Source: Nitrospirota bacterium (GTDB lineage: Bacteria; Nitrospirota; Nitrospiria; Nitrospirales; Nitrospiraceae). Taken from it: a stretch of DNA of 64,000 bases. Position numbers and translations under genes: made by a program. Location of the stretch: positions 43,396 to 107,395 of the forward strand of contig JAPLLG010000011.1 in NCBI GenBank assembly GCA_026387665.1, written 5' to 3'. The notes beneath the pieces are model-generated. The model did not search any database and had not been told where the DNA came from. It saw only the letters and a list, made by a program, of their open reading frames with translations. Numbering within the stretch: position 1 is the first letter of the stretch; each line of letters opens with the position of its first letter. Shown one piece after another: positions 1 through 64,000 of the stretch.

Positions 1-240
1 CTCATACCCCACACCAGCCGCCACGACCTTCCTTGGCTGCCCCGAAATAGGAACCGCCAGGTCTGCCGCCCAAGCCGTCAACGGGAAACCATACCCGAGC
101 ACGGCAAAGGCGATGAACGAAAGGCAGCGAGCTTTCCGTATCCGCCGCGCCTGATGCGCCGGCGCAAGCTCACACCCCACAGCCCTGAACCACTCGCCAA
201 CTTTATCTCTCGTCTCGGACAGCCACTGGATGATTGTCAT
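1..240 (-). CDS. hypothetical membrane protein, partial (runs off left edge)
   Basis: Hand translation of the minus strand from ATG at 240-238 gives 80 codons with no stop (MTIIQWLSETRDKVGEWF...CLSFIAFAVLGYGFPLTAWAA...). A GAAGGGGGA RBS-like run lies just upstream. One hydrophobic segment. Not in the ORF track because it is truncated. Confidence 0.45.
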   Translation of the reverse strand, partial: MTIIQWLSETRDKVGEWFRAVGCELAPAHQARRIRKARCLSFIAFAVLGYGFPLTAWAADLAVPISGQPRKVVAAGVGYE

Positions 241-446
241 GTAGAGTCCCCCTTCGCTTGTGCCGGAGTCTCGCATTGCTGGCCTACAGGGTAAATTCCC
301 CACTGTGGGGAGGACCCCTTCGAAAGGGGGGGATACGTTGAACAGAAATGAACGAAGACAAGGACGAGACTGACGAACATTTTCGTCGTTATACCAGGGG
401 AAAAATCGTTTTTTCATCTGAGGAAGGGGCTATTGCGGGGCATTTC

Positions 447-872
447 TCAGCCAAGTTCGCCATGGCTCTCGGAATCTCTCGCAAACGGAACAGTCCCAAA
501 GACCTGATACCGGTACCGGGCTACCAACCAATAGAGCAGGTAGCCAACCGGCTTGGCCAACGGAAGGCGCAGGAGGATCGAGAGGACTCGCCCACCCCTG
601 AGGCCAGGCAGGAGGGCCAGAAAGGCATCCAGCCCACGGACAATCTCCCCGTTAGGACGAACCAGGAATGCCACGTCTGGACGACCCGGCCGATAGACCT
701 CCCCTAATGCCTGCTTGGCCTCGTCGCTCTGATAGGGAACCATCTGGACCGGCGCAGCGTCAGCGCGGGTCCCCAGCCGTTCAAGGCCCTGCTTGGCTGT
801 GACACAGAGGCGGCATTGGCCATCGTAGACCAGAAGACAGGCTTGAGGCGCCCTGCTGGATAAATCTGCCAT
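447..872 (-). CDS. DCC1-like thiol-disulfide oxidoreductase (DUF393 family)
   Basis: 141 aa. N-terminal LLVYDGQCRLCV motif is typical of the DCC family. The antisense ORF 348-707 looks like a shadow. Confidence 0.7.
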   Translation of the reverse strand: MADLSSRAPQACLLVYDGQCRLCVTAKQGLERLGTRADAAPVQMVPYQSDEAKQALGEVYRPGRPDVAFLVRPNGEIVRGLDAFLALLPGLRGGRVLSILLRLPLAKPVGYLLYWLVARYRYQVFGTVPFARDSESHGELG

Positions 873-917
873 CGCCCAATTCCCTCGCAGTCGCTAACTC
901 CTAATGCCTAACTAGTC

Positions 918-1129
918 GCAGGATGCTCAAAAAGTTCGTCCAGCAAGGCCGCAGGCAAGTCGAAACCGGAGGAGGTACCGACTGCACTTTGTGTGGGCCG
1001 TTCGCCAGTACAATGGATCTTGGCGAACGGAAAAACCCCTCCAGTACTTCCGACCTCTGACAACCTCAATCGGTACGTTGAGGATTTCGATGAGCCGAGA
1101 ACGAAGCTGGCGGACTTTTTCAGCATCCT
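918..1129. repeat. Imperfect-palindrome intergenic repeat, copy A (expanded loop)
   Basis: Arms GCAGGATGCTCAAAAAGTTCGTCCAGCAAGGCCGCAGG...CCGGAGG and GTACGTTGAGGATTTCGATGAGCCGAGAACGAAGCTGGCGGACTTTTTCAGCATCC. Same family as 5481-5605, 15072-15195 and 52936-53061. This copy carries an extra internal hairpin, CCGTTCGCCA(N13)TGGCGAACGG. Confidence 0.85.
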
Positions 1130-1173
1130 AAAGCCGGTTGCTGTGCCCTGCGGAGACGGGTATCATTACACCC

Positions 1174-1590
1174 ATGCGATACACCTGGCCCCTCATCGGC
1201 CTGCTCACGGGGCTCAGCCTCATCGGCGCTACGACCACCCATCTCGCACCGGCTGCAACAGAGGCAGGACGAATCGGCTGGATGCTTTACCTGATCGCCA
1301 CCCCGATCGTTCTTGCCTGCCTCGTCCGGATCGGATGGACCTGGACCGCCATGGCCTGCGTCATCTATGGAACGGTAGGATTGGCGTTAGACCTCTCCAC
1401 CCTCGCGAGCATCCTGGGCGGACAGGGCGAGATTGGCGCCCTGCTCCTCGTCAGCGCGATGAGCGGGATCGTGAACTTTTCGCTGGTCCTGTTCGGCGGG
1501 CGCGCGTTTCTACACGAATCGTTGGGGACCGTGCTTCCAGGATCCCATCCTCCCAGTCCTCCGTCCCCTTCTTCATCTTCACAATCTTGA
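1174..1590 (+). CDS. small integral membrane protein (hypothetical)
   Basis: ATG at 1174 (MRYTWPLIGLLTGLSLIG...). Several hydrophobic segments. The low-complexity P/S tail overlaps the 3' end of the convergent methyltransferase, so the C-terminus is uncertain. Confidence 0.45.
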   Translation: MRYTWPLIGLLTGLSLIGATTTHLAPAATEAGRIGWMLYLIATPIVLACLVRIGWTWTAMACVIYGTVGLALDLSTLASILGGQGEIGALLLVSAMSGIVNFSLVLFGGRAFLHESLGTVLPGSHPPSPPSPSSSSQS

Positions 1591-2527
1591 TCCGTTCAAA
1601 CCCTGCATCCGTCAACCAGGCCTTCGTCTCGACTGCAGAATAGGTATTGCCCCGCTCGGTGAACAGCAACATCGACACAGCAAAGAGACTCGCCTCTTCG
1701 GGAAACAGCCCGTCCTTATCGTGCAGGAACGCATCCTGAATCAACAGCCTGCCTCCAGGATTCAACGCAGCCAAGGCGCGCCGGAACACCGCTTGATTGT
1801 CTTGAGGCGAATAAATGTGGAGCACGTTCGAATACCAGATGACATCGTAGGAGCCGGGAATGGCGTCCGTCAGCAAATCCAGCGGCTGATAGGAGAGGCG
1901 TGCTCCAGCCTTGTGAGTCGCAGCAATTTCCTTCGCCACCTCAAGGGCCGCAGGCCGGTCGCAGACCGTGGCTCGGAGCTGGGGATTCTTGGCGAGGAAG
2001 GCCATCGCATAGGTGCCGGGACCGCCGCCAAGGTCGAGCAAAGTCCGCACGCCACGCAGGCTGATCTGGGCCGCAATCTTCGGAGCAATCTCCAGGGTCC
2101 GGTGATGCATCGCCCAGGTGAACTGCCGGCGATAGTCCGGATCGTCCGGCTCATCGTGATCGAGCGGTAGTCCCGTCTTCACTGACTCCAGCAAACGGCC
2201 CCAATCGTTCCAATGGCTCGTGATCAGCCGGAGATAGTCCCCCCGATAGTCCGGATGCTGAGCGTTCAAGGTTGTAGCGCCCAACCGGCTGTTTCGATAG
2301 GTCTCGCCTTTTTTCTTCAGCAAGCCTGCCATCGCGAGATTCCGGCAGAGAATCGCCAGACCCCTCTCACTGACCTTCATGGCACAAGCCAGGTCAGGAA
2401 TCGTCCAGGTCTCCGTGCCGATGGCAGTAAAGAGGTTCAGCTCAAGGGAAGCGATCAAAACCCGCGGCAACCGGTAGGCGGTAATCGCCGTGCGGAAATC
2501 GTCGAACGTGGCAATCTGCCTGGTCAC
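1451..2527 (-). CDS. class I SAM-dependent (O-)methyltransferase
   Basis: LLDLGGGPGTYAMAF SAM motif I, preceded by an N-terminal wHTH-like dimerisation region. Start chosen at GTG 2527, which forms a GTGA overlap with the stop of the upstream ORF at 2524. The longer track ORF (to 2842) has an Arg-rich, non-protein-like N-terminus. Confidence 0.8.
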   Translation of the reverse strand: MTRQIATFDDFRTAITAYRLPRVLIASLELNLFTAIGTETWTIPDLACAMKVSERGLAILCRNLAMAGLLKKKGETYRNSRLGATTLNAQHPDYRGDYLRLITSHWNDWGRLLESVKTGLPLDHDEPDDPDYRRQFTWAMHHRTLEIAPKIAAQISLRGVRTLLDLGGGPGTYAMAFLAKNPQLRATVCDRPAALEVAKEIAATHKAGARLSYQPLDLLTDAIPGSYDVIWYSNVLHIYSPQDNQAVFRRALAALNPGGRLLIQDAFLHDKDGLFPEEASLFAVSMLLFTERGNTYSAVETKAWLTDAGFERIKIVKMKKGTEDWEDGILEARSPTIRVETRARRTGPAKSSRSRSSR

Positions 2528-2958
2528 CGGGCCACGCCGATCGTCCGCAGGCACCAGCTCATTAAATCTTGCACGGCGGTCGGGTTCGTCAGATCCACAT
2601 GCCGCTCGAAGCGAACGGCCACGTAGGCGTCGTTCATCTCCGTCTCTTCTGCAAATCCAGACTTCAACAGAATCGCACGGTACTTGGAGACAGCCGGTTG
2701 GATGTAGTACTTGGCCTGCTTCGCGATCTCGTCGGTGCCCAGATCTTCCGGCGTCCCATCGGAGAGGAGGGTCATCACATCCTCCAGCGCCATGCCGTAC
2801 TGACACAAGACCCGCCCGTCCGGCGTGACCTCCAGCAGCCATCCATCCGAGCCAAGATCCATCGTCAAAGCGCCGCCCGCCTCCACTTCCTCCAATTGAG
2901 GAAAGGTGGCGACCAACGAAGCCTTAAGCGCAGTCCAATCTTCCGATGCTCCACTCAT
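2524..2958 (-). CDS. hypothetical protein
   Basis: 144 aa with protein-like composition. Translationally coupled at both ends (ATGA with the TPR gene, GTGA with the methyltransferase). Confidence 0.6.
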   Translation of the reverse strand: MSGASEDWTALKASLVATFPQLEEVEAGGALTMDLGSDGWLLEVTPDGRVLCQYGMALEDVMTLLSDGTPEDLGTDEIAKQAKYYIQPAVSKYRAILLKSGFAEETEMNDAYVAVRFERHVDLTNPTAVQDLMSWCLRTIGVAR

Positions 2959-3779
2959 ACGTGTGTCTTTCGATTGGGATGGGCGTCACCCAGTCCGGCA
3001 AGGCTGGCCCGCAGGGCTGCCAACCGCTGGATATTCTCTTCAAGTTTCGGCAACTGATACTTGCGATCCATATGCACCACCAGCTCGAGGAGATCCGCCG
3101 CTTCACGCAGGTTACCGGTCTCTTCGTAACATTGCGCCAGCACATACCGAGCACCGCCGGTTCGCAATTCGTCGCGCGATCGTTCGGCGATGGACTGGCT
3201 GGTTTGACAGCAGGCGATCGCGTCGTCGTAGCGCTGCTGGAGCAAAAAGGTTCGACCGATCATGCGCCAGGCATCGGCTACGCCGCCCTGATTCTCTAGC
3301 CGCCTCATGAGCACGAGCGACTGTTCATAGTATTTAATCGCCAATTCGTACTCTTTGGTCTCGCGAGCGACCAGGCCCAGATCAGAAAAGAGCACCGCCT
3401 TGCCTGCCTCATCGTGCACCTTCGTCATCAGGTCCAAGGCTTCGAGATAGTAGGCCTTGGCGCGATCCCATTCGCCCGCATCGGCCCGGAGGTTCCCCAA
3501 ATTGCCTAAGGTCGTCCCGATCCCCTTCTCATCTCCGAGAATCTTCTGGAGCTCCAAGACCTCTTGATAGTACGTCTGGGCCGAGTCCCGACGACCGCTG
3601 ACCGCGCAAATGTTCCCCAGGTTTCCCAAGGTGGCGGCCAAGGCCCGTTGGTCCCCGGTCAGCCGGTCACATTCCAGCGCCTTGGCATAACAGGTATAGG
3701 CATCGGTATAGAGGCCGCGAGAAAAATGCTCGTTGCCCTGGCGATTGAGTTCTTCGGAAAGTCCGTTGCGTAATGTCAT
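2955..3779 (-). CDS. tetratricopeptide-repeat protein
   Basis: 274 aa with repeated A..Y/LG.L....G....A TPR units. Confidence 0.8.
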   Translation of the reverse strand: MTLRNGLSEELNRQGNEHFSRGLYTDAYTCYAKALECDRLTGDQRALAATLGNLGNICAVSGRRDSAQTYYQEVLELQKILGDEKGIGTTLGNLGNLRADAGEWDRAKAYYLEALDLMTKVHDEAGKAVLFSDLGLVARETKEYELAIKYYEQSLVLMRRLENQGGVADAWRMIGRTFLLQQRYDDAIACCQTSQSIAERSRDELRTGGARYVLAQCYEETGNLREAADLLELVVHMDRKYQLPKLEENIQRLAALRASLAGLGDAHPNRKTHV

Positions 3780-4378
3780 GGTGCGGGCTGGAGCAGCTGT
3801 TCGACCGCCTGCTTGGCGCCGGTGAGAATCGAGGTCCCGTCGCCGACCAATAGGCTGTCGAAATTGTATTTAAGGAGCCGGCGCAGCCCCTCTTGGGCCT
3901 TCGTCACATCAGCGTACTTGTCCGCGGGCAGGAGGCTGACGGAACCGGCAGGCTTCCCGATCAAGGCATCGCCGACAATCAGCACGCCCTTCCGCTGCTG
4001 GATAAACAGGGCCGATTCGCCGGGAGACTTCTGGTCTTTCAGCTGAATCACCCAGATCCCGCCCGTGAGCAATTCCCCATCCTTGAACGTTTTGGTCGGC
4101 TTAAGATCCATCAGCGGCGCATCGACCTCCGGCACATACAACTGACAGCGAAACTCGTCTTGATACTTCACCGCTTCGCGGACATGATCGCGATTGGTCA
4201 CGATGATGTAATCGACGGGGCCGTTGCGGAGGACCACCGCGCTCGCGTCTCCCGTCATCGGCGGAGGATCGACGAGGATCTTATGTTCCCCGACCGTCAG
4301 GAAGAGCCCGTTGAAGTCGAGTTGCTTCTCCTCAGAGAACCAGGACCATTGCCAGATACCGGGAAGGATGTTTTTCAT
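3776..4378 (-). CDS. MBL-fold metallo-hydrolase-like protein
   Basis: 200 aa. IIVTNRDHVRE and LIVGDAL segments resemble a degenerate beta-lactamase-fold motif. Overlaps the TPR gene by 4 nt. Confidence 0.5.
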   Translation of the reverse strand: MKNILPGIWQWSWFSEEKQLDFNGLFLTVGEHKILVDPPPMTGDASAVVLRNGPVDYIIVTNRDHVREAVKYQDEFRCQLYVPEVDAPLMDLKPTKTFKDGELLTGGIWVIQLKDQKSPGESALFIQQRKGVLIVGDALIGKPAGSVSLLPADKYADVTKAQEGLRRLLKYNFDSLLVGDGTSILTGAKQAVEQLLQPAP

Positions 4379-4423
4379 AATAGGATACGAGCCGATGGCT
4401 GATAGCTGATGGCACGGACGGAT

Positions 4424-4669
4424 TTACAATGCCGCGACGGCGTCCTTCACGACTTTCGTCACTTTCGTCAGGATGCTGGCTTCGTTGGGCAAGTCGATGA
4501 TGTCGTCTTCCGAAATCGTAATGAATTTCCGATTCGGTCCCTTCGTCAGGGAAATCAGGAACATACTGTTCGAAGGCGTCACAGGGATCACCACTTGCAC
4601 GGACGCATCGGCCCCCTTCACCACCTCCAAAAACTTCTGCTTTCCCTCTTCCATCTCATCCATGCCCAT
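4424..4669 (-). CDS. hypothetical small protein
   Basis: 81 aa with balanced composition, in the same orientation as its neighbours. Confidence 0.45.
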   Translation of the reverse strand: MGMDEMEEGKQKFLEVVKGADASVQVVIPVTPSNSMFLISLTKGPNRKFITISEDDIIDLPNEASILTKVTKVVKDAVAAL

Positions 4670-4706
4670 CTCTCTCCTCTTCCTCTCGGAAGTTGATATT
4701 TCCTCT

Positions 4707-4801
4707 GCACCGCGGCTGAGGAATCCTAATCTGCGCGCGTCGAACGAGCACTGTTTTATCGTGCGCGTTCCGCGAGCAGCGGGATTCCTCAGCCACGGTG
4801 C
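4707..4801 (-). repeat. long inverted repeat / 3' hairpin after the redoxin gene
   Basis: GCACCGCGGCTGAGGAATCC (4707-4726) against GGATTCCTCAGCCACGGTGC (4782-4801). The single mismatch is a G.U pair only in the minus-sense RNA. Starts 4 nt after the stop of 4805-5338. No U-run follows. Confidence 0.6.
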
Positions 4802-4804
4802 GCG

Positions 4805-5338
4805 CTACATCTTATTACTGCCACCAGCCAACAGTTTTTCAACTTCCGCCACAATCACTTCTGCACCGGCCAAATCCATATTGCCGACACGCTGCCACCG
4901 GATCACGCCCTGCTGATCGATCACATAGACATTCGGAATAAACTTCCCTCCGCCGTACAATTTATCCGTGACCTTGCCCGGATCGAGCAGATAGGGATAG
5001 GTGACCTTCACGGGAAAGGAGGCCAGAAACTCGCCGACTTCCTTCTTGCCGTTACCGGAAGAATTGACGCCGAGCACCGCCACCTCTTTGCCCTTCGTCA
5101 TCTCGGACACTTTCTGGAGCGTCGTGCCTTGCATCATGCAGGGGTCGCAAATATGAAACAGGCCGAGCACCACAATCTTGCCCTTGTAACTGTCCAACCC
5201 CACCGTCTCGCCCGTGATAGCCGTCAGCGTAAAGGAAGGCGCCTTCTCGCCAACTTTAAAGAACCCCGCCGCAACGGCCAGGTGGACCGCAAGGACCGGA
5301 ATCAACAACCCGCCAAGTATCGATAGCATTCGTTTCAT
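4805..5338 (-). CDS. secreted thioredoxin-fold redoxin (TlpA/AhpC-TSA-like)
   Basis: 177 aa. N-terminal signal peptide, CDPC redox motif, redoxin-like sequence. Confidence 0.75.
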   Translation of the reverse strand: MKRMLSILGGLLIPVLAVHLAVAAGFFKVGEKAPSFTLTAITGETVGLDSYKGKIVVLGLFHICDPCMMQGTTLQKVSEMTKGKEVAVLGVNSSGNGKKEVGEFLASFPVKVTYPYLLDPGKVTDKLYGGGKFIPNVYVIDQQGVIRWQRVGNMDLAGAEVIVAEVEKLLAGGSNKM

Positions 5339-5357
5339 AAGAGCCTCCTGCTGAAGA

Positions 5358-5405
5358 AGTGCTGAGTGCCAAGCGCTGAATTGACTGTTCGCCCACTCAG
5401 CACTT
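5358..5405. repeat. AGTGCTGAG-type hairpin
   Basis: AAGTGCTGAGTG (5358-5369) pairs perfectly with CACTCAGCACTT (5394-5405). Same arm sequence as the hairpin at 10155-10249. Confidence 0.7.
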
Positions 5406-5480
5406 TGATTGGGTATCCTACCATGCAGATTTTTTCAGGGGCAATGGCGCAGCGACCGACAGAATGGATGGATGCGCAAA

Positions 5481-5605
5481 CAGGCTGCTCAAACAGTTCG
5501 TCAGCAAGGCCGCAGGCGAATCGAAACCGGAGGCGTGCCCTCAGGGGTACGTTGAGGATTTCGATGAGCCGAGAACGAAGCTGGCGGACTGTTTGAGCAG
5601 CCTGC
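5481..5605. repeat. Imperfect-palindrome intergenic repeat, copy B
   Basis: CAGGCTGCTCAAACAGTTCGTCAGC...GCTGGCGGACTGTTTGAGCAGCCTG gives a 28-bp terminal stem with two T:G pairs. The conserved core GAGCCGAGAACGAAGCTGG is present. Abuts the purF stop codon. Confidence 0.85.
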
Positions 5606-7086
5606 TAAAGGGATGGGTCGAAGAGGCCGAGCTGCCATTCCTCTGCGCGGGTCAGCGCGATGGGGTACTTCTCGGTGAAGCAGGCATTGCAATACTGTTC
5701 CGGGGTGCCGGGGGAGGCATTCAGCATGCCATCGAGGCTCAAGTAGGCGAGGCTGTCTGCCGTGATGTACTTCCGAATCTCTTCAAGCGAGTGGCTGGAA
5801 CCGATCAGCTCTTTCTTGGTGGGCGTATCGATCCCGTAGAAACAGGGAGAGATGATTGGAGGCGAACTGATGCGCATATGCACTTCCTTGGCCCCGGCAT
5901 CGCGAATCATCTTCACGATTTTACGGCTCGTGGTGCCCCGCACCAGCGAATCGTCGACCACGACGACTCGTTTCCCCTCCAGCACCTCCGGCACAGCATT
6001 AAGCTTCACCTTCACGCCGAAGTGGCGGATCGACTGCTCCGGCTCAATGAAGGTGCGGCCGACATAGTGATTTCTGATCAGCCCGAGTTCGAACTGAATC
6101 CCCGCTCCCTCGGCATAGCCGAGCGCGGCAGGCACTCCGGAGTCCGGGACCGGCACGACGATATCCGCTTCGACTAACGATTCCTTCGCCAATTGCCGAC
6201 CCAACGCCTTGCGTGTGGCATAGACCGCATTCGCGCCGAAGATCTTGCTGTCAGGTCGAGCGAAGTACACATATTCAAAGATGCACATGGCCGGATTGAC
6301 CGGCGCAAACGGATGGTAGCTCGTCACGCCCTTCTCGTTCAGTACGACCAGCTCGCCCGGCTCGATCTCACGAACGATTTTGGCGCCAAGCAGATCGAAG
6401 GCACAGGTTTCCGACGCCACGAGATAGGTATCACCCATGCGCCCGAGACAGAGGGGCCGGAACCCGTGCGGATCTCGCACCGCGATGATCCCATCGTCCG
6501 TCTGCATGACGACCGAAAAGGCCCCGCGCACTTGGCTCAAGGCATCGATGATGCGGGCCAGCAAGGTATCCGCGCGCGAATGGGCGATCAAATGGATGAT
6601 GACTTCGCTATCCGACGTGGATTGGAAAATGGCTCCGTAGGCTTCGAGCTCATGCCGCAACACTTGCGCATTGATGAGGTTGCCATTGTGGGCAAGCGCC
6701 AGATTCCCGAAGGCGAAGTTGACCGAGAGCGGCTGGACATTACTCAGATCGTTGCCCCCGGCCGTAGAATAGCGATTATGTCCGATCGCCATCGAACCGG
6801 TTAATTGCTGAAGCGATTGGGGATTGTAAATGTCCGCAACCAGCCCCTTCCCCTTATGGACGTGGAAGTGCTCGCCATCGCCCGAGACGATGCCGGAGGC
6901 TTCCTGTCCGCGATGCTGCAAGGCATAGAGCCCCAGATAAGTGAGGTTGGCCGCTTCCTTGTGGCCGTAAATACCGAAGACAGCGCATTCGTCGTGAAAC
7001 TTATCTGGAGTAATCAGGTTAAGGCCCGAATCATCAGACGTGGGAAGTGACACGACGGGAAGTTCTCTTGTGGTTCGCTTATTCAT
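5605..7086 (-). CDS. purF: amidophosphoribosyltransferase
   Basis: Strong PurF-like sequence: [10 protein letters not shown]-terminal nucleophile region, a PRTase motif [13 protein letters not shown], and C-terminal Cys residues. Start is ambiguous (7086 or 7137); 7086 avoids a 40-nt overlap with purL. Confidence 0.9.
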
Positions 7087-7097
7087 GCCTTCACGTT

Positions 7098-9365
7098 TCA
7101 CGCCTGGTTCAGCGTCCGTTCGATTGAAAAGGCCCACTGCTCAAAAAGTTGATCGACCGGGAGGTCGATGCGGCAGCCCTCGCTCCATTGCCCCTTCTCC
7201 ACATCGATGACGACACGATCGCCTCCGACCGCCCCGATCTTCATCGCGGGAACACCGGCCTCCCCGGCACGCTTCAGGATCTGTTCGACCAGCTCAGGCT
7301 TCACCGACAGGACGACCCGCGATTGGCTCTCACCGAATAAGAGGGCATCCCGCCGCAAGGTATCGAGACCCAATCCTACCACAGCCCCTCGCCTGGCGGC
7401 TGGGCCGGAGATGCAGGATTCGACCAAGGCGACCGCCAACCCGCCATCCGAACAGTCATGGGCTGATTGCACCAGCCCATCACGAATTGCTTTCAAGAGG
7501 AAGTCATGGAGCGACTTCTCCGCCTCAAGGCTGAGGAGCGGCGGCGATCCCTGCTCACGGTGATGGAGCACTTTTAGATATTCACTGCCGCCCAGGTCCT
7601 CTCTCGTCTTGCCCAAGAGGATAATCGCATCCCCCTCCTGCTTGAACCACTGCGTCATCGTTTGATCGACCGAATCGATCAGCCCCACCATCCCCAACAT
7701 CGGCGTGGGATAGATCGACAGTCCGTTGGTCTCGTTGTAGAAGCTCACATTGCCGCTGACAATGGGCACCTTAAAATGTTCGCAGGCATCCCTCAGCCCT
7801 TCGATCGCCAAGACAAACTGCCACATGATCTCAGGCCGCTCCGGGTTCCCGAAATTCAAACAGTCCGTCAGCCCGATCGGCTCAGCCCCAGAACAGACGA
7901 GATTCCTCGCCGCCTCGGCCACGGCAATGCGAGCCCCTTCATAGGGATGCAGCAAACAGTAGCGGCTATTGCAGTCCACCGTCATGGCGAGGGCTTTGTT
8001 CGTTCCCTTGATCCGAACCACCGCGGCATCAGAGCCGGGCCGGACCATCGTGTTGGTCCGCACCATATGGTCGTACTGTTCATAGACCCAGCGTTTACTC
8101 GCAATCGTCGGAGACCCCAGCAGTGACAACAGCGCCGCGTTCGCATCCTTCACATCTGGCAGGGCGTCGTAGTTCAGATTCGTCAGCATGTCCTGGTAGC
8201 CAGGCGGCGAATAGGGCCGCTCGTACCGTGGTCCGTCATCGGCCAGCGACTTCGCGGGAATCTCCGCCACCACCTTGCCCTGGTCCCTCACACGGAGGAT
8301 CCCATCGCCTGTGACACGGCCCACCACCGCCACATCGAGATCCCACTTCTTGCAGATCCTGATGCATTCCTCTTCCTTGCCCGCCTGCGCCACCATCAAC
8401 ATACGTTCTTGGGATTCCGACAACATCAATTCATAAGGCGTCATGCCCGGCTCACGCCGCGGCACATCGGTCAGGTCCAGATCCATCCCATTGCCGGCAC
8501 GCGACGCCATTTCACAGGAGGAACTGGTCAAGCCGGCGGCCCCCATGTCCTGAATCCCGACCAGTAAATCGCCCGCCATCAGTTCGAGACAGGCTTCCAA
8601 CAACAGCTTCTCGGTAAAGGGATCGCCTACCTGCACGGTGGGCCGCTTCTGTTCCGACTGGTCGTCGAACGAATCGGACGCCATCGTCGCCCCGTGAATC
8701 CCGTCGCGGCCCGTCTTGGAGCCAAAGTAGATCACAGGATTGCCGATGCCTGCCGCTGTTCCCAGAAAGATCTTGTCCTTATGCGCAATGCCGAGACAAA
8801 ACACATTCACGAGAGGATTCAGCGAATAAATATCGTTAAAGACGATTTCGCCTCCGACCGTCGGCACGCCCATGCAATTGCCATAGCCGGCAATGCCGGC
8901 CACAACGCCCTTGACCAGATGCCGGTTCTTCGCGTTGTCCAGCCCGCCAAACCGCAGGGCATCGAGCAAGGCAATGGGCCGCGCACCCATCGTAAAGATA
9001 TCTCGCAAGATCCCCCCCACCCCCGTCGCAGCCCCCTGATAGGGCTCGATGAAGGAGGGATGGTTGTGCGACTCCATCTTGAACACCGCGCAAAGCCCAT
9101 CGCCGATATCCACGGCGCCGGCATTTTCCCCAGGCCCCTGCACCACCCGCGGCCCAGTCGTCGGCAGTTTCCGCAAATGCACGCGCGAACTCTTATAGGA
9201 GCAATGTTCCGACCACATCACCGAGAACATACCCAGTTCCGTGACATTCGGCTCCCGCCCCAAAATCCCGACGATCTTCTGGTACTCGTCGTCCGTCAGA
9301 TTATGTTGCGCGATGAGTTCTTTGGTTATTGGCTGGCTTACAGGTCCCATAATTTTAGACTTCAC
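7098..9365 (-). CDS. purL: phosphoribosylformylglycinamidine synthase subunit PurL
   Basis: 755 aa with FGAM synthase II-like sequence throughout. Sits in a pur operon. Confidence 0.93.
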
Positions 9366-9421
9366 GCTCTCATGGTTTCTTGATCACAATCCGAATCGGC
9401 CCACATGCGGATCGACAGAGG

Positions 9422-10144
9422 CTAGACAGGCGCCATCTGCAAAGGCTTCTTGCTTTGCTTCAGCGACTCCAGCATCGACAGGAAAATCAGCTTCCCGTCA
9501 TCATTGCCCAAGACTGTCTCTGCGCAACGTTCCGGATGCGGCATCATGCCCAGCACATTGCCCGCGGCATTGATGATCCCGGCGATGTTGTCCAGCGAGC
9601 CGTTGGGATTCGCCTCCGGCGTCACCTTGCCATCCGGCGTGCAATAGCGAAGGACGATCTGCGCATTGGCCTGCATCGCCGCGAGCGTGACCGGATCGGT
9701 GTAATAGTTCCCGTCTGCATGAGCGATGGGAATCTTCAGCACCTGACCGGGCTGGCAGGCGCTGGTAAAGGATGTGGCCGCATTCTCGACCTTCACGGAC
9801 AGATCCTTGCAGATGAAATGCAGCGACTTGTTCCGGAGCATGGCCCCTGGCAGCATCCCCGCTTCGAGCAGAATCTGAAACCCGTTGCAGATACCGAGCA
9901 CCATTCCGCCGCCCTTTGCGAACTCCTTCACCAACCCCATCACAGGAGAGAACTTCGCGATGGCGCCAGTTCGCAAATAGTCGCCGTAAGAAAACCCGCC
10001 CGGCAGGACAATCGCATCCAGCCCGGCCAACGAGGTCTCCTTGTGCCAAATCATCTCCACCGACTGGCCCAGCACATCCTTGAAGATATGCTGACAGTCA
10101 TGATCGCAATTACTGCCGGGAAACACCACCACGCCAATCTTCAT
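9422..10144 (-). CDS. purQ: phosphoribosylformylglycinamidine synthase glutaminase subunit PurQ
   Basis: [17 protein letters not shown]...GICNGFQ...HPER class-I amidotransferase motifs. Start set at ATG 10144, because the upstream part of the track ORF is a translation of the hairpin repeat. Confidence 0.9.
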
Positions 10145-10154
10145 AATTGCCCCC

Positions 10155-10249
10155 AGTGCTGAGGAGAAAGTGCTGAGTGCTGAGAAATGGAGCAGGAAAA
10201 GTGCTCTTGGTCCAGCCTCAGCACTCAGCACTCGCTACTCAGCACTAAC
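10155..10249. repeat. AGTGCTGAG-type long hairpin (heptad-repeat arms)
   Basis: Left arm AGTGCTGAGgagaaAGTGCTGAGTGCTGAG mirrors right arm CTCAGCACTCAGCACTcgctaCTCAGCACT. Lies between purS and purQ. Confidence 0.75.
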
Positions 10250-10484
10250 CCAGTTCGTACCGATATTCTTCCACAATCGTATTCGCCAGCAGTTTTTCGC
10301 ACATGGCTTTCACCGCGGCATCGGCTTTCGCCTTATCCGTTTCATTCACTTCCACTTCCATGTACTTCCCGACTCGCACATTGCCCGCATTCTTGAATCC
10401 CAGCGAACCAAGCGCATGCTCAATCGCCTTCCCTTGCGGGTCCAAGATTCCTTGCTTCAATGTCACATGAATTTTGGCTTTCAC
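10245..10484 (-). CDS. purS: phosphoribosylformylglycinamidine synthase subunit PurS
   Basis: 79 aa. MKAKIHVTLKQGILDPQG is a typical PurS sequence. Confidence 0.9.
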   Translation of the reverse strand: MKAKIHVTLKQGILDPQGKAIEHALGSLGFKNAGNVRVGKYMEVEVNETDKAKADAAVKAMCEKLLANTIVEEYRYELG

Positions 10485-10487
10485 GAC

Positions 10488-10706
10488 TTACTCCCCTTGC
10501 TCTGATGCTTCAGTCTGCCTATCCACATACTTCCTGATCCAGAAAATCCCTGCGATCGTCCCAAACCCGACGAACACGAGCACCACAAAGGCCCAGCGCC
10601 AGGGCGACTCGTTCAGGCGATAGGCCATCATACCCACCACCGCCGCCCATACCAGAATGGACGCCACCAGGCCATAATTCATGAATAACCGCAGAAACCC
10701 CTTCAC
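10488..10706 (-). CDS. small two-TM membrane protein (hypothetical)
   Basis: 72 aa with two hydrophobic helices. Ends 3 nt before purS. Confidence 0.5.
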   Translation of the reverse strand: MKGFLRLFMNYGLVASILVWAAVVGMMAYRLNESPWRWAFVVLVFVGFGTIAGIFWIRKYVDRQTEASEQGE

Positions 10707-10773
10707 GTGCCCTCTTCTCTTTCCCTCTTCAATCAGGGAAGAACGCTAGCAGGATGTTCTACCCCCAACACCA

Positions 10774-10802
10774 TACGGAATATTTTCGTCATATTTTCCG
10801 TA
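10774..10802. promoter_or_regulatory. candidate palindromic operator upstream of the purS-Q-L-F unit
   Basis: TACGGAATAT-tttcgtc-ATATTTTCCGTA, i.e. inverted TACGGAA/TTCCGTA half-sites. Located in the 350-bp gap upstream of 10706. The binding protein is unknown. Confidence 0.25.
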
Positions 10803-11059
10803 TCAACCGAGTTTTTCCGCAGCCTACTAGAACTCACTAGGAGGATGCGGTGAACGGGCTCGCCGGCGCGGCCGTCTCAGGCCACGCGTTGCGCGCGCAA
10901 AGAAGCCGGCCCCTGCATCCCGCCTCTTCCACCGACCCCGTCCAAACGGTGTGGGGAACTCCCGGGGGGATGGCGGGGTGAGCCGCAACTGCGCGCATCG
11001 ACCGGGCAGGGCTTCCCCCTGCGCATTCTGCGAACAAAAAAACCAGCCTCTCCGTTCCC

Positions 11060-11764
11060 TCATCCGCACACCCTTTTTAAAACTTCCTGGTAGGCCTCTT
11101 CGATCTTGCCCAAATCCTTCCGGAACCGATCCTTATCCATCGACTCCTTCGTCGTCTGGTCCCAGAAGCGGCAGGTGTCCGGCGAAATCTCATCCGCCAG
11201 AATCAGCTGGCCCTTGTGCAGCCCGAACTCCAATTTGAAATCGACGAGGATCATCTGTCGCTCGCGAAAAAATGGCTGCAACACGCCATTCACCTTCAAC
11301 GCGAGCCGCTTGATTTCCGTCATCTGCTCCGGCGTCGCCAGCTGCATCAATCGAATGTGCTCATCGGCGATAAGTGGATCACCCAGCGCGTCGTTCTTGT
11401 AATACCATTCCACAATGGCCGGCTCAATCGGGTCACCCTCTTTCAACCCCAGCCGCTTGGCCAAACTGCCGGCCACGACATTGCGGACCACCACCTCGAC
11501 CGGCACGATCGCAACCTTCTTCGTGAGCAGCTCCCGGTCGCTCAACCGTTCGACGAAATGCGTCGGCACCCCTGCCTGCTCCAGCAGCACAAACAGCCGC
11601 TCGGATATCTTGTTGTTGATGACGCCCTTCTCAACAATGGTCCCGCGCTTCTGCGCATTGAACGCCGTCGCATCGTCCTTAAAGTACTGGACGACCTGAT
11701 CCGGCTTATCCGTGGCGAACACCTTCTTCGCCTTGCCTTCGTAAAGCATGCTACCAATGGTCAT
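11060..11764 (-). CDS. purC: phosphoribosylaminoimidazole-succinocarboxamide synthase
   Basis: [10 protein letters not shown]... is SAICAR synthase-like. ATG 11764 has an AAGGGG RBS, whereas the track start 11791 has none. Confidence 0.9.
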
Positions 11765-11796
11765 GATCTGCCCCTTATCCCCGCCCATCACGAATA

Positions 11797-12594
11797 CTAC
11801 TGCGCCAAGACTTCCATGATCTCCGGCAACGACATGGCTGTGCCGATCAACGTCGGGTGCCCGAATCGTCTCACGTACTGAAACTCTTTCACCTTCTCCA
11901 ACGCCAAAACCAGGCTATGAAAATCCTCCAGCTTGGAGGTTTCAAAATACGTGATGAAGTCCAGGTCATCGAGTCCGCTGGAGTGGTACAGCTTCCGCTT
12001 GACCGTCTTAAGATAAGGCAGCGTGGCTTCCGTATGCTCTTTCATCAGCGCCATCCGCTTGTCCTGATCGAGGGCCCACCAGTCGGCGCTCTTCCTGATC
12101 GGAATGACGATCGCATAGGGCTTGGGCCCAGGCTCGCTGGCAGTCTTGAGATCGGCCTTCATCTGGTCCGGAAGCCCCGGCACATAGTTCGCCTTCTTGG
12201 TCAATCCGTGCATGATGCCGGCCGCCTTAAGATGTCTACCGAACAGGCTGCTCTGAAGATCGAGCAGAAACTTTTGCGTTTCGCGCAGCTCAACGGCATG
12301 CACGCGAAACATCACATCCGCGTGGTCCGACAGCCCGCGCATCAAATAGAGGTCGATCGCCAGCTTCTCGCGATGCTGCTCAACGACTCCCCTCAAAACC
12401 GTCAAATACGCGATCCGCGTCGCTTGATCCTCTTTGGCCCAATCTTCATCCAGCGTGAATGCCGCAAAGGTGCCGTAAACGCCCGCCTCGCTCAGCAGCT
12501 TGTCGCGATCGGCAGCCTCAGCAGCGGACACCAGCACCAGCCCGACCAACAGCACCACCACAAGACGCATGAGCCTAGGCATACAGAACCTCAT
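11797..12594 (-). CDS. cld: chlorite dismutase (periplasmic, signal peptide)
   Basis: 265 aa. Shares the YAIVIPI.K...[30 protein letters not shown] and RRFGHPTL blocks of Nitrospira-type Cld, with an N-terminal signal sequence. ATGA overlap with the purB stop. Confidence 0.88.
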
Positions 12595-13919
12595 CGTTTC
12601 TTCCCCTTCGCCGGTTTACGCGCGCTGGGCCCGAATACCCGCCGGAAGATCTGATCTAAATGGCGCAGATAATACTTCGGATCGAAACAGGATTTGATTT
12701 CCCTGGCCGTGAGGTGCTTCGCGATCAAGGGGTCCTTGCCAACCAGCTCTTGCAGTCCTCCGGCCCCTCGCCAGGACGCCATGGCATGGCGCTGGACGGC
12801 TTCATACGATTCCTTCCGCTGCGCCCCCTTGGAAATGAGCAGCAACAGCAGCCGTTGCGAATAGACCAGCCCCCCGGTGAGATCGAGGTTGCGCTGCATG
12901 TTCTCGGGATAAACCACCAGGTTCTTGATGACGTCAGTGATCCGCTCCAGCATATAGTCGATCAGGATCGTGCTGTCTGGCATGATCACGCGCTCGACGG
13001 ACGAATGGCTGATGTCCCGCTCATGCCACAGAGCGACGTTCTCCATCGCCGCGAGACTATTGCCCCGCACGACGCGCGCCAAGCCGCAGAGATTCTCCGA
13101 GGCGATCGGGTTCCGCTTGTGCGGCATCGCCGAAGAGCCTTTCTGCCCCGCCGAGAAATATTCTTCCGCTTCCAGCACCTCGGTCCGTTGCAGATGGCGA
13201 ATCTCCGTCGCAAACTTCTCGATGCTGGCGGCCAACAGGGCCAAGGCCGTGGCATAGGCCGCATGGCGATCGCGCTGCACGATTTGATTGGAGACAGGAT
13301 CCGGCGTGAGCCCCAGCTTGGCGCAGACATACTCTTCCACTTCAGGCCCTTGATGCGCGAAGGTTCCCATCGCGCCGGAGAGTTTACCCACGGCGATTTC
13401 CTGCCGCACATGCGTCAACCGCTTCCGATGCCGGCAGGCCTCTTCGTACCAAATGGCCAGCTTGAAGCCGAACGAGATCGGTTCGCCATGGATACCGTGC
13501 GAGCGTCCGACCATCACCGTGTCTTTGTACTTCAGCGCCTGTTGCTTCAGCACGGCGATCAGTTCGGCAAGGTCGTCGAGGATGAGATCCAGCGCCTCAG
13601 TCATCTGCACAGCCAGGGAGGTATCGACAATATCCGACGAGGTCAGCCCCATATGAAGGAACCGATGTTCCGGCCCAACCGACTCTACCAGCGATTCGAG
13701 GAAGGCAATCACATCGTGCTTCGTCACCTTCTCGATCCTGTCGATCCGCTTCACGTCGATCTTGGCTTTCTTCGCGATACGGGCCGACGTGCCTCGTGGA
13801 ACCTGTCCTGCCCGCTCGAAGGCCGCGCAGGCCGCCAACTCGACTTCGAGCCAAATCTCGTACTTCCGTTTCACATCCCAAATGGCCTTCATCTTGGGAC
13901 GGGTATAACGCTCAATCAT
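12591..13919 (-). CDS. purB: adenylosuccinate lyase
   Basis: 442 aa with the fumarate-lyase signature GSSAMPHKRNP. Confidence 0.93.
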   Translation of the reverse strand: MIERYTRPKMKAIWDVKRKYEIWLEVELAACAAFERAGQVPRGTSARIAKKAKIDVKRIDRIEKVTKHDVIAFLESLVESVGPEHRFLHMGLTSSDIVDTSLAVQMTEALDLILDDLAELIAVLKQQALKYKDTVMVGRSHGIHGEPISFGFKLAIWYEEACRHRKRLTHVRQEIAVGKLSGAMGTFAHQGPEVEEYVCAKLGLTPDPVSNQIVQRDRHAAYATALALLAASIEKFATEIRHLQRTEVLEAEEYFSAGQKGSSAMPHKRNPIASENLCGLARVVRGNSLAAMENVALWHERDISHSSVERVIMPDSTILIDYMLERITDVIKNLVVYPENMQRNLDLTGGLVYSQRLLLLLISKGAQRKESYEAVQRHAMASWRGAGGLQELVGKDPLIAKHLTAREIKSCFDPKYYLRHLDQIFRRVFGPSARKPAKGKKR

Positions 13920-13979
13920 GACAACCTCGTGAAACGTAAGAAAAGGAGCCGGATGCCATGGGCTTCAACGTTTCACCTC

Positions 13980-14429
13980 TCACGGCTTACCCTTTGCGCC
14001 AGCTGCTTCGGCCCGTTTGGCGGACAGCGTCAATTCCTGATTCAAGACCTTATCCAGAATGCCGTTCACAAACTTCGAGGCTTCCTCGTCGCCGAAACTT
14101 TTCGCCAACTCGACGGCTTCATTCATCGTCACCTTGGCCGGCACATCATCCATCCAGAGCAGTTCATAGACACCGGCTCGCAGAATATTGCGATCCACAA
14201 TCGGCATGCGGCTGATCTTCCAATTGGTCGCGTATTGGGTAATGAGGGCGTCCAGCTCCGGCTTCTGCTCTAACACCCCGGCCACGAGTCGTTCTGCAAA
14301 GGCTCTCGCCTCGGCCGAGGCCTCGTTCTCTTTCCAGAACATATCCAGCCAAAGGCCCGGCTTGCCGTGAATGTCGTACTGAAACAAAATCTGGAGCGCC
14401 CGCTCCCTGGCTTGATGACGAGATCCCAT
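13980..14429 (-). CDS. nusB: transcription antitermination factor NusB
   Basis: 149 aa NusB-like protein ([10 protein letters not shown]...) in the classic ribH-nusB arrangement. Confidence 0.88.
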
Positions 14430-14431
14430 AG

Positions 14432-14977
14432 CTAGGCCCTGCGCTTTCGCGGCGCCCGCTTCGTAGCTTTCCGGACTCGCGATACGGCAGTACCGGACTG
14501 AGGCTCCTCACCCGCCCGCAACAAACGCATGACCGTCGCCATTTCGATCGCAGATTTAGCCGCTTCCCCGCCGCGGTTGAACTTAGCCGGATCAGCCCGC
14601 TCAATCGCCTGCGCAATCGTATGCGTTGTCAGCACGCCGAAGATGATCGGCACGTCGGCATCCAACGCCGCCTGCCCGATCCCGCGACTGGCCTCCGCAC
14701 TGATGTAGTCGAAATGCGGCGTATCGCCGCGAATGACCGCCCCGAGGCAAATCACCGCATGGAACTGTTTCGTCCGCGCCATCGTCCGCGCGACCAAGGG
14801 CAGCTCGAAGGCCCCCGGCACCCGCACCACCTCGATGTCGTCGGCATGGACGCCCCGCTCGGTCAACTCCTCGACGCAGGAACTCAACAGCTTGCCCGTA
14901 ACGAATTTATTGAACTTCGCGACGATAATCCCGAACCGCAACCCCGTCGCATTCTGAGAACCTTTACGAAGCTTCAT
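14432..14977 (-). CDS. ribH: 6,7-dimethyl-8-ribityllumazine synthase
   Basis: [10 protein letters not shown]...VPGAFELP... are lumazine synthase motifs. Carries a basic C-terminal extension. Confidence 0.9.
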
Positions 14978-15071
14978 GTACCAATTCTTTCCATACGGGC
15001 TACAATCGAGGCAACCAACACGTCAAACGACACCTTAACAAACTTCTTTTACGCCTTACTAAACGACGATA

Positions 15072-15195
15072 GCAGGCTGCTCAAAATGGTCATCCAGCGA
15101 GGCCGCAGGCGAGAAACGACCGGAGGCGTACCCTCTAGGGTACGTTGAGGATCGTTTTGAGCCGAGAACGAAGCTGGGGGCCATTTTCAGCAGCC
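15072..15195. repeat. Imperfect-palindrome intergenic repeat, copy C
   Basis: GCAGGCTGCTCAAAATGG...CCATTTTCAGCAGCC with the GAGCCGAGAACGAAGCTGG core. Ends 2 nt before the ribBA stop. Confidence 0.85.
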
Positions 15196-15196
15196 G

Positions 15197-16405
15197 TTAT
15201 ACCTTTTTAAGGATGTGCCCCATTTTATTCTTTTTCGTTCGCAGATACCGGACGTTCGACGCGCCTGGCTGGATCTCGATCGGCACCCGCTCGACTACTT
15301 TCAATCCATACCCTTCGATCCCGACGATCTTGCGCGGATTGTTCGTGATAAGCCGGATCTGATGCAACCCGAGATTGACGAGGATCTGCGCTCCCACGCC
15401 GTAATCGCGCAGGTCCGCCTTGAATCCCAACTGCAAATTCGCCTCGACCGTATCGCAGCCCTGGTCTTGCAACCCATAGGCCCGGATCTTGTTGAGCAGG
15501 CCGATGCCGCGCCCTTCCTGATTCAGATAGAGCAGGACCCCGCGCCCTTCCTTCTGAATCATTTCCATCGCCTTATGGAGCTGGTCCCGGCAATCGCACC
15601 GGATGGAGCCCAACACATCGGCCGTCAAACAACCGGAATGCACGCGGACGAGCGTCCGCTCCCCGCCATCGACTCGCCCTTTCACCAGGGCAATATGCGT
15701 GATGCCGTCCACTTCATTTTCGAACGCCACCGCTTCAAAATCGCCGAACGTCGTCGGCAGCCGCGCACTGGCCATCCGCCGCACAAAGGTCTCGCGCTGC
15801 ATGCGATATTCAATGAGCGCCTTGATCGTGACCATCTTCAGCTTGTGCACCTTGGCAAACTTCGCCAGCTCCGGCACGCGCGCCATGGTGCCGTCCTCGT
15901 TCATGATTTCGCAGATCACACCGGCGGGATTCAGTCCGGCCAATCGCGCCAGATCGACAGAACCCTCCGTCTGCCCGGCGCGCCGCAACACGCCGCCCTG
16001 CTGCGCCTTCAAGGGGAAAATATGACCGGGCTTCGCCAGGTCGCTGGGCTTCGACTTCGGATCGATCGCCACATGAATGGTCGTGGCCCGATCCGCGGCA
16101 GAAATGCCGGTCGTAATGTCTTTGCGCGCATCGATGGACACAGTGAAGGCCGTGCCGAACGTGGCGGTATTCTCCGCCGCCTGCTGCGGCAGCTGGAGCT
16201 CCTCCACCCGCTGAGGGGTCAGGGCGAGACAGATCAATCCACGGGCATGTTTGGCCATGAAATTGATGGCCTGAGGCGTCACATGTTCGGCGGCAATGAC
16301 AAGATCGCCTTCGTTCTCACGATCTTCATCATCGACGAGGATGATGCATTTCCCCTTTTTGATGTCTTTGATTGCGTCTTCGATACTATGAAAGGGAGAG
16401 GCCAT
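15197..16405 (-). CDS. ribBA: bifunctional 3,4-dihydroxy-2-butanone-4-phosphate synthase / GTP cyclohydrolase II
   Basis: 402 aa. DHBP synthase N-terminal half ([11 protein letters not shown]) and GCH-II C-terminal half (CDCR...LLTNNP-like). Confidence 0.92.
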
Positions 16406-16477
16406 GGTTTCCTACAATTCCGCGGAGTTATCGCCCGCTACTGACGCACCACAATAACCTTGTTTCGACCCTCACTG

Positions 16478-17740
16478 TCAACGGGAAAAACTGCCCGGCA
16501 CATCCATAGGATTGGTGGCCCGGCGTGCCCGCCGTTCAGCCAGCAGCACCGTGCCCCAGGCACAAGCTGCCGCCAAACTGAAAACCCATAAGCCGGCTCG
16601 ATAGGAGCCGGTCACCTCTTTCAGCGTCCCCAACCAGAGCGGCAGGAGAAAGCCTCCTAGCCCGCCTGCTGCCCCCACGACACCGGACGCGAGCCCGATC
16701 TGTCTGGGAAACCACTCAGACGCCAACTGGAGAATCACTCCGTTGCCGACCCCCATCGCTCCGACTGCCACGACAATCAGCATCACGGCGATACGGACAT
16801 CGCTCACGTCGCCAAGCACCGCAAGGCCCCCCACCACCAGGGGCAATGACAACAGAAGGGTCCGCAGACCGCCGATCCGGTCTGCCGCATGGCCTCCCAG
16901 CGGACGGATGAGACTGCCCACCAATCCACAGAGGGCGGCAATCGAGCCGGCCGCGATCCCATCCACCTGATACTGCTCGTGGGAAAAAAGCGGAAGGATA
17001 CTGCAAAACCCGACGAACCCGCCGAATGTCACCGCATAGAGTCCGCAGAGCCAATAGGCCTTCGGCTGCCGGATCATCGCAGCCACACTATGCCACCAAT
17101 GAGTATCCCGTTCAGCTCGCCGGTTCTGGCGATCGTCGCGCACGAGGAACAGAAAGACCGCCAGGGTGATGACAATCGGCCACACCATCCATCCGAAGAC
17201 CGCGTGCCATCCGCCTGTAACCGCTATGCGTGGCGCGCCGAAAAGAATCAGCACCGTGCCGACATTGCCCGACGCGACAAGACCCAAGACCAGCCCTTGA
17301 TGAGCGGCTGGATAGGTGCGGCCGGCCAGGGGTAAGGTCACAGCAAAGCTCGCCCCGCCGATACCGAGCAGGAAGGCCACGAGCAACAACTCGACGTAAC
17401 TCTGGACGCCCAGCCATCCCCAGAGGACGACCGCCAGCTCTGCCACCAGAATCAGCACCCCGGTCGGTTTCGCCCCGTACCAATCGCTACTCCAGCCGGC
17501 AACCACGCGAAACACCGCGCCGCTCAGCAGAGGGAGCGACACCACCAGCGCGATGTCAGCCTGGCTGAGCTGGAGATCCTGCGCGAAGGTCAGGCTCAAG
17601 GCCCCCATCAGCAACCACACCATAAAACTGACCGCGAGGTGCAGCCAGGCGCCGATCACGCTCGGCCAATGGCCACGGGTCAGCGCGAGAAACATCTCTG
17701 TCATCACAATCGTCCATCTCCCAGCCAAAGAGCTGATCAC
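16478..17740 (-). CDS. MFS transporter, nitrate/nitrite-porter (NarK)-like
   Basis: About 12 TM segments. GVVGAAGGLGG resembles the NNP family signature. The exact start is uncertain. Confidence 0.6.
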   Translation of the reverse strand: MISSLAGRWTIVMTEMFLALTRGHWPSVIGAWLHLAVSFMVWLLMGALSLTFAQDLQLSQADIALVVSLPLLSGAVFRVVAGWSSDWYGAKPTGVLILVAELAVVLWGWLGVQSYVELLLVAFLLGIGGASFAVTLPLAGRTYPAAHQGLVLGLVASGNVGTVLILFGAPRIAVTGGWHAVFGWMVWPIVITLAVFLFLVRDDRQNRRAERDTHWWHSVAAMIRQPKAYWLCGLYAVTFGGFVGFCSILPLFSHEQYQVDGIAAGSIAALCGLVGSLIRPLGGHAADRIGGLRTLLLSLPLVVGGLAVLGDVSDVRIAVMLIVVAVGAMGVGNGVILQLASEWFPRQIGLASGVVGAAGGLGGFLLPLWLGTLKEVTGSYRAGLWVFSLAAACAWGTVLLAERRARRATNPMDVPGSFSR

Positions 17741-17768
17741 TATATGAGACCGGCTTTCATCCGCGCAA

Positions 17769-17799
17769 GGGAACGAAACAAGCGGACTTTTTCAGCACC
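17769..17799. repeat. degenerate half-copy of the palindromic repeat family
   Basis: GGGAACGAAACAAGCGGACTTTTTCAGCACC compared with the right arm GAGAACGAAGCTGGCGGACTTTTTCAGCATCC. Confidence 0.5.
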
Positions 17800-17831
17800 A
17801 GGCCAAAGTCTCTTATGTTATTCTCGCTGTT

Positions 17832-18830
17832 ATGAGTCCGAGCAAGAAGGATCTCGACGAAGAACCGATCGAACCGGAGGTCCTGGAACCGTCCGAGGAT
17901 GAGATCGCCGAAATCAATCCACCCCCTGAACAGCCTCACGGCGCAGCGCCGGACGGCCAACTGGCCTCCGATATCACGGCTGTGGCGCCGGTCACGGCAC
18001 TCCAGCAATACCTGGCTGAAGTCCGCCGCTACCCCTACCTCTCCAAAGAAGAAGAACTCCGCCTGTTCCATGAATATCGAACCAACGGAGACCGCGATGC
18101 CGCCGTGAAGCTCATCATGGCCAACCTGCGCGTCTCCCTGGCGATTGCCTCCGAGTACCTCCATACAGGCGCCGACCACATGGACCTCATTCAAGAGGGC
18201 AACGTCGGGTTGATGCATGCCATCAAGAAATTCGACCCCTCGAAAAACGTGCGTTTTTACGCCTATGCCGCCTGGTGGTCGCGCGCCTATATCCTGCGCT
18301 ATCTGCTGAATACCTACCGGCTGGTCAAAATCGGGACGACGCAGGATCAACGGAAGCTGTTCTACAATCTCAAAAAAGAAAAGGCGAAGCTGGAACGGGA
18401 AGGCTTCGCCCCGGATACGAAGCTCCTGGCGGACCGTTTGAATGTGCGGGAGCGGGACGTCATCGAGATGGGGCAGAGGCTGGGCAACTGGGAACTCTCG
18501 CTGGACCAACCTCTCGGCGAAGACCAGGAAGGCAGCCTGCTGGATGTGCTGCCTTCGCAACAAGTACCGGCGGACGAGCAGCTGGCGCAGACCCAATTAC
18601 AGACCCTCTTCCGTGCCAAGCTCGCAGAATTCGCCAAAACGCTCGACGAACGGGACGAGGACATCCTGCGAAACCGGATTCTCTCAGAAAGCCCCCTCAC
18701 CCTGGAGGATCTCGGCGCCAAGTACCACATTACGAAAGAACGAACCAGGCAGCTGGAGGCTCGCATTATCAAGCGATTACGCGACTATATTAAGAAAGAT
18801 ATCAAGGACTTCGACCGCTTACGGATCTGA
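17832..18830 (+). CDS. rpoH: RNA polymerase sigma factor RpoH (sigma-32 type)
   Basis: Sigma-70 regions 2-4 plus an RpoH-box-like QRKLFYNLKK. Acidic N-terminal extension. Confidence 0.85.
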   Translation: MSPSKKDLDEEPIEPEVLEPSEDEIAEINPPPEQPHGAAPDGQLASDITAVAPVTALQQYLAEVRRYPYLSKEEELRLFHEYRTNGDRDAAVKLIMANLRVSLAIASEYLHTGADHMDLIQEGNVGLMHAIKKFDPSKNVRFYAYAAWWSRAYILRYLLNTYRLVKIGTTQDQRKLFYNLKKEKAKLEREGFAPDTKLLADRLNVRERDVIEMGQRLGNWELSLDQPLGEDQEGSLLDVLPSQQVPADEQLAQTQLQTLFRAKLAEFAKTLDERDEDILRNRILSESPLTLEDLGAKYHITKERTRQLEARIIKRLRDYIKKDIKDFDRLRI

Positions 18831-18931
18831 CCTCGCCTACCCCCACCGAAAGAAGGTCTAGAATATCCAATTCTTAATAGGTTATGCTTCCGCTGTCCCT
18901 GTTCTTGAGGGCGCGGAAGAATTTCCTCATG

Positions 18932-18969
18932 TCTCCCCCTTGACTTGGACGAACCCGAGGCTATCTTTA
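18932..18969 (+). promoter_or_regulatory. candidate sigma-32-type heat-shock promoter for groES-groEL
   Basis: TCTCCCCCTTGAC resembles the sigma-32 -35 element TNTCNCCCTTGAA. About 15 nt downstream, GCTATCTTTA is a weaker match to the -10 element CCCCATNTA. Located about 120 nt upstream of groES. Confidence 0.35.
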
Positions 18970-19090
18970 CCCCCGTGCTAGCGGACCAGAGTTTCTGCTC
19001 GTTCGGGAGTATCACGGTTACGCCATCGAGTTCGAACCTGTTCTATCTCGTTTATTTTCACTGGGTTAACTTTAGGAGGAGGGTATCGTT

Positions 19091-19390
19091 ATGAGCACTG
19101 CAACCAAAGAGAAGAAGGACTTAACCAAGGGGTTCTCGCCTCTGGGTGACCGGGTATTCGTCACCTACACCGAGGAATTGGACCGCACCTCCGGCGGAAT
19201 CTACGTGCCGGATAGCGCCAAAGAGAAGCCACAACGTGGCATCGTCCAGGGCATCGGCAAGAAGGTCGAGAGCGTGAAGGTCGGCGACCAGGTCCTCTTC
19301 GACAAGTACTCAGGCAGCAAGCTCCGGATCGAAGACGAGGAATGTTTGATCCTCAAGGAAGAAGACATCCTCGGCGTCTTCAACAGCTAA
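19091..19390 (+). CDS. groES: co-chaperonin GroES
   Basis: 99 aa with canonical GroES sequence. GGAGGAGGG RBS. Confidence 0.95.
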   Translation: MSTATKEKKDLTKGFSPLGDRVFVTYTEELDRTSGGIYVPDSAKEKPQRGIVQGIGKKVESVKVGDQVLFDKYSGSKLRIEDEECLILKEEDILGVFNS

Positions 19391-19422
19391 GCACCACTAT
19401 TCACGACGACGATACTTTTTAA

Positions 19423-21078
<1,656 letters not shown>

Positions 21079-21127
21079 GAACAGAGTACGAGCTACTAGC
21101 GTATAGCTGATAGCTCGGAATGTGCAG

Positions 21128-21169
21128 CGAAGGCCTCAGCGGTGATCCCGCTGAGGCCTTCGTGTTTTT
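21128..21169 (+). terminator. intrinsic terminator of groESL
   Basis: CGAAGGCCTCAGCGG-tgatc-CCGCTGAGGCCTTCG followed by TGTTTTT. Confidence 0.85.
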
Positions 21170-21293
21170 GGCTGACACCGTGCGACGAGCCCCCCAGCGG
21201 CCTCCTCCAGGCAAGGCCCTAGGACTTTTCCTCTTCAATAGTGCTAGTATTCGGGGAAGTCGCCGTGCAGGTGTCGGCTCCTACACAAAGAGA

Positions 21294-21860
21294 ATGCCCA
21301 TGAGCACATCCTACTCATCGGACTCGCCAACCGAGCATAATCAGGATCAGCTCCTCGCCAGCAGGGGACGAGGAGTCGAAGCGGCTCAGCGCATGGCTGA
21401 ACTCTTTTCTCAGGAAATGCAATTGCAAGATCTGCTTGAGCAAGCGCTCCATATTGCACTGGAGGCGGCCGATGCAGAAAATGGGTCGATTCTACTTGCC
21501 GACCCGGACACCCGCGCATTGATCTTCCATCATTCCATCGGTGAAAATCCCGCAGCCCCAGGCATCGCCGTTCCCTGGCATGAGAGCATCGCAGGAGCGG
21601 TCTATACGACCGGTACGCCTGACATCGTGTCCGATGCACAAGCCGACGTGCGCCATTTCAAAAAAGTCGACCGGGCGACCGGCTCCATCACGCGCGACAT
21701 GATTACGGTCCCACTCAAAGGCTGGGATGGCGCTCCCATTGGCGTGATCCAAGTCATGAATAAACGAGGGAATGCCTGCCTGAATCACGACGATCTCGCT
21801 GTCCTCACCATTATTTCCACGCTCACCGCTGTGGCCCTTGAACATATGAGCTTGAATTAA
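21294..21860 (+). CDS. stand-alone GAF-domain protein
   Basis: ENGSILLAD...GIAG.V...IGVIQVMNK is a GAF-like pattern. Start moved to ATG 21294 because the track ORF starts inside the groEL terminator. Confidence 0.7.
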   Translation: MPMSTSYSSDSPTEHNQDQLLASRGRGVEAAQRMAELFSQEMQLQDLLEQALHIALEAADAENGSILLADPDTRALIFHHSIGENPAAPGIAVPWHESIAGAVYTTGTPDIVSDAQADVRHFKKVDRATGSITRDMITVPLKGWDGAPIGVIQVMNKRGNACLNHDDLAVLTIISTLTAVALEHMSLN

Positions 21861-21954
21861 GCGGCCAAGTTCGCGGACGTGGGCCTAACAGTCAGACCCC
21901 CTCGCCCCCCTGCACGCCTGCACCAACGAACATCGAACCGGAGCATCCCCCAAA

Positions 21955-23577
21955 ATGGCCCACCGACAAAAGGACATGAAGAAGGCAGCCGCCGTCCTCT
22001 TCTTCCTTATTGGAATCAGTTTGCTACAGGCTATTCCCTCGGCCTTCGCGCAAAGTTCGGAAGCGGACGTCTACGTGGCCCAAGCCATTCTCGACTATGA
22101 AGACAAAAAGTACGATGCCGCGCTGGCCCTGCTCCGCGAAGCATTGGCCATCAACCCGGATCACATCGAAGCGCTCTACCAGATGGGCATCGTCCTCACC
22201 AGCCAGGAGCAATATGCCCAGGCCATTGCCGCCTTGAATCACGCCAAACAGCTGGCCCCGAGTGATGCAGCCATCACCTACCAGCTTGGGCTGGCACATT
22301 TCCGGCTCGAACAATACGACCAGGCCAAACCGCTCTTCGAAGACGTCTTCGCCGCGCAACCTGAGACGGAGAACCTCGCCTACTACCTCGGCTTTCTCCG
22401 CTACCGGCAGAAGGAGTATGCCGACGCCGTCACGGCCTTTCGGTTCGGCAGGATCACCGATCCTGAACTCCAGCAACTCGCAAAGTTTTATTCGGGGCTG
22501 GCACTGGCGATCACCGGCCTCCCGGAACAAGCCATCAGTTCGTTGGAAGAGGCCAGCCGCATACGAACCGTCTCTCCGCTGACCGGCACAGCCGACCGGT
22601 TACGCGATACCATCGTCACCGCGCAGGCCCGGGACCGGCGGCTCCACGGCGAACTGCGCATGGGGGCCTACTACGACACCAACGTCTCGGTCAATCCACA
22701 GGGAGGCCAGGCCGTCGATCCCAACTCTCTCAACGATGCCCTGCTTGCCGATCTGCGAAACAGGAAAAGCCATTCACGAGGCGAACTGCTGTCGGCTCGA
22801 GGCGACTATGCCTGGTTCCGGGCTGCAGGGTGGGAATCGACGGTCACCGCATCCTACTTTAAGACCTTCAACAACGACCTGCCGTTCTTCAACATCGAGA
22901 ACATATTAGGCGGAGCCGGGCTGACGCGGTCCGGCACCGTAGGCTCGATGCCGTTTCAACTGGCCGGACAATACACCTACGACTATACAACCTTGAGCGG
23001 CAGCCGCTTCATGAACCGGCATTCCGGCAGCCTCGTCGCCACGCTGGTCGAGAACGACCGCCATCTCACCAGCCTGTTAGGCCGGCTGCAAGTAAAGGAC
23101 TTTTCCGATCTGTTCCTCATCGGAGGCGGCACGAATCCGGACGAGAACCGCGACGCTAAAAACTGGATGGTCGGCGTCACCCACGCTTTCCGGTTCAACA
23201 ACGATCGGCACATCATCCGTCTCGGCTATCAGCACGACATTGAGGATGCCAAGGGCCTCCACTGGTCCTATCACGGACACCGGCTGCTCCTCGGCGCGCA
23301 ATACACGCTACCCTGGTGGGAGATGCGACTGAAGTACGATTTCGACTTCCACTATCGGAAATACCAGAACCCCAACTCCATCTTCCCACCAGACGACCCA
23401 GGCACGGTCAGGCAAGAGGTCTACGAACAAAACCATGTCTTCCGCATCGAACAGCCCCTCCCGCGCAACGTCGTCCTCACCTATGATGTCCAAGCCACCT
23501 TCAGCCGCGCCAACCTCCCCTTCATGTTCAACTACAACCGTCTCGTCAATACCCTCAGTCTGGCTTGGGGATTCTAG
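21955..23577 (+). CDS. TPR-domain outer-membrane beta-barrel protein
   Basis: Signal peptide, N-terminal TPR repeats, alternating beta-strand-like C-terminal half, and a terminal ...LAWGF aromatic residue typical of OMPs. Confidence 0.7.
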   Translation: MAHRQKDMKKAAAVLFFLIGISLLQAIPSAFAQSSEADVYVAQAILDYEDKKYDAALALLREALAINPDHIEALYQMGIVLTSQEQYAQAIAALNHAKQLAPSDAAITYQLGLAHFRLEQYDQAKPLFEDVFAAQPETENLAYYLGFLRYRQKEYADAVTAFRFGRITDPELQQLAKFYSGLALAITGLPEQAISSLEEASRIRTVSPLTGTADRLRDTIVTAQARDRRLHGELRMGAYYDTNVSVNPQGGQAVDPNSLNDALLADLRNRKSHSRGELLSARGDYAWFRAAGWESTVTASYFKTFNNDLPFFNIENILGGAGLTRSGTVGSMPFQLAGQYTYDYTTLSGSRFMNRHSGSLVATLVENDRHLTSLLGRLQVKDFSDLFLIGGGTNPDENRDAKNWMVGVTHAFRFNNDRHIIRLGYQHDIEDAKGLHWSYHGHRLLLGAQYTLPWWEMRLKYDFDFHYRKYQNPNSIFPPDDPGTVRQEVYEQNHVFRIEQPLPRNVVLTYDVQATFSRANLPFMFNYNRLVNTLSLAWGF

Positions 23578-23749
23578 CCGGACGAAGAGATGAGACTCTA
23601 GTTGCATGGATCGGGATAGAGGGACTCAGACTGACAAGGACGGATAGGCTGCCGTAGGGAATAGGAGTAGCGTGATGACTTACTGGCGGGATTGTTGATC
23701 GACAGGAATCCGGCTTCAGGCCATGGGAAGGATGAACACCCTACCGACG

Positions 23750-24985
23750 TCAGCGACGGGAGTGCCGCCTCTCCTGAGCGCGCTGAGAGAAGCTTGAGTT
23801 TGAATTTCCTGATCCACTGCTGCCCCTTTCTGTGGCGGCCTCTGTGAGCAACGGAGCCGGTCCTGCTCCGGACCCTGGCAACAGTGTTTGCGACTGACTC
23901 TGCTGCCGGACAGAAGTAGGAACAAGGGCTGTGGCACTTGCGGCAATCGTACTGCCGGATGAACTCACGAGCGGCGAGGACGCGCTCACAAGAGCGGCAT
24001 CTCCATGCGAACCAGTTTGGCCTGGCGCAGCAGCCGCATTCCCACCAGCGGCCGCCGAGGATGGTTGTTTCGCCTCTCCCTCAGCCGCCTGCGTACTTAC
24101 GCTGAAAGATGCGTTCGCGAGAGCGGCATCTCCATGCGAACCAATTTGGCCTGGCGCAGCCGCCGCATTCCCGTCAGCCTTCGCCGTGGATGATTGCTTA
24201 GCCTCTCCCTCAGTCGCCTGTGCGCCCACGCTATTGGGAGCGAGCACCTTCGCAAGCGCCATCGCCTTCGACATCTCTCGTTTCGCCGTTTTCTTTCTGT
24301 TGTTGTCATCCGACGAATCCATCGGTTGCAGGGGCACATGGAATCTGCCGGCGAGGCTGGCGGCCTTTGTCTGTGAAATCGGTTCTACCGCCCCCATCTG
24401 CAGCCCGGAGACCCGCACTGCCTCGAAGGCATGAACGATTTTACTCCCCGAGCAGCCCGCGGCGGCGCAGGACACTTCGACCGACCCTTTCAGCACGGAG
24501 AACGTGCTGACCGATTGCTCACCGCCGGACCCGCCCGCAGCAGCAACAGGAGACTCCACCTCCACCAGCAGAACCGTGCCTCGAACAGCCGCGATCGCAT
24601 TCGGCGTCCGAACATCCACCTGCTCGCCCGGCTTCATGCGCTGACGCGCCACGGCCAGCGTCACGCTTCCGCTCGCGAGGTTCACGGTGGATCGATTCGG
24701 CTCTTCGGTGATGGTGAAGTTCGAGAACTCGCGAATCGTGATCAGCGCCTTGCCACCCAATAACACCCGGACGATCGAGTCCGCGGCGGTGCTGATCATA
24801 TCCCCGGCATACACCGGGTCCTTAAACTGAAGGCGGGACGGTTCGGCAGCCGCCAGCCGAACCACTGAAGCGACTCCGGCCAGGTTCGTCACCACTCCAG
24901 CCGGTTGCGGGGGCGACGCAACTTGGGCGAGCGTCAACGCCGGGCAAAAGATCGCCAACACGAACAATGCGACGATAATCTGCAT
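23750..24985 (-). CDS. FecR-domain secreted protein with Ala/Gly-rich repeat tail
   Basis: Signal peptide from ATG 24985 and a FecR-like core (GD.I.T...S.V.L.L..G..L...). The C-terminus contains a 43-aa tandem duplication. Confidence 0.7.
   Translation of the reverse strand: MQIIVALFVLAIFCPALTLAQVASPPQPAGVVTNLAGVASVVRLAAAEPSRLQFKDPVYAGDMISTAADSIVRVLLGGKALITIREFSNFTITEEPNRSTVNLASGSVTLAVARQRMKPGEQVDVRTPNAIAAVRGTVLLVEVESPVAAAGGSGGEQSVSTFSVLKGSVEVSCAAAGCSGSKIVHAFEAVRVSGLQMGAVEPISQTKAASLAGRFHVPLQPMDSSDDNNRKKTAKREMSKAMALAKVLAPNSVGAQATEGEAKQSSTAKADGNAAAAPGQIGSHGDAALANASFSVSTQAAEGEAKQPSSAAAGGNAAAAPGQTGSHGDAALVSASSPLVSSSGSTIAASATALVPTSVRQQSQSQTLLPGSGAGPAPLLTEAATERGSSGSGNSNSSFSQRAQERRHSRR
23991..24248. 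repeat. 2 x 129-bp in-frame tandem repeat inside the FecR-like gene
   Basis: The AGAGCGGCATCTCCATGCGAACCA... unit starts at 23991 and again at 24120. It encodes ...EGEAKQ.S.A...GNAAAAPGQ.GSHGDAAL... twice. Confidence 0.8.
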
Positions 24986-25068
24986 AGGCCCTTCCTGCGT
25001 CACCCCTGTAACCCAAACGTGCCAGCGGCAATGTGCCGCGAATCCTCTACGATAGTGCATGGACAGAC

Positions 25069-27261
25069 TCACTCGACACCGACCTGTTCGAGTTTTTCCC
25101 TCTGCCCATCGAGGAAATTCTGCAGCACCAGACGATCGGCATCGCTCATCTCCTGGAAGGAGAATCCCGCGCGATCGGACGTGGCCCAGACGACGGTCCC
25201 ACTCGCGCGAACCGGCAATTGTTCACCGGGAAGTCCCAGCCTGAGCTGCGCCGACTTTCCGACAGCAAGCGATTGCGCCAGCTGCGACACGGCCAGGCCT
25301 CCGATGCTGAGATCTCGCACCTTCACATGGGCCTGAAACCCGTTCGACACATAGGCCTCGCCATTGAGAGGCACTCGCAGAAACTTGCGTTGATTGGCCG
25401 CCTGCACCGCCGAAGGCCGATCCTCGATGGCGCCGAACACACGATACACCATCACGCTGCTCGATTTCCCCTTCAGGCTCAACGTCCCGACTCGGTCCAT
25501 CCAGAACTTCCCGCCAAGCAACTCGGCCGTGGACTCGCCGATCAGAATGCGGCAGGGATTGTGTGCCAGATCATCCTGGCCCAATTCCTTCTCGAAGCTC
25601 TCCAGATGAGACGCCGTATTGACGGTATGGCCCACCGTCGTAAATTTCAGCCGCTGGGCGCTCCCGACACAACCTGCCACCACGTCGCCGGTGTAAATAC
25701 CGATGCGCATCCCGACCGACGGAAGGCCTTGCGAGGACCAGACCCCGTTCAATCGCCGCAGCTCCGTTCCCATGGCCAAGGCGCACTCGACCGCGCTCGC
25801 CGCATCTCGCGTGATCCCTTCGGCAGAGGCTTGCGCAAAGGGCACGCCGAAATTCGCCTTGATCGCATCCCCGTAATAGTCATCCACCACGCCGCCATGC
25901 TTCATGACCACTTGCGCCATGAGGTCCATATAGTCGTTGAGCCACCCCATCAACGCCTGAGCGTCCAGCTGTTCAGCAACCGGCGTAAAGTCTTTCAGAT
26001 CGGAAAACAGGACCGTGGCGGTCGCCTTCTGTGAGCGCAGACGCCCCCCCTCCAGAAAGTCTTCGCGCTGCCGCCAAATGGTCTCCGCGATTTCCGGAGA
26101 CACATGTTTCGAAAACAACTGCATCAGCAGGGCGCGCTGCTGTTGTTCCTTCACGAAATTTTCAATCACCGTGGCCCCGTACCCAGCGAGGAGCGCCAAA
26201 GGCACAGGCAGCAACTCCATCACACGGTAGTCCCACAGGAATACGGCCACCACCACGCCGCCATGGGCCAATCCGATTCCGATATTCGCCCCCAGCCCAG
26301 CCAGCGGCCGCAGCCGGTTCGTCAGCCAGACCGCTGTCACACCGGCGAGCAGCGCGCAGAGCACGGCAAGCGCGCGAGGAGCCCTTGTCAGAGGATCGCC
26401 AGCCAAGAGGTTGTCCAGCACATTGGCTTGGATCTCCACTCCTGCCATCTCTCCGCTGGGAAAAACAGGAGTCGGATACACATCGTGCAAGACGGGACTG
26501 GTCGCGCCGATCAACACGATCTTCCCCGTGAAGACTTCCGGTGAAACTTCGCCGTTGAGCACCTGATAATAGGGAATGGTCTGAAAGGTCTTCGGTCCGC
26601 CGCGATAGTTGATCAAGAATGGAACGGTGGCCGAGGGTACGTTCGTGATTCCCTGTGAGAAAGCCGCCTGGGCCACAGCCAAGGCAAAGCCGGGAATCTC
26701 CTGCCCCTGAAACATTCGGCTGGCCTCAGCCGAACGGACGGCGGCATCGTTGTCGAGGACAAGGTTGACGAAGCCGAACCCCGCAGCCTGCTGCCGGATC
26801 GCGGAGGTCGGCGCATTCAGGTCTTCTTTGAGGTACCGGCCATCCTGGACGGTGGTCAGCGCAGCAGCCAGAACCACAGGGCCGGCTCGCTCGACTGCTT
26901 CGGCCAGGGCTCTATCGTCTTCCGGCCCTCTGGCAGAGGGCTCTGGAAACAGGATGTCGAATCCCACAACAGCGGGATGGCCTTGGCTGATTCGATCGAG
27001 CAGTTCCCCGTGCAGAGCGCGAGGCCAGGGCCAGGCGAGGTTCAGCTCATCGAACGAATCTTCCGCGATGGACACGATCAGGACCGATGTATGGGGAAGG
27101 CTTGCGCCTCGCAGGGCAAATAGTTCGTTCAAGCTCCACCGTTCACCAGGCTCGAGCAGGCCCAGAAACGCACAGAGGAGCACAACGCAGCCGACCAGCA
27201 GGCCTCGCATGGCCTGTCCGACGATAGGAGGGAGTTGCTTGAATAACGCCATGATGCCCAT
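25069..27261 (-). CDS. CHASE2 sensor - class III adenylate/guanylate cyclase - PilZ fusion protein
   Basis: 730 aa. N-terminal CHASE2-like periplasmic region plus TM helices, cyclase core (ATVLFSDLKDF...GD.....G), and C-terminal PilZ motifs RKFLR ... DLSIGG. Confidence 0.8.
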   Translation of the reverse strand: MGIMALFKQLPPIVGQAMRGLLVGCVVLLCAFLGLLEPGERWSLNELFALRGASLPHTSVLIVSIAEDSFDELNLAWPWPRALHGELLDRISQGHPAVVGFDILFPEPSARGPEDDRALAEAVERAGPVVLAAALTTVQDGRYLKEDLNAPTSAIRQQAAGFGFVNLVLDNDAAVRSAEASRMFQGQEIPGFALAVAQAAFSQGITNVPSATVPFLINYRGGPKTFQTIPYYQVLNGEVSPEVFTGKIVLIGATSPVLHDVYPTPVFPSGEMAGVEIQANVLDNLLAGDPLTRAPRALAVLCALLAGVTAVWLTNRLRPLAGLGANIGIGLAHGGVVVAVFLWDYRVMELLPVPLALLAGYGATVIENFVKEQQQRALLMQLFSKHVSPEIAETIWRQREDFLEGGRLRSQKATATVLFSDLKDFTPVAEQLDAQALMGWLNDYMDLMAQVVMKHGGVVDDYYGDAIKANFGVPFAQASAEGITRDAASAVECALAMGTELRRLNGVWSSQGLPSVGMRIGIYTGDVVAGCVGSAQRLKFTTVGHTVNTASHLESFEKELGQDDLAHNPCRILIGESTAELLGGKFWMDRVGTLSLKGKSSSVMVYRVFGAIEDRPSAVQAANQRKFLRVPLNGEAYVSNGFQAHVKVRDLSIGGLAVSQLAQSLAVGKSAQLRLGLPGEQLPVRASGTVVWATSDRAGFSFQEMSDADRLVLQNFLDGQREKLEQVGVE

Positions 27262-27403
27262 ATGCCAAATGGCCGAACGAGCGAAATCACGCTCAATGGC
27301 GCTGAGTCTACACGCTCAGATCTCGCCTGGCCAGCACCCCATTGAGGTTACTACGTACTACGTATGCGGTCCGGGCTGATGTCCGCGCGGACTTGCTAGC
27401 CCG

Positions 27404-29113
27404 CTAGCCCGCCGCCTTCATGGCGCGCAGGGTCGCCTTGAAGTGAAGCGAGGTCTTGGGACTGTCGAAGAAGGAGCGGAAGATGTCATGCACAAGGGTC
27501 CGATGGGCCACATGGTCGGCTTGAAACTGTTTCAGCGCCGTCGGCCGATCGGCTCCGTCATAGCCCATACGAATCGCGCAACGTTCAAGCTCGTCTTCCT
27601 CGTCCGGCAACGCGTGGGTCTGTAAGTCGTGCACCATCTGCAGCTTATGTTCCAGATCGCGCAGAAACACATAGGCCGCCGTCAGCGCATCCCGCTCCTT
27701 ACCGGAAATCAGCTTGAGCGGAACGAATCGCGTGAGCGCGCCCAGCGTACTGCGGTCGAGAAGCGCAGGAATGCGCTGGCCTCCCAACACTTGAATCGTC
27801 TGGACGAAAAACTCGATCTCCCTGATCCCCCCGACCCCCAGCTTCACATTGCGCCGCTCCTGTCCTCGCTCCGCCATCTTCGCATCGATCTGTTCCTTGA
27901 CCGACCGGACCTCCTGCACGACCGCAAGCCCCTCTTCGAGATCAGACCCTTTCGACGAGGGAAACAGGACAAAGGGCCGCACCTTCTTGATGAAGGTCTT
28001 TCCGACCTTCATGGAGCCAGCCACAGGCCAGGCCTTCAAGAGGGCCAGTCGTTCCCACACCTGCCCTCTGGTCCGATAGTATTTGGCATAAGCATCGAGC
28101 GTACGAGTCAGCTGCCCCACAGAACCTTCCGCCCGCAAGCGGAGGTCCACTCGATAGACATACCCCTCATGGGTCTGCTCGGTCAGCACCTTCGTCAACT
28201 CCCGCGCGAGCCGTTCAAAATATTCTTCATTGGAAATCCCGCGCGGCACAGGCCCCTTCGCCTTCGCCCGTCCGGACTTCACAGGCCTGGTCTCCCCCTC
28301 ATGGGATTCGCAGACATAGAGCAGGTCCACATCGGAACTGTAATTCAACTCATGGCCACCCAGCTTCCCCATCCCGATGACGGTAAAGCCGGTCTCCACC
28401 CACCGCCCCTGCCGGTTCTTGTGCATGGGAATGCCGTACTGAGCCCGCAAGTCTGTATCCACGATGCGACAGGCCTCGTCGATCAGGATCGACGCCAGGT
28501 CCGAGAGGGAGGCAGTGGTTTCCACCACATCCGCCAGACGAAGCAGATCCCGCACCCCGATACGCAGCATCTCACGACGGCGGAACCGCCTGAGCCCGTC
28601 CAACTTGAGTTCCGTGGCGGTCACCAGCCCGACCTGTTGCCGGACCGCCCGCTCCATCCCGACCCTCGTTGGCGCGCTGGACAAGACATGCTGTTCGGCC
28701 AGCCAGTAGATCAGCAGAGGATCGCGGACGAGGGTAAAGGCGAGGGAGTCGCTGTTCCCGAAGATTGAACAGACCAGATCCAACATGCGGGGAGAGCTGC
28801 GCAGATATTCCAGAATGGCCGACCGGCTGACTCCGCTGGCGAGCCACCGTTCCCAATGGTTCAAGGCCTGATCGGGATCGGCGGTCTTCCCGACTGCCTC
28901 AAGCAACAGAGGCAGGATCTCCGCTAACTGTCGCCGCTGGTGCGGATCGCCGGCCATCGACTGCAGATTCGCATCGGCGTCCTGAATGCGACTGAGCCCG
29001 TAGGATCGCAGGATCGATTCAACCTGGCCTTGGTCCAGCCCGGAAGCCAAGATAATAGGAGTGGGATCAGGCAGAGCCGCACGCTTCACCGGCTTGTTGA
29101 GACGATCTGCCAT
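27404..29113 (-). CDS. glnE: GlnE-type nucleotidyltransferase (single-domain glutamine synthetase adenylyl-transferase/removase homologue)
   Basis: 569 aa. GMGKLGGHELNYSSDVDLLYV nucleotidyltransferase motif plus a GlnE-like helical region. Only one NT domain, versus two in E. coli GlnE. Confidence 0.75.
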   Translation of the reverse strand: MADRLNKPVKRAALPDPTPIILASGLDQGQVESILRSYGLSRIQDADANLQSMAGDPHQRRQLAEILPLLLEAVGKTADPDQALNHWERWLASGVSRSAILEYLRSSPRMLDLVCSIFGNSDSLAFTLVRDPLLIYWLAEQHVLSSAPTRVGMERAVRQQVGLVTATELKLDGLRRFRRREMLRIGVRDLLRLADVVETTASLSDLASILIDEACRIVDTDLRAQYGIPMHKNRQGRWVETGFTVIGMGKLGGHELNYSSDVDLLYVCESHEGETRPVKSGRAKAKGPVPRGISNEEYFERLARELTKVLTEQTHEGYVYRVDLRLRAEGSVGQLTRTLDAYAKYYRTRGQVWERLALLKAWPVAGSMKVGKTFIKKVRPFVLFPSSKGSDLEEGLAVVQEVRSVKEQIDAKMAERGQERRNVKLGVGGIREIEFFVQTIQVLGGQRIPALLDRSTLGALTRFVPLKLISGKERDALTAAYVFLRDLEHKLQMVHDLQTHALPDEEDELERCAIRMGYDGADRPTALKQFQADHVAHRTLVHDIFRSFFDSPKTSLHFKATLRAMKAAG

Positions 29114-29178
29114 AGGCGGGCATTATAGCGGCCCCCCCGCACTCACACAATGAAGCAGGCTTGGGCTATACTCGACGC

Positions 29179-31449
29179 ATGGCGGACAAGCCGGACACGA
29201 GAGAATCCCTGATCGCGACCTTGGCCCCCCTCTGTCCCACGGTCGAGGAGGAGGTCCTCCGGGACTTCGTGTCACGGATGGACGCCGAATACTTCGAACG
29301 GTTCCCCGCCAAAACCATTGCACACCACATCCAGCTGACCAGCCGACTGACACAGGACCATCCCTGTGAACTGTCGGTGCGCCCTGGGCGGGATCAGCAT
29401 ATCGAGTTGAGCATCGTCGCCTACGACTACTTCTCCGAGTTCGCCACGATCTGCGGCCTGCTCTCTGCCTTCGGCCTGAACATCGAAGAGGGGCGCATTT
29501 ATACGTTTGCCGACGCGGCAGCCCATCCAACCAGGCTGGCCACAGCCGGGCCAGCGAAACGGTCCAAGAGCCGCCCCAGCCTGAGCCGCAAGAAGATCGT
29601 GGATGTCTTCCTCGTGTATCCGGTGAGTGGCGAACGATTTGCTGCGCCGGAACAGCAGGCCCTCACAGAGGCCCTGACCCACATGATGCAGCTGCTGGAG
29701 GTAGGGCAGTTCGACGAGGCCCGCCAATATGTCAATCGCAGGCTCGTCGAACGGTTAGGCCGGCAGCGAAGTGCCTTCACCGGCCTGCTCCATACAGTCC
29801 AGATCACCTTCGACAACAGTCAATCGCCGACCGATACGGTCATGGACATCCGATCGGAGGATACCCCGGCTTTCCTCTATGCCTTCGCCAATGCCCTGGC
29901 CATGAGGAACATCTATATCGCCAAGGCCCAGTTCGAAAGCGACGGAACCAAGCTCCACGATCGCTTTCATGTCAGGAACCGCTATGGGCAGAAACTGCTC
30001 GACCCAGCCGATCAGCAGCAACTGCGCCTGACCGCCGTCCTCATCAAACAATTCACCCATGCGCTCACCTGGGCTCCCGATCCTGGCAAGGCCCTCGAAT
30101 CCTTCGACCAATTTCTGGATCTCATCGTCGCCGACACAGGCAAGAAGGGCAAACAGGAGGCGCTCGACTTCATCAGCGACAAGAAAACCTTCCCCTTGCT
30201 CGCGCGACTGCTCGGCGCCAGCGACTATTTATGGGAAGACTTTCTCCGCCGCCAACATGGCAACCTGCTCCCCTTGCTCACGGAATACCGCGATGCGCCC
30301 CTCATCAAGCCGCAGCCAACCCTCAGGAAAGAACTCAACCGGCTGATCGCTCGCGCCAAAACGGACGAGGCGCGCAAGGAAGCCCTGAACCGGTTTAAGG
30401 ATCGGGAGCTCTTCCGGATCGACATGAAACATATCGTCGAACCCTCCAGCAATCTTCCAGACTTTTCGCTCGCCCTCACGGAACTGGCAGAAGTCATCAT
30501 GGAACGGAGCGTCGCAGACTGTCGAGCCAAGCTGGAGAAGGCCTATGGAAGCCCCAGGCTGGCCAACAAGAAACCCTGCCCCTTTGCCGTCCTCGGCCTG
30601 GGAAAACTCGGAGGGCGCGAGCTCGGCTACGCCTCGGACATCGAGGTGCTCTTCGTCTACGGGGGATCGGGCAAGACCAACGGGAGAAAGGGTATTGAAA
30701 ACAGCGAATTCTTTGAACGGCTGGCACAGGAACTCCTGGGCTGGATCGAAACCAAACAGGAAGGCATCTTTCACCTCGATGTGCGATTGCGCCCTCATGG
30801 AGGCAAGGGCTCCCTGGCCAATGCCTTCGAGGAGGTCTGCCGCTACTACAGTCCGACCGGACTCGCCGCCCCCTACGAGCGGCAGGCCTTGATCAAGCTG
30901 CGGCATATCGCAGGCGATGCTGCATTGGGCCATCGACTGGAGGCATACCGGGATTCTTTCGTCTATGGCGGAGCCCCCTGGGACATCCCCACGGCACTGG
31001 ACCTCCGGAAGCAACAACTCCGACAACTGGTCGCGCCAGGCAAGATCAACGTGAAGTACAGCCAGGGCGGAGTCATCGACATCGAATATGCAGTGCAGTA
31101 TCTCCAAGTGATACATGGCCACAAACGCCCAAGTCTCCGCACCCCGAACACCCTGCAGGCCCTCGCAGCCCTGGTGGAAGCAGGACTGGTCAATCGCGCC
31201 GATGGGGAGAGCCTCCGGAAAGCCTACGTCTTCACGAGAACGTTGATCGACGGATTGCGTATGGTACGGGGCAACGCCAAGGATCTGGTGCTTCCTCCGC
31301 CTGACTCAGAAGAGTTCATCTTTCTAGCCCGCCGCGTCGGCTACACCACCGACGACTGGCAGGCAGGAGCGAGACATTTACAGTCAGATATTGAGCAGCA
31401 CATGAAGCTGACCCAAGCCTTCTTCGAACGGACGTTCGGAATGCTGTAA
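29179..31449 (+). CDS. glnE: ACT-like domain + GlnE-type nucleotidyltransferase
   Basis: About 756 aa from ATG 29179. The N-terminus resembles GlnD-type ACT domains (IELSIVAYDYFSEFATICGLLSAFGLNIEEGRIYTF). This is followed by GLGKLGGRELGYASDIEVLFVY and a GlnE C-terminal region. Confidence 0.75.
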   Translation: MADKPDTRESLIATLAPLCPTVEEEVLRDFVSRMDAEYFERFPAKTIAHHIQLTSRLTQDHPCELSVRPGRDQHIELSIVAYDYFSEFATICGLLSAFGLNIEEGRIYTFADAAAHPTRLATAGPAKRSKSRPSLSRKKIVDVFLVYPVSGERFAAPEQQALTEALTHMMQLLEVGQFDEARQYVNRRLVERLGRQRSAFTGLLHTVQITFDNSQSPTDTVMDIRSEDTPAFLYAFANALAMRNIYIAKAQFESDGTKLHDRFHVRNRYGQKLLDPADQQQLRLTAVLIKQFTHALTWAPDPGKALESFDQFLDLIVADTGKKGKQEALDFISDKKTFPLLARLLGASDYLWEDFLRRQHGNLLPLLTEYRDAPLIKPQPTLRKELNRLIARAKTDEARKEALNRFKDRELFRIDMKHIVEPSSNLPDFSLALTELAEVIMERSVADCRAKLEKAYGSPRLANKKPCPFAVLGLGKLGGRELGYASDIEVLFVYGGSGKTNGRKGIENSEFFERLAQELLGWIETKQEGIFHLDVRLRPHGGKGSLANAFEEVCRYYSPTGLAAPYERQALIKLRHIAGDAALGHRLEAYRDSFVYGGAPWDIPTALDLRKQQLRQLVAPGKINVKYSQGGVIDIEYAVQYLQVIHGHKRPSLRTPNTLQALAALVEAGLVNRADGESLRKAYVFTRTLIDGLRMVRGNAKDLVLPPPDSEEFIFLARRVGYTTDDWQAGARHLQSDIEQHMKLTQAFFERTFGML

Positions 31450-31466
31450 ACAGCCTAACCGACTCG

Positions 31467-31494
31467 GGTTTTCCTCTTGAGCTATAGGAAAACC
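31467..31494 (+). terminator. candidate terminator hairpin after the glnE-like gene
   Basis: GGTTTTCCT-cttgagctat-AGGAAAACC followed by TTCTAT (weak U tract). Confidence 0.4.
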
Positions 31495-31550
31495 TTCTAT
31501 AACTCACAGGAATGGGCTATCATGAGGTATACAAGAGGGCCGTATCACTC

Positions 31551-32672
31551 ATGACCTGGAATTGGCAACAAGAGAACTGGCCGAACTTCGTTTTTGAGAA
31601 GGAGGCTTTTGCGCCGAACGAAACCCGCTTCATCCATGAAGCAGGAATGCTTCATGGCGCCATAAAGCATCTCGCAGAGGAAGACCGAACACGGCTCACC
31701 ATCGACCTCATCAGCAACGAGGCCATCACCACCTCGGAGATCGAGGGGGAGATACTCAACCGCGACTCCGTGCAATCGTCGATTCGACGGAATTTCGGAT
31801 TGGATGCGGACAACAGAAAAATCCCTCCCGCCGAACAAGGCATTGCCGCCATGATGACCGACCTCTATCGTCACTCCAGCACTGCTCTCTCTGAAAACCA
31901 GTTGTTCGGTTGGCATGGCATGCTGATGCGTGGGCGGAAAGACCTGACCACTGTCGGCGCCTACCGAACCAGAGGGGACCCGATGCAGGTGGTTTCAGGC
32001 CCCATTGGAACTCCCAAGGTTCATTTCGAGGCGCCACCATCGCACAGAGTCCCGATGGAGATGAGCCGGTTTTTCGCCTGGTTCAACCACACGGCACCGG
32101 AGGGGCGGCAGCCGATGCCCGCACTCACGCGCGCCGGCATCGCGCACCTATACTTCGAGTCGATCCATCCTTTTGAAGACGGCAATGGGCGGATAGGGCG
32201 AGCACTGTCGGAAAAGGCCTTGTCCCAGAACTTGGGCCAGCCGACGCTCATCGCGCTATCCCATACGATCTGCCAGCACCGGAAGGCCTATTACACGGCC
32301 CTGGAGGACAATAACAAGTCATTGGACATTACCGACTGGCTGATCTATTTCACTCGAACCATTCTGGAAGCCCAGCGGCACACCCAGCGACTCATTGATT
32401 TTCTCATTGCCAAAACCAAGCTGTACGACCGCCTGCGGGGGCAGCTCAATGAACGGCAGGAAAAGGTGCTCGCACGTATGTTTCGGGAAGGACTGGAGGG
32501 ATTCAAAGGCGGGCTCAGTGCGGACAACTACCTCAAAATCACCAACACCTCCAGATCCACCGCCACCAGAGACTTGCAGGATCTTGTAGAGAAGGGTGCG
32601 TTCCGCAAAACCGGCGAACTGAAACACACCCGATACTGGCTGAATATGCTCAAAGAATCGAGCACGCGCTGA
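31551..32672 (+). CDS. Fic-family protein (AMPylase-type; Fic_N + Fic + C-terminal wHTH)
   Basis: HPFEDGNGRIGRAL catalytic motif. N-terminal MTWNWQ..NWPNF Fic_N-like start and an intramolecular TSEIEG inhibitory-helix motif. Lower GC than the flanks. Confidence 0.88.
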   Translation: MTWNWQQENWPNFVFEKEAFAPNETRFIHEAGMLHGAIKHLAEEDRTRLTIDLISNEAITTSEIEGEILNRDSVQSSIRRNFGLDADNRKIPPAEQGIAAMMTDLYRHSSTALSENQLFGWHGMLMRGRKDLTTVGAYRTRGDPMQVVSGPIGTPKVHFEAPPSHRVPMEMSRFFAWFNHTAPEGRQPMPALTRAGIAHLYFESIHPFEDGNGRIGRALSEKALSQNLGQPTLIALSHTICQHRKAYYTALEDNNKSLDITDWLIYFTRTILEAQRHTQRLIDFLIAKTKLYDRLRGQLNERQEKVLARMFREGLEGFKGGLSADNYLKITNTSRSTATRDLQDLVEKGAFRKTGELKHTRYWLNMLKESSTR

Positions 32673-32872
32673 TGGGGCAATGCATGGTGCGGGGCAATGC
32701 CAAAGACCTCGGCCTCTCGCCGCCCGACTCAGACGAGTTCATCTTCCTCGCCCGCCGCGTCGGCTACACGACCGACGACTGGCAGGCAGGAGCGAGACAT
32801 TTGCAGAGCGATATCGAGGAACATATAGGGAAGACGAGGGAGTTTTTCGAGAAGACGTTTTGGACGTTGTAA
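32672..32872 (+). pseudogene. duplicated 3' fragment of the glnE-like gene (displaced gene end)
   Basis: The last 62 codons match the C-terminus of 29179-31449 at 50 of 62 residues (hand count). The 189-bp repeat 32684-32872 corresponds to 31261-31449. The fragment's ATG overlaps the Fic stop (TGATG). Confidence 0.75.
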
Positions 32873-32937
32873 TTGTCAGATTAATTATAGAAAAGTAGCC
32901 TGTCACATATCACATTCGTAGCATTGGCTAATTAACT

Positions 32938-34488
32938 ATGGACAGGGGACAGGATTCAACAGTTTTCGAAGCATACAAACCGCTCCGCAATGCCCTTCGC
33001 AAACTTGACCTCGCAGATTCTCTCGCCGTACTCAACACCTACATGTCGCATCTGCAATTCAACCAGGATATTTCCAGGGGATGTGAAGTCCATAGAGACT
33101 ATTTAAACGCATCTCTGGCACAGAAACGTAGCTGGATATCCGAGTTTCACCTAGAAGCATTGTGCCGCGAACTTATCCTACACGCTAAAGATTCCGACAG
33201 GCCATCTGAATCTATTCGGCATTGGAAATTCCTGTCACGGGCGATGAGCCTTCTTAATCATTTAGAAGGATTAATTGCCAAGCGGATTAACACCCCGGAA
33301 TTATTGCTGCAAGAGATTCACAGAATGGCTCACCGTCAATTCCCTTGGCAGGAGTTTCGACCTACAAGTCCGATAATTACCCGATATCGAATGATATATG
33401 GACATCCTGCCCTAGCCCCTATCGTTCACTCCTCCATAGGTCTCCAACCTGAAGACCTATTTCTTCACGGCCTAAGTCTCTTGGGAAGCTTCATAGATAA
33501 ATTTGCCTTGCGCTATCCTCCCCAAATCCATATTCCTGGCGTTTCGCATGATGGAATCGAAAACTTCTTACTCCACTTCTCAAAGGACATTTCCAACCTC
33601 AGGTCTCTTTTGAAACAAGAGCAAGAAATGAACGACAGATTTTTTTACGCATACACATCTCTACGGGCATATCCAATAATCAGGATGAAATATGAAAAGC
33701 GTGATTGCCTCGTCTGCCCCGCACCAACGTTGCTTTTCTGGCGTTTTACGAGCGGCGTCTACTATGAGATTTACAAAAGTACAGGCTTTGAGAATGCCTT
33801 TGGCAAGGCCTTCCAGTGGTACACAGGCCAGGTGCTTGAAAAGGGAACGAAAACCGACAGAACTCGCATATACCCTGAAGAGGAGTATTCGGTGGGCAAG
33901 TTCAAGAAACAGACGGTGGACTGGAGACTGGAGCAAAAGAACGCCGTCCTCTTTATTGAGTGCAAGACGAAACGCATGACTCATGAAGCGAAGATTCAGC
34001 TCGGACATCACGATTCCCTTGCATCCGAATTGGACAAGATGGCAGCCATGATTGTGCAGGTCTATAAGGCCATCAAAGACTATCGCGAAGGGCGCTATCC
34101 AAACCATGCATTCGATCCTGGTCGCAAAATTTATCCCATGGTTGTAACGCTAGAAGATTGGTTCTTGATGGGGCCTACGGTCTTCAAGCACCTCGATGAG
34201 GAAGTCCGCAAACGAATGGATAAAGAGCGCGTTCCTCTCGACTTTCTAAACGAGATGCCCTTCACAGTCTGTTCGATGAATGAGTTTGAGCAAGCAGTCC
34301 AAGTCATGGACCATGCAGGAATTTCGACAGTTATGGGGAGTAAGATCCAACTGGAAACAAGGGACTGGACGCTATCAGCATACCTGCGTGAAAAATGTCA
34401 ACAATACTCTAGCTGCACCCAATTCCTTTTCGAAGATGAATTCAATGCTATTGGTGCCAAAGCAATTCGCGAATGGCAATCTGAATAA
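32938..34488 (+). CDS. hypothetical protein with C-terminal PD-(D/E)xK (restriction-endonuclease-like) motif
   Basis: 516 aa and clearly AT-richer than its surroundings. GFENAFGKAF...VDWRLEQKNAVLFIECKTK fits the E...D-x13-E-x-K nuclease core. The N-terminal ~330 aa are helical with no motif I recognise. Confidence 0.6.
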   Translation: MDRGQDSTVFEAYKPLRNALRKLDLADSLAVLNTYMSHLQFNQDISRGCEVHRDYLNASLAQKRSWISEFHLEALCRELILHAKDSDRPSESIRHWKFLSRAMSLLNHLEGLIAKRINTPELLLQEIHRMAHRQFPWQEFRPTSPIITRYRMIYGHPALAPIVHSSIGLQPEDLFLHGLSLLGSFIDKFALRYPPQIHIPGVSHDGIENFLLHFSKDISNLRSLLKQEQEMNDRFFYAYTSLRAYPIIRMKYEKRDCLVCPAPTLLFWRFTSGVYYEIYKSTGFENAFGKAFQWYTGQVLEKGTKTDRTRIYPEEEYSVGKFKKQTVDWRLEQKNAVLFIECKTKRMTHEAKIQLGHHDSLASELDKMAAMIVQVYKAIKDYREGRYPNHAFDPGRKIYPMVVTLEDWFLMGPTVFKHLDEEVRKRMDKERVPLDFLNEMPFTVCSMNEFEQAVQVMDHAGISTVMGSKIQLETRDWTLSAYLREKCQQYSSCTQFLFEDEFNAIGAKAIREWQSE

Positions 34489-34666
34489 CAAACGGCGTGG
34501 GGGAAGAAAATGGAGCCAAGAAATGGGGACAGGCACTTTTCGCTTACGGCCACTTTCGATTCGGAAGCCTTTTTAAAAGTGACAGGCCCTTCATGCACGG
34601 CGTATATGTTGTCCAGGCGATCAAACATCGACAGGGCCTTGGGAAATCGACGGAGACAGCGAACTC

Positions 34667-35158
34667 ATGATTGAAATCTATACGGATGGCGCCTGTAGCG
34701 GTAATCCTGGGCCTGGCGGATGGGGCGCTTTGCTGCGCATCAGCCAGATCGAAACGGAGCTCTGCGGTGGCGAGCCTGCTACCACGAACAATCGCATGGA
34801 GCTGCTGGCCGTGATTGAGGCCCTGCAGTCGCTCACGGAGCCGGTGGAAGCGCAGGTCTACACCGATTCGCAGTATGTGCAAAAGGGCATCAGCGAATGG
34901 ATCCACAACTGGAAGCTGCGCGGCTGGAAAACGGCGAGCAAAGAGCCAGTCAAGAATGCAGATTTGTGGCGGCGCCTGGATGTCTTAGCTGCCGGCCATA
35001 CCATCGAATGGCGATGGGTCAAGGGCCATGCGGGCCACCCGGACAACGAACGGGCAGATGCCCTGGCCCGCGCTGGCCTGGAACAGGCGCGCCAATCAGG
35101 CAAGGCCATCGGCGGCACCGTCAAAGAAGAAAACAACTGGACCGGCAGTCTTTTCTGA
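34667..35158 (+). CDS. rnhA: ribonuclease HI
   Basis: [15 protein letters not shown]...TNNRMEL...TDS.Y...W......H.GH..NE.AD canonical RNase H motifs. Confidence 0.92.
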
Positions 35159-35244
35159 TTGCTCGGCGTGATGAAGTGCTAACCGTCCCGGTTGGCAGAG
35201 TGCTGGTGATGGGACGAAAGAACATATGCTGACGGTTGGGACTT

Positions 35245-35466
35245 CTAGGCTTCGAATGCTGTGCGTGCGACGCCACTTTGGCGAATGATCGACTGGAGGG
35301 TTCCGATCCTAATCTCTGAATGGTCTGGAACGGGCACTGTCGCCGTCCCAAAATCGCTTCGCCGTTGCATGACAATGTGGCTTCCACGCTGCCGAACGAC
35401 TTGAAATCCATGTTGCTCGAGAATGCGGCAGACATCCCGTCCGGAGAGGACGCGGAGCCTACCCAT
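35245..35466 (-). CDS. hicA: HicA-family mRNA interferase toxin
   Basis: 74 aa from ATG 35466 (LSGRDVCRILEQHGFQVVRQRGSHIVM). Overlaps hicB by 8 nt. Confidence 0.8.
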   Translation of the reverse strand: MGRLRVLSGRDVCRILEQHGFQVVRQRGSHIVMQRRSDFGTATVPVPDHSEIRIGTLQSIIRQSGVARTAFEA

Positions 35467-35683
35467 GTGCCGCTTCGAATCGGGTGACGAACACCTGCGT
35501 ATGAAGCCGACGTTCGACTTCTGCAGGATCGGCACACTCGAGAAATAACTCGACGGCCTCTTTGAGATTGGCCGTGGCTGACTCGACCGTGTCGCCCTGG
35601 CTGGACACATCAAGCTCAGGACAGAGAGAGACGTAACCCGTCCCCTCCTTCTCAACAATCGCCGTATAGCTTGTCGTTGCCAT
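35459..35683 (-). CDS. hicB: HicB-family antitoxin (UPF0150-type)
   Basis: 74 aa. YTAIVEKEGTGYVSLCPELDVSSQGDTVESATANLKEAVELFLE is typical of short HicB proteins. Confidence 0.8.
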   Translation of the reverse strand: MATTSYTAIVEKEGTGYVSLCPELDVSSQGDTVESATANLKEAVELFLECADPAEVERRLHTQVFVTRFEAAHG

Positions 35684-35981
35684 GATTATCCTGTGCCTTC
35701 CTTGGCCCTACGGTTAAACGTGGGTTCATTATAGTTGAATTTTGTGGTGTTGCCTAGCATCGGGTGGAAGACCAACTTGCCCCGGCTACCTCCCTACACC
35801 TCTATTCAAGGGAGTGGCCAAGGCTGCCCTTTACTGCGCACGTCCTCCTCAATCTCGTGAAACGGACCTCGTGAAGCGTATCTCGTTTCGAATTCGGACG
35901 CTTCACGCTTCACGATAGACAAACGACGCTGAAGGCTGCGCGTGTCCGCCGTGGACTCTCCTCCATCCTACTGCCCGCCAA

Positions 35982-36074
35982 GCAAGGACGTGAGGAGCTT
36001 TTGACTGCGGCCGTCGAGCGAGGCCCTTCTGAGGTGCGCGCTCCGGGAGCAAAGAAATCTCCTCACGCCCTTGC
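35982..36074 (-). repeat. long inverted repeat / 3' hairpin after nirA
   Basis: GCAAGGACGTGAGGAG (35982-35997) against CTCCTCACGCCCTTGC (36059-36074). The single mismatch is a G.U pair only in the minus-sense RNA. Lies 10 nt downstream of the nirA stop. No U-run. Confidence 0.55.
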
Positions 36075-36083
36075 GCTCACCAA

Positions 36084-37643
36084 CTAGGCCACCGTGGCGT
36101 TCGGCACCTGATTGCTAGCCGCAGGCTTCTTGGCCCCTCCCCTCACCCGATGCATCTTCTCTCTCGCGTGATAAGGCACGAGCCCTTCCAGCACCATCGG
36201 CAGCCTGTCGCAGGGCACATCCTCCATGATCTTGACCGCCAGCTTCGGATCTGGCCCTGAGCGGCCTCCCACATAGATATCGACGGCATCGACCACCTTG
36301 CCATCCACCTTGGCCTTCTTGCCCAAGAGCCCAATATCCGCCACGAGGTGATTCCCGCAGGCAGCGGGGCAGCCGGACCAATGCATGGTGATCGGCTTGA
36401 GTGTGCTACCCAACCGAGCCTCCAGCGCCTTCGCCGTCTCCACCGCCCGGCTCTTCGTTTCGATGACCGCCAGGTTGCAGTAGTCGCTGCCGACGCAACT
36501 CACCAGCCCCTTGTAGACCGGCGAGGGGTTATAGGCGAATTGCTTCACCAGCGGCTCCCGATCCAGATCGCCGATCTTCCGATCTGACACGTTCGTGATG
36601 ATCAGGGCCTGCGCCGGGGAAATCCTGACCTCCCCTGTTCCATACTTCTCTGCTAAGGCTGCAATCTTGGCCAGGTCATCGTGTGTGATACGGCCTACCA
36701 AGACCTTGAGCCCCACATAGTTCATGCCCGGTTGTCTTTGCCGATAGATGCCGATATGACTCTTCTCAACTGTTTTTCGCGCATCGAGACCGGCCGGCGA
36801 CAGTTTCTTTCCTATTCGCGTTTCCACTTCTTCCCGGAACCGGCTTTCGCCCCATTCCTCCAGCAAGAAGGCCAGCCTCGCTTGGGTCCGATTCTCTCTC
36901 GATCCATGCTCCCGGAATATTTCAATGATTGCGCGACTCACGGCCAAGACGTCCCCCTCGGTCACAAAGATATCCAGCGGTGTGGCGATCCGATAGCCGC
37001 CAGACCCGAGCTTGCCTCCTGCCAACAGGTTGTACCCAACTCTCTTGCCGTGACCATCGTCGTGAGTGGCCGGCACAAGGGCCAGGTCCTGGGTTTCCAT
37101 ATGGATGCAGTTGTCCGGACAGCCTGTGACCGCCACGTTGAATTTTCGCGGCAGGTTCGAATAGGCAGCATTGCCCAGGATCTCATCGTTGATGGCCCGC
37201 ACGAGTGGCGTCGCATCCGACACTTCGTCAGGACTCAGCCCGGCGACAGGACAGGTCATGACGTTTCGCACGTTGTCCATGCCGGTCTGGAGAGAGGTCA
37301 GCCCCACCTCCTCCATCTTGGCAAAGACAGCCGGCACGTCGTCAATCTTGATCTGCCGGAGCTGTATTTGTTGCCTCGTCGTGAGGTCCAGAACGCCGTT
37401 GCCATAGGTCCCGGCGATGGCAGCCAGCGCCTTCAATTGATACGAGCCGGTCTTGCCGCCCGGTATCCGCACCCGGATCATGAAAAATCCCGGCGTGGGA
37501 TTCCTCAGAAAGAGGCCATACCACTTCAGGCGCTGGACATCGTCCTCAGGGATCGATTCCCATCCCGTTTTGGCATAGTGAGCGATCATGTCTTTCACCG
37601 CCAACCCGTCGCGAACCGTTTTGAGGGCCTCGATTTTGTTCAT
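36084..37643 (-). CDS. nirA: ferredoxin-nitrite reductase (assimilatory, sirohaem/4Fe-4S)
   Basis: 519 aa from ATG 37643 (MNKIEALK...). NirA/SiR repeats with Cys clusters (TGCPDNC; SCVGSDYCNLA; SGCPAACG). The start overlaps the upstream ORF's stop (ATGA). Confidence 0.9.
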   Translation of the reverse strand: MNKIEALKTVRDGLAVKDMIAHYAKTGWESIPEDDVQRLKWYGLFLRNPTPGFFMIRVRIPGGKTGSYQLKALAAIAGTYGNGVLDLTTRQQIQLRQIKIDDVPAVFAKMEEVGLTSLQTGMDNVRNVMTCPVAGLSPDEVSDATPLVRAINDEILGNAAYSNLPRKFNVAVTGCPDNCIHMETQDLALVPATHDDGHGKRVGYNLLAGGKLGSGGYRIATPLDIFVTEGDVLAVSRAIIEIFREHGSRENRTQARLAFLLEEWGESRFREEVETRIGKKLSPAGLDARKTVEKSHIGIYRQRQPGMNYVGLKVLVGRITHDDLAKIAALAEKYGTGEVRISPAQALIITNVSDRKIGDLDREPLVKQFAYNPSPVYKGLVSCVGSDYCNLAVIETKSRAVETAKALEARLGSTLKPITMHWSGCPAACGNHLVADIGLLGKKAKVDGKVVDAVDIYVGGRSGPDPKLAVKIMEDVPCDRLPMVLEGLVPYHAREKMHRVRGGAKKPAASNQVPNATVA

Positions 37644-37858
37644 GTTCCTTTCTCCAATGCCACTCGATAGTCGACCCTGTTTCTCTTGAGCACCACGAAG
37701 CCGGCGCGATTGAGGCGATCGATGATTGAAAAGACCGTAACCCAATCCAAGCCAGGCAACCGGGTCAAGTCTTCGAGCGAACTCGCGCCGCACTCACGCA
37801 GCCGTTGTACCACACGATCCTCGTTCGACATCACAGCATGATCAATCATGGTCCCCAT
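37640..37858 (-). CDS. small winged-helix-like protein (hypothetical)
   Basis: 72 aa. The pattern V..L...G..SLEDL......D...V..II..L...G.V resembles FeoC/ArsR-size wHTH domains. Translationally coupled to nirA. Confidence 0.5.
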   Translation of the reverse strand: MGTMIDHAVMSNEDRVVQRLRECGASSLEDLTRLPGLDWVTVFSIIDRLNRAGFVVLKRNRVDYRVALEKGT

Positions 37859-37888
37859 GGCTCCCTCCCTCCTGTTCGACTCCGGTGA

Positions 37889-38716
37889 TCAGCAGGCCTC
37901 CCGTGCCGGAATGGCACGCGGCAGTTCTCTTGCCTCTGCCTGATTAACGGTATAGGGGCTCGCCAGCCAGTACAGACCACCGACGAACAGCCCGCCACCC
38001 ACGATGTTTCCCACTACGACATAAAACTGGTTGTACCAGTAGCCTGTCCAGCTAACAGCGGGCACGTGGGGGAGAAACAGCGCCATGCCAAGGAGCGATT
38101 GGTTGGCGACACTATGCTCGAATCCAGTGCCGATAAAGGCGAACAGGCACCAGAAGATCAGCATGATCTTGGCCGCATCGTTCGTCGTCCGCCCGGAAGT
38201 CCAGACAGCCAGGCAGACGAGCCAGTTGCACAGAAGACCCCGGAGAAACAGCTCCCACGCCGGCAGCGACATCTTCATGGCCGCCACGTTTCCAATCAGC
38301 TCGGCCTGCGGTCCCTTGGACAGGACGCCCGATTGGACGACCAGCCAGGCCAGCGCCAGCGAGCCGACGAGATTGCCGAACCAGGACCAGACGTTGAGCC
38401 GCACCACTTGGGTCCAGGTGAGGCTGCGCGACAGCCCGCCGATGACTCCGGTCATGTTGTTGCCGGTAAACAATTCCGATCCGGCGAAGATCACCAGGGT
38501 GAGGGCGATCCCGAACGACACGCCCATCACCAGCTTCAGTACCGGCGATCCAGCCGTGGCCAACGGCCCGCCGACACTGAAAATCAACGCGATGCCGAAT
38601 CCCACATAGACGCCAGCCAAAGCCGAGAGAATGAGGTAGCGTGACAGCGAAACCTTCAGAAACCGATGTTTCTTCGCCGCCAACGATGCAATCCGCTCGT
38701 GATCCGTCGTATACAT
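37889..38716 (-). CDS. formate/nitrite transporter family channel (NirC/FocA-like)
   Basis: FNT-like six-TM sequence (GAELFTGN..., FEHSVAN). ATG 38716 is preceded by AAGGAGGAG, and the track start at 38734 lies upstream of that RBS. Confidence 0.85.
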   Translation of the reverse strand: MYTTDHERIASLAAKKHRFLKVSLSRYLILSALAGVYVGFGIALIFSVGGPLATAGSPVLKLVMGVSFGIALTLVIFAGSELFTGNNMTGVIGGLSRSLTWTQVVRLNVWSWFGNLVGSLALAWLVVQSGVLSKGPQAELIGNVAAMKMSLPAWELFLRGLLCNWLVCLAVWTSGRTTNDAAKIMLIFWCLFAFIGTGFEHSVANQSLLGMALFLPHVPAVSWTGYWYNQFYVVVGNIVGGGLFVGGLYWLASPYTVNQAEARELPRAIPAREAC

Positions 38717-38744
38717 CGACTCCTCCTTTGTCATCGCTAGAATC

Positions 38745-38845
38745 CCAAAAACACAACGGCGCCCGTCTTCCCGAATAGGAGACGGACGCCGTTGTCCGCG
38801 TTACATCGCTCTCTGTTCTTACGCGGCGAGAACGCCGTTGTTCCC
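38745..38845 (-). promoter_or_regulatory. ANTAR-type antiterminator/terminator leader 1 (before FNT-wHTH-nirA)
   Basis: Minus sense. P1 is GGGAAC-AACGGC-GUUCUC (38828-38845), followed by a 28-nt linker. P2 is GCGGAC-AACGGC-GUCCGU (38782-38799). The terminator ACAACGGCGUCCGU...ACGGGCGCCGUUGU + GUUUUUGGG (38745-38795) reuses the loop and 3' arm of P2. Confidence 0.7.
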
Positions 38846-38865
38846 GAACCAGACCCCGACTGGAA

Positions 38866-39306
38866 CTAGAAGGTCTTGTACTCCAGCCACTTCCCGTTCA
38901 GCGTAATTTTGCAGCGGGCTTCGCCCTGGCTGCCGGTCACCTTTTCCATGTCGAGCGTAAAGTCGATTGCGCTCATGATGCCATCGCCGAACATTTCGTT
39001 CGCCTGCTCGCGCATCGAGTCTCCATACACCCCGATGATCTCCATCAAGCGATACTTGAACGGATCGGTCGCATTCGGGAAATCGGTGCGAACCGGGAAT
39101 TTGCTCAGCGACGCGGTGAGCTCTGCATCCAGCCCCAACAGATCGCCAACTTTCTTCGCGTCCTCAGCCGGCAGCTTGTGGGTTCCCTGCAACACCGCGG
39201 CGACGAACGTGGGATTTCGCCCGACCACTTTGGCCACCTCCGCGATCGTCACCTTCTTCTCCAACCGCTTGGCTTTAATCGCGTCCTTCGGCTTCTTCGC
39301 TTCCAT
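38866..39306 (-). CDS. cynS: cyanase (cyanate hydratase)
   Basis: CynS-like: N-terminal HTH-like half and conserved C-terminal catalytic half. ATG 39306 is preceded by AAGGAGGAG. Confidence 0.9.
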   Translation of the reverse strand: MEAKKPKDAIKAKRLEKKVTIAEVAKVVGRNPTFVAAVLQGTHKLPAEDAKKVGDLLGLDAELTASLSKFPVRTDFPNATDPFKYRLMEIIGVYGDSMREQANEMFGDGIMSAIDFTLDMEKVTGSQGEARCKITLNGKWLEYKTF

Positions 39307-39348
39307 CACATGCTCCTCCTTTGTTGATACCTGCCGACCATTGCTATT

Positions 39349-40197
39349 TCAGAACCTCACGACGAGCGGCTCAGCTGCTGGCGACTCCCCCTGCACACCC
39401 CTCTCACTCGCCACTCCGTGCGCGGCATGACGGACGAGAAAATGAATCACATGGTTCCTGATCTTGTAGTAGTGGGGATGTTCGATGACCGTATCTCTCG
39501 ACCTGGGGCGAGGGATCGTCACATCCACAATTTCCGCGACGCGCGATGAAGGCCCGTTCGTCATGAGCATGATGCGGTCGGACAAGAGAATGGCCTCGTC
39601 CACATCGTGCGTGACCATGAATACCGTGTTGCGCGTGGCATTCCACATCTGGACCAACTCCTCTTGAATGACTCCTCTGGTGAGCGCATCGATCTGGGCA
39701 AAGGGCTCATCCAGCAACAACACCTTGGGCTCGATTGAAAAGGCCCTGGCGAGACCGACTCGCTGCTTCATGCCCCCCGATAGGGCGATAGGCCGCTTAT
39801 CCTCAGCCCCCTTGAGGCCGACTAACGCAATGTACTTGTGCACATGCGCGACCACCTCTTCGTGCCCCCAATCCTGGTAGGCTGACCGGACAGCCAGAGC
39901 GATGTTCTCGAACACCGTCATCCAGGGCATGAGAGCAAAATTCTGGAAGACCACCATCCGGTCCAATCCGGGCCCTGACACCTCACGCCCATTCAAGATC
40001 ACTCCCCCTTCCGACAGGGTTTCCAACCCGGCGATGATGTTGAGCAGGGTGCTCTTGCCGCATCCCGAATGGCCGATCACGGTGACGAACTCGCCCTTAT
40101 CGACTTTCAAGGTCACGTCTTTGAAGATACAGACCTCTCCGCTTCCAGCATGACCGGGAAAAAACTTGCTCACATGGTCGACGACAAGAAATGACAT
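39349..40197 (-). CDS. ABC transporter ATP-binding protein (NrtC/CynD/SsuB-type)
   Basis: Walker A GHSGCGKST, ABC signature LSGGMKQR, Walker B LLLDEPF. Confidence 0.88.
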   Translation of the reverse strand: MSFLVVDHVSKFFPGHAGSGEVCIFKDVTLKVDKGEFVTVIGHSGCGKSTLLNIIAGLETLSEGGVILNGREVSGPGLDRMVVFQNFALMPWMTVFENIALAVRSAYQDWGHEEVVAHVHKYIALVGLKGAEDKRPIALSGGMKQRVGLARAFSIEPKVLLLDEPFAQIDALTRGVIQEELVQMWNATRNTVFMVTHDVDEAILLSDRIMLMTNGPSSRVAEIVDVTIPRPRSRDTVIEHPHYYKIRNHVIHFLVRHAAHGVASERGVQGESPAAEPLVVRF

Positions 40198-40200
40198 GGG

Positions 40201-41082
40201 TTACTCCTGATAGGTCACGAGACCGGCAAGTTTGTTGAACCCTGAATCCAGAATAACGCCCACGACCCCGACCACCAGGATGGCGAAGATGACCCCGGCG
40301 ATGTCGAGATTGTTCCATTCGATCCAACTCAGGTACCCGACGCCTAACTCCCCCAACAACATCTCTGCCGGCACCACGGCGACCAATGCGCTCCCGAACG
40401 AGATTCTCAGACCGTTCACGATCGTCGGGGCCGCCCCAGGTAAAATCACCCGATAGAGCCGCTTGAACCAGGAAAGCTGCAGAATAGCCGCGACGTGGAG
40501 ATATTCCTTTTTGAGTGAACTCACGCCGAACGCCGTCGTCGCCAGGGTCGGCCAGACGGCTGCCATGAATACGACCAGGATGGCTGTCCACTTGGGATCC
40601 TTGACTGTGTACAGGAGCAAGGGCATCCAGGCCAACGGCGAGATCGGCTTCAAGATTTGAATGAAGGGGTTGACGGCTCGGAAGAGCACGCGGTTCAGCC
40701 CCAGCAGGATGCCGAAGAGGATCGCCACGACCGACGCTGCGAGGAACCCCGCGGCAAATCTCGAGACCGTGTACAAGACCAGGTAGGCGATGCCGTGGTC
40801 GTTGGTTCCCTTGATGACGAACGCCTCACCCAATTCAGTTCTCGCCTTCTCCACCACCGCGAGGGGACCCGGCACCCCCTTCATCTTCTCAGGGTTCCAG
40901 GCGTAGCCTCCTTCGCCCGTTCGGACGATGTCTCCGTTGAACTCCATCATCTGCAGTTGCTCGTCCGTCTTGCCCTTCGCATCGAAGGACGACCGTAGCG
41001 TGAGCAAATGCCACCCGCCGAGGAAGACCAGGAGGATAAACCCCCTGATCAGCCACGGATTGCCGTTATCAATTGTTTTCAT
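40201..41082 (-). CDS. ABC transporter permease (NrtB/CynB-type)
   Basis: 293 aa multi-TM BPD-transporter-like protein, in an operon with the ATPase and binding protein. Confidence 0.85.
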   Translation of the reverse strand: MKTIDNGNPWLIRGFILLVFLGGWHLLTLRSSFDAKGKTDEQLQMMEFNGDIVRTGEGGYAWNPEKMKGVPGPLAVVEKARTELGEAFVIKGTNDHGIAYLVLYTVSRFAAGFLAASVVAILFGILLGLNRVLFRAVNPFIQILKPISPLAWMPLLLYTVKDPKWTAILVVFMAAVWPTLATTAFGVSSLKKEYLHVAAILQLSWFKRLYRVILPGAAPTIVNGLRISFGSALVAVVPAEMLLGELGVGYLSWIEWNNLDIAGVIFAILVVGVVGVILDSGFNKLAGLVTYQE

Positions 41083-41103
41083 CGTGCTCTACCTCTTCAA
41101 CCA

Positions 41104-42438
41104 TTACGCCATACTGTGGATACTGAAACTACGGACGTAGGCGTCCGGTTGGCTCGCGTCGAACTCCCGGCCCATGATCGTATGCTTGGCCATCGTCCCC
41201 TGATGCGTCGGATATCCAAGCTCCTTGGCGATCCGGTCGCAGTCGGCTGCTCGATAGACTTGCTCTGCCACGGCTTTGTAATTGACCTCGCCCTTCAAGT
41301 GGCCCCACCGTTTCATTTGGGTCATGATCCAAATCGCCATCGAGTGCCAGGGATAGGGATCGAAATCGATACGGCTCGGGTCCTTTTTGATCGCGCCCAA
41401 TCCGTCCGCATAGGTTCCCGTCAACACTTGCTCCAAAACCGTCACCGGCTGATTCAAGTAATTCGTCGGCGCAATCGCCTCGGCAATCTCTTTCCTATGG
41501 GCCGGGTTGGATGCGTAGTGGGTCGCATCCACGATGGACCGGAAGAGCGCCAGGAACGTATTCGGATACTGCGTGGCGAATTCCTTGGAGATCGCGAAGC
41601 CGCAACAGGGATGCCGATCCCAGATCTCCTTGGAGAGCTTGAAGATGAACCCCGCGTTTTCGTACACAGCCCGTTGATTGAAGGGATCGGGGGCCAGATA
41701 GCCATCGACATTGCCCGCCTTCAGATTGGCCACCATCTCCGGTGGTGGCACCACGCGGATTTGCACGTCTTTGTCGGGATGCACGCCGCCCTCTGCGAGA
41801 AAATAGCGCAGGAGATAGTTATGCATCGAGTAATCAAACGGCACGCAGAAACGAAATCCCTTCATATCGGCGGCGGTTTTCACGCCCTTGTGTTTATTGT
41901 GCAGCGTGATCGCTTGGCCGTTAATATTCTCCACCGCCGGCATGTAAAACGGCACCGGGACGGAACCGGCGCCCAGCGTGATCGCTAATGGCATCGGCGA
42001 CAACATATGGGCCGCATCGACTTCTTTGTTAATCGCCCAATCGCGCACCATGGCCCAGCCGGCCGCCCGTTTGACCCTGGCATTCAGGCCATGTTTGCTA
42101 TAGAACCCCAGCGGTTCCGCCATGATGATCGGCGTGGCGCAGGTGATGGGAATAAAGCCGATGCTGAGGTCCGTCTTCTCCGGCTTCCCGACCGGATCGG
42201 CTGCAAATGCGGCGATGTGTTTTAGCGGGAGTAATTCAGCGATCAGGGCCGTTAGCGCAGCCGTGCCCATGGCTGCCAGGAACAGCCGGCGCGAGGGGTC
42301 GGCGGCTTGGATCACCGCCGCCGATACGGCTCGCTCGACGGTGCGTTCAAAATGCTCGTCGGAGGATTTGGCTTTCACGACACCGACTGCGGAGTCCGCT
42401 GGCATCTCCCGATTGTGCGCCCCATCTCCTTGGCTCAT
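41104..42438 (-). CDS. periplasmic substrate-binding protein, NrtA/CynA (nitrate/nitrite/cyanate) family, Tat signal
   Basis: 444 aa. SRRLFLAAMG twin-arginine signal and NMT1/NrtA-like body. AAGGAGG RBS. Adjacency to cynS suggests cyanate, but specificity cannot be read from sequence. Confidence 0.8.
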   Translation of the reverse strand: MSQGDGAHNREMPADSAVGVVKAKSSDEHFERTVERAVSAAVIQAADPSRRLFLAAMGTAALTALIAELLPLKHIAAFAADPVGKPEKTDLSIGFIPITCATPIIMAEPLGFYSKHGLNARVKRAAGWAMVRDWAINKEVDAAHMLSPMPLAITLGAGSVPVPFYMPAVENINGQAITLHNKHKGVKTAADMKGFRFCVPFDYSMHNYLLRYFLAEGGVHPDKDVQIRVVPPPEMVANLKAGNVDGYLAPDPFNQRAVYENAGFIFKLSKEIWDRHPCCGFAISKEFATQYPNTFLALFRSIVDATHYASNPAHRKEIAEAIAPTNYLNQPVTVLEQVLTGTYADGLGAIKKDPSRIDFDPYPWHSMAIWIMTQMKRWGHLKGEVNYKAVAEQVYRAADCDRIAKELGYPTHQGTMAKHTIMGREFDASQPDAYVRSFSIHSMA

Positions 42439-42516
42439 GACCGCCTCCTTTATGATGTTGCTGTGCCCTTTTCTCTACCGGCCTGCCTGAGTCCAACCGA
42501 CTGACCTGCGTACAAT

Positions 42517-42714
42517 AAAAAAACGTCCTCACTCCGTTGCCAGAATGAGGACGCCATTGTCCTACTCGGAGGTGGCAGAGCCACCTCGATCCAAGACTTC
42601 CTCGTCTCGGAATGGGTCACCAAACAGAACGGCGTCCGCCACTCTTTCCAGAATGACGGACGCCGTTGTCCGTGTGCCTTATGTCGAGAACTTCACCGAG
42701 GCGCCATTGCCTCG
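42517..42714 (-). promoter_or_regulatory. ANTAR-type leader 2: tandem attenuators before the NrtABC-like/cynS operon
   Basis: Minus sense. Unit 1: P1 CGAGGC-AAUGGC-GCCUCG (42697-42714), 23-nt linker, P2 ACGGAC-AACGGC-GUCCGU (42656-42673), overlapping hairpin AACGGCGUCCG...CGGACGCCGUU + cUGUUUGG. Unit 2: AGGAC-AAUGGC-GUCCU (42547-42564) overlaps the terminator CGUCCUCA...UGAGGACG + UUUUUUU (42517-42553). Confidence 0.7.
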
Positions 42715-42731
42715 ACTCAGCTCATAGGAGA

Positions 42732-42760
42732 CATGTACCATGCCTCCCCTCCTTCGTCAA
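42732..42760 (-). promoter_or_regulatory. candidate sigma-70-type promoter for leader 2
   Basis: Minus sense TTGACG-N17-TACATG, ending about 17 nt before P1. Same geometry as the candidate promoter before leader 3. Confidence 0.3.
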
Positions 42761-42788
42761 CCCATTCTACAAATAGGCCGCGAATCCT

Positions 42789-44198
42789 CTAGACATCGTA
42801 GTACAGGTAGAACTCATACGGGTGCGGACGCAACCGCATGGTATCCACTTCCTTGGTGCGCTTGTACCCGATCCAGGCATTGATCAAGTCCTTGCTGAAG
42901 ACCCCGCCCTTGAGGAGGAACTCATGGTCCTTCTCCAGGTTGTTCAAGGCTTCATCCAGGCTGCCTGGCATCGTGCGGATCTTCGACGCTTCCTTGGCTT
43001 CGAGATCGTACAGATCCTGCTCGGCCGGTTCGCCCGGATTGATCTTGTTCTGGATGCCGTCCAACCCCGCCATGAGCATGGCGGAAAAGGCGAGATAAGG
43101 ATTCGCGGCCGGGTCAGGAAACCGCACCTCGATCCGCTTCGCCTTGGGGCTCGGTGAATACATGGGGATCCGGATGCCAGCCGACCGGTTCCGGCTGGAA
43201 TAGGCCAACAACACCGGCGCTTCGAACCCTGGCGTCAGACGCTTGTAGGAATTCGTGGTCGGGTTGGTAAAAGCGGCCAACGCCGGCGCATGCTTCAGAA
43301 TGCCGCCGATGTAATGTAGACACATCTGCGACACGCCCGCATATTCCTTCCCGGCGAACAGGGGCTTGCCATCCTTCCAGATGCTCTGGTGACTGTGCAT
43401 GCCTGACCCGTTGTCTCCGAAGATCGGCTTCGGCATGAAGGTCGCGGTCTTGCCATGGCGGCGGGCGACGTTCTTGACGATGTACTTGTACATCATCATC
43501 TTGTCGGCGGTGCGGACCAGCGAATCGAAGCGGATGTCGATTTCCGCCTGACCGGCCGTGGCGACTTCATGGTGATGCTTCTCGATCTGGATGCCGGCCT
43601 TCTCCATCTCCAGAATCATTTCGCTGCGGATATCCTGTTGCGTATCGGTCGGGGCGACCGGGAAATAGCCTTCCTTCTGACGGATCTTGCCGCCCAGGTT
43701 GTGGCCTTCCTGCCCCATATTCCAGACGCCTTCTTCGGAGTCGATGAAGTAGTAGCCGCTGTGGCCGTTCTGATCGTAGCGGGCTTGATCGAAAATGAAG
43801 AACTCGGCTTCCGGGCCCCAATAGGACGTGTCGCCGATCTTCGTGCTCTTGAGGTATTTCTCCGCCTTCTGCGCCACATAGCGCGGATCGCGATCGTAGG
43901 TCTCGCGCGTAATCGGATCGACGACGTTGCCGATGAGGCTCAGCGTCGGGACCGCACAGAAGGGATCGAGACAGGCCGTCGCCGGATCCGGCACGACCAA
44001 CATGTCGCTGTTATTGATGGCCTTCCAGCCACGAATGGAGGAGCCGTCCAATCCGGACCCGTCCTTGAAGAGGTCTTCCGTCAATTCGCTCGTCGGGATG
44101 CTGAAATGCTGCCACGTCCCGATGAGATCGACGAACTTCAAGTCCACGATCTGGACCTTATGCTTCTTCACATACTCCAACACCTCACGTACGTTCAT
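42789..44198 (-). CDS. glnA: glutamine synthetase type I
   Basis: 469 aa with canonical GSI motifs. Includes a NLYDLP-like adenylylation-loop region ([11 protein letters not shown]). Confidence 0.95.
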
Positions 44199-44244
44199 CC
44201 CACTCCTCCTTTCAAATCACCCGCATGAGACCCTGCCGCCTCTG

Positions 44245-46929
44245 CTAGGCCGCTTTCGCCTCGAGAAAATTCTCGATGGCCGTTTCAACTCCCGTTCGTA
44301 CCCGCTCCAATTGTCCGTGATCGTCGAGCTTCTTGCCCCGATGATCCGCGACATAAAACACGTCCGCCACCTGATCCAGCCTCGTGGAAATGCGGGCGGC
44401 ATGGATGGATAACCCAAGCTGAAAAATCGTGTTCGTGATCACATACAACAGACCCTGCCGGTCGTCGGCAAACACGTCGAGGATCGTATAGGCGTCCGAC
44501 GTTTCATTGTCGATCCGCACCTCCGTCGCTTCACGGGCTTTCGGCAAGGATCTCGTCAGCTTCAGCCGCGCGCCCCGGCGCAACACATCATCGACATGCT
44601 CCCAACCCTTGAGGACCGACGCAATCCGGTCGCCCACCGTCCGCAACCGCTCGGCCGGAGGGGCGCCCTGATAGTCCGGATCCATCACCTGAAACGTATC
44701 GACCACGATTCCATCGACTCTGGTGAGAATCTGCGCATCGAGAATCTGCACCCCGCTGCCGGCCATGACCCCGGCGATCTTCGAGAAAATGCCTGGCGTC
44801 ACGTCGTTATGGGTCACGACGCTATATTCGCAGGTTCCCAGCTCACTATTGAACTCCGCCTCCACCAGCACCTCGCCGACATGCAATCGTCGCACAGCCG
44901 CCAAATGCGCCGCAATACGGGCCGGCGACGTGCCATAGGCATAGCGTTCGGGGAATTGCCCCAACTGGCTCTCGACCCAGGCCAGAGTCCCACTTCCCTG
45001 CCCGGCCAGCAACGGATGGTTGCTGACCTCTTCGGCAATCTGGCGGACTCGCTCCGGAGCCATGACTCCATTCCGCTCCCCCGACACCTCGGCCATCGTG
45101 CGCTGATAGAGCTCGACCAGGAGCGATTCCTTCCACTTGGTCAAGACTCCGGGCCCGACCGCCGCGATATCGGCAGCCGTGAGCACCAACAGCTTATTCA
45201 AGACTTCCGGCGTCCCGACTTCGCGGGCAAAGGGCAGCACCACCTTCACGTCGTTCGGGTCCCGCCGAAAAGCCGTATGGGCCATCAGCAAATGCCGATG
45301 CACGAGGAACGACAGGGTCCGCAGATCCTGCTCATCAAGCCCGAGCCGGTCCGCGACATCCTCAGCTAAACGCCGCCCCACATCGCTATGATCTTCTTCC
45401 TGGCCCTTTCCCAAGTCGTGGAGCAGCACGGACAGGTGCAGGAGGTCCTTCCGCTTGATGCTGCGATAGATCTCCCCCATCGCCCCCTGGTCCTGGGCCA
45501 GGTCTTCCGCCCGCGCCACCGCGAGCAGACTATGCTCGTCGACCGTGTACTTATGGTACTGATTGAATTGCATCAGGCCACGGACCGTGCCCATGGCGGG
45601 CACCAGCTTTTCGAGCACTGAGGCCCGATGCATGGCCTCCAGGGTCTTGGCTGTGCCGGGCCCCGCGAGGATCGCCAAAAACGTCCGATTGACCTCCGGC
45701 GTCCGATAGGCCTCAGCCGAGACCGTATCGACATGCCGGTGAATATCTTCGAGTAGGGGCGGCGCGATGGTCAGCTGCTGCGAACGCGCCAAGTCGAACA
45801 GGCGAAGGAGCAGCGCCGGACTTTCCAGCACCCTCGCGCGATGGTCGTCCGCCACCGTCAGGATTCCGCCCCGTACGACAAAGTAGCCATCGACGCGGGG
45901 CGCCGGAAAAAACCGCGTGATCCGTTGCCAGAACGGCACACTCCGGCATCGTTCGACAAATCGCATACAACGCTCATGCAACCCCATCGTGTGCAGGTAA
46001 TACTGTTGCATGAACTGCTCGACGGCCAGTAAATGAGGCCGGTCCTGGAACCCAAAATGTTGTGCCAGCCAGATCTGCTCGTCGAACGACAAAATCTCCT
46101 GCGCCGTGCCTGCATGCACATGGAGGAGCGCCCGGACTCGCCAGAGGAAATCCCGCGCCTCTGTCAGGGCCATCGAATCGGCCCGTGAGAGGATGCCGCG
46201 ATCGGACAGCTCACGAATCGTCGGGGCCTGATAGCGGGCCATGCCGGCCCATTGGAGCAGGTGCAAATCACGCAGACCGCCTTTGCTTTTCTTGACGTTC
46301 GGCTCCAGCAAATAGACCGTCTCGCCGAACTTGAGATATTCGCGCCGGCGCTCTTCCAGCTTTTGATCCAAGTAGGTATCCGTGCCCTTGGCTACGATTT
46401 TCCGGAGATACCGGCTATGAAACTGCTCGAACAGCTCAGGGCTTCCCGCGAGAAACCGGGACTCCATCATCGAGGTCTTGACTGTCGCATCGCTCTCGGC
46501 CAGCTCCATACAATCGTTGATCGTCCGCACGCTATGTCCGACCTGAAATCCACAGTCCCACAAGGGATGCAGGACTGCTCGCACGAGCGATTCGACCTGC
46601 ATTTTGGCCTCAGGACGATAGAGCACCATCAGATCGATGTCCGAATAGGGGGCCAGTTCGCGGCGTCCGTACCCGCCCAGGGCCACGAGACAGCATTGGT
46701 GGAGACCGGCTGAGGCCGCCACATCGCCCCCCTCCCGCACGGCATTCCGATAGCGCCCCACGATCAGCCCATCCACCAGCTCCGTCATCGCCGCCATCGT
46801 CTCTGCGCCGCTGGAGCCAGCCATCACCCGCTGCGCAATGATGCGTCGCTGCTCAGCGAGGAACAGGCCGACCGTCGACGGATCGACGGTCGGCGCTGAC
46901 GTACTGGATGAATCGTGCGTGACGCCCAT
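44245..46929 (-). CDS. glnD: [protein-PII] uridylyltransferase/uridylyl-removing enzyme
   Basis: 894 aa. NT domain (GGYGRRELAPYSDIDLMVLY), HD domain (HDLGKG), and two C-terminal ACT domains. Confidence 0.92.
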   Translation of the reverse strand: MGVTHDSSSTSAPTVDPSTVGLFLAEQRRIIAQRVMAGSSGAETMAAMTELVDGLIVGRYRNAVREGGDVAASAGLHQCCLVALGGYGRRELAPYSDIDLMVLYRPEAKMQVESLVRAVLHPLWDCGFQVGHSVRTINDCMELAESDATVKTSMMESRFLAGSPELFEQFHSRYLRKIVAKGTDTYLDQKLEERRREYLKFGETVYLLEPNVKKSKGGLRDLHLLQWAGMARYQAPTIRELSDRGILSRADSMALTEARDFLWRVRALLHVHAGTAQEILSFDEQIWLAQHFGFQDRPHLLAVEQFMQQYYLHTMGLHERCMRFVERCRSVPFWQRITRFFPAPRVDGYFVVRGGILTVADDHRARVLESPALLLRLFDLARSQQLTIAPPLLEDIHRHVDTVSAEAYRTPEVNRTFLAILAGPGTAKTLEAMHRASVLEKLVPAMGTVRGLMQFNQYHKYTVDEHSLLAVARAEDLAQDQGAMGEIYRSIKRKDLLHLSVLLHDLGKGQEEDHSDVGRRLAEDVADRLGLDEQDLRTLSFLVHRHLLMAHTAFRRDPNDVKVVLPFAREVGTPEVLNKLLVLTAADIAAVGPGVLTKWKESLLVELYQRTMAEVSGERNGVMAPERVRQIAEEVSNHPLLAGQGSGTLAWVESQLGQFPERYAYGTSPARIAAHLAAVRRLHVGEVLVEAEFNSELGTCEYSVVTHNDVTPGIFSKIAGVMAGSGVQILDAQILTRVDGIVVDTFQVMDPDYQGAPPAERLRTVGDRIASVLKGWEHVDDVLRRGARLKLTRSLPKAREATEVRIDNETSDAYTILDVFADDRQGLLYVITNTIFQLGLSIHAARISTRLDQVADVFYVADHRGKKLDDHGQLERVRTGVETAIENFLEAKAA

Positions 46930-46931
46930 GG

Positions 46932-47282
<351 letters not shown>

Positions 47283-47367
47283 TTACCTGGCTGACCCGAA
47301 AGCAACGACTGTACATCGTCGCTGGGGTCGCCGGCATGATCGCGTGGTCGATAGTGTCATGGTCCGT

Positions 47368-48774
47368 TTATGAATAGGCCCGCTCATTATGCTGGCTGAG
47401 GTCCAGCCCGGTTGATTCGTCTTCCGGAGAGACCCGCAACCCCACCGTTATATTCACCACCTTCAAAATAATCCAGGTGCCGATCACGGAAAACAGCGCC
47501 ACCGCGCAAACCATGACGGCCTGAATGCCCAACTGTCCGGCATTCCCGAAAAAGAGCCCGTCAGCCCCGGCGGCATTGATCGCCTTGGAGGCGAATAGCC
47601 CTGTCGCGAGGATGCCGAAGACTCCGCCCACACCGTGGATTCCCACGACGTCAAGCGAGTCATCATAGCCCATCCTCCCCTTCCAAACAACGGCGAAATA
47701 GCACAGAAACCCTGCAAAAACGCCAATTACGATCGCTGAAAACGGTCCGATATAGCCGGAAGCCGGCGTCACAGTCGCCAGGCCGGCCACCGCGCCGCTG
47801 GCCAGACCGAGCACGGTGGGCCTTCCGCGATGGGCCCACTCCACCCCCATCCACACCAGGGCGCCAGTGACCGCCGCCGCATGGGTCGCCAGGAAGGTGC
47901 TCCCGGCCAGCCCATTCGCCCCCAACGCACTGCCCGCGTTGAACCCGAACCAGCCGAACCAGAGGAGGCCGGTTCCCAACAGCGTAAAGGGCAGGTTATG
48001 AGGAGCCATGTAATCGGCTCCATGGCCCTTGCGCTTTCCCATCACGATGGCGCAGACCAGGGCGCTCACCCCGGAACTGATATGCACCACCGCGCCGCCG
48101 GCAAAATCCAGCGCGCCCATCTTCCCCAGCCATCCACCGCCCCAGATCCAATGGGCCACCGGAGAATAAATCAACAGGGACCACAAGGCCGCAAACAGCA
48201 GCAGCGCAGAAAACTTCATCCGCTCCGCAAACGCCCCGGTGATCAGAGCCGGCGTAATCGCGGCGAACATGAGCTGGAATAACATGAACACTTGATGGGG
48301 AATCGTCGGGCCATAGACGGGATGCGGCTCGCTGCCCACCCCGCTAAGCCCAACCCACTCAAGGCCTCCGATGAAGCCCCCCTTATCGGGGCCGAACGCC
48401 AGGCTGTACCCGACAAGAATCCAGATCAGACTGACCAGACACAGAATGACGAGACTCTGCATGATCGTCCCCAGGATGTTCTTGCTTCGAACAAGACCCC
48501 CGTAGAAGAGCGCCAAGCCTGGCATCGTCATAAGCAAGACCATCGCCGTGGACATAAGAACCCATGCCGTATCCCCCGTATCGATCTTCAGCACAGGGGC
48601 TGCGGCAGCGGCGACCGCTTCAACCGGTGCGACCGCTGTGTCCTGAGCCACGACTGGCCCAGTAAAGGCCGCCATGACTCCCACCAGCAAGGCCGCGATG
48701 CTCAGGCCTGCGGACAGGAGCGTCCGTTGGTGCGTTCGCTTGCGACTACAGTCTCGTTCCTGGTCAATCACCAT
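47368..48774 (-). CDS. amtB: ammonium transporter
   Basis: Amt/MEP family motifs (DFAGG.VVH, GVHG.GG..G). ATG 48774 is preceded by GGAGAAGGAGGGG. Confidence 0.92.
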   Translation of the reverse strand: MVIDQERDCSRKRTHQRTLLSAGLSIAALLVGVMAAFTGPVVAQDTAVAPVEAVAAAAAPVLKIDTGDTAWVLMSTAMVLLMTMPGLALFYGGLVRSKNILGTIMQSLVILCLVSLIWILVGYSLAFGPDKGGFIGGLEWVGLSGVGSEPHPVYGPTIPHQVFMLFQLMFAAITPALITGAFAERMKFSALLLFAALWSLLIYSPVAHWIWGGGWLGKMGALDFAGGAVVHISSGVSALVCAIVMGKRKGHGADYMAPHNLPFTLLGTGLLWFGWFGFNAGSALGANGLAGSTFLATHAAAVTGALVWMGVEWAHRGRPTVLGLASGAVAGLATVTPASGYIGPFSAIVIGVFAGFLCYFAVVWKGRMGYDDSLDVVGIHGVGGVFGILATGLFASKAINAAGADGLFFGNAGQLGIQAVMVCAVALFSVIGTWIILKVVNITVGLRVSPEDESTGLDLSQHNERAYS

Positions 48775-48801
48775 CCCCTCCTTCTCCTCGGTCACCCCTG
48801 C

Positions 48802-50190
48802 TTACGAATAGGACCGTTCCTCATGTTGACTGAGGTCCAAGCCCATTCGCTCTTCCTCTTCACTCACACGCAGCCCCATCAATCCATCCACCAGTTTCAG
48901 AATCACGAAGGTTCCCACGAACGAAAACACCACCGAGATCAGCACGGCCATCGCTTGAATGCCCAACTGTGCCGGATTCCCGTAGAACAGCCCGTCGGCG
49001 CCGGCTGCATTGATCGCCTTCGAGGCAAACAACCCGGTCGCCAGCGCGCCCCAGATGCCTCCGACTCCATGAATCCCCACCACATCGAGGGCGTCATCGT
49101 AGCCCAGCCTGGACTTCCACAACACCGCTCCATAGCAGAGGACTCCCGCCCCCAGACCGATCACGATCGACGCCATCGGACCGACGAATCCCGAAGCAGG
49201 CGTAATCGCCACCAGCCCAGCCACCGCGCCGCTGGCCGCGCCCAGCACGGTCGGTTTGCCTCGATACATCCACTCCGCAACCATCCAGGCCAGCGCTGCA
49301 GTGGCTGCCGCCGTATTGGTCACAACAAAGGCGCTGGTCGCCAACGCTCCGGAAGCGACCGCGCTACCTGCGTTGAACCCGAACCAGCCGAACCAAAGCA
49401 GGGAGGCGCCCAGCACGGTCATAGGCAAATTATGCGGAGCCATATGTTCCTTGCCGTAGCCCAATCGCTTCCTCAGCACGATGGCACAGGCCAGGGCCGC
49501 AGCGCCGGAACTGATGTGGACGACCGTCCCGCCGGCGAAGTCCAGCGCTCCCATGTTTCGAACCCAGCCCCCGACCGCCCACACCCAATGGGCGAGCGGA
49601 TCGTAGATGAACGTCGCCCACAACAAAGTGAAGACCAGAAAACTGCCGAACTTCATCCGTTCGGCAAAGGCGCCGGTCATGAGGGCCGGCGTAATCACCG
49701 CGAACATCATTTGAAAGATCATGAAGGCTTGATGGGGCACGGTCGCGGCATAATCAGCGTTGGGCTCCAACCCGACGCCGTTCAGCCCGATCCATTCAAG
49801 CCCGCCAATCAGATGGGCCTTATCCGGCCCGAAGGCCAGACTGTAGCCCCACAAGACCCACTGGAGACTGATCAGGCAGAGAATGATAAAGCTCTGCATG
49901 ATCGTGCCCAAAGCATTCTTCGAGCGAACCATGCCGGCATAAAACAAGGCCAGACCTGGCGCCGTCATCGCCAGCACCAATGCCGTCGAGACCAATAGCC
50001 AGGTCGTGTCGCCCGTATCGATCTTCGTCTGGGCTGGTACGACCGCCGGGGCCGCCTCTTGGCCAAGAGGCGCCGTCGCTGCCGGAGCCGGAGCCCCCGC
50101 GTCTTGCGCATAGAGACCCGTCGCCCCGATCAGGATAGCGCAGGCCAGGACGGGAAGCATCGCGGTCATGATACGTGTAAATCGGTTCAT
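48802..50190 (-). CDS. amtB: ammonium transporter (paralogue)
   Basis: 462 aa Amt family protein with a signal-like N-terminus and a strong RBS. Confidence 0.92.
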   Translation of the reverse strand: MNRFTRIMTAMLPVLACAILIGATGLYAQDAGAPAPAATAPLGQEAAPAVVPAQTKIDTGDTTWLLVSTALVLAMTAPGLALFYAGMVRSKNALGTIMQSFIILCLISLQWVLWGYSLAFGPDKAHLIGGLEWIGLNGVGLEPNADYAATVPHQAFMIFQMMFAVITPALMTGAFAERMKFGSFLVFTLLWATFIYDPLAHWVWAVGGWVRNMGALDFAGGTVVHISSGAAALACAIVLRKRLGYGKEHMAPHNLPMTVLGASLLWFGWFGFNAGSAVASGALATSAFVVTNTAAATAALAWMVAEWMYRGKPTVLGAASGAVAGLVAITPASGFVGPMASIVIGLGAGVLCYGAVLWKSRLGYDDALDVVGIHGVGGIWGALATGLFASKAINAAGADGLFYGNPAQLGIQAMAVLISVVFSFVGTFVILKLVDGLMGLRVSEEEERMGLDLSQHEERSYS

Positions 50191-50213
50191 GATGAGCTCC
50201 TTTCCTCCCCTGC

Positions 50214-51518
50214 TTAGAAGAGGTAGATGATTTGGAATGACAGGGTTTCTTGATTGTTCACCGGTCGATTGCCATAGAGAAACACGTTCTTGTCTGATTT
50301 ATCGTACCGGAACTCGGTCCGCGTGATCAGAGAAGGAAATGGCTTGTATTGAAGCGTAAAGGTATTCTCCCAGAGTGTTTGAGCCGTCGGCGGGGCCGCG
50401 ACCGTCGCGGTCGCCCCCGCACAGGTATTGGTGCCTCCGGCAAACCCGAATGTTCCACTACAGGTCCGAGCCCCTCCCGCATCCTCGAAGATTTCCCCGC
50501 GGAATCTGGCGCTCCATTGATCGGTGAAATCATGGGTCAGGTAGCCGGCCAGCCCATTCCATCGAGCATTTCGTGATCGGTTGACCGTGCTCGCGTTCCC
50601 TTCATTCCCGTAGTAGGGCTCCAGAACGATCGTGTCCTGGTCGGTGGCCTTGACGGTCATGATCGTCCCCACCACCGTCCGCTTGGCCGTCGGATCGGCG
50701 CCGGTGGAGGCAGGTGCCGTCCCTTGGCTGTTGGATTGCTCTGCGCCGTAGGACCCGTAGAAACTCATACCGAACTTCTCATGCGGTGTCAGAGCCAGGA
50801 GCCACTCAAAGGATTTGCTCTTGTTGTTATCCGTCACGTTATCCCACCCGTTGATCACGCCGATCGAGGCAGTCACAAGCGGATTGAACGTATAGCTGAG
50901 CCGGACGCCGGTGGTCGTGAAGGCCTGACCCAAGCCGAACATGAAACTGCGGGAAAAGTTCGGGTTCTCGAAACTGTTGATCACCTCATAGCCGATCAAC
51001 GTATTGATCTTCCCTGCTTGAATCTTCAGGCCATTGCCAACCGGGGCGATGTATTCGCCGTAGACCTCTTGAAAGTCGAGCTCGTTGTTGCTGGTGCCTG
51101 GCGCGAAATTGGTACGCGCCCTCGTCACCCTGGCATCCAACCCGAAGTTCAGCCTGGTACGGAACCCGAGCCGGTCCATGCCGCTCCCCGCTCCATCAGC
51201 AGGCCGTTCAAGCATGATTTGCACCATGTGGGTCGAAAAGGAATTCGCATCGGTGTCGAAGATATGCAGTTGATTGAGATTGGTATTGGGATTATTGAAA
51301 TTGTGGGTATAGGCTACATCCAGAAACCCGGAGGCCTTGAATCCCAAGGTCTTCCAGATGGACGGCGCATCCACTTTCTTCTCTAAGGAATCCAGCCGCT
51401 CCTGCACGGTCGGCGCCGGGGCCGGCGGCGCCGCTGGCCCTTGGGCAAATACTGCGTTGCCGCCGAGCAGCGACAACAGCGCCCACAATCCTATACAGAT
51501 GAGACTGCGTACTGACAT
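50214..51518 (-). CDS. outer-membrane porin (nitrogen-cluster associated)
   Basis: Start set at ATG 51518 (MSVRSLICIGLWALLSLLGGNAVFAQG signal peptide, GGAGGA RBS). Beta-strand-rich with a terminal ...FQIIYLF. The longer track ORF translates the leader RNA. Confidence 0.75.
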   Translation of the reverse strand: MSVRSLICIGLWALLSLLGGNAVFAQGPAAPPAPAPTVQERLDSLEKKVDAPSIWKTLGFKASGFLDVAYTHNFNNPNTNLNQLHIFDTDANSFSTHMVQIMLERPADGAGSGMDRLGFRTRLNFGLDARVTRARTNFAPGTSNNELDFQEVYGEYIAPVGNGLKIQAGKINTLIGYEVINSFENPNFSRSFMFGLGQAFTTTGVRLSYTFNPLVTASIGVINGWDNVTDNNKSKSFEWLLALTPHEKFGMSFYGSYGAEQSNSQGTAPASTGADPTAKRTVVGTIMTVKATDQDTIVLEPYYGNEGNASTVNRSRNARWNGLAGYLTHDFTDQWSARFRGEIFEDAGGARTCSGTFGFAGGTNTCAGATATVAAPPTAQTLWENTFTLQYKPFPSLITRTEFRYDKSDKNVFLYGNRPVNNQETLSFQIIYLF

Positions 51519-51711
51519 AGTGACATCCTCCCTCGTCCGATTGGTGATTCCGTTGCTCATGCCCCTTGCCGCTCTCACCTCGACGACGTCGTCGCCACGC
51601 ACGCCCTTGTGCGCAATCTCTCTCCCCTCACGTCCAGATCGATTCCACCAGCCAACCGATCCATCTCGATTCTCAGCTTTTCCACGCGATTCAGCCTGCT
51701 CGAGTGTAGTC

Positions 51712-51803
51712 AAAAAAAAACGCCCTCTAGCCCGCTGGGGCTGGAGGACGCCATTGTCCATGCCGTACTATCTTGAGGCCGGTGGGAAACGCCGTTGTTC
51801 CCC
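51712..51803 (-). promoter_or_regulatory. ANTAR-type antiterminator/terminator leader 3 (before porin-amt-amt-glnB-glnD-glnA)
   Basis: Minus sense. P1 is GGGGAAC-AACGGC-GUUUCCC (51784-51803), followed by a ~23-nt linker. P2 is GGAC-AAUGGC-GUCC (51746-51759). The terminator CGUCCUC-c-AGCCC-cagc-GGGCU-a-GAGGGCG + U9 (51712-51750) reuses the 3' arm of P2. Confidence 0.7.
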
Positions 51804-51818
51804 TGTCCGATGGGCCAC

Positions 51819-51848
51819 CTTGTATCATGTAGCGGGAAAATCTGTCAA
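51819..51848 (-). promoter_or_regulatory. candidate sigma-70-type promoter for leader 3
   Basis: Minus sense TTGACA-N18-TACAAG, ending about 16 nt before P1. Confidence 0.3.
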
Positions 51849-51914
51849 CGTCTTTGCCTGTCATATACTCCGGCCTGGCCAGGACCTATCGTCTGTGCTA
51901 GATTCACTCATACT

Positions 51915-52886
51915 ATGCTCCTTCCATCGCCATCCTCGCCGATAGAGTTGCCACGCAAGTCTGCGTTTTCCCTGGTCCTCCTCTGTCTTCTCTGCGCCGC
52001 CTGTACGATGGTCGACCAGAGCGACAGAGTCCTCTTCGAAGACCCGCGCGGAACGGTGACGCTGCACCGGATGCCAGATCAATCGATTCAGGCCAGTCAC
52101 CCGATCAGCCTGGAGCCAGCCCTCATCGCCCGTGTCTTGAGCGGCATGCAGGTCCAGGAACGCCAACGGACCCTCCAAGAGATGTTGGGTGGATCGGCCT
52201 CCGCCTTGCCGGTCTTTTCGCCCGAAGAAGTCCAATTCCTCACTCCCAGGATTACCAAAGCCCTCACAACCGCCTCAACGGGAGAGGCCGTATCATTCCA
52301 GGTCACGAGCCCTCGCCAAAACACTGGCCGCTTGGAACATGCAGTCATCGAAACCACGACAGGCTCTCTCTACGCTTATGGCCTCTCGCTGTATGTGACG
52401 CTCGCTCAATATCGACATGCGCCGACCCAAGCGAACACGGACGGGCTTGCCCACCGGAAGCTGCCAGACTCGTCCAACCTGTCAAATCGCACCCTGTCGT
52501 TCACTCCAAGCCTTGCCCAACGGTCCGATACTTTCAACCGGTCGACAGGCGGAAGCTCGACCGACCGGTTTCTCGTCATCGACTATCAGCTGCTGCAACA
52601 GACCGCGCCAGTAGCAGCAACAACCACTGAGCAACCTGCGCCTCAGGTGGAACGGGCCGCACAACCTCGCGAGCCTCTCGCGGGAGTCACGCCACCCAAT
52701 ACTCCATCCCGCACCGCAGAGCCCCTGGCTCAGCGCGAAATGGAGATTCGCACGTTGAAAGATCTCGTGGTCAAAAAAGACTTGGAGTTGGAAACCGTCA
52801 GGAAGGAACTGCAATCAGTTCGCAAACAACTCGATAGCCAGAAGCGAAAACCCGCACCGTTAAAGCCCCGGCAGATCGCCCCGTAA
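51915..52886 (+). CDS. lipoprotein with C-terminal coiled coil (hypothetical)
   Basis: ATG 51915. Lipobox-like LLCAAC and a C-terminal heptad-like region LKDLVVKKDLELETVRKELQSVRKQLD. Confidence 0.55.
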   Translation: MLLPSPSSPIELPRKSAFSLVLLCLLCAACTMVDQSDRVLFEDPRGTVTLHRMPDQSIQASHPISLEPALIARVLSGMQVQERQRTLQEMLGGSASALPVFSPEEVQFLTPRITKALTTASTGEAVSFQVTSPRQNTGRLEHAVIETTTGSLYAYGLSLYVTLAQYRHAPTQANTDGLAHRKLPDSSNLSNRTLSFTPSLAQRSDTFNRSTGGSSTDRFLVIDYQLLQQTAPVAATTTEQPAPQVERAAQPREPLAGVTPPNTPSRTAEPLAQREMEIRTLKDLVVKKDLELETVRKELQSVRKQLDSQKRKPAPLKPRQIAP

Positions 52887-52935
52887 CCATCCCCTCTGCT
52901 ATTCAGATATTTGTGCTACTACCTGAAATTCATCC

Positions 52936-53061
52936 CGCAGGATGCTCAAAAGGCCCATTCAGTAAGGCCGCAACGAGTGAAGGGCCGAGGCGTGCCCGTA
53001 GGGCACGTTGATGGCCTGAACGATGCGAGAACGAAGCTGACGGGCTTTTTCAGCATCCTGC
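52936..53061. repeat. Imperfect-palindrome intergenic repeat, copy D
   Basis: GCAGGATGCTCAAAAGGCCC...GGGCTTTTTCAGCATCCTGC. Core is GCGAGAACGAAGCTGAC. Abuts the nadE stop. Confidence 0.85.
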
Positions 53062-54839
53062 TAAAAATTACGATAGCCGTTCGTGATCGGCATCCGCCGA
53101 TCCTTGCCCAAAGCCCGCTGTGTGATCTTGATGCCGATCGGCGCCTGCCGGCGCTTGTACTCGCTGCCATCCACTAACGCAATCACGCGGGCCACCGTCG
53201 TGCGGTCGTACCCCGCTTCAACGATCTCTTCGAGCGACCGGTCTTCTTCCACATAGGCCTGGAGAATGGGATCTAAGATCTCATAGGGAGGCAACGAGTC
53301 TTCATCCTTTTGATTGGGCCTCAGCTCGGCGGTCGGCGGCCGATCGAGCGTCCGTTTGGGGATTGCCGGGGTTACGCCACGACGATTGCGCAGCTTCGCC
53401 AGATCATAGACCATCGTCTTCGGGACGTCCTTGATTGCGGCAAAGCCGCCTGCCATATCCCCATACAGAGTGGCGTAGCCCACGCTCATCTCGCTCTTAT
53501 TGCCTGTGGTGAGCACCAGGTGGCCGAACTTATTGGAGAAGGCCATCAGCAAGTTGCCCCGGATGCGGGCCTGGAGATTCTCTTCCGTCGTATCTGGCGC
53601 GCGGCCCTCAAACGTCTCCGCAAGCGATTGCCGATAGGTATCAAACAGCGTCGTGATGGGAATCGTGCGCACGGAAATCGCAAGCCGTTTTCCCAATTCA
53701 GCCACATCCTCGTAACTGTCTTGCGATGTGTAGGGCGACGGCATGAACAGACCCCACACATTCTCGGCTCCCAGCGCATCGACGGCCAGCACGGCAGTCA
53801 AGGCCGAGTCCACTCCACCGCTCAACCCGATCATGACCCGTGTAAATCCATTTTTCCTCACGTAGTCTCGCACGCCAAGCGTGAGGGCCCGATACACTTC
53901 CTCCAGTGGGTCCAGGGCCGCTACCAGATCAGGAACCGCCCGCGCGCGAACTTTGGGAACGGCCGGAAGCGACGCCGCGCAAATTTCCACCGTGGAGGCA
54001 ACCCGTCGAGGAAGGAGCTTCTTCTGGCCCTGCGTACGCCTCGCCCGCGCGACCGCCTCCATATTGAGGTCAGCCACGATAAGATCCTCCTCGAAGGCTT
54101 TCCCTCGCGCGATGACCTCACCCTGATGATCGAGGATCACACTGTTCCCGTCGAAGACCAGCTCGTCCTGCCCGCCGACCACGTTGGTGTAGGTCAACAC
54201 CACCCCGTTTTCCCTCGCGCGGGTCGCCAACATCTGTTCGCGCACCCGGCTCTTGCCCAGATGAAAGGGCGAGGCATTGATGTTGACGATGACTTCGGCG
54301 CCAGCCGCTGCCTGAAACCGCGTCGGGCCTTCCGGCACCCAGACGTCCTCGCAAATATTGACCCCGATCAACGTGCCACGCAGGCGGATGAGCGGCAACC
54401 GCCGGCCTGGATGAAAATAGCGGCTCTCGTCGAACACCCCGTAGTTCGGCAGATACCACTTGCAATAGGTCGTGATGAGTTTTTGATCGGCGATGAACGC
54501 CGCCGCATTGTAGAGTTCGTGCGAACCGGCCGGCACCACCGACGAACGGGCCGGCTTCGGATCGATGCCATCGCTCTGGCTGACGTAGCCCACCACCGCG
54601 GCAAGGCCCCGGCAGTGCCGAACGATTTCCTGAAGCGCGCGGCGATTGTCCGCGATAAAACGAGGCTTCAACAAGAGGTCTTCGGGCGGATAGCCGGTGA
54701 TCGCCAGTTCGGGGAATGCGACTAAGTCGACCTTTGCCTTCTTCGCCTCGCGCAGCCAGGCCGTGATCCGGCGGACGTTTCCGTCGAGATCTCCGACCGT
54801 CGGATTCATCTGCACCATGGCGATACGAAACGTACGCAT
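53061..54839 (-). CDS. nadE: glutamine-dependent NAD+ synthetase
   Basis: 592 aa. N-terminal CN-hydrolase (nitrilase-like) domain plus C-terminal NAD synthetase with the SGGVDS PP-loop. Confidence 0.92.
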   Translation of the reverse strand: MRTFRIAMVQMNPTVGDLDGNVRRITAWLREAKKAKVDLVAFPELAITGYPPEDLLLKPRFIADNRRALQEIVRHCRGLAAVVGYVSQSDGIDPKPARSSVVPAGSHELYNAAAFIADQKLITTYCKWYLPNYGVFDESRYFHPGRRLPLIRLRGTLIGVNICEDVWVPEGPTRFQAAAGAEVIVNINASPFHLGKSRVREQMLATRARENGVVLTYTNVVGGQDELVFDGNSVILDHQGEVIARGKAFEEDLIVADLNMEAVARARRTQGQKKLLPRRVASTVEICAASLPAVPKVRARAVPDLVAALDPLEEVYRALTLGVRDYVRKNGFTRVMIGLSGGVDSALTAVLAVDALGAENVWGLFMPSPYTSQDSYEDVAELGKRLAISVRTIPITTLFDTYRQSLAETFEGRAPDTTEENLQARIRGNLLMAFSNKFGHLVLTTGNKSEMSVGYATLYGDMAGGFAAIKDVPKTMVYDLAKLRNRRGVTPAIPKRTLDRPPTAELRPNQKDEDSLPPYEILDPILQAYVEEDRSLEEIVEAGYDRTTVARVIALVDGSEYKRRQAPIGIKITQRALGKDRRMPITNGYRNF

Positions 54840-54846
54840 AGCCCCC

Positions 54847-56112
54847 TTAGTGCCTGACTCGATCGGCCCGTTCTTCGATATCGCCCGCGAGGAGAATCGC
54901 CTCGGCGATCTCGCGCATCGATTTCCGAAGATCCATACTTTGGCGTTGAATGAGCTTGAAGGCCTCTTCTTCGGTCAGCTTCTTCGCACGCATGAGATAA
55001 CCCTTGGCCCGCTCCATGAGCTTCCGAACCGCCAGCGCTTCCTGCATCTCGAAGGACTTCTCGATCAGGGTCGTATGCTCGATGGCGATGGCCGCCTGAT
55101 TCGCGATGGCCTGGAGTAGCTTGACCTCTTCGCTGGTAAACACGTGAGGCACGGCCGTATAGCTATTGATCACCCCCACAGCCTTTTCCCGCACCATCAT
55201 CGGGACAGAGACCATCGAACAGAGCCCTTCCTTCTTGGCCAAATCCGGGAACATATAGTCCTGCTCTTTAGTCACGTCGGCCACAATGATCGGCCTGCGA
55301 TCTTGCACGGCGCGCCCGCTGATACTCTGCCCGACCTTGAGGTTCGGCTTCCGGCGGTATTGCTCGCTGAGGCTTTGCGTCGCCTCGATCCGCAACTCTC
55401 CACTCACCTGATCCAGCAACATGATCGAGCAGATCTTGGAATTCATCATTTGCGCGGTCATCGTGACCAGGAGTTGCAGCACATCTTCGATCAAACGATT
55501 GGAGGCCACCGTTTCCGACACCAGCGACAGGGTTTCCACCTGCAGGGCCTTGCGTTTCATTTGATCGTAGAGCCGCGCATTCTCAATCGCGCCACCGACC
55601 TGATTGGCAATAGTGGACAACAGCGCGATCTCGTCGGGCCGATAGCGCTTGGGACGCTTGTGCTGCACATTGATCACGCCAACCACTTCCTTCTTGGCCA
55701 TGATCGGCACGGAGACAAAGGCTTGATGGCGGTCTTCCGGAAGGTTGTGAAAAAACTTGAAGCGCGGGTCGTCGCTCGCATTGCTCGGAATCACAACGCG
55801 GGTCCGTTCCTGGGCTACCCACCCGGTGATGCCCTCGCCCAACCCGATCGTGATGCGGCCGATTAATTTCGGATGGGGATTCTTGGAGGCTCGCAGGATG
55901 AGTTCGTCCTGGCCATCCGACAAGAGATAGAGAAGACAGGCATCCGCCTTAGTGACTTCGACGACCACTTCGACGATATGCCGGAGGACGGCTTCAAGAT
56001 CCAGCTGGTTGCTGATCGATTCCGTGATCCGATGGAGCACATCGACTTCGCGTGTTTTTTCGCGCAACGCCTGCTGGAGATGAGCCACGGAGGGTGTGCG
56101 TTTGGTCGTCAT
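54847..56112 (-). CDS. GAF-GAF-ANTAR RNA-binding antitermination regulator
   Basis: 421 aa. Two GAF-like halves (each ending ..VGVIN...) followed by ALAVRKLMERAKGYLMRAKKLTEEEAFKLIQRQSMDLRKSMREIAEAIL. This matches the ANTAR consensus (..IE.AKG.LM....L.E.EA...L...SM..........A..I.). Confidence 0.88.
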   Translation of the reverse strand: MTTKRTPSVAHLQQALREKTREVDVLHRITESISNQLDLEAVLRHIVEVVVEVTKADACLLYLLSDGQDELILRASKNPHPKLIGRITIGLGEGITGWVAQERTRVVIPSNASDDPRFKFFHNLPEDRHQAFVSVPIMAKKEVVGVINVQHKRPKRYRPDEIALLSTIANQVGGAIENARLYDQMKRKALQVETLSLVSETVASNRLIEDVLQLLVTMTAQMMNSKICSIMLLDQVSGELRIEATQSLSEQYRRKPNLKVGQSISGRAVQDRRPIIVADVTKEQDYMFPDLAKKEGLCSMVSVPMMVREKAVGVINSYTAVPHVFTSEEVKLLQAIANQAAIAIEHTTLIEKSFEMQEALAVRKLMERAKGYLMRAKKLTEEEAFKLIQRQSMDLRKSMREIAEAILLAGDIEERADRVRH

Positions 56113-57338
56113 ATGGCTTGCCTTTTCGCACGAACCTTGCGACGGACAGGAGCCTTGCCGTGCCGGCTGTCACTCGAAGATTTTCTTCCGCGGCCATGTG
56201 TGACCTGAAACCATTCGGCGCAGATCTGTTGCTCAATCGGCTGAATCGTCACCTCACCAATGCGCACAGGCCAAACCCCGATGACTTGTCCCCCGACCAC
56301 CTTCTTGTCATGCTGCATCGCCTTCCAGATGGGGCCAAAGGCTGTTCGGGAGACCTGTTCGGACAAGCCGGCACGCTGCACCAGACTTCTAATCCGCTCG
56401 ACCACCTCACGAGTGCAGAGCCCCATATGACAGGCCAGATCCGCTTCTTGCACCAAGCCGATCCCCACCGCTTCACCATGGATCAACCCGCGATAGCCTC
56501 CAAGAGACTCCAAGGCATGGCCGATCGTGTGGCCGTAGTTGAGAATGCGGCGGCGATCCGCTTCCCGCTCGTCCCCGGCAACGACCTCCGCCTTGATCTC
56601 ACAGGATCGCTTAATCACATGGCTGACTGGCTCGTCCGCCAACTTCAAGAGCGCTGGCATCTCCTGCTCCAAAAAGACGAAAAACTCTTCGTCGGCGATA
56701 ATGCCGTACTTGATTACTTCAGCCAGACCGGCGATCCATTCGCGGCGCGGCAGGGTGCGTAACGTGAGGGGATCGATCAGGACGGCGCGAGGCTGATAAA
56801 AGGCCCCGATCAGGTTCTTGCCCAATCGATGGTCCACACCGGTCTTGCCTCCGACGCTGGAATCGACTTGCGCGACCAGCGTGGTCGGCACCTGCACAAA
56901 CGGGATGCCTCGTTGATAGATCGCGGCGGCAAAGCCGGTGATATCGCCAATAACTCCGCCACCGAGGGCTAGTAAGAGGGACTGACGTTCGAACTTGTGC
57001 TGGGCCAAGACATCGAGAACCTTGGCAATGGTGCCGAGCGTCTTGGTGCGCTCTCCAGGCGGCAAGATAATCGGAGTGGGATCGTAGCCAGCCTTACGAA
57101 GCGAGCGGAGGGTGCCCTGAAGATAATGGCTGGCCACATGCCGGTCCGTCACCACCCCGATCTTCGGAGAGGTGGTCAAGGTGCGGAGCCGATCGCCCAC
57201 AGTGGCAAGGAGCCCGGGATGGAGCACAATGTCGTAACTCCGCTCCCCCAACGTCACCGGTATAATCTGTTCCGCCACAGCAGCCCTGCTCACACGACGA
57301 TCCCTCCTACCCCACGATAAACCGATTGCTTCCCCCAT
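56109..57338 (-). CDS. aroB: 3-dehydroquinate synthase
   Basis: AroB motifs (GGGVIGD..GF.A, nucleotide and metal-binding His residues). The start is uncertain (ATG 57338, GTG 57293 or track start 57374). The basic C-terminal tail overlaps the ANTAR gene start (ATGA). Confidence 0.88.
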   Translation of the reverse strand: MGEAIGLSWGRRDRRVSRAAVAEQIIPVTLGERSYDIVLHPGLLATVGDRLRTLTTSPKIGVVTDRHVASHYLQGTLRSLRKAGYDPTPIILPPGERTKTLGTIAKVLDVLAQHKFERQSLLLALGGGVIGDITGFAAAIYQRGIPFVQVPTTLVAQVDSSVGGKTGVDHRLGKNLIGAFYQPRAVLIDPLTLRTLPRREWIAGLAEVIKYGIIADEEFFVFLEQEMPALLKLADEPVSHVIKRSCEIKAEVVAGDEREADRRRILNYGHTIGHALESLGGYRGLIHGEAVGIGLVQEADLACHMGLCTREVVERIRSLVQRAGLSEQVSRTAFGPIWKAMQHDKKVVGGQVIGVWPVRIGEVTIQPIEQQICAEWFQVTHGRGRKSSSDSRHGKAPVRRKVRAKRQAI

Positions 57339-57566
57339 TCTTTTTGAACAGGAGAGCCTGGGCTCACGACACACTTCGCCTGATGTGATGAGGAATTGCG
57401 AAGGCTAAAATCGGCAGAATGGTATCACAACGGTGCAGAAACTAGAAGATTCCTCTGCCTTGGTCTGGCAGGAGCCTGTGGGGGATCGCTTAGGGGATGG
57501 AGCCGCTGAGGAAGCAGCCCTGTCACTGTTGCGCACCGACATCAGTGCAGGGCCAAAGGTCGGCTG

Positions 57567-59513
57567 CTAACTCTTCACGATACTGGGCGTCAAGAAAATG
57601 AGAAGCTCCTGCTTCGCCACAGACTCGGTCTTGTTTTTGAAGAGCCATCCCAGAACAGGCACGCGTGAGAGATAGGGAATACCGCCCGAGCTGTTACTTT
57701 GCGTGTCGATAAAGACCCCGCCGATCACCATGGTCTCGCCATCGCGGATGATGACCTGCGTATTGGCTTCGCGGCGATCGATACTCGGACCTGCCGGATT
57801 GCTCCTGGACCCCACCGCGTTTCTGGTTGCGCGAACTTTCAGCATGATCTGTTTACCGACTTCTTTGGGGTCACGAGAGGTAATCTGAGGGGTCACATTC
57901 AATTCCAGATTTGCATCCACAAAGGTGGTCTGAGTCCCCTGGAGTGAGGTCGTCTGGAAGGGAATCGATTCTCCCTGTGAGATTTTGGCCTCCCGCTTAT
58001 CCAACGTTGTCACTTTTGGCGCAGCAATGACTTTGCTCAGACCGAGCATCTCGCCTGCCGACAACCGCACATCCAACAGCGCACCACCTCCGTCAGTCCT
58101 CCCAAATGTAAACCCAACGCCAGGAGTTGACGCTAACCCAGCGACCGCCGCGGGAAGATTCACCAGATAGTTACTCGTTTGGTGACCGAATGTTCCGTCA
58201 GTGCCAGTCCTGAAATTCGCCACGCCTTGGGGAGCTCCCAACGGATTCACATTCTGCATCCCCCACTGCACGCCGAGCGAACGGGAATAGTTCGTATCTG
58301 CCTGGACAATCCTGGCTTCGATCTGGACTTGCGGCACTTCCAGATCCAGCCCGTCGACCAGCTGCTTCATCACGCTCATCTTACTTTCCGTATCCCGAAC
58401 AATCAACGCATTCGACCCCTGACTGACTTGCATGAGCCCTCGCGGGCTCAAATACTGACGCAGCGCCGTCATGAGTTCCGACGCCTGCAGGTTCCTCACA
58501 TAGAAGACCCGATCCACGAGCTCTTCCGCCTTAGCCTTCGCATCCTTCGCCTGCGCTTCTTCGTTCTGCTGCTTCGCCAAGTTCGCCAGCGAATCGATCC
58601 AGATGATATTGCCCTGCCGGATCTTGCCCAATCCGTTCATCTTCAAGATCATGTCGAGCGCCTGATCCCAGGGGACGCTCACAAGCTTCATCGTGACCTT
58701 GCTCTTGATCCCTTCGCCGACCACCATATTGAATCCGCTCACCTCTGCAATCAGGCGCAGCACATTGCCGATCTCGGCCTGTTGAAAGTCCAGCGAAATA
58801 CGCCGACCGATATACCGGGTTTCTCCAACGACCAAATCTTCCTTCGGCGTATTCTTCTCGCTGGAATCCGTGTCAGAAATCAGCTGTACCGGCCGCACGT
58901 AAAATTTCGTCGAAGACCGATGCACCGCAGCCACGGCAGGCTGTGCTGCCAAAGGACTCGCGCTCACTTTAATCGGTTTCCGTACCGGCCGCTCCAGCGT
59001 GATCGTTTCGGCCGCAACCTTGCGGGAATACTCCGCATCCGCAAGCGCATCGATCCCTGCATCGCCTCGAAGCGTGACAATGAGATCCGGCCCTTGCGGT
59101 TCAAACGAGTAGCTGACCTGACCGATCAGATCCAAGACCACGCGCATTTTGTCCGGGTGAGATCCCATGCGCACTCGCTGCAGCATCTGGTGATTCACCG
59201 GCATGATCGATTGGCTGAGGGTGGACACCACATGGGGAAGATCGATCACCAGACGTCGTTCATCCAAGCGCCTCACCCGATGGGACAGCGTGCCATCCCC
59301 CGAGATGACCACACGGACATCGTCAATCCCGCGTTGCACATCGATGCGAGTCAGGGTCTTCGCCAACGCCTCCTCGACTCGTGAGGAGAGGCCTGAATCG
59401 GCAATAGGCAAATCAGCTGCCTCCGTCGAAGTCATAGCCATCGGGAGGCTGAGCGCTCCCGCCATCGAAAGGAGGCGAACCAATATCGTTGTCTGTGTCA
59501 GCTTAGGTGTCAT
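57567..59513 (-). CDS. pilQ: type IV pilus secretin PilQ
   Basis: 648 aa. AMIN-like N-terminal domains, N0/N1, and a C-terminal secretin domain (...GGIPYLSRVPVLGWLF). Confidence 0.92.
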   Translation of the reverse strand: MTPKLTQTTILVRLLSMAGALSLPMAMTSTEAADLPIADSGLSSRVEEALAKTLTRIDVQRGIDDVRVVISGDGTLSHRVRRLDERRLVIDLPHVVSTLSQSIMPVNHQMLQRVRMGSHPDKMRVVLDLIGQVSYSFEPQGPDLIVTLRGDAGIDALADAEYSRKVAAETITLERPVRKPIKVSASPLAAQPAVAAVHRSSTKFYVRPVQLISDTDSSEKNTPKEDLVVGETRYIGRRISLDFQQAEIGNVLRLIAEVSGFNMVVGEGIKSKVTMKLVSVPWDQALDMILKMNGLGKIRQGNIIWIDSLANLAKQQNEEAQAKDAKAKAEELVDRVFYVRNLQASELMTALRQYLSPRGLMQVSQGSNALIVRDTESKMSVMKQLVDGLDLEVPQVQIEARIVQADTNYSRSLGVQWGMQNVNPLGAPQGVANFRTGTDGTFGHQTSNYLVNLPAAVAGLASTPGVGFTFGRTDGGGALLDVRLSAGEMLGLSKVIAAPKVTTLDKREAKISQGESIPFQTTSLQGTQTTFVDANLELNVTPQITSRDPKEVGKQIMLKVRATRNAVGSRSNPAGPSIDRREANTQVIIRDGETMVIGGVFIDTQSNSSGGIPYLSRVPVLGWLFKNKTESVAKQELLIFLTPSIVKS

Positions 59514-60136
59514 TCTGCACTCTCTTTCGGATGAAGGAGCTTGACGTATTCCCGCTCCTGCTTGCTCCCATACACATCGGTGAACCGTTCTTGCACAACA
59601 ATGCCTTTTTCAGTCACATCACTCACGACGCCATTATTGGGGCCGATACGCGTGCCTCGACGCACCGTATAGCCATTCCCGTCCGGCGTCTGGACCATCG
59701 CCGCATAGCCATAGGCACCCCAGACCACCGCGATCAAGTTCATCTCCGTGAGCCCAACCCGTTGGAGCGGGGGCAATGTGGGGTCAATCGGCCCGAGACT
59801 CAACTGTTGCAGAACCGGCTCAAACGGATCGCGCCGGCCAGAGGGATCATACGAATGGGTGCCCACTGGCTCCACGCTCAAATTCGGCGCAACCGGTTGC
59901 GGCTTCTCATCAACGGCTGCCTCGGCAACGGGTGGAGCCGACATCGGCCTCAACACCTCAGCGAGAGAGGGCATTTTCAACGAATCCTGCCGCAGGGGGG
60001 TCATCTGCCTGGCACGAACACCCATCCCTCCCTCGGCGCAAACAAGCCCGACTGCATCAAGCAGACAGACCGATCCGATAAGAATTACCGTTGCCGTCCT
60101 CACGGTCAACCTCCGATGTTTACGAATAGCATTCAT
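59510..60136 (-). CDS. pilP: type IV pilus assembly protein PilP
   Basis: 208 aa in the pilP position within pilMNOPQ, with PilP-like C-terminal beta-domain sequence. Confidence 0.75.
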   Translation of the reverse strand: MNAIRKHRRLTVRTATVILIGSVCLLDAVGLVCAEGGMGVRARQMTPLRQDSLKMPSLAEVLRPMSAPPVAEAAVDEKPQPVAPNLSVEPVGTHSYDPSGRRDPFEPVLQQLSLGPIDPTLPPLQRVGLTEMNLIAVVWGAYGYAAMVQTPDGNGYTVRRGTRIGPNNGVVSDVTEKGIVVQERFTDVYGSKQEREYVKLLHPKESAE

Positions 60137-60172
60137 CGCTCATGGCCTCTCAGCTACTGAACACTCTGCGCA

Positions 60173-60811
60173 CTATTTCTTCTGCGGAATCGCCGGCGTC
60201 GCCGGATCCACCACCGCCAGCTTGGCCTCCTGGGGGGCCGCATAGGCAACAAGGTCGAATACGGTCTGCGTGACAATCCGGCCCTTCTCAAACTTGGGGG
60301 ACCCCATCTTGAGGCCGGACACGGTCACAATCCGAGGCAACGCATTGATCCGGTCAAAAAACAAGGCGGCGGTATGGTAGCCACCGGAGACCTCGACGTT
60401 CACCGGCATGCGCACGAAGAGCTTCGAAGGATCCTCGCTCTTGGCGCTCGGCTTCCAGAGCTTAATGTCGAGACCAAGGCGGAGCCCAAAGTCCGATACC
60501 TGTTTGAGCAACATGACCGCCTCCTCTTCGGGCGGCAACCGTTCTTTCTTCTTCGCAAGCTCAATCTCCAGCTGCGTATTGGCGGCAACGAGTTCGTCAA
60601 GATGTTTGACTTTAATGGTCAACAGCTGGATCTCGCTCTCGAGCGTGCCAATCGTCCCTTGCAGCCCTGCGATCTCCGAAGATTTCGGCTCGGCCACGTA
60701 GTAGTAAAATCCCGCGAGGATCCCCCCGAGCACCATCAGCAGCAGTCCGATCTTCTGCAGCAAGGGGATGGACCGCAAGACATCAAGGTTGATAACAGGC
60801 AAATTCATCAT
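60173..60811 (-). CDS. pilO: type IV pilus assembly protein PilO
   Basis: 212 aa with one TM segment, a coiled coil, and the correct operon position. Confidence 0.8.
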   Translation of the reverse strand: MMNLPVINLDVLRSIPLLQKIGLLLMVLGGILAGFYYYVAEPKSSEIAGLQGTIGTLESEIQLLTIKVKHLDELVAANTQLEIELAKKKERLPPEEEAVMLLKQVSDFGLRLGLDIKLWKPSAKSEDPSKLFVRMPVNVEVSGGYHTAALFFDRINALPRIVTVSGLKMGSPKFEKGRIVTQTVFDLVAYAAPQEAKLAVVDPATPAIPQKK

Positions 60812-60813
60812 TC

Positions 60814-61365
60814 TTAACCTTTGAGGCGGAAGCCCAGTTTGAACTGATAGATATTCAGTTGGCTTTCCACCGCCGCGCGACTTTCATGAAGGTTGATATC
60901 GGTAAAGTAGTCGGTCTTGCGCAAGTTGTTCACGAACTCCACCACATCGTCATTGGTCGCCGCGCGCCCCTCAAGATCGATGTCGCTCCCGGTGACCGCG
61001 ATTCTCACCAGCCACACTTTGAGCGGCTCCAGGCTCTGACTGACATGGTCGAGCACCTTCACGGGACCGACGCGCGATTTTTCCAACTGGTCGATAATGC
61101 GATTTTTGTCTTCCAGGACTTTCTTCCGGCTTTCGAAGTCGGATACCCGCTTCACTTGTTCCTTCAACTGCGCAACCTGCTTCTCCTTGTCGAGCTTTTC
61201 CGTCTGCCGCGCTTCGATTTCCTCATCGAGCGATGCCGCATACCACCAGCAGCCTGCCAGCGTGATGAGCAGCAACCCCACCCCCAGCAGCGCCTGGGCC
61301 CTGACATCATACTGGGGCTTCGCCCGATGCCCCTTCGGCCCTGGCAATAAGTTAATACGAATCAT
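60814..61365 (-). CDS. pilN: type IV pilus assembly protein PilN
   Basis: MIRINLLP conserved N-terminus, one TM segment and a coiled coil. Confidence 0.85.
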   Translation of the reverse strand: MIRINLLPGPKGHRAKPQYDVRAQALLGVGLLLITLAGCWWYAASLDEEIEARQTEKLDKEKQVAQLKEQVKRVSDFESRKKVLEDKNRIIDQLEKSRVGPVKVLDHVSQSLEPLKVWLVRIAVTGSDIDLEGRAATNDDVVEFVNNLRKTDYFTDINLHESRAAVESQLNIYQFKLGFRLKG

Positions 61366-62480
61366 CGATCCCCTACCGATCTCAGGGCTAACCCAACCCC
61401 CACGGCAGCCAGCGGAGCCAACGCAGCCAAGGCTTCCTGATCAAATTCGCTCCCCGAGATGTCGATTTCTCCGAACGGATTCGCCACCTCGACGACCGCT
61501 GACATGCGATCTCTCAGCTGCGAAACGAGCCCCTTGACCTGAGCGCCGCCGCCGCACAACAGCACATGCTGCACGTCCGCATCCAAGGTGGTGGTCTTGA
61601 AATAATCGATGGTCCGCGCAATCTCCGATGCGACCTCGTCATTCACACTATCGATAACCGTCGCCACCGCGACCTGACTCGTCTCTGCCGCGTGCTCGTT
61701 TTTCTTGGCTTCCTCCGCCTCTTCATACGACAGGCCTGTTTCGCGCTGAATGGCTTCCGTATAGCGATTCCCTCCGATGGGAATATCGCGCGTAAACAAC
61801 GAGATGCCGCCTCGAACAATATTGACATTCATCACGCTGGCCCCGATGTTGACGAGCGCCGTGGTCTCGTCCTGCGAGACGGGGTAGTTGATCGCATGCA
61901 TGTTTTCAATCGCGAAGGCATCCACGTCCATCACGAGCGGAAACAGGCCCGCCCCCTTGACCAGCTCCGTCAGCTCGTTGATCTTGTCCTTCTTCGCCGC
62001 CACGAGAATGATCGACATCTCGCCAGGGACATCGCCCTCGGCCTCGGAAGCGTGCAACACACTGAAGTCGATGTTCACCTCATTAATGTCGAAGGGAATG
62101 TACTGCTCGGCGGCAAGCCTCACCTGCCCTTCCAATTCCTCATCCGGCATCAGCGGAAGGCTGATTTTCTTGATGATGACGGCATGGCCGGAGATCGACA
62201 CCGCGACTTGTTTCACCTTAACGTTCGTCTCCTCAAACAATTCCTTGATCGCCGACACCACCCGCCCTTCGTCCATCACCGTGCCATCCACGATGACTTC
62301 CGGCTCAAGCGGTTTAAATCCAAACTTCTGAAGGATGTACCGCCCTCGGCTTTCCTTCAACTGCACGAGCTTAATCCCGCTCGACCCGATGTCCAGCCCG
62401 ACAAGCTGACGCTTCGGGGTGAGCATCGAAAAGAGGTCGGTTTCGGCCAAACCTTTGAACGACGTAAAGGGACTCAACAT
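61362..62480 (-). CDS. pilM: type IV pilus assembly ATPase-like protein PilM
   Basis: Actin-like PilM sequence (GLDIGSSGIKLVQL...). ATG 62480 has a GAGG RBS, and the track start 62519 is also possible. Confidence 0.88.
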   Translation of the reverse strand: MLSPFTSFKGLAETDLFSMLTPKRQLVGLDIGSSGIKLVQLKESRGRYILQKFGFKPLEPEVIVDGTVMDEGRVVSAIKELFEETNVKVKQVAVSISGHAVIIKKISLPLMPDEELEGQVRLAAEQYIPFDINEVNIDFSVLHASEAEGDVPGEMSIILVAAKKDKINELTELVKGAGLFPLVMDVDAFAIENMHAINYPVSQDETTALVNIGASVMNVNIVRGGISLFTRDIPIGGNRYTEAIQRETGLSYEEAEEAKKNEHAAETSQVAVATVIDSVNDEVASEIARTIDYFKTTTLDADVQHVLLCGGGAQVKGLVSQLRDRMSAVVEVANPFGEIDISGSEFDQEALAALAPLAAVGVGLALRSVGDR

Positions 62481-62741
62481 TGGTGCCTCTGCATGACCAG
62501 GGCTGCCCCTGAAAAACACATCACTGCATTACGCGAAGGGGTAAGGGACCGCCTGCCGCAGGCAGCCTCTACCCGTAACGTGCGAACAGAGCTTACATAT
62601 TGGGGATTCTTCTCATACACAGGTCAAGTATAGTCCAGATGCCCCACCTGTCAAGAAAATGGACTTTACTGCATTAGACAAACGGAGAGGCTGCGCTAGA
62701 GCGTTTGGCGGAGAAATCGTGATGGTGCGATACGAGGGTTA

Positions 62742-63605
62742 CTACTTATTGATGTCGCGATGGGTGACGGTTGTTTGATAGCCGATTACCGCGAAGCTTT
62801 CTTGAAGCCGTCCGGCAATCGCCACCGACCGATGGCGGCCGCCGGTGCAACCAATCCCGACATTCACGTAGCTGCGGCGCTCTCGCTCGAAGAGGGGCAC
62901 GAGGAATTTAAAGAGGCCCTCAAGTTGCCCGATAAAGGCGACCGCGTCAGGATCGGTCAGCACATAACTCCGTACTCGGGGATCTTCCCCGGTCAATGGC
63001 TTGAGGTCTGGCACGAAGAATGGATTCTGCAAAAACCGGACATCGAACAGAAGGTCGATATCGACCGGCACGCCGAATTTGAAGCCAAACGTGACCAGCG
63101 AGATCGTCAACCGGCGAGGCGTCCCCTCCTGCCCAAACCGCTTGGCCAATAGCTCTCGCAGTTCATGCACCGTCAAATCAGAGGTATCAATAATGCGGTC
63201 GGCGTGGCGGCGCAGATCGGCAAGATGTTCCTTCTCGAAGCGCACCCCTTCCAGCATGGGGAGATGCGGCAGCAACGGATGAGGCCGCCTGGACTCCGAG
63301 AAACGCCGAACCAGCACCTCTTCGCGCGCCTCGAAAAACATCAACTCGACCGAATGGCCCAGGGCTTTGACCTGCTCAAGGATTCCCACGAGATCAGAAA
63401 AAAATACGCGCTCACGGACATCGATGCCGAGCGCGACATTCTTAATCTCGCCCCCCTGCTGATGACACAATTCGACGAACGTCGGCAGCAGCGCCGGCGG
63501 CAAATTGTCGATACAGAAGTATCCGACATCCTCGAAACATTTGAGGGCGTGCGACTTCCCTGAACCGGAAAGACCGCTGATCACGACTAGCTTGAGTCCG
63601 GCCAT
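62742..63605 (-). CDS. rapZ: RNase adapter protein RapZ
   Basis: 287 aa. VVISGLSGSGKS P-loop and conserved C-terminal GCTGGRHRSV. Confidence 0.9.
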   Translation of the reverse strand: MAGLKLVVISGLSGSGKSHALKCFEDVGYFCIDNLPPALLPTFVELCHQQGGEIKNVALGIDVRERVFFSDLVGILEQVKALGHSVELMFFEAREEVLVRRFSESRRPHPLLPHLPMLEGVRFEKEHLADLRRHADRIIDTSDLTVHELRELLAKRFGQEGTPRRLTISLVTFGFKFGVPVDIDLLFDVRFLQNPFFVPDLKPLTGEDPRVRSYVLTDPDAVAFIGQLEGLFKFLVPLFERERRSYVNVGIGCTGGRHRSVAIAGRLQESFAVIGYQTTVTHRDINK

Positions 63606-63618
63606 GCGAACCTACCCT

Positions 63619-64000
63619 TTACGACGGATCGATCAGCACCATGCGATCACGACCGATACGCTGAAGGATCTGCAACTTCCCCGATGCGCGCAGCGTAAAC
63701 ACCAGCAACGAACCAGGCAGAGGATCCAGCCGGCGCTTCGCTTCTTCAAGCGTCAACACCGTTCTCGCGGGACGAACGACCTCCAGCTCCGGTTCGATCT
63801 CTTCCTGAGGCGCAGAGGGGCGCACAGCCTTGCGCGCTAATTTCTTGACCGGCGCCTTGTGATCGGCCTGGCGCTCCTTGTACTTACGGATCTGCGCGGC
63901 CAGCCTGGTCACCAGCTGATCGATCGTTGCATACATTTCCGGCGTCGTCGCTTTCGCCTGAATCCGGCGTCCCTGCACCGTGCAGACGACCTCCGCCGTA
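63619..64000 (-). CDS. hpf: ribosome hibernation promoting factor (long HPF), partial - N-terminus beyond right edge
   Basis: The frame stays open to position 64000. It contains an HPF/S30AE core end (...ATIDQLV.RL..Q..KYKER) and a long-HPF C-terminal dimerisation domain. Confidence 0.8.
   Translation of the reverse strand, partial: TAEVVCTVQGRRIQAKATTPEMYATIDQLVTRLAAQIRKYKERQADHKAPVKKLARKAVRPSAPQEEIEPELEVVRPARTVLTLEEAKRRLDPLPGSLLVFTLRASGKLQILQRIGRDRMVLIDPS

Follow-up and report, generated by a model that had tools for sequence, protein, structure and literature searches.

The leaders of the nitrogen-assimilation genes in this Nitrospira genome carry four RNA modules that are, quite probably, protein-dependent transcription attenuators of the ANTAR type, with the adjoining GAF-GAF-ANTAR protein as their most likely operator. 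Each module is found on the minus strand of the window (the whole 64-kb stretch analyzed) and comprises two hexaloop hairpins (P1 and P2) with a linker of 21–28 nt between them; P2 overlaps a GC-rich terminator that is followed by a U-run. One module precedes porin-amt-amt-glnB-glnD-glnA, two precede nrtABC-cynS, and one precedes FNT-small ORF-nirA. A preliminary description of this DNA had recognized the common architecture and its minus-strand sense, both of which are real, but had counted three modules; the nrtA leader contains two attenuators in tandem, B1 and B2. The gene identities named in that description agree with Pfam (Table 1). Its "small wHTH" between FNT and nirA is a real, conserved ORF, but the match to a wHTH (MarR) domain is sub-threshold.

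Table 1. Features of the nitrogen cluster, in window coordinates and in order of transcription
Feature	Position	Strand	Basis
GAF-GAF-ANTAR one-component regulator, 421 aa, candidate antiterminator protein	54847..56112	-	Pfam
Sigma-70-like promoter element TTGACA-N18-TACAAG, porin-amt-glnBDA unit	51819..51848	-	regex scan
Attenuator A P1, GGGGAAC-AACGGC-GUUUCCC	51784..51803	-	hairpin scan, MFE fold, covariance model
Attenuator A P2 (antiterminator hairpin), GGAC-AAUGGC-GUCC	51746..51759	-	hairpin scan, covariance model
Attenuator A intrinsic terminator, 5′ arm begins within P2 loop, then U9	51712..51752	-	MFE fold
BBP2/OmpL-type porin, real start ATG 51518, signal peptide	50214..51518	-	Pfam, translation
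amt	48802-50190	-	Pfam
Second amt	47368-48795	-	Pfam
glnB	46932-47270	-	Pfam
glnD	44245-46929	-	Pfam
glnA	42789-44198	-	Pfam
Sigma-70-like promoter element TTGACG-N17-TACATG, 16 nt ahead of B1 P1	42732..42760	-	regex scan
Attenuator B1 (nrtA leader, first)	42618..42716	-	folds, terminator scan, covariance model
B1 P1, loop AAUGGC	42716-42695	-	
B1 P2, loop AACGGC	42673-42656	-	
B1 terminator, 18-bp, weak U-run CUGUUUGG	42667-42628	-	
Attenuator B2 (nrtA leader, second)	42517..42610	-	folds, terminator scan, covariance model
B2 degenerate P1, loop GAGGAA	42610-42591	-	
B2 P2, loop AAUGGC	42563-42548	-	
B2 terminator, then U7	42555-42522	-	
NrtA/CynA-like binding protein	41104-42438	-	Pfam
ABC transporter permease	40201-41082	-	Pfam
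ABC transporter ATPase	39349-40197	-	Pfam
Cyanase cynS	38866-39309	-	Pfam
Attenuator C (FNT leader)	38747..38846	-	hairpin scan, folds, covariance model
C P1, loop AACGGC	38846-38827	-	
C P2, loop AACGGC	38799-38782	-	
C terminator, U5	38795-38753	-	
FNT/NirC nitrite channel	37889-38734	-	Pfam and NCBIfam
Conserved 72-aa ORF between FNT and nirA	37640-37858	-	
nirA, true ATG at 37643	36084-37643	-	Pfam and NCBIfam

The loop is AACGGC or AAUGGC in seven of the eight hairpins of the window, the exception being P1 of B2, which is separated from its P2 by an inserted hairpin. With maximal stems, the linkers measure 21, 24, and 27 nt. Hairpins composed of AAYGGC closed by a stem of at least 4 bp are absent from the plus strand and number nine on the minus strand, seven of which fall within the porin, nrtA, and FNT leaders. 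When the 3′ flanks of the 96 AAYGGC sites are shuffled among those sites (2000 permutations), the mean is 2.4 such hairpins and the maximum 8; for stems of at least 6 bp, the mean is 0.41 and the maximum 3, compared with five observed. In the RNAfold minimum free energy (MFE) structure of each leader, P1 is formed together with a terminator that engulfs the loop and/or the 3′ arm of P2, and constrained folds with P1 and P2 enforced are 6–26 kcal/mol less favorable. The alternative, mutually exclusive folds described earlier thus exist for every leader. The curated Rfam families give no match at gathering thresholds in the whole window. The sole match at E ≤ 1 in positions 36000–56200, to P11 (21.6 bits against a threshold of 70), is ascribed to chance.

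A covariance model (R1) was trained on 74 modules from more distant members of Nitrospira; neither the window nor its closest relatives contributed to it. With filters off, R1 finds exactly four sites in the window, each within a leader and on the minus strand: A (51744–51803; 54.7 bits, E 3.4e-13), B1 (59.9 bits, E 1.4e-14), B2 (29.9 bits, E 1.2e-6), and C (42 bits, E 7.6e-10). The next match has an E value of 0.011. A model of other Nitrospira therefore recovers solely these leaders, and, again as anticipated in the preliminary description, P1 stems and terminators covary in orthologous leaders. In the orthologue alignments, compensatory changes are observed in six of the seven P1 pairs, the 18-bp terminator is 98.9% paired, and covariation also links position 3 of the P2 loop to the 3′ arm of the terminator (AU 25, CG 5, GC 1, GU 2, UG 1); B1 shows covariation in alignment A1. 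The 3′ arm of P2 is sequestered in the terminator in 41 of 43 porin/nadE-type orthologues, which have 43 different apical sequences. The P2 stem itself has no covariation support in these alignments because its core, GGAC/GUCC, is invariant. The hexaloop consensus in Nitrospira is AANGRC. Across the matches, A is found at loop position 1 in 127 of 129 P1 and 130 of 132 P2 hairpins and G at position 4 in all 129 and all 132, a near invariance that is partly circular because both the descriptor used (below) and the covariance model presuppose these residues. Exceptions at position 1 include a G in P1 of B2 and a G in P2 of another locus (L066). The loops thus keep the A and G of the ANTAR rule, as first described, and the tandem sense-strand hairpins, the exclusivity of P2 and terminator, and the presence of an ANTAR protein in the genome are likewise those of an ANTAR target RNA (PMC3369931).

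The strand sense of the motif bears on whether it acts as RNA at all. Transcription-factor operators or REP/MITE-like repeats would also appear as inverted repeats in DNA, as do GGAC-N6-GTCC and the P1 arms, and some of the repeats lie 12–18 bp downstream of promoter-like elements. Over 1.35 Mb (the window and 80 Nitrospira loci), however, R1 gives 134 matches at E ≤ 1e-3 (132 sense, 2 antisense), and a simple descriptor (two A..G.. hexaloop hairpins and a T-run) gives 158 sense and 7 antisense matches. In addition, the G·U pairs in P1, P2, and the terminators occur solely in the minus-sense RNA, as had been noted, and turn into A·C mismatches on the opposite strand. The P1 arms vary freely with complementarity retained, whereas conservation resides in the asymmetric loop; the elements obligatorily overlap a terminator with its U-run, and 24 of them are operon-internal with no promoter. 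A DNA-level role is accordingly the least credible of the alternatives considered, and we give it almost no weight.

Protein-independent elements, either a metabolite riboswitch or, between operons, leaky terminators or insulators whose hairpins are decorative, are also highly improbable. With no Rfam family matched, an undescribed riboswitch is conceivable, and the terminators would attenuate by themselves. However, the conserved part consists of two tiny hexaloop hairpins with no core resembling a ligand pocket, and the linker varies in sequence and length (median 22 nt across the matches, range 10–34, typically 17–28). P2, at −4 to −8 kcal/mol, needs an external stabilizer against a terminator of −25 to −35 kcal/mol. 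The architecture matches the defined ANTAR target, and five loci without the ANTAR gene are also without the motif.

The modules resemble the eut leaders of Enterococcus faecalis, which are controlled by EutV/EutW, in having two tandem short hairpins whose hexaloops obey the same A and G rule, in the overlap of P2 with the 5′ arm of an intrinsic terminator, in termination as the default, and in the use of several attenuators per gene cluster, internal ones included (PMC3369931, PMC8934654). The loop consensus in Nitrospira is tighter than in eut, the pathway is nitrogen assimilation rather than ethanolamine use, and the regulator is a one-component GAF-GAF-ANTAR protein rather than a phosphorylation-activated response regulator of REC-ANTAR architecture. 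In Geobacter sulfurreducens, where ANTAR attenuation likewise serves global nitrogen control over several operons through the response-regulator cascade GnfK/GnfR, the regulator is also of the REC type. Closer in function are NasR/nasF of Klebsiella oxytoca and NasS-NasT of Paracoccus/Bradyrhizobium, in which an ANTAR protein and a two-hairpin leader control genes for assimilatory nitrate/nitrite uptake and reduction (PMC7496416, PMC3795266, PMC6759348); NasR, like the Nitrospira protein, is a one-component sensor-ANTAR regulator. There, nitrate/nitrite is sensed by a NIT domain or by the partner NasS and control extends to a single operon, whereas the Nitrospira protein has tandem GAF domains and the regulon adds amt, PII, GlnD, glutamine synthetase, and cyanase. 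Multi-operon regulons of this kind, with ANTAR RNAs over PII, amt, nitrite reductase, nitrate/nitrite transporters, and glutamine synthetase, were predicted by Ramesh et al. in 2012 in bacteria of other phyla, including Desulfotomaculum acetoxidans (13 elements in six transcription units) and the nif genes of Pelobacter carbinolicus (PMC3369931). Because of these predictions, the Nitrospira attenuators are classed as a well-supported fresh case of the known ANTAR mechanism and not as a new type of system. The preliminary description knew of no such wiring in nitrite oxidizers; our literature search found no paper describing ANTAR attenuation in Nitrospira, which is also absent from the supplementary files of Ramesh et al., but the concept had been predicted elsewhere (PMC3369931).

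A structural difference from eut lies in the linker. EutV tolerates linkers of just 5–12 nt, and a linker of 14 nt or a 20-nt further extension abolishes antitermination (PMC3369931, PMC8934654), whereas the linkers in the window are about twice that length, which tells against the ANTAR assignment. On this basis the modules had been proposed to form a variant class. The proposal is weak: module spans in the supplementary table of Ramesh et al. range from 41 to 91 nt (PMC3369931) and include spans comparable to the 58–65 nt seen in Nitrospira. The short linker is a trait of the EutV system and not of the ANTAR family model.

The regulator adopts the domain order proposed earlier, which Pfam bears out: two GAF domains (residues ~12–190 and ~194–352, each matched by GAF_2) are followed by a C-terminal three-helix ANTAR domain (residues 356–407; PF03861, 66.7 bits against a cut-off of 27.3, E 1.5e-18). 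Sequence matches in the PDB to the C-terminal region are the ANTAR domains of Rv1626 (1s8n), response regulator 6wsh, and NasR (4akk). No GAF-ANTAR protein had been characterized as of 2020 (PMC7496416). A different cognate regulator, such as a NasT-like REC-ANTAR protein encoded elsewhere, with the neighboring protein serving other targets, is unlikely. ANTAR domains are not specialized by architecture (PMC7496416), and the RNA motif alone therefore cannot name its partner; the DNA covered is the 64-kb window here and ±10 kb at the other Nitrospira loci, so that another ANTAR protein could be encoded elsewhere in the genome, as could a copy of the regulator in the genomes of the motif-less loci. 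Nevertheless, the window encodes no ANTAR domain besides that of the GAF-GAF-ANTAR gene, which shows synteny with the regulon and lies between the DHQS gene and nadE in every fetched locus that contains it. It is also far more conserved than its neighbors (median identity among orthologues 84.7%, range 81–98%; GlnD median 68.5%). The gene is missing from exactly those five loci in which R1 finds no match; there, the DHQS gene abuts nadE, and one of the five (L027) retains a 60-aa remnant of the regulator gene. This co-occurrence favors the GAF-GAF-ANTAR protein as the cognate regulator.

One of the motif-less loci is from a genome labelled comammox clade A. To our knowledge, comammox clade A is without assimilatory nitrite reductase and cyanase.

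The placement of promoter-like elements differs among the leaders. In the porin leader, the −10 element ends 15 nt upstream of P1 of attenuator A, and the same layout is observed in eight of ten nadE-to-porin leaders and four of five other porin-type orthologous leaders. The element ahead of B1 has counterparts in 29 of 33 glnA-to-nrtA and 16 of 17 glnA-to-FNT leaders. The regex scan finds none for any of 24 attenuators downstream of cynS, and attenuator C in the window is likewise without one. Since attenuator C also begins 20 nt past the cynS stop, it is probably internal to an operon and does not open a third transcription unit. Instead of three equivalent transcription units, there are thus probably two promoters and four attenuators.

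The predicted mechanism begins with transcription from the sigma-70-like promoters ahead of the porin and nrtA leaders, with read-through from cynS presumably supplying the FNT leader. By default, P1 would form and the terminator would then take the loop and 3′ arm of P2, since it is the more stable fold, and transcription would stop at the U-run. By analogy with EutV and NasR, the activated GAF-GAF-ANTAR protein, probably a dimer, would place its two ANTAR domains on the AANGRC loops of P1 and P2; P2 would stay closed, the terminator would be blocked, and read-through would follow. The genes gated in this way would be those of the porin, the two ammonium transporters, PII, GlnD, glutamine synthetase, the cyanate/nitrate-type ABC transporter, cyanase, the nitrite channel, and assimilatory nitrite reductase. 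The computational evidence supports the original proposal of one ANTAR regulator gating these genes by attenuation, but the homology of the first GAF domain (GAF1) points to nitrogen status and not to nitrite or cyanate as the signal.

The best NCBIfam matches of GAF1 are EI-Ntr (PtsP; NF008283, 1.3e-37) and NifA (TIGR01817, 2e-29), both at the domain level and far below the full-length cut-offs, and its PDB matches are 3ci6 (EI-Ntr, 6e-24), 3trc, and 4g3k. The output domains differ: a PEP-phosphotransferase in EI-Ntr and a sigma-54 AAA+ activator in NifA, compared with the RNA-binding ANTAR domain. The GAF domain of NifA binds 2-oxoglutarate. That of EI-Ntr binds glutamine (PMC4848567). Because GAF1 resembles these domains, cellular nitrogen status (glutamine/2-oxoglutarate) is most likely the signal, with low glutamine and/or high 2-oxoglutarate switching the circuit on; this is the weakest step, as GAF homology alone is insufficient to establish a ligand. 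A response of the same RNA and regulator to a substrate (nitrite, nitrate, or cyanate), as in NasR or NreA, seems rather less probable, although it deserves more weight than the other alternatives. The NasR and NasT regulons answer to nitrate/nitrite (PMC7496416, PMC3795266), the nitrite channel, nirA, and cyanase belong to the regulon, and GAF2 has a faint match to the nitrate sensor NreA. That match (2e-6, far below cut-off) is much weaker than those of GAF1, however, and the regulon consists mostly of general nitrogen-limitation genes (amt, glnB, glnD, and glnA, with nadE in other Nitrospira lineages). Nitrite would be poorly informative because these organisms live on it permanently as their energy substrate, and assimilatory nitrite reduction is repressed by ammonia in N. 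japonica (cited in PMC6606698).

We put forward a wider reading tentatively, as possible rather than probable. In canonical nitrite-oxidizing Nitrospira, global nitrogen control may be exerted almost wholly by attenuation from constitutive sigma-70-type promoters, with a single GAF-GAF-ANTAR protein that reads glutamine/2-oxoglutarate, accepts about twice the EutV spacing, and gates every route of nitrogen acquisition (ammonium, cyanate, nitrite, and, in some lineages, NAD synthetase). The circuit of regulator and RNA switches would have been lost together in the lineage of the five motif-less loci. If this reading is correct, nitrogen control in Nitrospira would not be exerted at transcription initiation, unlike control by NtrC, NtcA, GlnR, or AmtR.

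The three gene blocks of the minus-strand nitrogen cluster are preceded by leaders that carry four predicted attenuators: A, before the porin gene; B1 and B2, in tandem before nrtA; and C, before the FNT channel gene. In these modules a first hexaloop hairpin, P1, is followed by a second, P2, which overlaps an intrinsic terminator. The architecture ascribed to the leaders in the preliminary description is borne out by hairpin counts, a permutation control and RNAfold. The plus strand of the window has no AAYGGC hexaloop closed by a stem of at least 4 bp and the minus strand has nine, seven of which fall inside the three leaders. Permuting the flanks of the 96 AAYGGC sites over 2000 rounds gives a mean of 2.4 hairpins and a maximum of eight, and for stems of at least 6 bp five hairpins are observed versus a permuted mean of 0.41. 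In every leader, RNAfold returns P1 and a long GC-rich hairpin with a U-run after it, the GC-rich hairpin taking up the loop of P2, its 3′ arm or both. Across P1, P2 and the terminators, G·U pairs are found only in the minus-sense RNA, as had been claimed. The earlier picture of one module per leader holds in that all three leaders contain modules, but the nrtA leader has two, the second at 42610–42517, which brings the total to four. In B2 the P1 loop is degenerate (GAGGAA) and a hairpin is inserted; its U7 is the better U-run of the nrtA pair, that of B1 being poor (CUGUUUGG). The U-runs are placed at 51712–51720 (A), about 42618–42627 (B1), 42517–42523 (B2) and 38747–38751 (C).

When both alternative folds of each leader are computed, the terminator fold is favoured; in constrained folds, forcing P1 and P2 together carries a penalty of 6.3 kcal/mol for A, 26.1 for B1, 12.6 for B2 and 21.0 for C. 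Since the combined P1–P2 conformation is the costlier one and P2 on its own is worth only −4 to −8 kcal/mol, termination would be the default, and P2 would need an external stabiliser. The linkers between the two hairpins have recurrent features. Sequences immediately upstream of P2 are shared between leader classes (…AUAAGGCA-ACGGAC and …ACGGCAU-GGAC; alignment A1, window 42620–42716), and in several leaders a linker CUCGAC is complementary to the GUCGAG in the 5′ arm of P1 or in an extension of that arm, hinting that the long linker may hold extra structure. A lone hexaloop hairpin, UUGCGCAC-AAGGGC-GUGCGUGG, lies at 51593–51614 (minus strand), some 75 nt ahead of the true porin start codon in the 5′ UTR, and is kept with an AAUGGC loop in five other loci (L001, L002, L004, L007 and L013). 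A search around it showed neither a partner hairpin nor a terminator, and the covariance model gives only 6.8 bits (E 1.7). An AATGGC pair at 59630/59672 (minus strand) was rejected as a fifth leader: it is coding sequence upstream of a secretin gene, with no hairpins and no covariance-model match.

A GlnD probe retrieved 80 Nitrospira loci with 10-kb flanks on either side (GlnD identity 64 to 97%; closest named species N. lenta, 94%), whose genes mostly keep the same order. Two A..G.. hexaloop hairpins 3–45 nt apart plus a T-run, used as a descriptor, match 158 times on the sense strand versus seven on the antisense strand, at fixed positions: between glnA and nrtA, glnA and FNT, cynS and FNT or amt, and nadE and porin or amt, as well as upstream of nadE in many lineages. 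The covariance model R1 was built from 74 distant Nitrospira modules, leaving out the window and its closest relatives. Run over the 64-kb window with filters off, it recovers four sites, all on the minus strand and all in the leaders, with scores of 59.9, 54.7, 42.0 and 29.9 bits and E-values from 1.4e-14 to 1.2e-6. The best remaining match (42915–42969, E 0.011) lies inside glnA, does not have proper loops and was discarded. Over the window and all loci together, R1 gives 134 matches at E ≤ 1e-3: 132 sense and two antisense.

The covariation expected in orthologous leaders is present in P1 and the terminator but not in the core of P2. In both a MAFFT alignment of the nrtA-type leader and a model-fitted alignment, P1 has compensatory changes in six of seven pairs. 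The P2 core, GGAC/GUCC, is invariant and so speaks neither for nor against covariation. Pairing across the 18-bp terminator reaches 98.9%, and the sole variable position of the P2 loop, N3, covaries with the terminator 3′ arm (AACGG/CCGUU, AAAGG/CCUUU, AAGGG/CCCUU; partner pairs AU 25, CG 5, GC 1, GU 2, UG 1), which is direct evidence that the P2 loop is used in the alternative helix. The terminator captures the P2 3′ arm in 41 of 43 porin/nadE-type orthologues, and all 43 apical sequences differ. The loop consensus is A-A-N-G-R-C, with A at position 1 in 127/129 and 130/132 loops and G at position 4 in all, in searches that presupposed both.

Several modules depart from this pattern. Loci L055 and L066 carry the gene of the candidate regulator, the GAF-GAF-ANTAR protein, and have no R1 match at E ≤ 1e-3, and modules were found in both by inspection: that of L055 (3840–3900) is masked by a run of N, and that of L066 (1400–1520) has the P2 loop GAUGAC, with G at position 1, and the P1 loop AAGGGC. 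A sub-class of dual hexaloop hairpins with a 7-nt linker (GACCGAC-AACGAC-GUCGGUC N7 CUGGC-AAUGGC-GCCAG) is found in N. defluvii-type loci (L060:7154–7196, L025, L036, L040, L050, L052, L059 and L063), directly after the nadE stop codon and upstream of genes for a secreted DUF6733 protein and amt; no terminator overlapping P2 was seen in it, so this sub-class may act differently. In many lineages (L011–L063 and others; for example L060:5151–5256 and L012:6079–6168), nadE is itself preceded by a promoter-like element and a dual-hairpin attenuator and thus belongs to the regulon. The nadE gene of the window has no attenuator; it begins 8 nt past the end of the regulator gene.

Genes and promoter-like elements of the nitrogen cluster and its upstream flank (window coordinates)
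Feature	Position	Strand	Basis or remark
3-Dehydroquinate synthase	56109–57374	minus	Pfam
GAF-GAF-ANTAR protein, 421 aa	54847–56112	minus	Pfam
nadE, glutamine-dependent NAD synthetase	53061–54839	minus	Pfam
1.2-kb gap, nadE to porin leader	about 51800–53060		contains plus-strand lipoprotein-like ORF
Promoter-like element, porin leader	51848–51819	minus	
BBP2 porin	50214–51518	minus	Pfam
Two Amt transporters	48802–50190 and 47368–48795	minus	Pfam
glnB	46932–47270	minus	Pfam
glnD	44245–46929	minus	Pfam
glnA	42789–44198	minus	Pfam
Promoter-like element, nrtA leader	42760–42732	minus	
NrtA/CynA-like ABC transporter, three genes	39349–42438	minus	Pfam
cynS	38866–39309	minus	Pfam
FNT/NirC channel	37889–38734	minus	Pfam
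Conserved 72-aa ORF	37640–37858	minus	conserved in 28 loci
nirA	36084–37643	minus	Pfam

Mechanical ORF calls are too long for the porin gene and nirA. A porin ORF of 515 aa starting at 51761 was rejected, as it would place P2 in coding sequence; the ATG at 51518, directly followed by a signal peptide, is preferred. The called FNT and nirA ORFs are only 96 nt apart, and the 72-aa ORF overlaps the over-extended nirA ORF. With nirA starting at the ATG at 37643, its start overlaps the TGA of the 72-aa ORF (ATGA), which suggests translational coupling. The small winged-helix gene proposed to lie here exists as a conserved ORF, with tblastn matches in 28 Nitrospira loci, but its MarR/winged-helix similarity is sub-threshold only. 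In the gap after nadE, the divergent ORF (about 51915–52886) carries the lipoprotein-like signal LLCLLCAAC; its C-terminus is charged and possibly a coiled coil, and Pfam gives no match.

A promoter-like element, TTGAC.-N16–18-TA...(T/A/G), ending 12–18 nt before P1, is found in 29 of 33 leaders between glnA and nrtA, 16 of 17 between glnA and FNT, 8 of 10 between nadE and porin, and 7 of 9 between the ANTAR gene and nadE. Downstream of cynS, where the attenuators begin 20–70 nt past the stop codon, none of 24 has one. The −10 region of these elements is unusual, with TG in front of it (cATGaTACAAg and cATGgTACATg in the window, gATGgTATACa in N. defluvii), which suggests a regulon-wide promoter of the extended −10 type. 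The three transcription units proposed earlier each have attenuators before their gene blocks, but the missing element after cynS suggests two promoters for the four attenuators of the window, with FNT, the small ORF and nirA probably forming the downstream end of the nrt-cynS operon under a gate of their own. Because the attenuators are the only terminators after glnA, transcripts of the first unit may also continue into it.

The predicted GAF-GAF-ANTAR protein is confirmed by Pfam (66.7 bits for the ANTAR domain, the sole one in the window), and its gene is flanked by the dehydroquinate synthase gene and nadE in all fetched loci that carry it. Its median identity is 84.7% (81–98), where GlnD reaches 68.5%, the synthase 64% and NadE 73%, and public annotations are generic ("GAF and ANTAR domain-containing protein", "conserved protein of unknown function"). 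In five loci (L019, L021, L027, L044 and L048), the synthase gene directly abuts nadE, and no regulator gene, no amt, nrt, FNT or nirA gene and no R1 match is found. One of these, L027 (record label Rifle_cladeA), retains at 6012–6176 a 60-residue remnant of the regulator N-terminus, with 62% identity and an in-frame stop. Comammox Nitrospira are described as having neither assimilatory nitrite reductase nor cyanase (PMC6311188).

An ANTAR target is defined by a pair of hexaloop hairpins with A1 and G4 in their loops and by a P2 that overlaps a terminator (Ramesh et al. 2012, PMC3369931), and the architecture in the window has all of these. The observation is confirmed, and its interpretation as ANTAR-mediated attenuation is supported with refinements. 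The type of mechanism is familiar and is no surprise to ANTAR specialists. Covariance-model matches in the same study lie upstream of genes for PII, ammonium transporters, nitrate/nitrite transporters, nitrite reductase and glutamine synthetase, and some regulons span several operons (in Desulfotomaculum acetoxidans, 13 elements spread over six units); Nitrospira is absent from its supplementary files. Some features differ from the known examples. The candidate regulator in the window is a tandem-GAF one-component protein, and as of 2020 the GAF-ANTAR class had not been characterised (PMC7496416). The Nitrospira linker has a median of 22 nt, whereas EutV needs 5–12 nt and fails on extension (PMC3369931, PMC8934654). 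Hit spans in the Ramesh supplementary table run from 41 to 91 nt, however, and so include lengths like the 58–65 nt seen here; the long linker is therefore a property of the system, and the variant class suggested in the preliminary description is not upheld. Rfam gives no family match at gathering or permissive thresholds, a P11 hit being due to chance. The syntenic nitrogen-assimilation cluster of Nitrospira has already been described (PMC6311188); full-text searches for ANTAR or antitermination in connection with Nitrospira gave only author names or unrelated papers, and no paper addressing regulation of this cluster was found. The claim that such wiring is undescribed in nitrite oxidisers stands to that extent, but similar regulons have been predicted in other bacteria (PMC3369931).

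The first GAF domain of the regulator (residues about 12–190) resembles the EI-Ntr/PtsP GAF domain (NF008283, 1.3e-37; PDB 3ci6, 5.7e-24; 3trc) and that of NifA (TIGR01817, 2e-29; NifA-like protein 4g3k). The NifA GAF domain binds 2-oxoglutarate. Glutamine is the ligand of the EI-Ntr domain (PMC4848567). The regulon content, amt, glnB, glnD and glnA, with nadE elsewhere, is of the nitrogen-limitation type; NadE is tied to PII signalling (PMC7196632), and in N. japonica assimilatory nitrite reduction is repressed by ammonia, as cited in PMC6606698. On these grounds, sensing of nitrogen status is favoured over induction by nitrite or cyanate, although this is the least secure step of the argument.

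Nitrospira are the dominant nitrite oxidisers of soils, waters and wastewater plants, and the present analysis yields a testable circuit as a hypothesis of use to the study of nitrifier physiology: four attenuators are mapped, and there are candidates for two promoters, for the regulator, which is named, and for the class of ligand. The circuit is also a natural model for the GAF-ANTAR class, which is large and had no characterised member as of 2020 (PMC7496416), and its conserved long-linker geometry is relevant to the way in which an ANTAR dimer contacts two hairpins. In metatranscriptomes, read-through at the attenuators could mark nitrogen limitation of Nitrospira.

What the first reader, a model, noticed from the sequence alone, without database searches (positions are those of the whole stretch)
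42517..42760. Leader 2: two attenuators in series between glnA and the NrtABC-like/cynS operon
Seen, in minus sense: a candidate TTGACG-N17-TACATG promoter is followed after ~17 nt by P1, CGAGGC[AAUGGC]GCCUCG, which is a perfect 6-bp stem. After a 23-nt linker comes P2, ACGGAC[AACGGC]GUCCGU. P2 overlaps an 11-bp hairpin, AACGGCGUCCG/CGGACGCCGUU, with a weak U tract (cUGUUUGG). About 60 nt further there is a GAGGUGGC-ucu-GCCACCUC hairpin. It is directly followed by a third hexaloop hairpin, AGGAC[AAUGGC]GUCCU, that overlaps a strong terminator, CGUCCUCA...UGAGGACG-UUUUUUU. Both terminator loops begin with the same UCAUUCUGG string. Tandem attenuators would give a steeper or two-input response. 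The second unit has only one canonical hexaloop, which is unusual for ANTAR targets.
Basis: partly seen in the sequence, partly recalled or inferred. Interest (0 to 1): 0.65.

Follow-up and report, generated by a model that had tools for sequence, protein, structure and literature searches.

The report
Tandem ANTAR attenuators after glnA
The untranslated stretch between the glutamine synthetase gene and the cyanate-uptake/cyanase operon of this Nitrospira holds two transcription stop signals in a row. Each can be blocked by a small regulator-binding hairpin, a known kind of switch used twice in series, and more than 50 related genomes and metagenome contigs keep this layout.

Summary
On the minus strand, 42760-42515 contains these elements in order:
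- A conserved promoter, TTGACG-N17-(TGn)TACATG.
- A canonical ANTAR dual-hexaloop unit: P1 C[AAUGGC]G, P2 ACGGAC[AACGGC]GUCCGU, and an 18-bp terminator T1.
- A second unit: P2' AGGAC[AAUGGC]GUCCU overlapping a 15-bp terminator T2 followed by U7.

- It missed an 8-bp hexaloop hairpin, UCCGAGAC[GAGGAA]GUCUUGGA (42590-42611), 26 nt before P2'. A covariance model trained only on other genomes aligns this hairpin as the P1 of unit 2 (20 bits, against 42-73 bits for the three canonical units).
- The triloop hairpin lies in the linker between that P1 and P2'.
- UCAUUCUGG is terminator stem, not loop.

The tandem layout recurs in 21 Nitrospira genomes and 35 metagenome contigs. Wherever the upstream sequence is present it lies directly after glnA, and every contig long enough downstream carries a cyanase gene. 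T2, P1 and the linker hairpin show compensatory base changes. In relatives the P1-equivalent hexaloop keeps only G4, which is the one base the ANTAR domain contacts in the EutV-RNA structure.

N. moscoviensis RNA contigs running out of glnA end inside T1. A GAF-GAF-ANTAR gene lies 12 kb upstream. This is a new variant of a known mechanism. Function is inferred, not shown.

The parts
42789..44198 (-). glnA (glutamine synthetase), last gene of the upstream porin-amt-amt-glnB-glnD-glnA operon. No terminator lies between its stop codon and T1.
   Evidence: Pfam Gln-synt_C 461.8 bits. Sequence read.
42732..42760 (-). Conserved sigma-70-like promoter: -35 TTGACG (42755-42760), 17-nt spacer, TG (42739-42740), -10 TACATG (42732-42737).
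   Evidence: TTGAC and TGnTA are invariant columns in the 21-genome alignment A2, while the flanks vary. The consensus scanner did not call it because the -10 lacks a final T.
42695..42716 (-). Unit 1 P1: 8-bp stem with hexaloop AAUGGC (A1, G4). An outer 5-bp helix extends it to 42688-42723.
   Evidence: Fold -11.3 kcal/mol. 5 of 8 pairs show compensatory changes. The core GAGGCAAUGGCGCC fits the Geobacter GnfR site CAGGCAANGGCGCC (PMC2995071) except at its first base.
42656..42673 (-). Unit 1 P2 antiterminator hairpin ACGGAC[AACGGC]GUCCGU.
   Evidence: -8.1 kcal/mol. The core is invariant in 21 genomes. Model R1 scores 72.8 bits over 42654-42718.
42619..42667 (-). Terminator T1: 18-bp stem (42628-42667) that uses the P2 loop and 3' arm, then a weak U tract CUGUUUGGU.
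   Evidence: -37.8 kcal/mol. 98.7% of cells are paired across 21 genomes. P2-loop nucleotide 3 covaries with the 3' arm. N. moscoviensis RNA contigs end inside the orthologous hairpin.
42590..42611 (-). Unit 2 P1-like hairpin UCCGAGAC[GAGGAA]GUCUUGGA (G1, G4 hexaloop, closing C-G pair), 26 nt before P2'.
   Evidence: Model R1, trained without window sequences, aligns it as P1. Relatives have the same GAGAC/GUCUC stem with loops AGCGAU, AUUGGC, AGUGAU, AAUGAG, GAAGAA and GGUGCC.
42569..42587 (-). Linker hairpin H: GAGGUGGC-UCU-GCCACCUC, 5 nt before P2'.
   Evidence: A hairpin at this position is present in nearly all tandem leaders (one metagenome contig, L114, gave none), and 6 of 8 pairs are compensatory. 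In most relatives it carries a NNNGNN hexaloop.
42548..42563 (-). Unit 2 P2' antiterminator hairpin AGGAC[AAUGGC]GUCCU.
   Evidence: -5.6 kcal/mol. The core GGACAANGGCGUCC is invariant in A1.
42513..42555 (-). Terminator T2: 15-bp stem (42522-42555) that uses part of the P2' loop and its 3' arm, then a run of 7 U.
   Evidence: -24.7 kcal/mol. 98.6% of cells are paired and 7 of 14 pairs show compensatory changes.
38866..42438 (-). Regulated operon: NrtA/CynA-like binding protein (41104-42438), permease (40201-41082), ATPase (39349-40197) and cyanase cynS (38866-39309).
   Evidence: Pfam. NCBIfam: cynS 137 bits against a cut-off of 113.3, and ntrCD 335 bits against a cut-off of 291.8.
54847..56112 (-). 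Candidate regulator: GAF-GAF-ANTAR protein (421 aa).
   Evidence: Pfam ANTAR 66.7 bits and two GAF domains. The first GAF resembles those of PtsP (EI-Ntr) and NifA. An 85% identical orthologue lies directly upstream of the nrtA leader in L031.

Best explanation
A conserved sigma-70-type promoter just downstream of glnA starts a leader that carries two ANTAR-type conditional intrinsic terminators in series.

In each unit a small hexaloop hairpin (P2, P2'), with the same core GGAC[AAYGGC]GUCC, shares its loop and 3' arm with a much more stable terminator. Without protein the terminators form. When the active regulator holds P2 and then P2' closed, RNA polymerase reads through both terminators into the cyanate-transporter/cyanase operon. 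The regulator is most likely the GAF-GAF-ANTAR protein encoded 12 kb upstream, and it probably senses nitrogen status.

Unit 1 is a canonical dual-hexaloop target with a leaky terminator. It is also the first terminator met by transcripts coming out of glnA. Unit 2 has a strong terminator and a relaxed recruiting hairpin whose hexaloop keeps G4 but not A1, with a stable hairpin folded into the linker. Because the two read-through probabilities multiply, basal expression should be lower and induction steeper than with one unit.

Shown here: the structures, their conservation and covariation, the presence of the regulator gene, and RNA contigs ending at T1 in a relative. Inferred: protein binding, the signal sensed, and the quantitative behaviour.
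For: Anatomy and energies:
- P2 folds at -8.1 kcal/mol against T1 at -37.8. P2' folds at -5.6 against T2 at -24.7.
- There are 4 such units in the window and 0 in 60 shuffles.

Conservation:
- The tandem layout occurs in 21 genomes and in 35 metagenome contigs. It follows glnA on every contig that reaches upstream, and cynS lies downstream on 24 of the 35; the other 11 end before that point.
- Covariation: T2 has 7 of 14 compensatory pairs, hairpin H 6 of 8, and P1 5 of 8. P2-loop nucleotide 3 covaries with the T1 3' arm.
- The promoter bases TTGAC and TGnTA are invariant.

Model R1, trained on other genomes, finds exactly these four sites in the window. Unit 2 aligns at full length through the GAGGAA hairpin.

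In relatives the P1-equivalent hexaloops of unit 2 vary at every position except G4. G4 is the only base-specific contact in the EutV-RNA structure (PMC8934654).

The P1 core fits the experimentally bound GnfR site CAGGCAANGGCGCC except at its first base (PMC2995071).

The ANTAR gene is confirmed, and its orthologue is adjacent to the leader in L031.

RNA evidence:
- In 4 of 4 N. moscoviensis runs the glnA contigs end at 3848-3875, inside T1 (3841-3881). No contig covers the next 250 nt.
- A lake metatranscriptome contig from a relative about 93% identical spans glnA through both units.
Against: - There is no direct test of binding or termination for this organism.
- The RNA data are assembled contigs, not reads. 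Contig ends inside a strong hairpin could reflect reverse-transcription or assembly limits.
- The P1 loop of unit 2 has G, not A, at position 1. A1 mutations reduce EutV and NasT function (PMC3369931, PMC10783516).
- The P1-P2 linkers (21-27 nt) are longer than those EutV tolerates.
- The -10 hexamer ends in G, and the consensus scanner did not call the promoter.
- N. lenta and five other relatives manage with one unit, so the tandem is not obligatory.
Confidence: 0.7

Rival explanations
1. Division of labour. Unit 1 is mainly the (conditional) 3' terminator of the glnA operon. The short RNA ending at T1 (glnA 3'UTR, or about 105 nt from the internal promoter) is a stable small RNA with a role of its own, for example as a decoy that titrates the ANTAR regulator as EutX/Rli55 does. 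Only unit 2 is the real leader attenuator of the cyanase operon.
For: - T1 is the first terminator after glnA, and the tandem leader follows glnA wherever upstream sequence is present, whatever gene comes next.
- N. moscoviensis glnA contigs run into T1 and stop there.
- T1 is far more constrained in sequence than structure requires. 10 of 18 pairs never vary and GUCCGUCAUUCU is invariant, whereas T2 covaries freely.
- There is a weak full-length match to the Rfam family P11 (E = 0.016, far below its gathering score). From memory, P11 is a NasT-controlled leader seen as a small RNA.
Against: - The conserved promoter lies upstream of unit 1, not between the units. The inter-unit spacer is variable in sequence and length (46-91 nt) and has no conserved promoter-like motif.
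- Every transcript from that promoter must therefore pass both terminators.
- There is no evidence for a stable small RNA or for any trans target.
Confidence: 0.15
2. Two-input gate. Unit 2 is read by a different factor from unit 1, either a second ANTAR protein or a protein that binds the conserved linker hairpin. The operon would then need two signals, for example nitrogen limitation and cyanate or nitrite.
For: - Unit 2 consistently scores below canonical units (14-26 bits against 37-74 bits).
- The hairpin motif GRUC-GNNGNM-GAYC is found almost only in unit 2 of this leader.
Against: - P2 and P2' share the same invariant core GGAC[AANGGC]GUCC, which argues for the same reader.
- Only one ANTAR gene lies in the window.
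- The loop of the linker hairpin is not conserved in the window's own lineage. It is UCU, AGC, GGA or GUCUG.
Confidence: 0.08
3. Unit 2 is a decaying duplicate of unit 1 whose terminator acts constitutively, merely as a brake or insulator, without regulated read-through.
For: - In the window, P2'/T2 resembles P2/T1 (the shared string GUCC..UCAUUCUGG), which suggests duplication or gene conversion.
- The P1 loop has lost A1.
- Single-unit relatives exist, and N. lenta looks like a P1(unit 1)-P2'(unit 2) recombinant.
Against: - The P2' core is invariant, and T2 keeps pairing through 7 compensatory pairs in more than 50 sequences.
- The P1-equivalent loop keeps G4 throughout.
- A constitutive strong terminator in front of the operon would silence it.
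Confidence: 0.05

Closest known systems
EutV/EutW and the eut leaders of Enterococcus faecalis (ANTAR dual-hexaloop antitermination; PMC3369931, PMC8934654)
   Same: Two short hairpins with hexaloops. The second hairpin shares sequence with an intrinsic terminator. G4 of the loop is essential. The model of recruitment at P1 followed by capture of P2 applies. Several terminators in one locus answer to one regulator.
   Different: - The four eut terminators lie in front of different genes, not two within one leader.
- The eut linkers are 5-12 nt, against 21-26 nt here with a folded hairpin in unit 2.
- The eut regulator is REC-ANTAR, whereas the candidate here is GAF-GAF-ANTAR.
- The P1 loop of unit 2 has G at position 1.
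GnfK/GnfR antitermination of nitrogen-fixation and ammonium-assimilation leaders in Geobacter sulfurreducens (PMC2995071)
   Same: The bound site CAGGCAANGGCGCC matches the Nitrospira P1 core GAGGCAAUGGCGCC at every position but the first. Both systems control nitrogen-assimilation genes (glnK, amtB) by premature termination and its relief.
   Different: - GnfR is a phosphorylated response regulator.
- The Geobacter leaders follow sigma-54 promoters. Here the promoter looks sigma-70-like, although other Nitrospirales relatives do have sigma-54-type promoters with a single unit.
- No tandem layout is described in that paper.
NasR/nasF leader of Klebsiella oxytoca and NasT/NalA leader of Pseudomonas (PMC10783516; Chai and Stewart 1998/1999, cited in PMC2995071)
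   Same: A dual-hexaloop leader with A1/G4 in front of nitrate or nitrite assimilation genes. The attenuated leader accumulates as a short RNA. There is a weak Rfam P11 match, and from memory P11 equals NalA.
   Different: - Those leaders have a single unit.
- Their sensors are NIT or NasS/REC domains that respond to nitrate or nitrite.
Tandem riboswitches and tandem T-boxes, and the two BglG-controlled terminators of the E. coli bgl operon (from my own knowledge, not checked here)
   Same: Two complete terminator/antiterminator platforms in series, so that read-through probabilities multiply and the response sharpens.
   Different: Those are ligand-, tRNA- or CAT-domain-dependent, not ANTAR-dependent. 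The bgl terminators flank a gene.

Membership tests
ANTAR target RNA (dual-hexaloop antiterminator, as defined in PMC3369931) | Two stem-loops of at least 3 bp, each with a hexanucleotide loop | tested here: met
   Unit 1: P1 8 bp and P2 6 bp. Unit 2: P1-like hairpin 8 bp at 42590-42611 and P2' 5 bp.
ANTAR target RNA (dual-hexaloop antiterminator, as defined in PMC3369931) | A at loop position 1 and G at position 4 in both loops, unit 1 | tested here: met
   The loops are AAUGGC and AACGGC. Model R1 scores 72.8 bits.
ANTAR target RNA (dual-hexaloop antiterminator, as defined in PMC3369931) | A at loop position 1 and G at position 4 in both loops, unit 2 | tested here: not met
   P2' AAUGGC meets the rule. 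The P1-like loop is GAGGAA (G1, G4). The triloop hairpin cannot qualify. R1 scores only 20.2 bits. In relatives unit 2 scores 14-26 bits against 37-74 bits for canonical units.
ANTAR target RNA (dual-hexaloop antiterminator, as defined in PMC3369931) | Second hairpin overlaps the 5' arm of an intrinsic terminator, so the two folds are mutually exclusive | tested here: met
   Both units meet this. The overlap itself covaries: P2-loop nucleotide 3 pairs with the T1 3' arm. T2 has 7 compensatory pairs.
ANTAR target RNA (dual-hexaloop antiterminator, as defined in PMC3369931) | Short linker between P1 and P2 (5-12 nt in eut; lengthening abolishes EutV action) | tested here: not met
   The linkers in this window are 21-27 nt. 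In unit 2, 19 of the 26 nt fold into hairpin H. The family search model itself allows a variable linker.
ANTAR target RNA (dual-hexaloop antiterminator, as defined in PMC3369931) | An ANTAR-domain protein is encoded by the organism | tested here: met
   GAF-GAF-ANTAR at 54847-56112, ANTAR 66.7 bits.
ANTAR target RNA (dual-hexaloop antiterminator, as defined in PMC3369931) | The protein binds the RNA and relieves termination | not testable with these tools
   This needs EMSA, in vitro transcription or a reporter assay.
GnfR-type nitrogen leaders of Geobacter (PMC2995071) | Conserved site CAGGCAANGGCGCC upstream of, or overlapping, the terminator | tested here: met
   The window P1 core is GAGGCAAUGGCGCC, which differs only at the first base. 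Several relatives have CAGGCAACGGCGCC exactly.
GnfR-type nitrogen leaders of Geobacter (PMC2995071) | Regulator is a receiver-ANTAR response regulator with a partner kinase, and the promoter is RpoN-dependent | tested here: not met
   The only ANTAR protein in the window has GAF-GAF sensor domains. The promoter is TTGACG-N17-TACATG.
Tandem attenuators (two complete expression platforms in one leader) | Two terminators in series downstream of one promoter, each with its own antiterminator, and no promoter between them | tested here: met
   The inter-unit spacer is variable and has no conserved promoter motif. Independent function of each unit was not tested.
Rfam families (release 15) | Match at or above a family's gathering score | tested here: not met
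   There are no matches in the window. The best sub-threshold match is P11, 21.6 bits against a gathering score of 70.

The most novel reading that the evidence does not exclude
The two units form a relay rather than two independent switches. The canonical unit 1 loads the regulator onto the nascent transcript. The relaxed G4-only hairpins of unit 2 then serve as stepping stones that pass the same dimer on to P2'. The abundant T1-terminated RNA (glnA 3'UTR or short leader), whose sequence is unusually invariant, would act in trans as a buffer or decoy for the regulator. That would couple glnA transcription to the threshold of the whole ANTAR nitrogen regulon in Nitrospira.
Probability: 0.15. 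Interest if true: 0.7.

Novelty: new variant of a known kind. Interest (0 to 1): 0.45.

Why it matters
Nitrospira are the main nitrite oxidisers in soils, waters and treatment plants. How they regulate nitrogen assimilation is essentially undescribed: a full-text search found no relevant paper mentioning both ANTAR and Nitrospira.

This leader shows that cyanate and nitrite assimilation genes sit behind a double ANTAR gate that is physically fused to the end of the glnA operon.

The conserved asymmetry offers a natural test of the 'successive binding' model of ANTAR action (PMC8934654). Unit 1 pairs a canonical site with a leaky terminator. Unit 2 pairs a strong terminator with a recruiting hairpin that keeps only G4. 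The comparison can show which loop features are truly required, and it also gives compact parts for tight synthetic switches.

Tried and rejected
- **Leader peptide.** The window has a 10-codon ORF, UUG-MDRGGSATSE-UAG, with a GAGGAA Shine-Dalgarno-like sequence, ending exactly at P2'. It is not conserved in any of the 20 other tandem leaders, so I rejected it.
- **Promoter between the units.** The spacer is 46-91 nt long, variable, and without a conserved motif.
- **UCAUUCUGG as a shared loop motif.** It is stem sequence. CAUUC is invariant in T1, but most T2s read CUUCUCUC.
- **Triloop hairpin as an ANTAR site.** The loop is too small, and it varies (UCU, AGC, GGA, GUCUG) in the window's lineage.
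- **Rfam.** Nothing reaches gathering score. There is only a weak P11 match.
- **RNA evidence for the window's own organism.** Only two metatranscriptomes hold fragments, both from relatives. No raw reads were available, so no 3'-end mapping was possible.
- **Literature.** A first paper search was wasted because 'ANTAR' matched 'Antarctic'. A search for tandem terminators together with antiterminator proteins found nothing, and a 2025 review of RNA-binding antiterminators does not mention tandem terminators.

Full report
**Context**

On the minus strand the window reads as follows:
- porin (50214-51700)
- amt (48802-50190)
- amtB (47368-48795)
- glnB (46932-47270)
- glnD (44245-46929)
- glnA (42789-44198)
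- a 350-nt spacer
- NrtA/CynA-like binding protein (41104-42438)
- permease
- ATPase
- cyanase cynS (38866-39309)
- a formate/nitrite-family channel
- nirA

The finding concerns the spacer.

**Observation**

In RNA sense the spacer contains, in order:
- UUGACG (42755-42760), 17 nt, UACAUG (42732-42737).
- P1 GUCGAGGC[AAUGGC]GCCUCGGU (42695-42716).
- P2 ACGGAC[AACGGC]GUCCGU (42656-42673).
- Terminator T1 (42628-42667), an 18-bp stem that begins inside the P2 loop, followed by CUGUUUGGU.
- Hairpin GAGGUGGC-UCU-GCCACCUC (42569-42587).
- P2' AGGAC[AAUGGC]GUCCU (42548-42563).
- Terminator T2 (42522-42555), 15 bp, with a run of seven U.

The terminator scan calls exactly T1 and T2.

The energies explain the default state. 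P2 folds at -8.1 kcal/mol against T1 at -37.8, and P2' at -5.6 against T2 at -24.7.

The whole leader folds with z = -8.4.

A purpose-written scan looked for a hexaloop hairpin whose loop and 3' arm are the 5' arm of a U-tailed hairpin. It finds four sites in 64 kb: 51759, 42673, 42563 and 38799. All are on the coding strand in leaders, and none appears in 60 dinucleotide shuffles.

- T1 is 18 bp long, not 11.
- UCAUUCUGG is stem sequence, not loop.
- An 8-bp hexaloop hairpin, UCCGAGAC[GAGGAA]GUCUUGGA (42590-42611), lies 26 nt upstream of P2' and was overlooked.

**Comparison with relatives**

A protein-anchored scan gave 80 loci. In 21 Nitrospira genomes the gene after glnA is preceded by the same order of elements: promoter, P1, P2/T1, a variable 46-91 nt spacer, a hairpin, then P2'/T2. 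Two more loci, L006 and L031, show the layout by eye.

A DNA pattern joining the invariant T1 arm to a second P2 core found 35 further tandem leaders in metagenomes, 30 of them distinct. On the 30 contigs that reach upstream, the leader lies directly after glnA. The first gene after the leader is the ABC transporter, an FNT channel or cynS itself. cynS is present downstream on 24 contigs, and the other 11 end before that point.

In the unit 1 alignment, TTGAC and TGnTA of the promoter are invariant while the flanks vary. The sequence ACGGACAANGGCGUCCGUCAUUC is nearly invariant.

Pair counts are as follows:

| Helix | Cells paired | Pairs with compensatory change |
|---|---|---|
| P1 | 88% | 5 of 8 |
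| T1 | 98.7% | 1 of 18 (10 never vary) |
| T2 | 98.6% | 7 of 14 |
| Linker hairpin H | 82% | 6 of 8 |

The single compensatory pair in T1 joins nucleotide 3 of the P2 loop to the T1 3' arm. That is direct evidence that the overlap between antiterminator and terminator is under selection. The figure for hairpin H holds even though the window row is shifted in the alignment. The P2' core GGAC/GUCC never varies.

**What unit 2 is**

I built a covariance model from 30 canonical dual-hexaloop units of other genomes, with no window sequence in the training set. In the window it finds:
- The three canonical units, at 72.8, 58.2 and 42.1 bits.
- One further site, 42546-42613, at 20.2 bits (E = 0.016). 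This match is full length, and P1 is aligned to the GAGGAA hairpin.
- Next-best hits at only 11 and 8 bits.

Across relatives, canonical units score 37-74 bits and every unit 2 scores 14-26 bits. Unit 2 is therefore a consistent variant and not an accident of this genome.

Two architectures occur:
- **Type A, the majority.** The hairpin 5-8 nt before P2' carries a hexaloop. The loops include GCUGCA, GCUGUA, GGUGGA, GUCGGA, GUUGGA, ACUGUA, GGUGCC, GUGGCA, GGGGCA, AUUGGA and GCCGGA. Every position varies except G4, and the closing pair is C-G.
- **Type B, the window's type.** It also occurs in L003, L006, L084, L085, L088, L093, L095, L101, L105, L107, L112 and L114. A P1-like hairpin, usually with a GAGAC/GUCUC stem, lies 24-39 nt before P2'. 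Its loop is RNNGNN. The canonical A1/G4 forms are AGCGAU, AUUGGC, AGUGAU, AGGGCG and AAUGAG, and the G1/G4 forms are GAGGAA, GAUGGG, GAAGAA and GGUGCC. The linker folds into a stable hairpin with an arbitrary small loop.

The triloop hairpin of the window is that linker hairpin.

In the EutV-RNA crystal structure, G4 is the only base contacted specifically. A1 makes no contact, and a single hexaloop is the minimal site (PMC8934654). This fits a recruiting hairpin that keeps G4 only.

**Regulator**

The 421-aa protein at 54847-56112 has two GAF domains and an ANTAR domain. Its first GAF resembles those of PtsP (EI-Ntr) and NifA. It is the only ANTAR match in the window. Its 85% identical orthologue sits directly upstream of the nrtA leader in L031.

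The P1 core GAGGCAAUGGCGCC fits CAGGCAANGGCGCC at every position but the first. That consensus is the site bound by the ANTAR regulator GnfR in Geobacter nitrogen leaders (PMC2995071).

**RNA evidence**

No RNA run holds the window's organism.

In four N. moscoviensis RNA-seq runs, held as assembled contigs, the contig covering glnA runs past the stop codon and through the promoter, P1 and P2. It ends at 3848, 3868, 3870 or 3875, inside T1 (3841-3881). No contig covers the next 250 nt. Low-depth contigs reappear inside nrtA in two of the runs. This fits termination at T1 under those culture conditions, and it shows that T1 is also the terminator met by glnA transcripts. It is weaker than read-level 3'-end mapping.

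A lake metatranscriptome contig from a relative about 93% identical spans glnA, both units and 153 nt beyond. Read-through RNA therefore probably exists in nature.

**Mechanism proposed**

Transcripts from glnA and from the conserved promoter meet T1, which has a weak U tract in this genome, and then T2, which has a strong one. An active ANTAR dimer captured at P1 holds P2 closed. At unit 2 the G4-only hairpin and P2' do the same job. Only double read-through expresses the cyanate transporter and cyanase genes. Because the two probabilities multiply, the background is lower and the switch steeper than with one unit. The signal is probably nitrogen status sensed by the GAF domains. Binding, the signal and the quantitative effect are all inferred.

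**Rival explanations**

- Unit 1 as glnA terminator plus a trans-acting short RNA, with unit 2 as the true leader (0.15). The unexplained sequence invariance of T1 favours this. The promoter lying upstream of unit 1 argues against it.
- A two-input gate with a second factor (0.08). The identical P2 cores argue against it.
- A decaying duplicate (0.05). The conservation and covariation of unit 2 argue against it.

**Comparison with what is known**

The parts are those of ANTAR antitermination as described for EutV, NasR, NasT/NalA, AmiR and GnfR. Three things differ:
- Two complete units lie in one leader.
- The second unit is consistently relaxed, with only G4 kept and a structured linker.
- The likely sensor is GAF-GAF rather than a receiver or NIT domain.

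A 2025 review of RNA-binding antiterminators does not mention tandem terminators. My searches found no paper on ANTAR in Nitrospira or on tandem ANTAR attenuators.

Earlier notes of this scan report tandem ANTAR units in nitrogen leaders of other phyla. The layout is therefore probably widespread, though these are unchecked notes and not independent evidence.

**Verdict**

The feature is real and conserved, and it is a new variant of a known kind. Its functional reading is well supported by comparison but has not been tested experimentally.

Noticed in passing
window 42628-42667; alignment A2: T1 is much more constrained in sequence than pairing requires. GUCCGUCAUUCU is invariant in 21 genomes and 10 of 18 pairs never vary, whereas T2 covaries freely. 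No explanation so far. It might point to a trans role for the RNA that ends at T1.
   Followed up: partly
L004:3840-3925 (Nitrospira lenta): The single-unit leader looks like P1 of unit 1 joined to P2'/T2 and the downstream sequence of unit 2. This suggests a deletion by recombination across the repeated GGACAAYGGCGUCCG core.
   Followed up: no
L020, L021, L022, L027, L029, L038 (upstream of nrtA); L009, L018, L023, L025, L033, L039, L040: Other Nitrospirales place a sigma-54-type promoter (TGGCA-N-TTGCT) and a single unit CUGGC[AAUGAC]GCCAG in front of nrtA. Still others have no hexaloop unit; in those, the gene directly upstream of nrtA ends in a C-terminal motif (e.g. LGLTPRQVAYKMKKYGI) like that of NtrC-type sigma-54 activators, judged by eye. 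The control mode of the same operon appears to have been swapped between lineages.
   Followed up: no
L031:2409-3665: The GAF-GAF-ANTAR orthologue (85% identical) lies directly upstream of the nrtA leader. In that leader the first P2-type loop is GAUGAA (G at position 1).
   Followed up: partly
L003:2505-3824; L085-L087, L095, L101, L102, L107, L108, L113, L114: In many relatives, including ones whose GlnA is 100% identical to the window's, the tandem leader is followed by an FNT channel and cynS instead of the ABC transporter. In L003 a third, canonical unit then precedes nrtA. Gene order downstream of the leader is shuffled even among close strains.
   Followed up: partly
window 51719-51806: The ORF finder's ATG for the porin gene (51761) lies inside the P2/terminator of the upstream ANTAR leader, so the real start must be further downstream.
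   Followed up: no
window 42564-42598: A 10-codon ORF (UUG MDRGGSATSE UAG) with a Shine-Dalgarno-like GAGGAA ends exactly at P2'. It is not conserved in the other tandem leaders, so it is probably fortuitous.
   Followed up: yes
window 42674-42694; alignment A2 columns about 146-160: The unit 1 linker motif ACAUAAGGCA between P1 and P2 is conserved in most genomes, although it is not part of any predicted helix.
   Followed up: no

Follow-up and report, generated by a model that had tools for sequence, protein, structure and literature searches.

The locus examined here raises the question of what a short RNA leader, carrying two small hairpins and an intrinsic terminator, does ahead of a series of nitrogen-assimilation genes. 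The leader lies in a stretch of 64,000 nucleotides from a Nitrospirota bacterium (GenBank assembly GCA_026387665.1, contig JAPLLG010000011.1), referred to below as the window. All coordinates count from the first letter of that stretch, and the leader and its operon read on the minus strand. An original prediction, made from the letters of the window and their open reading frames, had described a promoter, two hairpins with AAYGGC loops and a strong U9 terminator ahead of porin-amt-amt-PII-glnD-glnA. The region was followed up by folding, by comparison with orthologous loci and by profile searches, and very probably represents an ANTAR-type transcription-antitermination leader regulated by a neighbouring GAF-GAF-ANTAR protein. 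The features of the locus are collected in Table 1.

Table 1. Features of the porin leader, its operon and its surroundings, in window coordinates.
Feature	Position	Strand	Basis or remark
-35 box, TTGACA	51848-51843	minus	direct reading
Extended -10 element, TGaTACAAG	51827-51819	minus	TG at 51827-51826, TACAAG at 51824-51819
P1 hairpin, GGGGAAC[AACGGC]GUUUCCC	51803-51784	minus	7 bp; minimum free energy (MFE) fold, compensatory changes
Linker between P1 and P2, 24 nt	51783-51760	minus	counted
P2 hairpin, GGAC[AAUGGC]GUCC	51759-51746	minus	4 bp; nascent-RNA fold
Terminator, CGUCCUC-c-AGCCC-cagc-GGGCU-a-GAGGGCG	51750-51721	minus	consensus structure, folding
U9 tract of the terminator	51720-51712	minus	direct reading
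P3 hairpin, UUGCGCAC[AAGGGC]GUGCGUGG	51616-51595	minus	porin 5' UTR; conservation
P4 hairpin, CGAC[GACGUC]GUCG	51594-51581	minus	directly after P3
Porin translation-initiation region	51547-51497	minus	predicted long-range pairing with 51623-51575 (P3/P4 region)
BBP2/OmpL-type outer-membrane porin, first operon gene	50214-51518	minus	PF07642, 1.5e-71; signal peptide
amt, amt, glnB/K (PII), glnD, glnA	42789-50190	minus	Pfam and NCBIfam matches
Sister leader 2	42515-42716	minus	two tandem attenuators, ahead of nrtA-like ABC transporter and cynS
Sister leader 1	38746-38847	minus	dual hexaloop and terminator, between cynS and nirC-like transporter/nirA
Conserved lipoprotein gene, divergent	51915-52886	plus	tblastn full-length, 55-98% in Nitrospira loci
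GAF-GAF-ANTAR one-component protein, 421 aa	54847-56112	minus	candidate cognate regulator

To follow the leader across related genomes, the porin was used as a query, which fetched 42 genome loci and 80 metagenome loci. An alignment of 24 leaders was obtained, 22 of them directly upstream of a porin orthologue and two being extra copies. In all 24 sequences the TTGACA box is invariant, and the columns on either side of it vary. The -10 element stands at a fixed distance from it, with 18 nt between the -35 box and the hexamer. Its TG is kept in at least 90% of the sequences, and positions T1, A2, A4 and A5 of the hexamer are invariant. The candidate promoter of the original prediction, TTGACA-N18-TACAAG, is present on the minus strand as a conserved -35 and extended -10 pair; its distance to P1, given there as about 16 nt, is 15 nt when counted. 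Against this call stands the last base of the hexamer, which is G, C or A, never T, in the window's lineage. A divergent lineage (L087) carries TGaTATAAT where the window has TGaTACAAG, which supports the promoter call despite the final G. From its elements, the leader promoter looks sigma-70-like. A sigma-54 reading of the same region, in which 'TGGTACA' would form part of the promoter, was rejected because the -24 GG is not conserved: the base after TG is A, G, C or T among the orthologues. A scanner for consensus promoters and terminators missed both elements of the porin leader, the promoter because its -10 lacks a T at the last base and the terminator only because of its 1x1 internal loop. 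Both calls rest on folding and conservation in place of the scanner.

The two hairpins and the terminator are present base for base on the minus strand. P1 is a 7-bp stem with the loop AACGGC, P2 a 4-bp stem with the loop AAUGGC, and the terminator a 14-bp stem with a 1x1 internal loop and a CAGC loop, followed by nine uridines; two G.U pairs extend its stem to 51752. The 24-nt linker between the hairpins, within which the fold predicts partial pairing, had been estimated at about 23 nt. It measures 21-29 nt in close relatives and is shorter in divergent lineages, at about 15 nt in L082. The 5' arm of the terminator overlaps the loop of P2 (bases GGC) together with the P2 3' arm, as had been predicted for that arm, and this overlap is conserved. 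Because bases 51752-51746 belong to both structures, P2 and the terminator are mutually exclusive. The minimum free energy structure (RNAfold) consists of P1 and the terminator. Taken alone, P1, P2 and the terminator are worth -8.6, -4.0 and -20.8 kcal/mol, values that bear out the earlier suggestion of a weak P2 in need of help against a strong terminator. When growing transcripts were folded, P2 was predicted until the 3' arm of the terminator had been transcribed, at which point it was displaced. P1 is proposed to act as a recruitment hairpin and P2 as an antiterminator hairpin.

Among Nitrospira genomes about 22 loci retain the leader, as do about 58 loci from metagenomes, and paralogous porins that are not followed by amt are without it. 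In the 24 aligned leaders, A2, G4 and C6 of both loops and the C-G pairs that close them are invariant. A1 is invariant in P2 and at least 90% conserved in P1 among the orthologues. A rare G at loop position 1, in P1 of one locus (L005) and in the tandem leaders of another (L022), counts against the ANTAR reading. The P2 sequence GGACAANGNCGUCC is the same in every orthologue. Conservation also covers the terminator's outer stem, and the T-run is present in every aligned leader. The consensus structure computed with RNAalifold again comprises P1 and the terminator, with compensatory changes in the terminator inner stem, so the nested terminator that had been foreseen is backed by covariation as well as by its presence.

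Covariation in P1 was examined in a pooled alignment of 31 dual hexaloops drawn from all three leader types. In this set P1 is 99% paired, six of its seven pairs show a compensatory change, and the covariation score of 0.427 compares with 0.195 in shuffled alignments, none of 500 shuffles reaching the observed value. A covariance model built from this alignment scored the porin leader at 76.7 bits, leader 2 at 64.1 bits and leader 1 at 48.3 bits, and detected the leader in about 58 of the 80 independent loci from metagenomes. Within that metagenome set P1 is 96.5% paired with compensatory changes in four of seven pairs (score 0.232 against 0.112; 0/500 shuffles). The sequences of the pooled alignment were picked with the pattern GGACAA.G.CGTCC, which makes the invariance of P2 in it true by construction. 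No covariation was found in the P2 core of the orthologues: its four core pairs never vary, the model-based metagenome matches included. The pairing of P2 is thus probable by virtue of a perfect inverted repeat and by analogy rather than by covariation. One unselected P2 variant, GGAC/GUCU, keeps the pairing, and the terminator compensates.

An ANTAR target has been defined as two hairpins of at least 3 bp with hexanucleotide loops carrying A1 and G4, joined by a variable linker, with P2 overlapping an intrinsic terminator (PMC3369931). The porin leader has tandem stems of 7 bp and 4 bp, the loops AACGGC and AAUGGC, the overlap of P2 with the terminator, and an ANTAR protein encoded nearby. 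Its membership in the class rests on this list of features, since no Rfam model matched: the 64 kb gave no match at gathering score, the glutamine riboswitch and other cis-regulatory families included. At E <= 10 the interval 51500-51900 returned noise only. For membership in the ANTAR-target class, these outcomes speak neither for nor against.

These searches also bear on the idea that the leader is a metabolite riboswitch, for example for glutamine, or a purely kinetic attenuator working without a protein. Glutamine riboswitches exist in other phyla, and a conserved, structured leader ahead of glnA and amt genes would suit one. Nevertheless, no Rfam family matches even at E <= 10, and outside its loops the RNA amounts to a pair of short hairpins. 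Conservation falls on the loop bases and closing pair that mark ANTAR targets and not on a ligand pocket, which leaves this explanation barely credible.

The window was then scanned for pairs of hairpins of at least 4 bp with AANGRC loops, 2-45 nt apart. Three such dual hexaloops were found (51803-51746, 42716-42656 and 38846-38782), all on the minus strand and all before nitrogen genes. First-order Markov simulations gave an expectation of 0.005 per window, and a chance origin of the three can be excluded. The second and third belong to sister leaders. Leader 2 comprises a dual hexaloop with terminator (2a) followed by a P2-type hairpin with a T7 terminator (2b), and leader 1 a dual hexaloop with its terminator.

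The recurrence of this design is relevant to a different view of the short terminated transcript, of roughly 100 nt, as a functional small RNA that titrates an ANTAR protein or acts in trans while the terminator is essentially constitutive. EutX/Rli55 in Enterococcus and Listeria is a precedent for such an RNA. Promoter and terminator both look strong here, and the short RNA bears two putative protein-binding loops. On the other hand, the spacer from the terminator to the porin shows no second promoter, and it is conserved as a section of the porin 5' UTR. The same design stands directly before two other nitrogen operons, once within an operon after cynS, and the conserved feature is the overlap of P2 with the terminator. 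A stand-alone small RNA is accordingly judged highly unlikely, and control of the genes behind the terminator remains the preferred reading.

The first of those genes encodes the porin, which is 97% identical to the porin of a Nitrospira metagenome-assembled genome (MAG); the window belongs to a Nitrospira near N. lenta. Its start codon (51518-51516) is conserved across orthologues and is preceded, 7 nt upstream, by GGGAGGA (Shine-Dalgarno sequence at 51532-51526). The original prediction had placed the true start at this position, with a ribosome-binding site and a signal peptide and about 190 nt behind the terminator; the start is upheld and the distance is 193 nt. It had also taken the longer frame, 50214-51761, to translate straight through the leader. 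This 515-aa frame is indeed an over-extension, because the conserved start at 51518 comes with GGGAGGA and a signal peptide. Gaps of 2-97 nt separate the genes that follow, and no strong intergenic terminator was seen before leader 2, so that porin, amt, amt, PII, glnD and glnA probably form one operon. Further downstream on the minus strand come leader 2, an NrtA-like ABC transporter, cyanase, leader 1, a NirC-like transporter and ferredoxin-nitrite reductase.

Upstream, the minus strand carries aroB, the GAF-GAF-ANTAR gene and a glutamine-dependent NAD synthetase gene (nadE). Between nadE and the leader, a reading frame called 'orf124' (51861-52235, minus) was first taken as a conserved gene. 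It was rejected because the plus-strand frame 51915-52886 is conserved full-length at higher identity and encodes a lipoprotein signal peptide. This divergent lipoprotein gene, absent from the original prediction, has no Pfam or NCBIfam family match. Since this gene is transcribed away from the leader, transcription from upstream cannot enter the leader, which must have a promoter to itself.

The original prediction had argued that the antiterminator depends on a protein, which it did not name. An ANTAR-domain gene 3 kb upstream of the leader, in conserved synteny, turns that inference into a specific, testable pairing. The encoded protein matches the ANTAR family PF03861 at 1.5e-18 (66.7 bits against a cut-off of 27.3) and contains two GAF domains besides. 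The match covers residues 356-407 and profile positions 3-54 of 54, which puts the ANTAR domain at the C terminus. This domain matches the chains of Rv1626 (1.1e-8), EutV (2.3e-5) and NasR (4e-4). Among more than 100 Nitrospira homologues, identity is 87-98%, and annotations go no further than 'GAF and ANTAR domain-containing protein' or 'signal transduction protein with GAF and PtsI domain'.

A possible signal is suggested by the N-terminal GAF domain, whose closest resemblances are to the GAF domains of PtsP/EI-Ntr (PDB 3ci6, 5.7e-24; NCBIfam PtsP, 1.3e-37) and of NifA (profile match at 2e-29). The NifA GAF domain responds to 2-oxoglutarate. The PtsP domain binds glutamine (PMC4848567). We infer that the GAF-GAF-ANTAR protein may read nitrogen status directly, with read-through occurring when nitrogen is short. 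In the literature searched, no experimental example of a characterised GAF-ANTAR architecture was found.

The leader could also be a genuine ANTAR target served by some other ANTAR protein elsewhere in the genome, such as a NasT-like or GnfR-like response regulator, in which case the neighbouring GAF-GAF-ANTAR protein would have another role. The view taken here is limited to 64 kb of the genome, and in deltaproteobacterial MAG loci with similar leaders no ANTAR gene turned up in the available flanks of the porin, which reach at most 10 kb to either side. Yet the order aroB (DHQS), ANTAR, nadE, lipoprotein, leader, porin is kept in about 18 Nitrospira loci, which fixes the position of the gene relative to the leader. 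Taken with the high conservation of the protein and the resemblance of its sensor to nitrogen-status GAF domains, this makes a distant regulator unlikely.

With the neighbouring GAF-GAF-ANTAR protein as regulator, the leader would work as follows. RNA polymerase would begin a few bases ahead of P1, at the conserved TTGACA / TGnTACAAG promoter. P1 would fold first and offer the loop AACGGC, closed by a C-G pair; P2, worth only about -4 kcal/mol, would fold second. If P2 is left unheld, the 14-bp terminator (about -21 kcal/mol) would capture its loop and 3' arm, and polymerase would stop at the U9 tract, yielding a terminated RNA of roughly 100 nt. An active dimer of the GAF-GAF-ANTAR protein would instead bind the P1 loop and then the P2 loop. 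Bound P2 would stay closed, and polymerase would continue into porin-amt-amt-glnB-glnD-glnA. Through the sister leaders, the same control would extend to cyanate/nitrite uptake, to cyanase and to nitrite reductase, and the three leaders together would then define a nitrogen-assimilation regulon. Binding of the loops by this protein, read-through as its consequence and nitrogen status as its signal are the steps that this scheme supposes.

The 193-nt spacer between the terminator and the porin start contains a further pair of hairpins, P3 and P4, which the original prediction did not describe and behind which there is no terminator. The pair is conserved across 20 genome loci and 35 metagenome sequences, and keeps its place beside the porin in those loci, too, that have a small additional ORF inserted behind the terminator. 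P3 equals P2 with one compensatory swap of a G-C for a C-G pair. In P4, neither the GAC/GUC stem nor G4 of the loop ever varies, at least 90% of the sequences keep A2 of the loop, and position 1 is G or A; other lineages have the loops AACGUC, AACGAC and AAUGGG. No covariation was found within P3 or P4, because the sequences are too conserved. P3 could also be regarded as a palindromic operator in the DNA, bound by a transcription factor. This was rejected as the main reading because in what would then be the 'spacer', A1, A2 and G4 are invariant and positions 3, 5 and 6 vary, which is the signature of an ANTAR loop.

Folding suggests what the second pair might do. A 136-nt fold within this region scores -50.5 kcal/mol (z = -3.5), a stability reached by none of 200 shuffles. 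A predicted long helix pairs the AUG with 51603-51601 in the 3' arm of P3, and forcing P3 to form frees the AUG in the folds at a cost of about 11 kcal/mol. Of 53 distinct 5' UTRs, 35 are predicted to sequester the AUG; the clade in which the porin starts M-K-S lacks this prediction, and sequestration was accordingly discarded as a universal feature. The 35 include a divergent clade with the register displaced by 4 nt and with covariation between the P3 loop and codons 3-4. For the window's clade, 89.8% of the cells of the long helix are paired, with four compensatory pairs, and 10 of 500 shuffles reach as much; the structure used here was derived from one sequence of that clade, and the slid-partner controls are flattering to it.

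It is a reasonable hypothesis, based on these models, that binding of an ANTAR protein at P3/P4 opens the porin start codon. A wider proposal would make a single GAF-GAF-ANTAR protein both the direct sensor of glutamine or 2-oxoglutarate and the master regulator of nitrogen assimilation. It would act wholly after initiation, which would take place at constitutive promoters, and in two tiers on one mRNA: antitermination at P1/P2 and translational activation of the porin at P3/P4. As a whole this proposal is speculative and, on present evidence, rather doubtful.

The mechanism class to which the leader is assigned is well established, and no description of an ANTAR antitermination leader in Nitrospira was found in the literature searched. 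Nothing in that literature linked Nitrospira to ANTAR proteins or to antitermination, and the supplements of Ramesh 2012 make no mention of the genus. Nitrospira are the dominant nitrite oxidisers, with comammox members that are complete nitrifiers, in soils, waters and treatment plants. For these organisms the locus gives a testable circuit with a named regulator gene, three or more RNA operators and a defined regulon, proposed to cover the porin, Amt, PII, GlnD, glutamine synthetase (GS), cyanate/nitrite uptake, cyanase and NirA. It is also a natural system for studying the GAF-ANTAR architecture, and a possible case of one ANTAR protein acting on termination and translation of the same transcript. 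The gain lies in physiology and in the breadth of the family, not in principle. The GAF-ANTAR sensor, the use of the motif across a regulon and the possible translational tier are worth testing; the mechanism itself is unsurprising.

Several studied ANTAR systems can be compared with the leader. Motifs of this kind precede genes for PII, for ammonium and nitrate/nitrite transporters and for glutamine/glutamate synthesis in many bacteria (Ramesh et al. 2012, PMC3369931). The system that defined the motif is EutV of Enterococcus faecalis, acting at the eutP, eutG, eutS and eutA leaders (Ramesh 2012, PMC3369931; Walshe 2022, PMC8934654). There a dimer binds the two loops in succession (PMC3369931; PMC8934654). 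Dual hexaloops with A1 and G4, a sequence-specific closing pair and a P2 that excludes the terminator are shared by the eut and Nitrospira leaders. They differ in linker length: linkers of 5-12 nt work in EutV leaders, and lengthening to 14 nt already harms induction (PMC3369931), whereas the Nitrospira linker has 24 nt and ranges from about 15 to 29 nt across lineages. This fits the 'variable linker' of the definition and lies outside the range that works for EutV. EutV is moreover a REC-ANTAR protein under the control of EutW and ethanolamine, whereas the Nitrospira candidate is a one-component tandem-GAF protein. The Nitrospira loops are also tighter, following AANGRC inside a closing C-G pair, and the sequence of P2 is fixed.

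NasR at the nasF leader of Klebsiella oxytoca, NasT and AmiR resemble the proposed system in being one-component or partner-controlled antiterminators of nitrogen-assimilation operons, with hexaloop hairpins in which A1 and G4 are essential. Their sensor is a NIT domain for nitrate or nitrite, or a partner protein, not a tandem GAF. Each serves a single operon, in contrast to the Nitrospira regulon of three or more leaders.

Actinobacterial ANTAR-target RNAs offer a possible analogue of P3/P4. In the work of Mehta and Ramesh (PMC8164766; bioRxiv 10.1101/660928), dual hexaloops without a terminator lie in 5' UTRs, where they extend into the beginning of the ORF and translation is repressed on binding. 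P3/P4 differ from these RNAs in lying 60-100 nt upstream, and their formation is predicted to free the AUG, which would amount to activation.

The closest studied relative is the GnfR system of Geobacter sulfurreducens. GnfR binds CAGGCAANGGCGCC at the terminator-containing leaders of nifH, glnK and amtB (Ueki and Lovley 2010, PMC2995071), and in this GnfK/GnfR system an ANTAR protein lifts the early termination that occurs in nitrogen-gene leaders (PMC2995071). The site CAGGCAANGGCGCC and the Nitrospira hairpins have the common core C[AANGGC]G, and GGCAAUGGCGCC is found exactly in P1 of Nitrospira leader 2. In both systems the site overlaps the terminator. Among the loci collected, deltaproteobacterial MAGs have homologous porin genes preceded by GGC[AANGGC]GCC hairpins; a terminator-like T-run comes next in four of them, and amt and PII lie behind the porin in two (L034 and L039). 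The differences from GnfR concern the regulator, the promoter and the stem. GnfR, a REC-ANTAR response regulator, is phosphorylated and works with a separate kinase, whereas the Nitrospira candidate is a one-component GAF-GAF-ANTAR protein. The target promoters of GnfR are RpoN-dependent, as against the sigma-70-like look of the promoter here, and the stem of the GnfR site reads GGC/GCC where the Nitrospira P2 has GGAC/GUCC. Finally, the Nitrospira organism is no nitrogen fixer, and its operon adds the porin, glnD and glnA.

The 5' UTR of the porin gene holds, besides the terminator-bearing leader with its hairpins P1 and P2, a second, conserved pair of hexaloop hairpins without a terminator, P3/P4. 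Among 53 distinct orthologous 5' UTRs, folding predicts a long-range helix that would sequester the porin AUG in 35, and one clade lacks it; this helix is predicted to compete with P3/P4 formation. In four loci fetched with the porin (L007, L012, L021 and L022), approximately 450 nt of extra sequence separates the leader terminator from P3/P4, and P3/P4 still adjoins the porin gene despite this insertion. The one insert that was read (L022) contains a small ORF, whose N-terminus resembles a signal peptide or that of a lipoprotein.

An alignment of 24 orthologous leaders (A1) shows a perfect TTGACA -35 box and a TG extension before the -10 hexamer (window 51819-51824), whose last base varies among G, C and A, with T in none of the leaders. 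The divergent lineage L087 carries TGaTATAAT. A promoter-like site on the plus strand, CTGTCA-16-TATACT (51842-51869), overlaps the leader -35 box back to back, and a conserved lipoprotein gene, which received no family assignment, lies on the same strand. The minus-strand reading frame 'orf124' (51861-52235) was rejected as a gene and is an antisense artefact.

Coordinates of the leaders, hairpins and genes described here
Feature	Sequence	Position	Strand	Context
Lipoprotein gene, 323 aa	window	51915-52886	plus	transcribed away from leader
P3/P4, ANTAR-type hexaloop hairpins	window	51581-51616	minus	porin 5' UTR
Porin start region	window	51497-51547	minus	AUG paired in predicted long-range helix
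Leader 2	window	42515-42716	minus	tandem attenuators 2a and 2b
Leader 1	window	38746-38847	minus	dual hexaloop and terminator
GlnE/GlnD-domain gene	window	27404-29113	minus	separate, divergent from next
GlnE/GlnD-domain gene	window	29161-31449	plus	separate, divergent from previous
Leader with alpha-type carbonic anhydrase gene	L026	6427-7560	minus	other Nitrospira MAG
Leader with gene for 306-321-aa protein without family	L018	5452-6549		other Nitrospira MAG
Leader with gene for 306-321-aa protein without family	L022	594-1745	minus	other Nitrospira MAG
GnfR-like hexaloop hairpins	L032	1188-1290		deltaproteobacterial MAG
GnfR-like hexaloop hairpins	L034	3511-3600		deltaproteobacterial MAG
GnfR-like hexaloop hairpins	L039	3378-3520		deltaproteobacterial MAG
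GnfR-like hexaloop hairpins	L042	9709-9776		deltaproteobacterial MAG

Two sister leaders lie in the window. Leader 2 has its own promoter (TTGACG-N17-TACATG) immediately 3' of glnA. Its attenuator 2a is a canonical dual hexaloop with a weak terminator T-run; approximately 60 nt beyond it, attenuator 2b combines a P1-like hairpin (loop GAGGAA), an additional 8-bp hairpin, a P2-type GGAC[AAUGGC]GUCC and a T7 terminator. Leader 1 is intra-operonic: it directly follows the cynS stop codon, lacks a promoter of its own and precedes genes for a NirC-like transporter and a ferredoxin-nitrite reductase (36084-37793). Elsewhere in the window, two genes each encode GlnE adenylyltransferase and GlnD_UR_UTase domains, with an ACT-like domain in one, and may represent a split or duplicated GlnE near the nitrogen regulon.

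In some other Nitrospira MAGs, the same leader stands ahead of non-porin genes (L026, L018 and L022). The L022 copy is a tandem pair of leaders in which three of the four loops have G at position 1 (GAUGAG, GAUGAC, GACGAC).

Because deltaproteobacterial MAGs (L032, L034, L039 and L042) have hexaloop hairpins upstream of porin homologues, the order of ANTAR leader followed by porin extends beyond Nitrospira. In these four loci, GGC[AANGGC]GCC hairpins resembling the targets of GnfR, the Geobacter ANTAR antiterminator, are followed by a terminator-like T-run, and in L034 and L039 amt and PII genes come after the porin.
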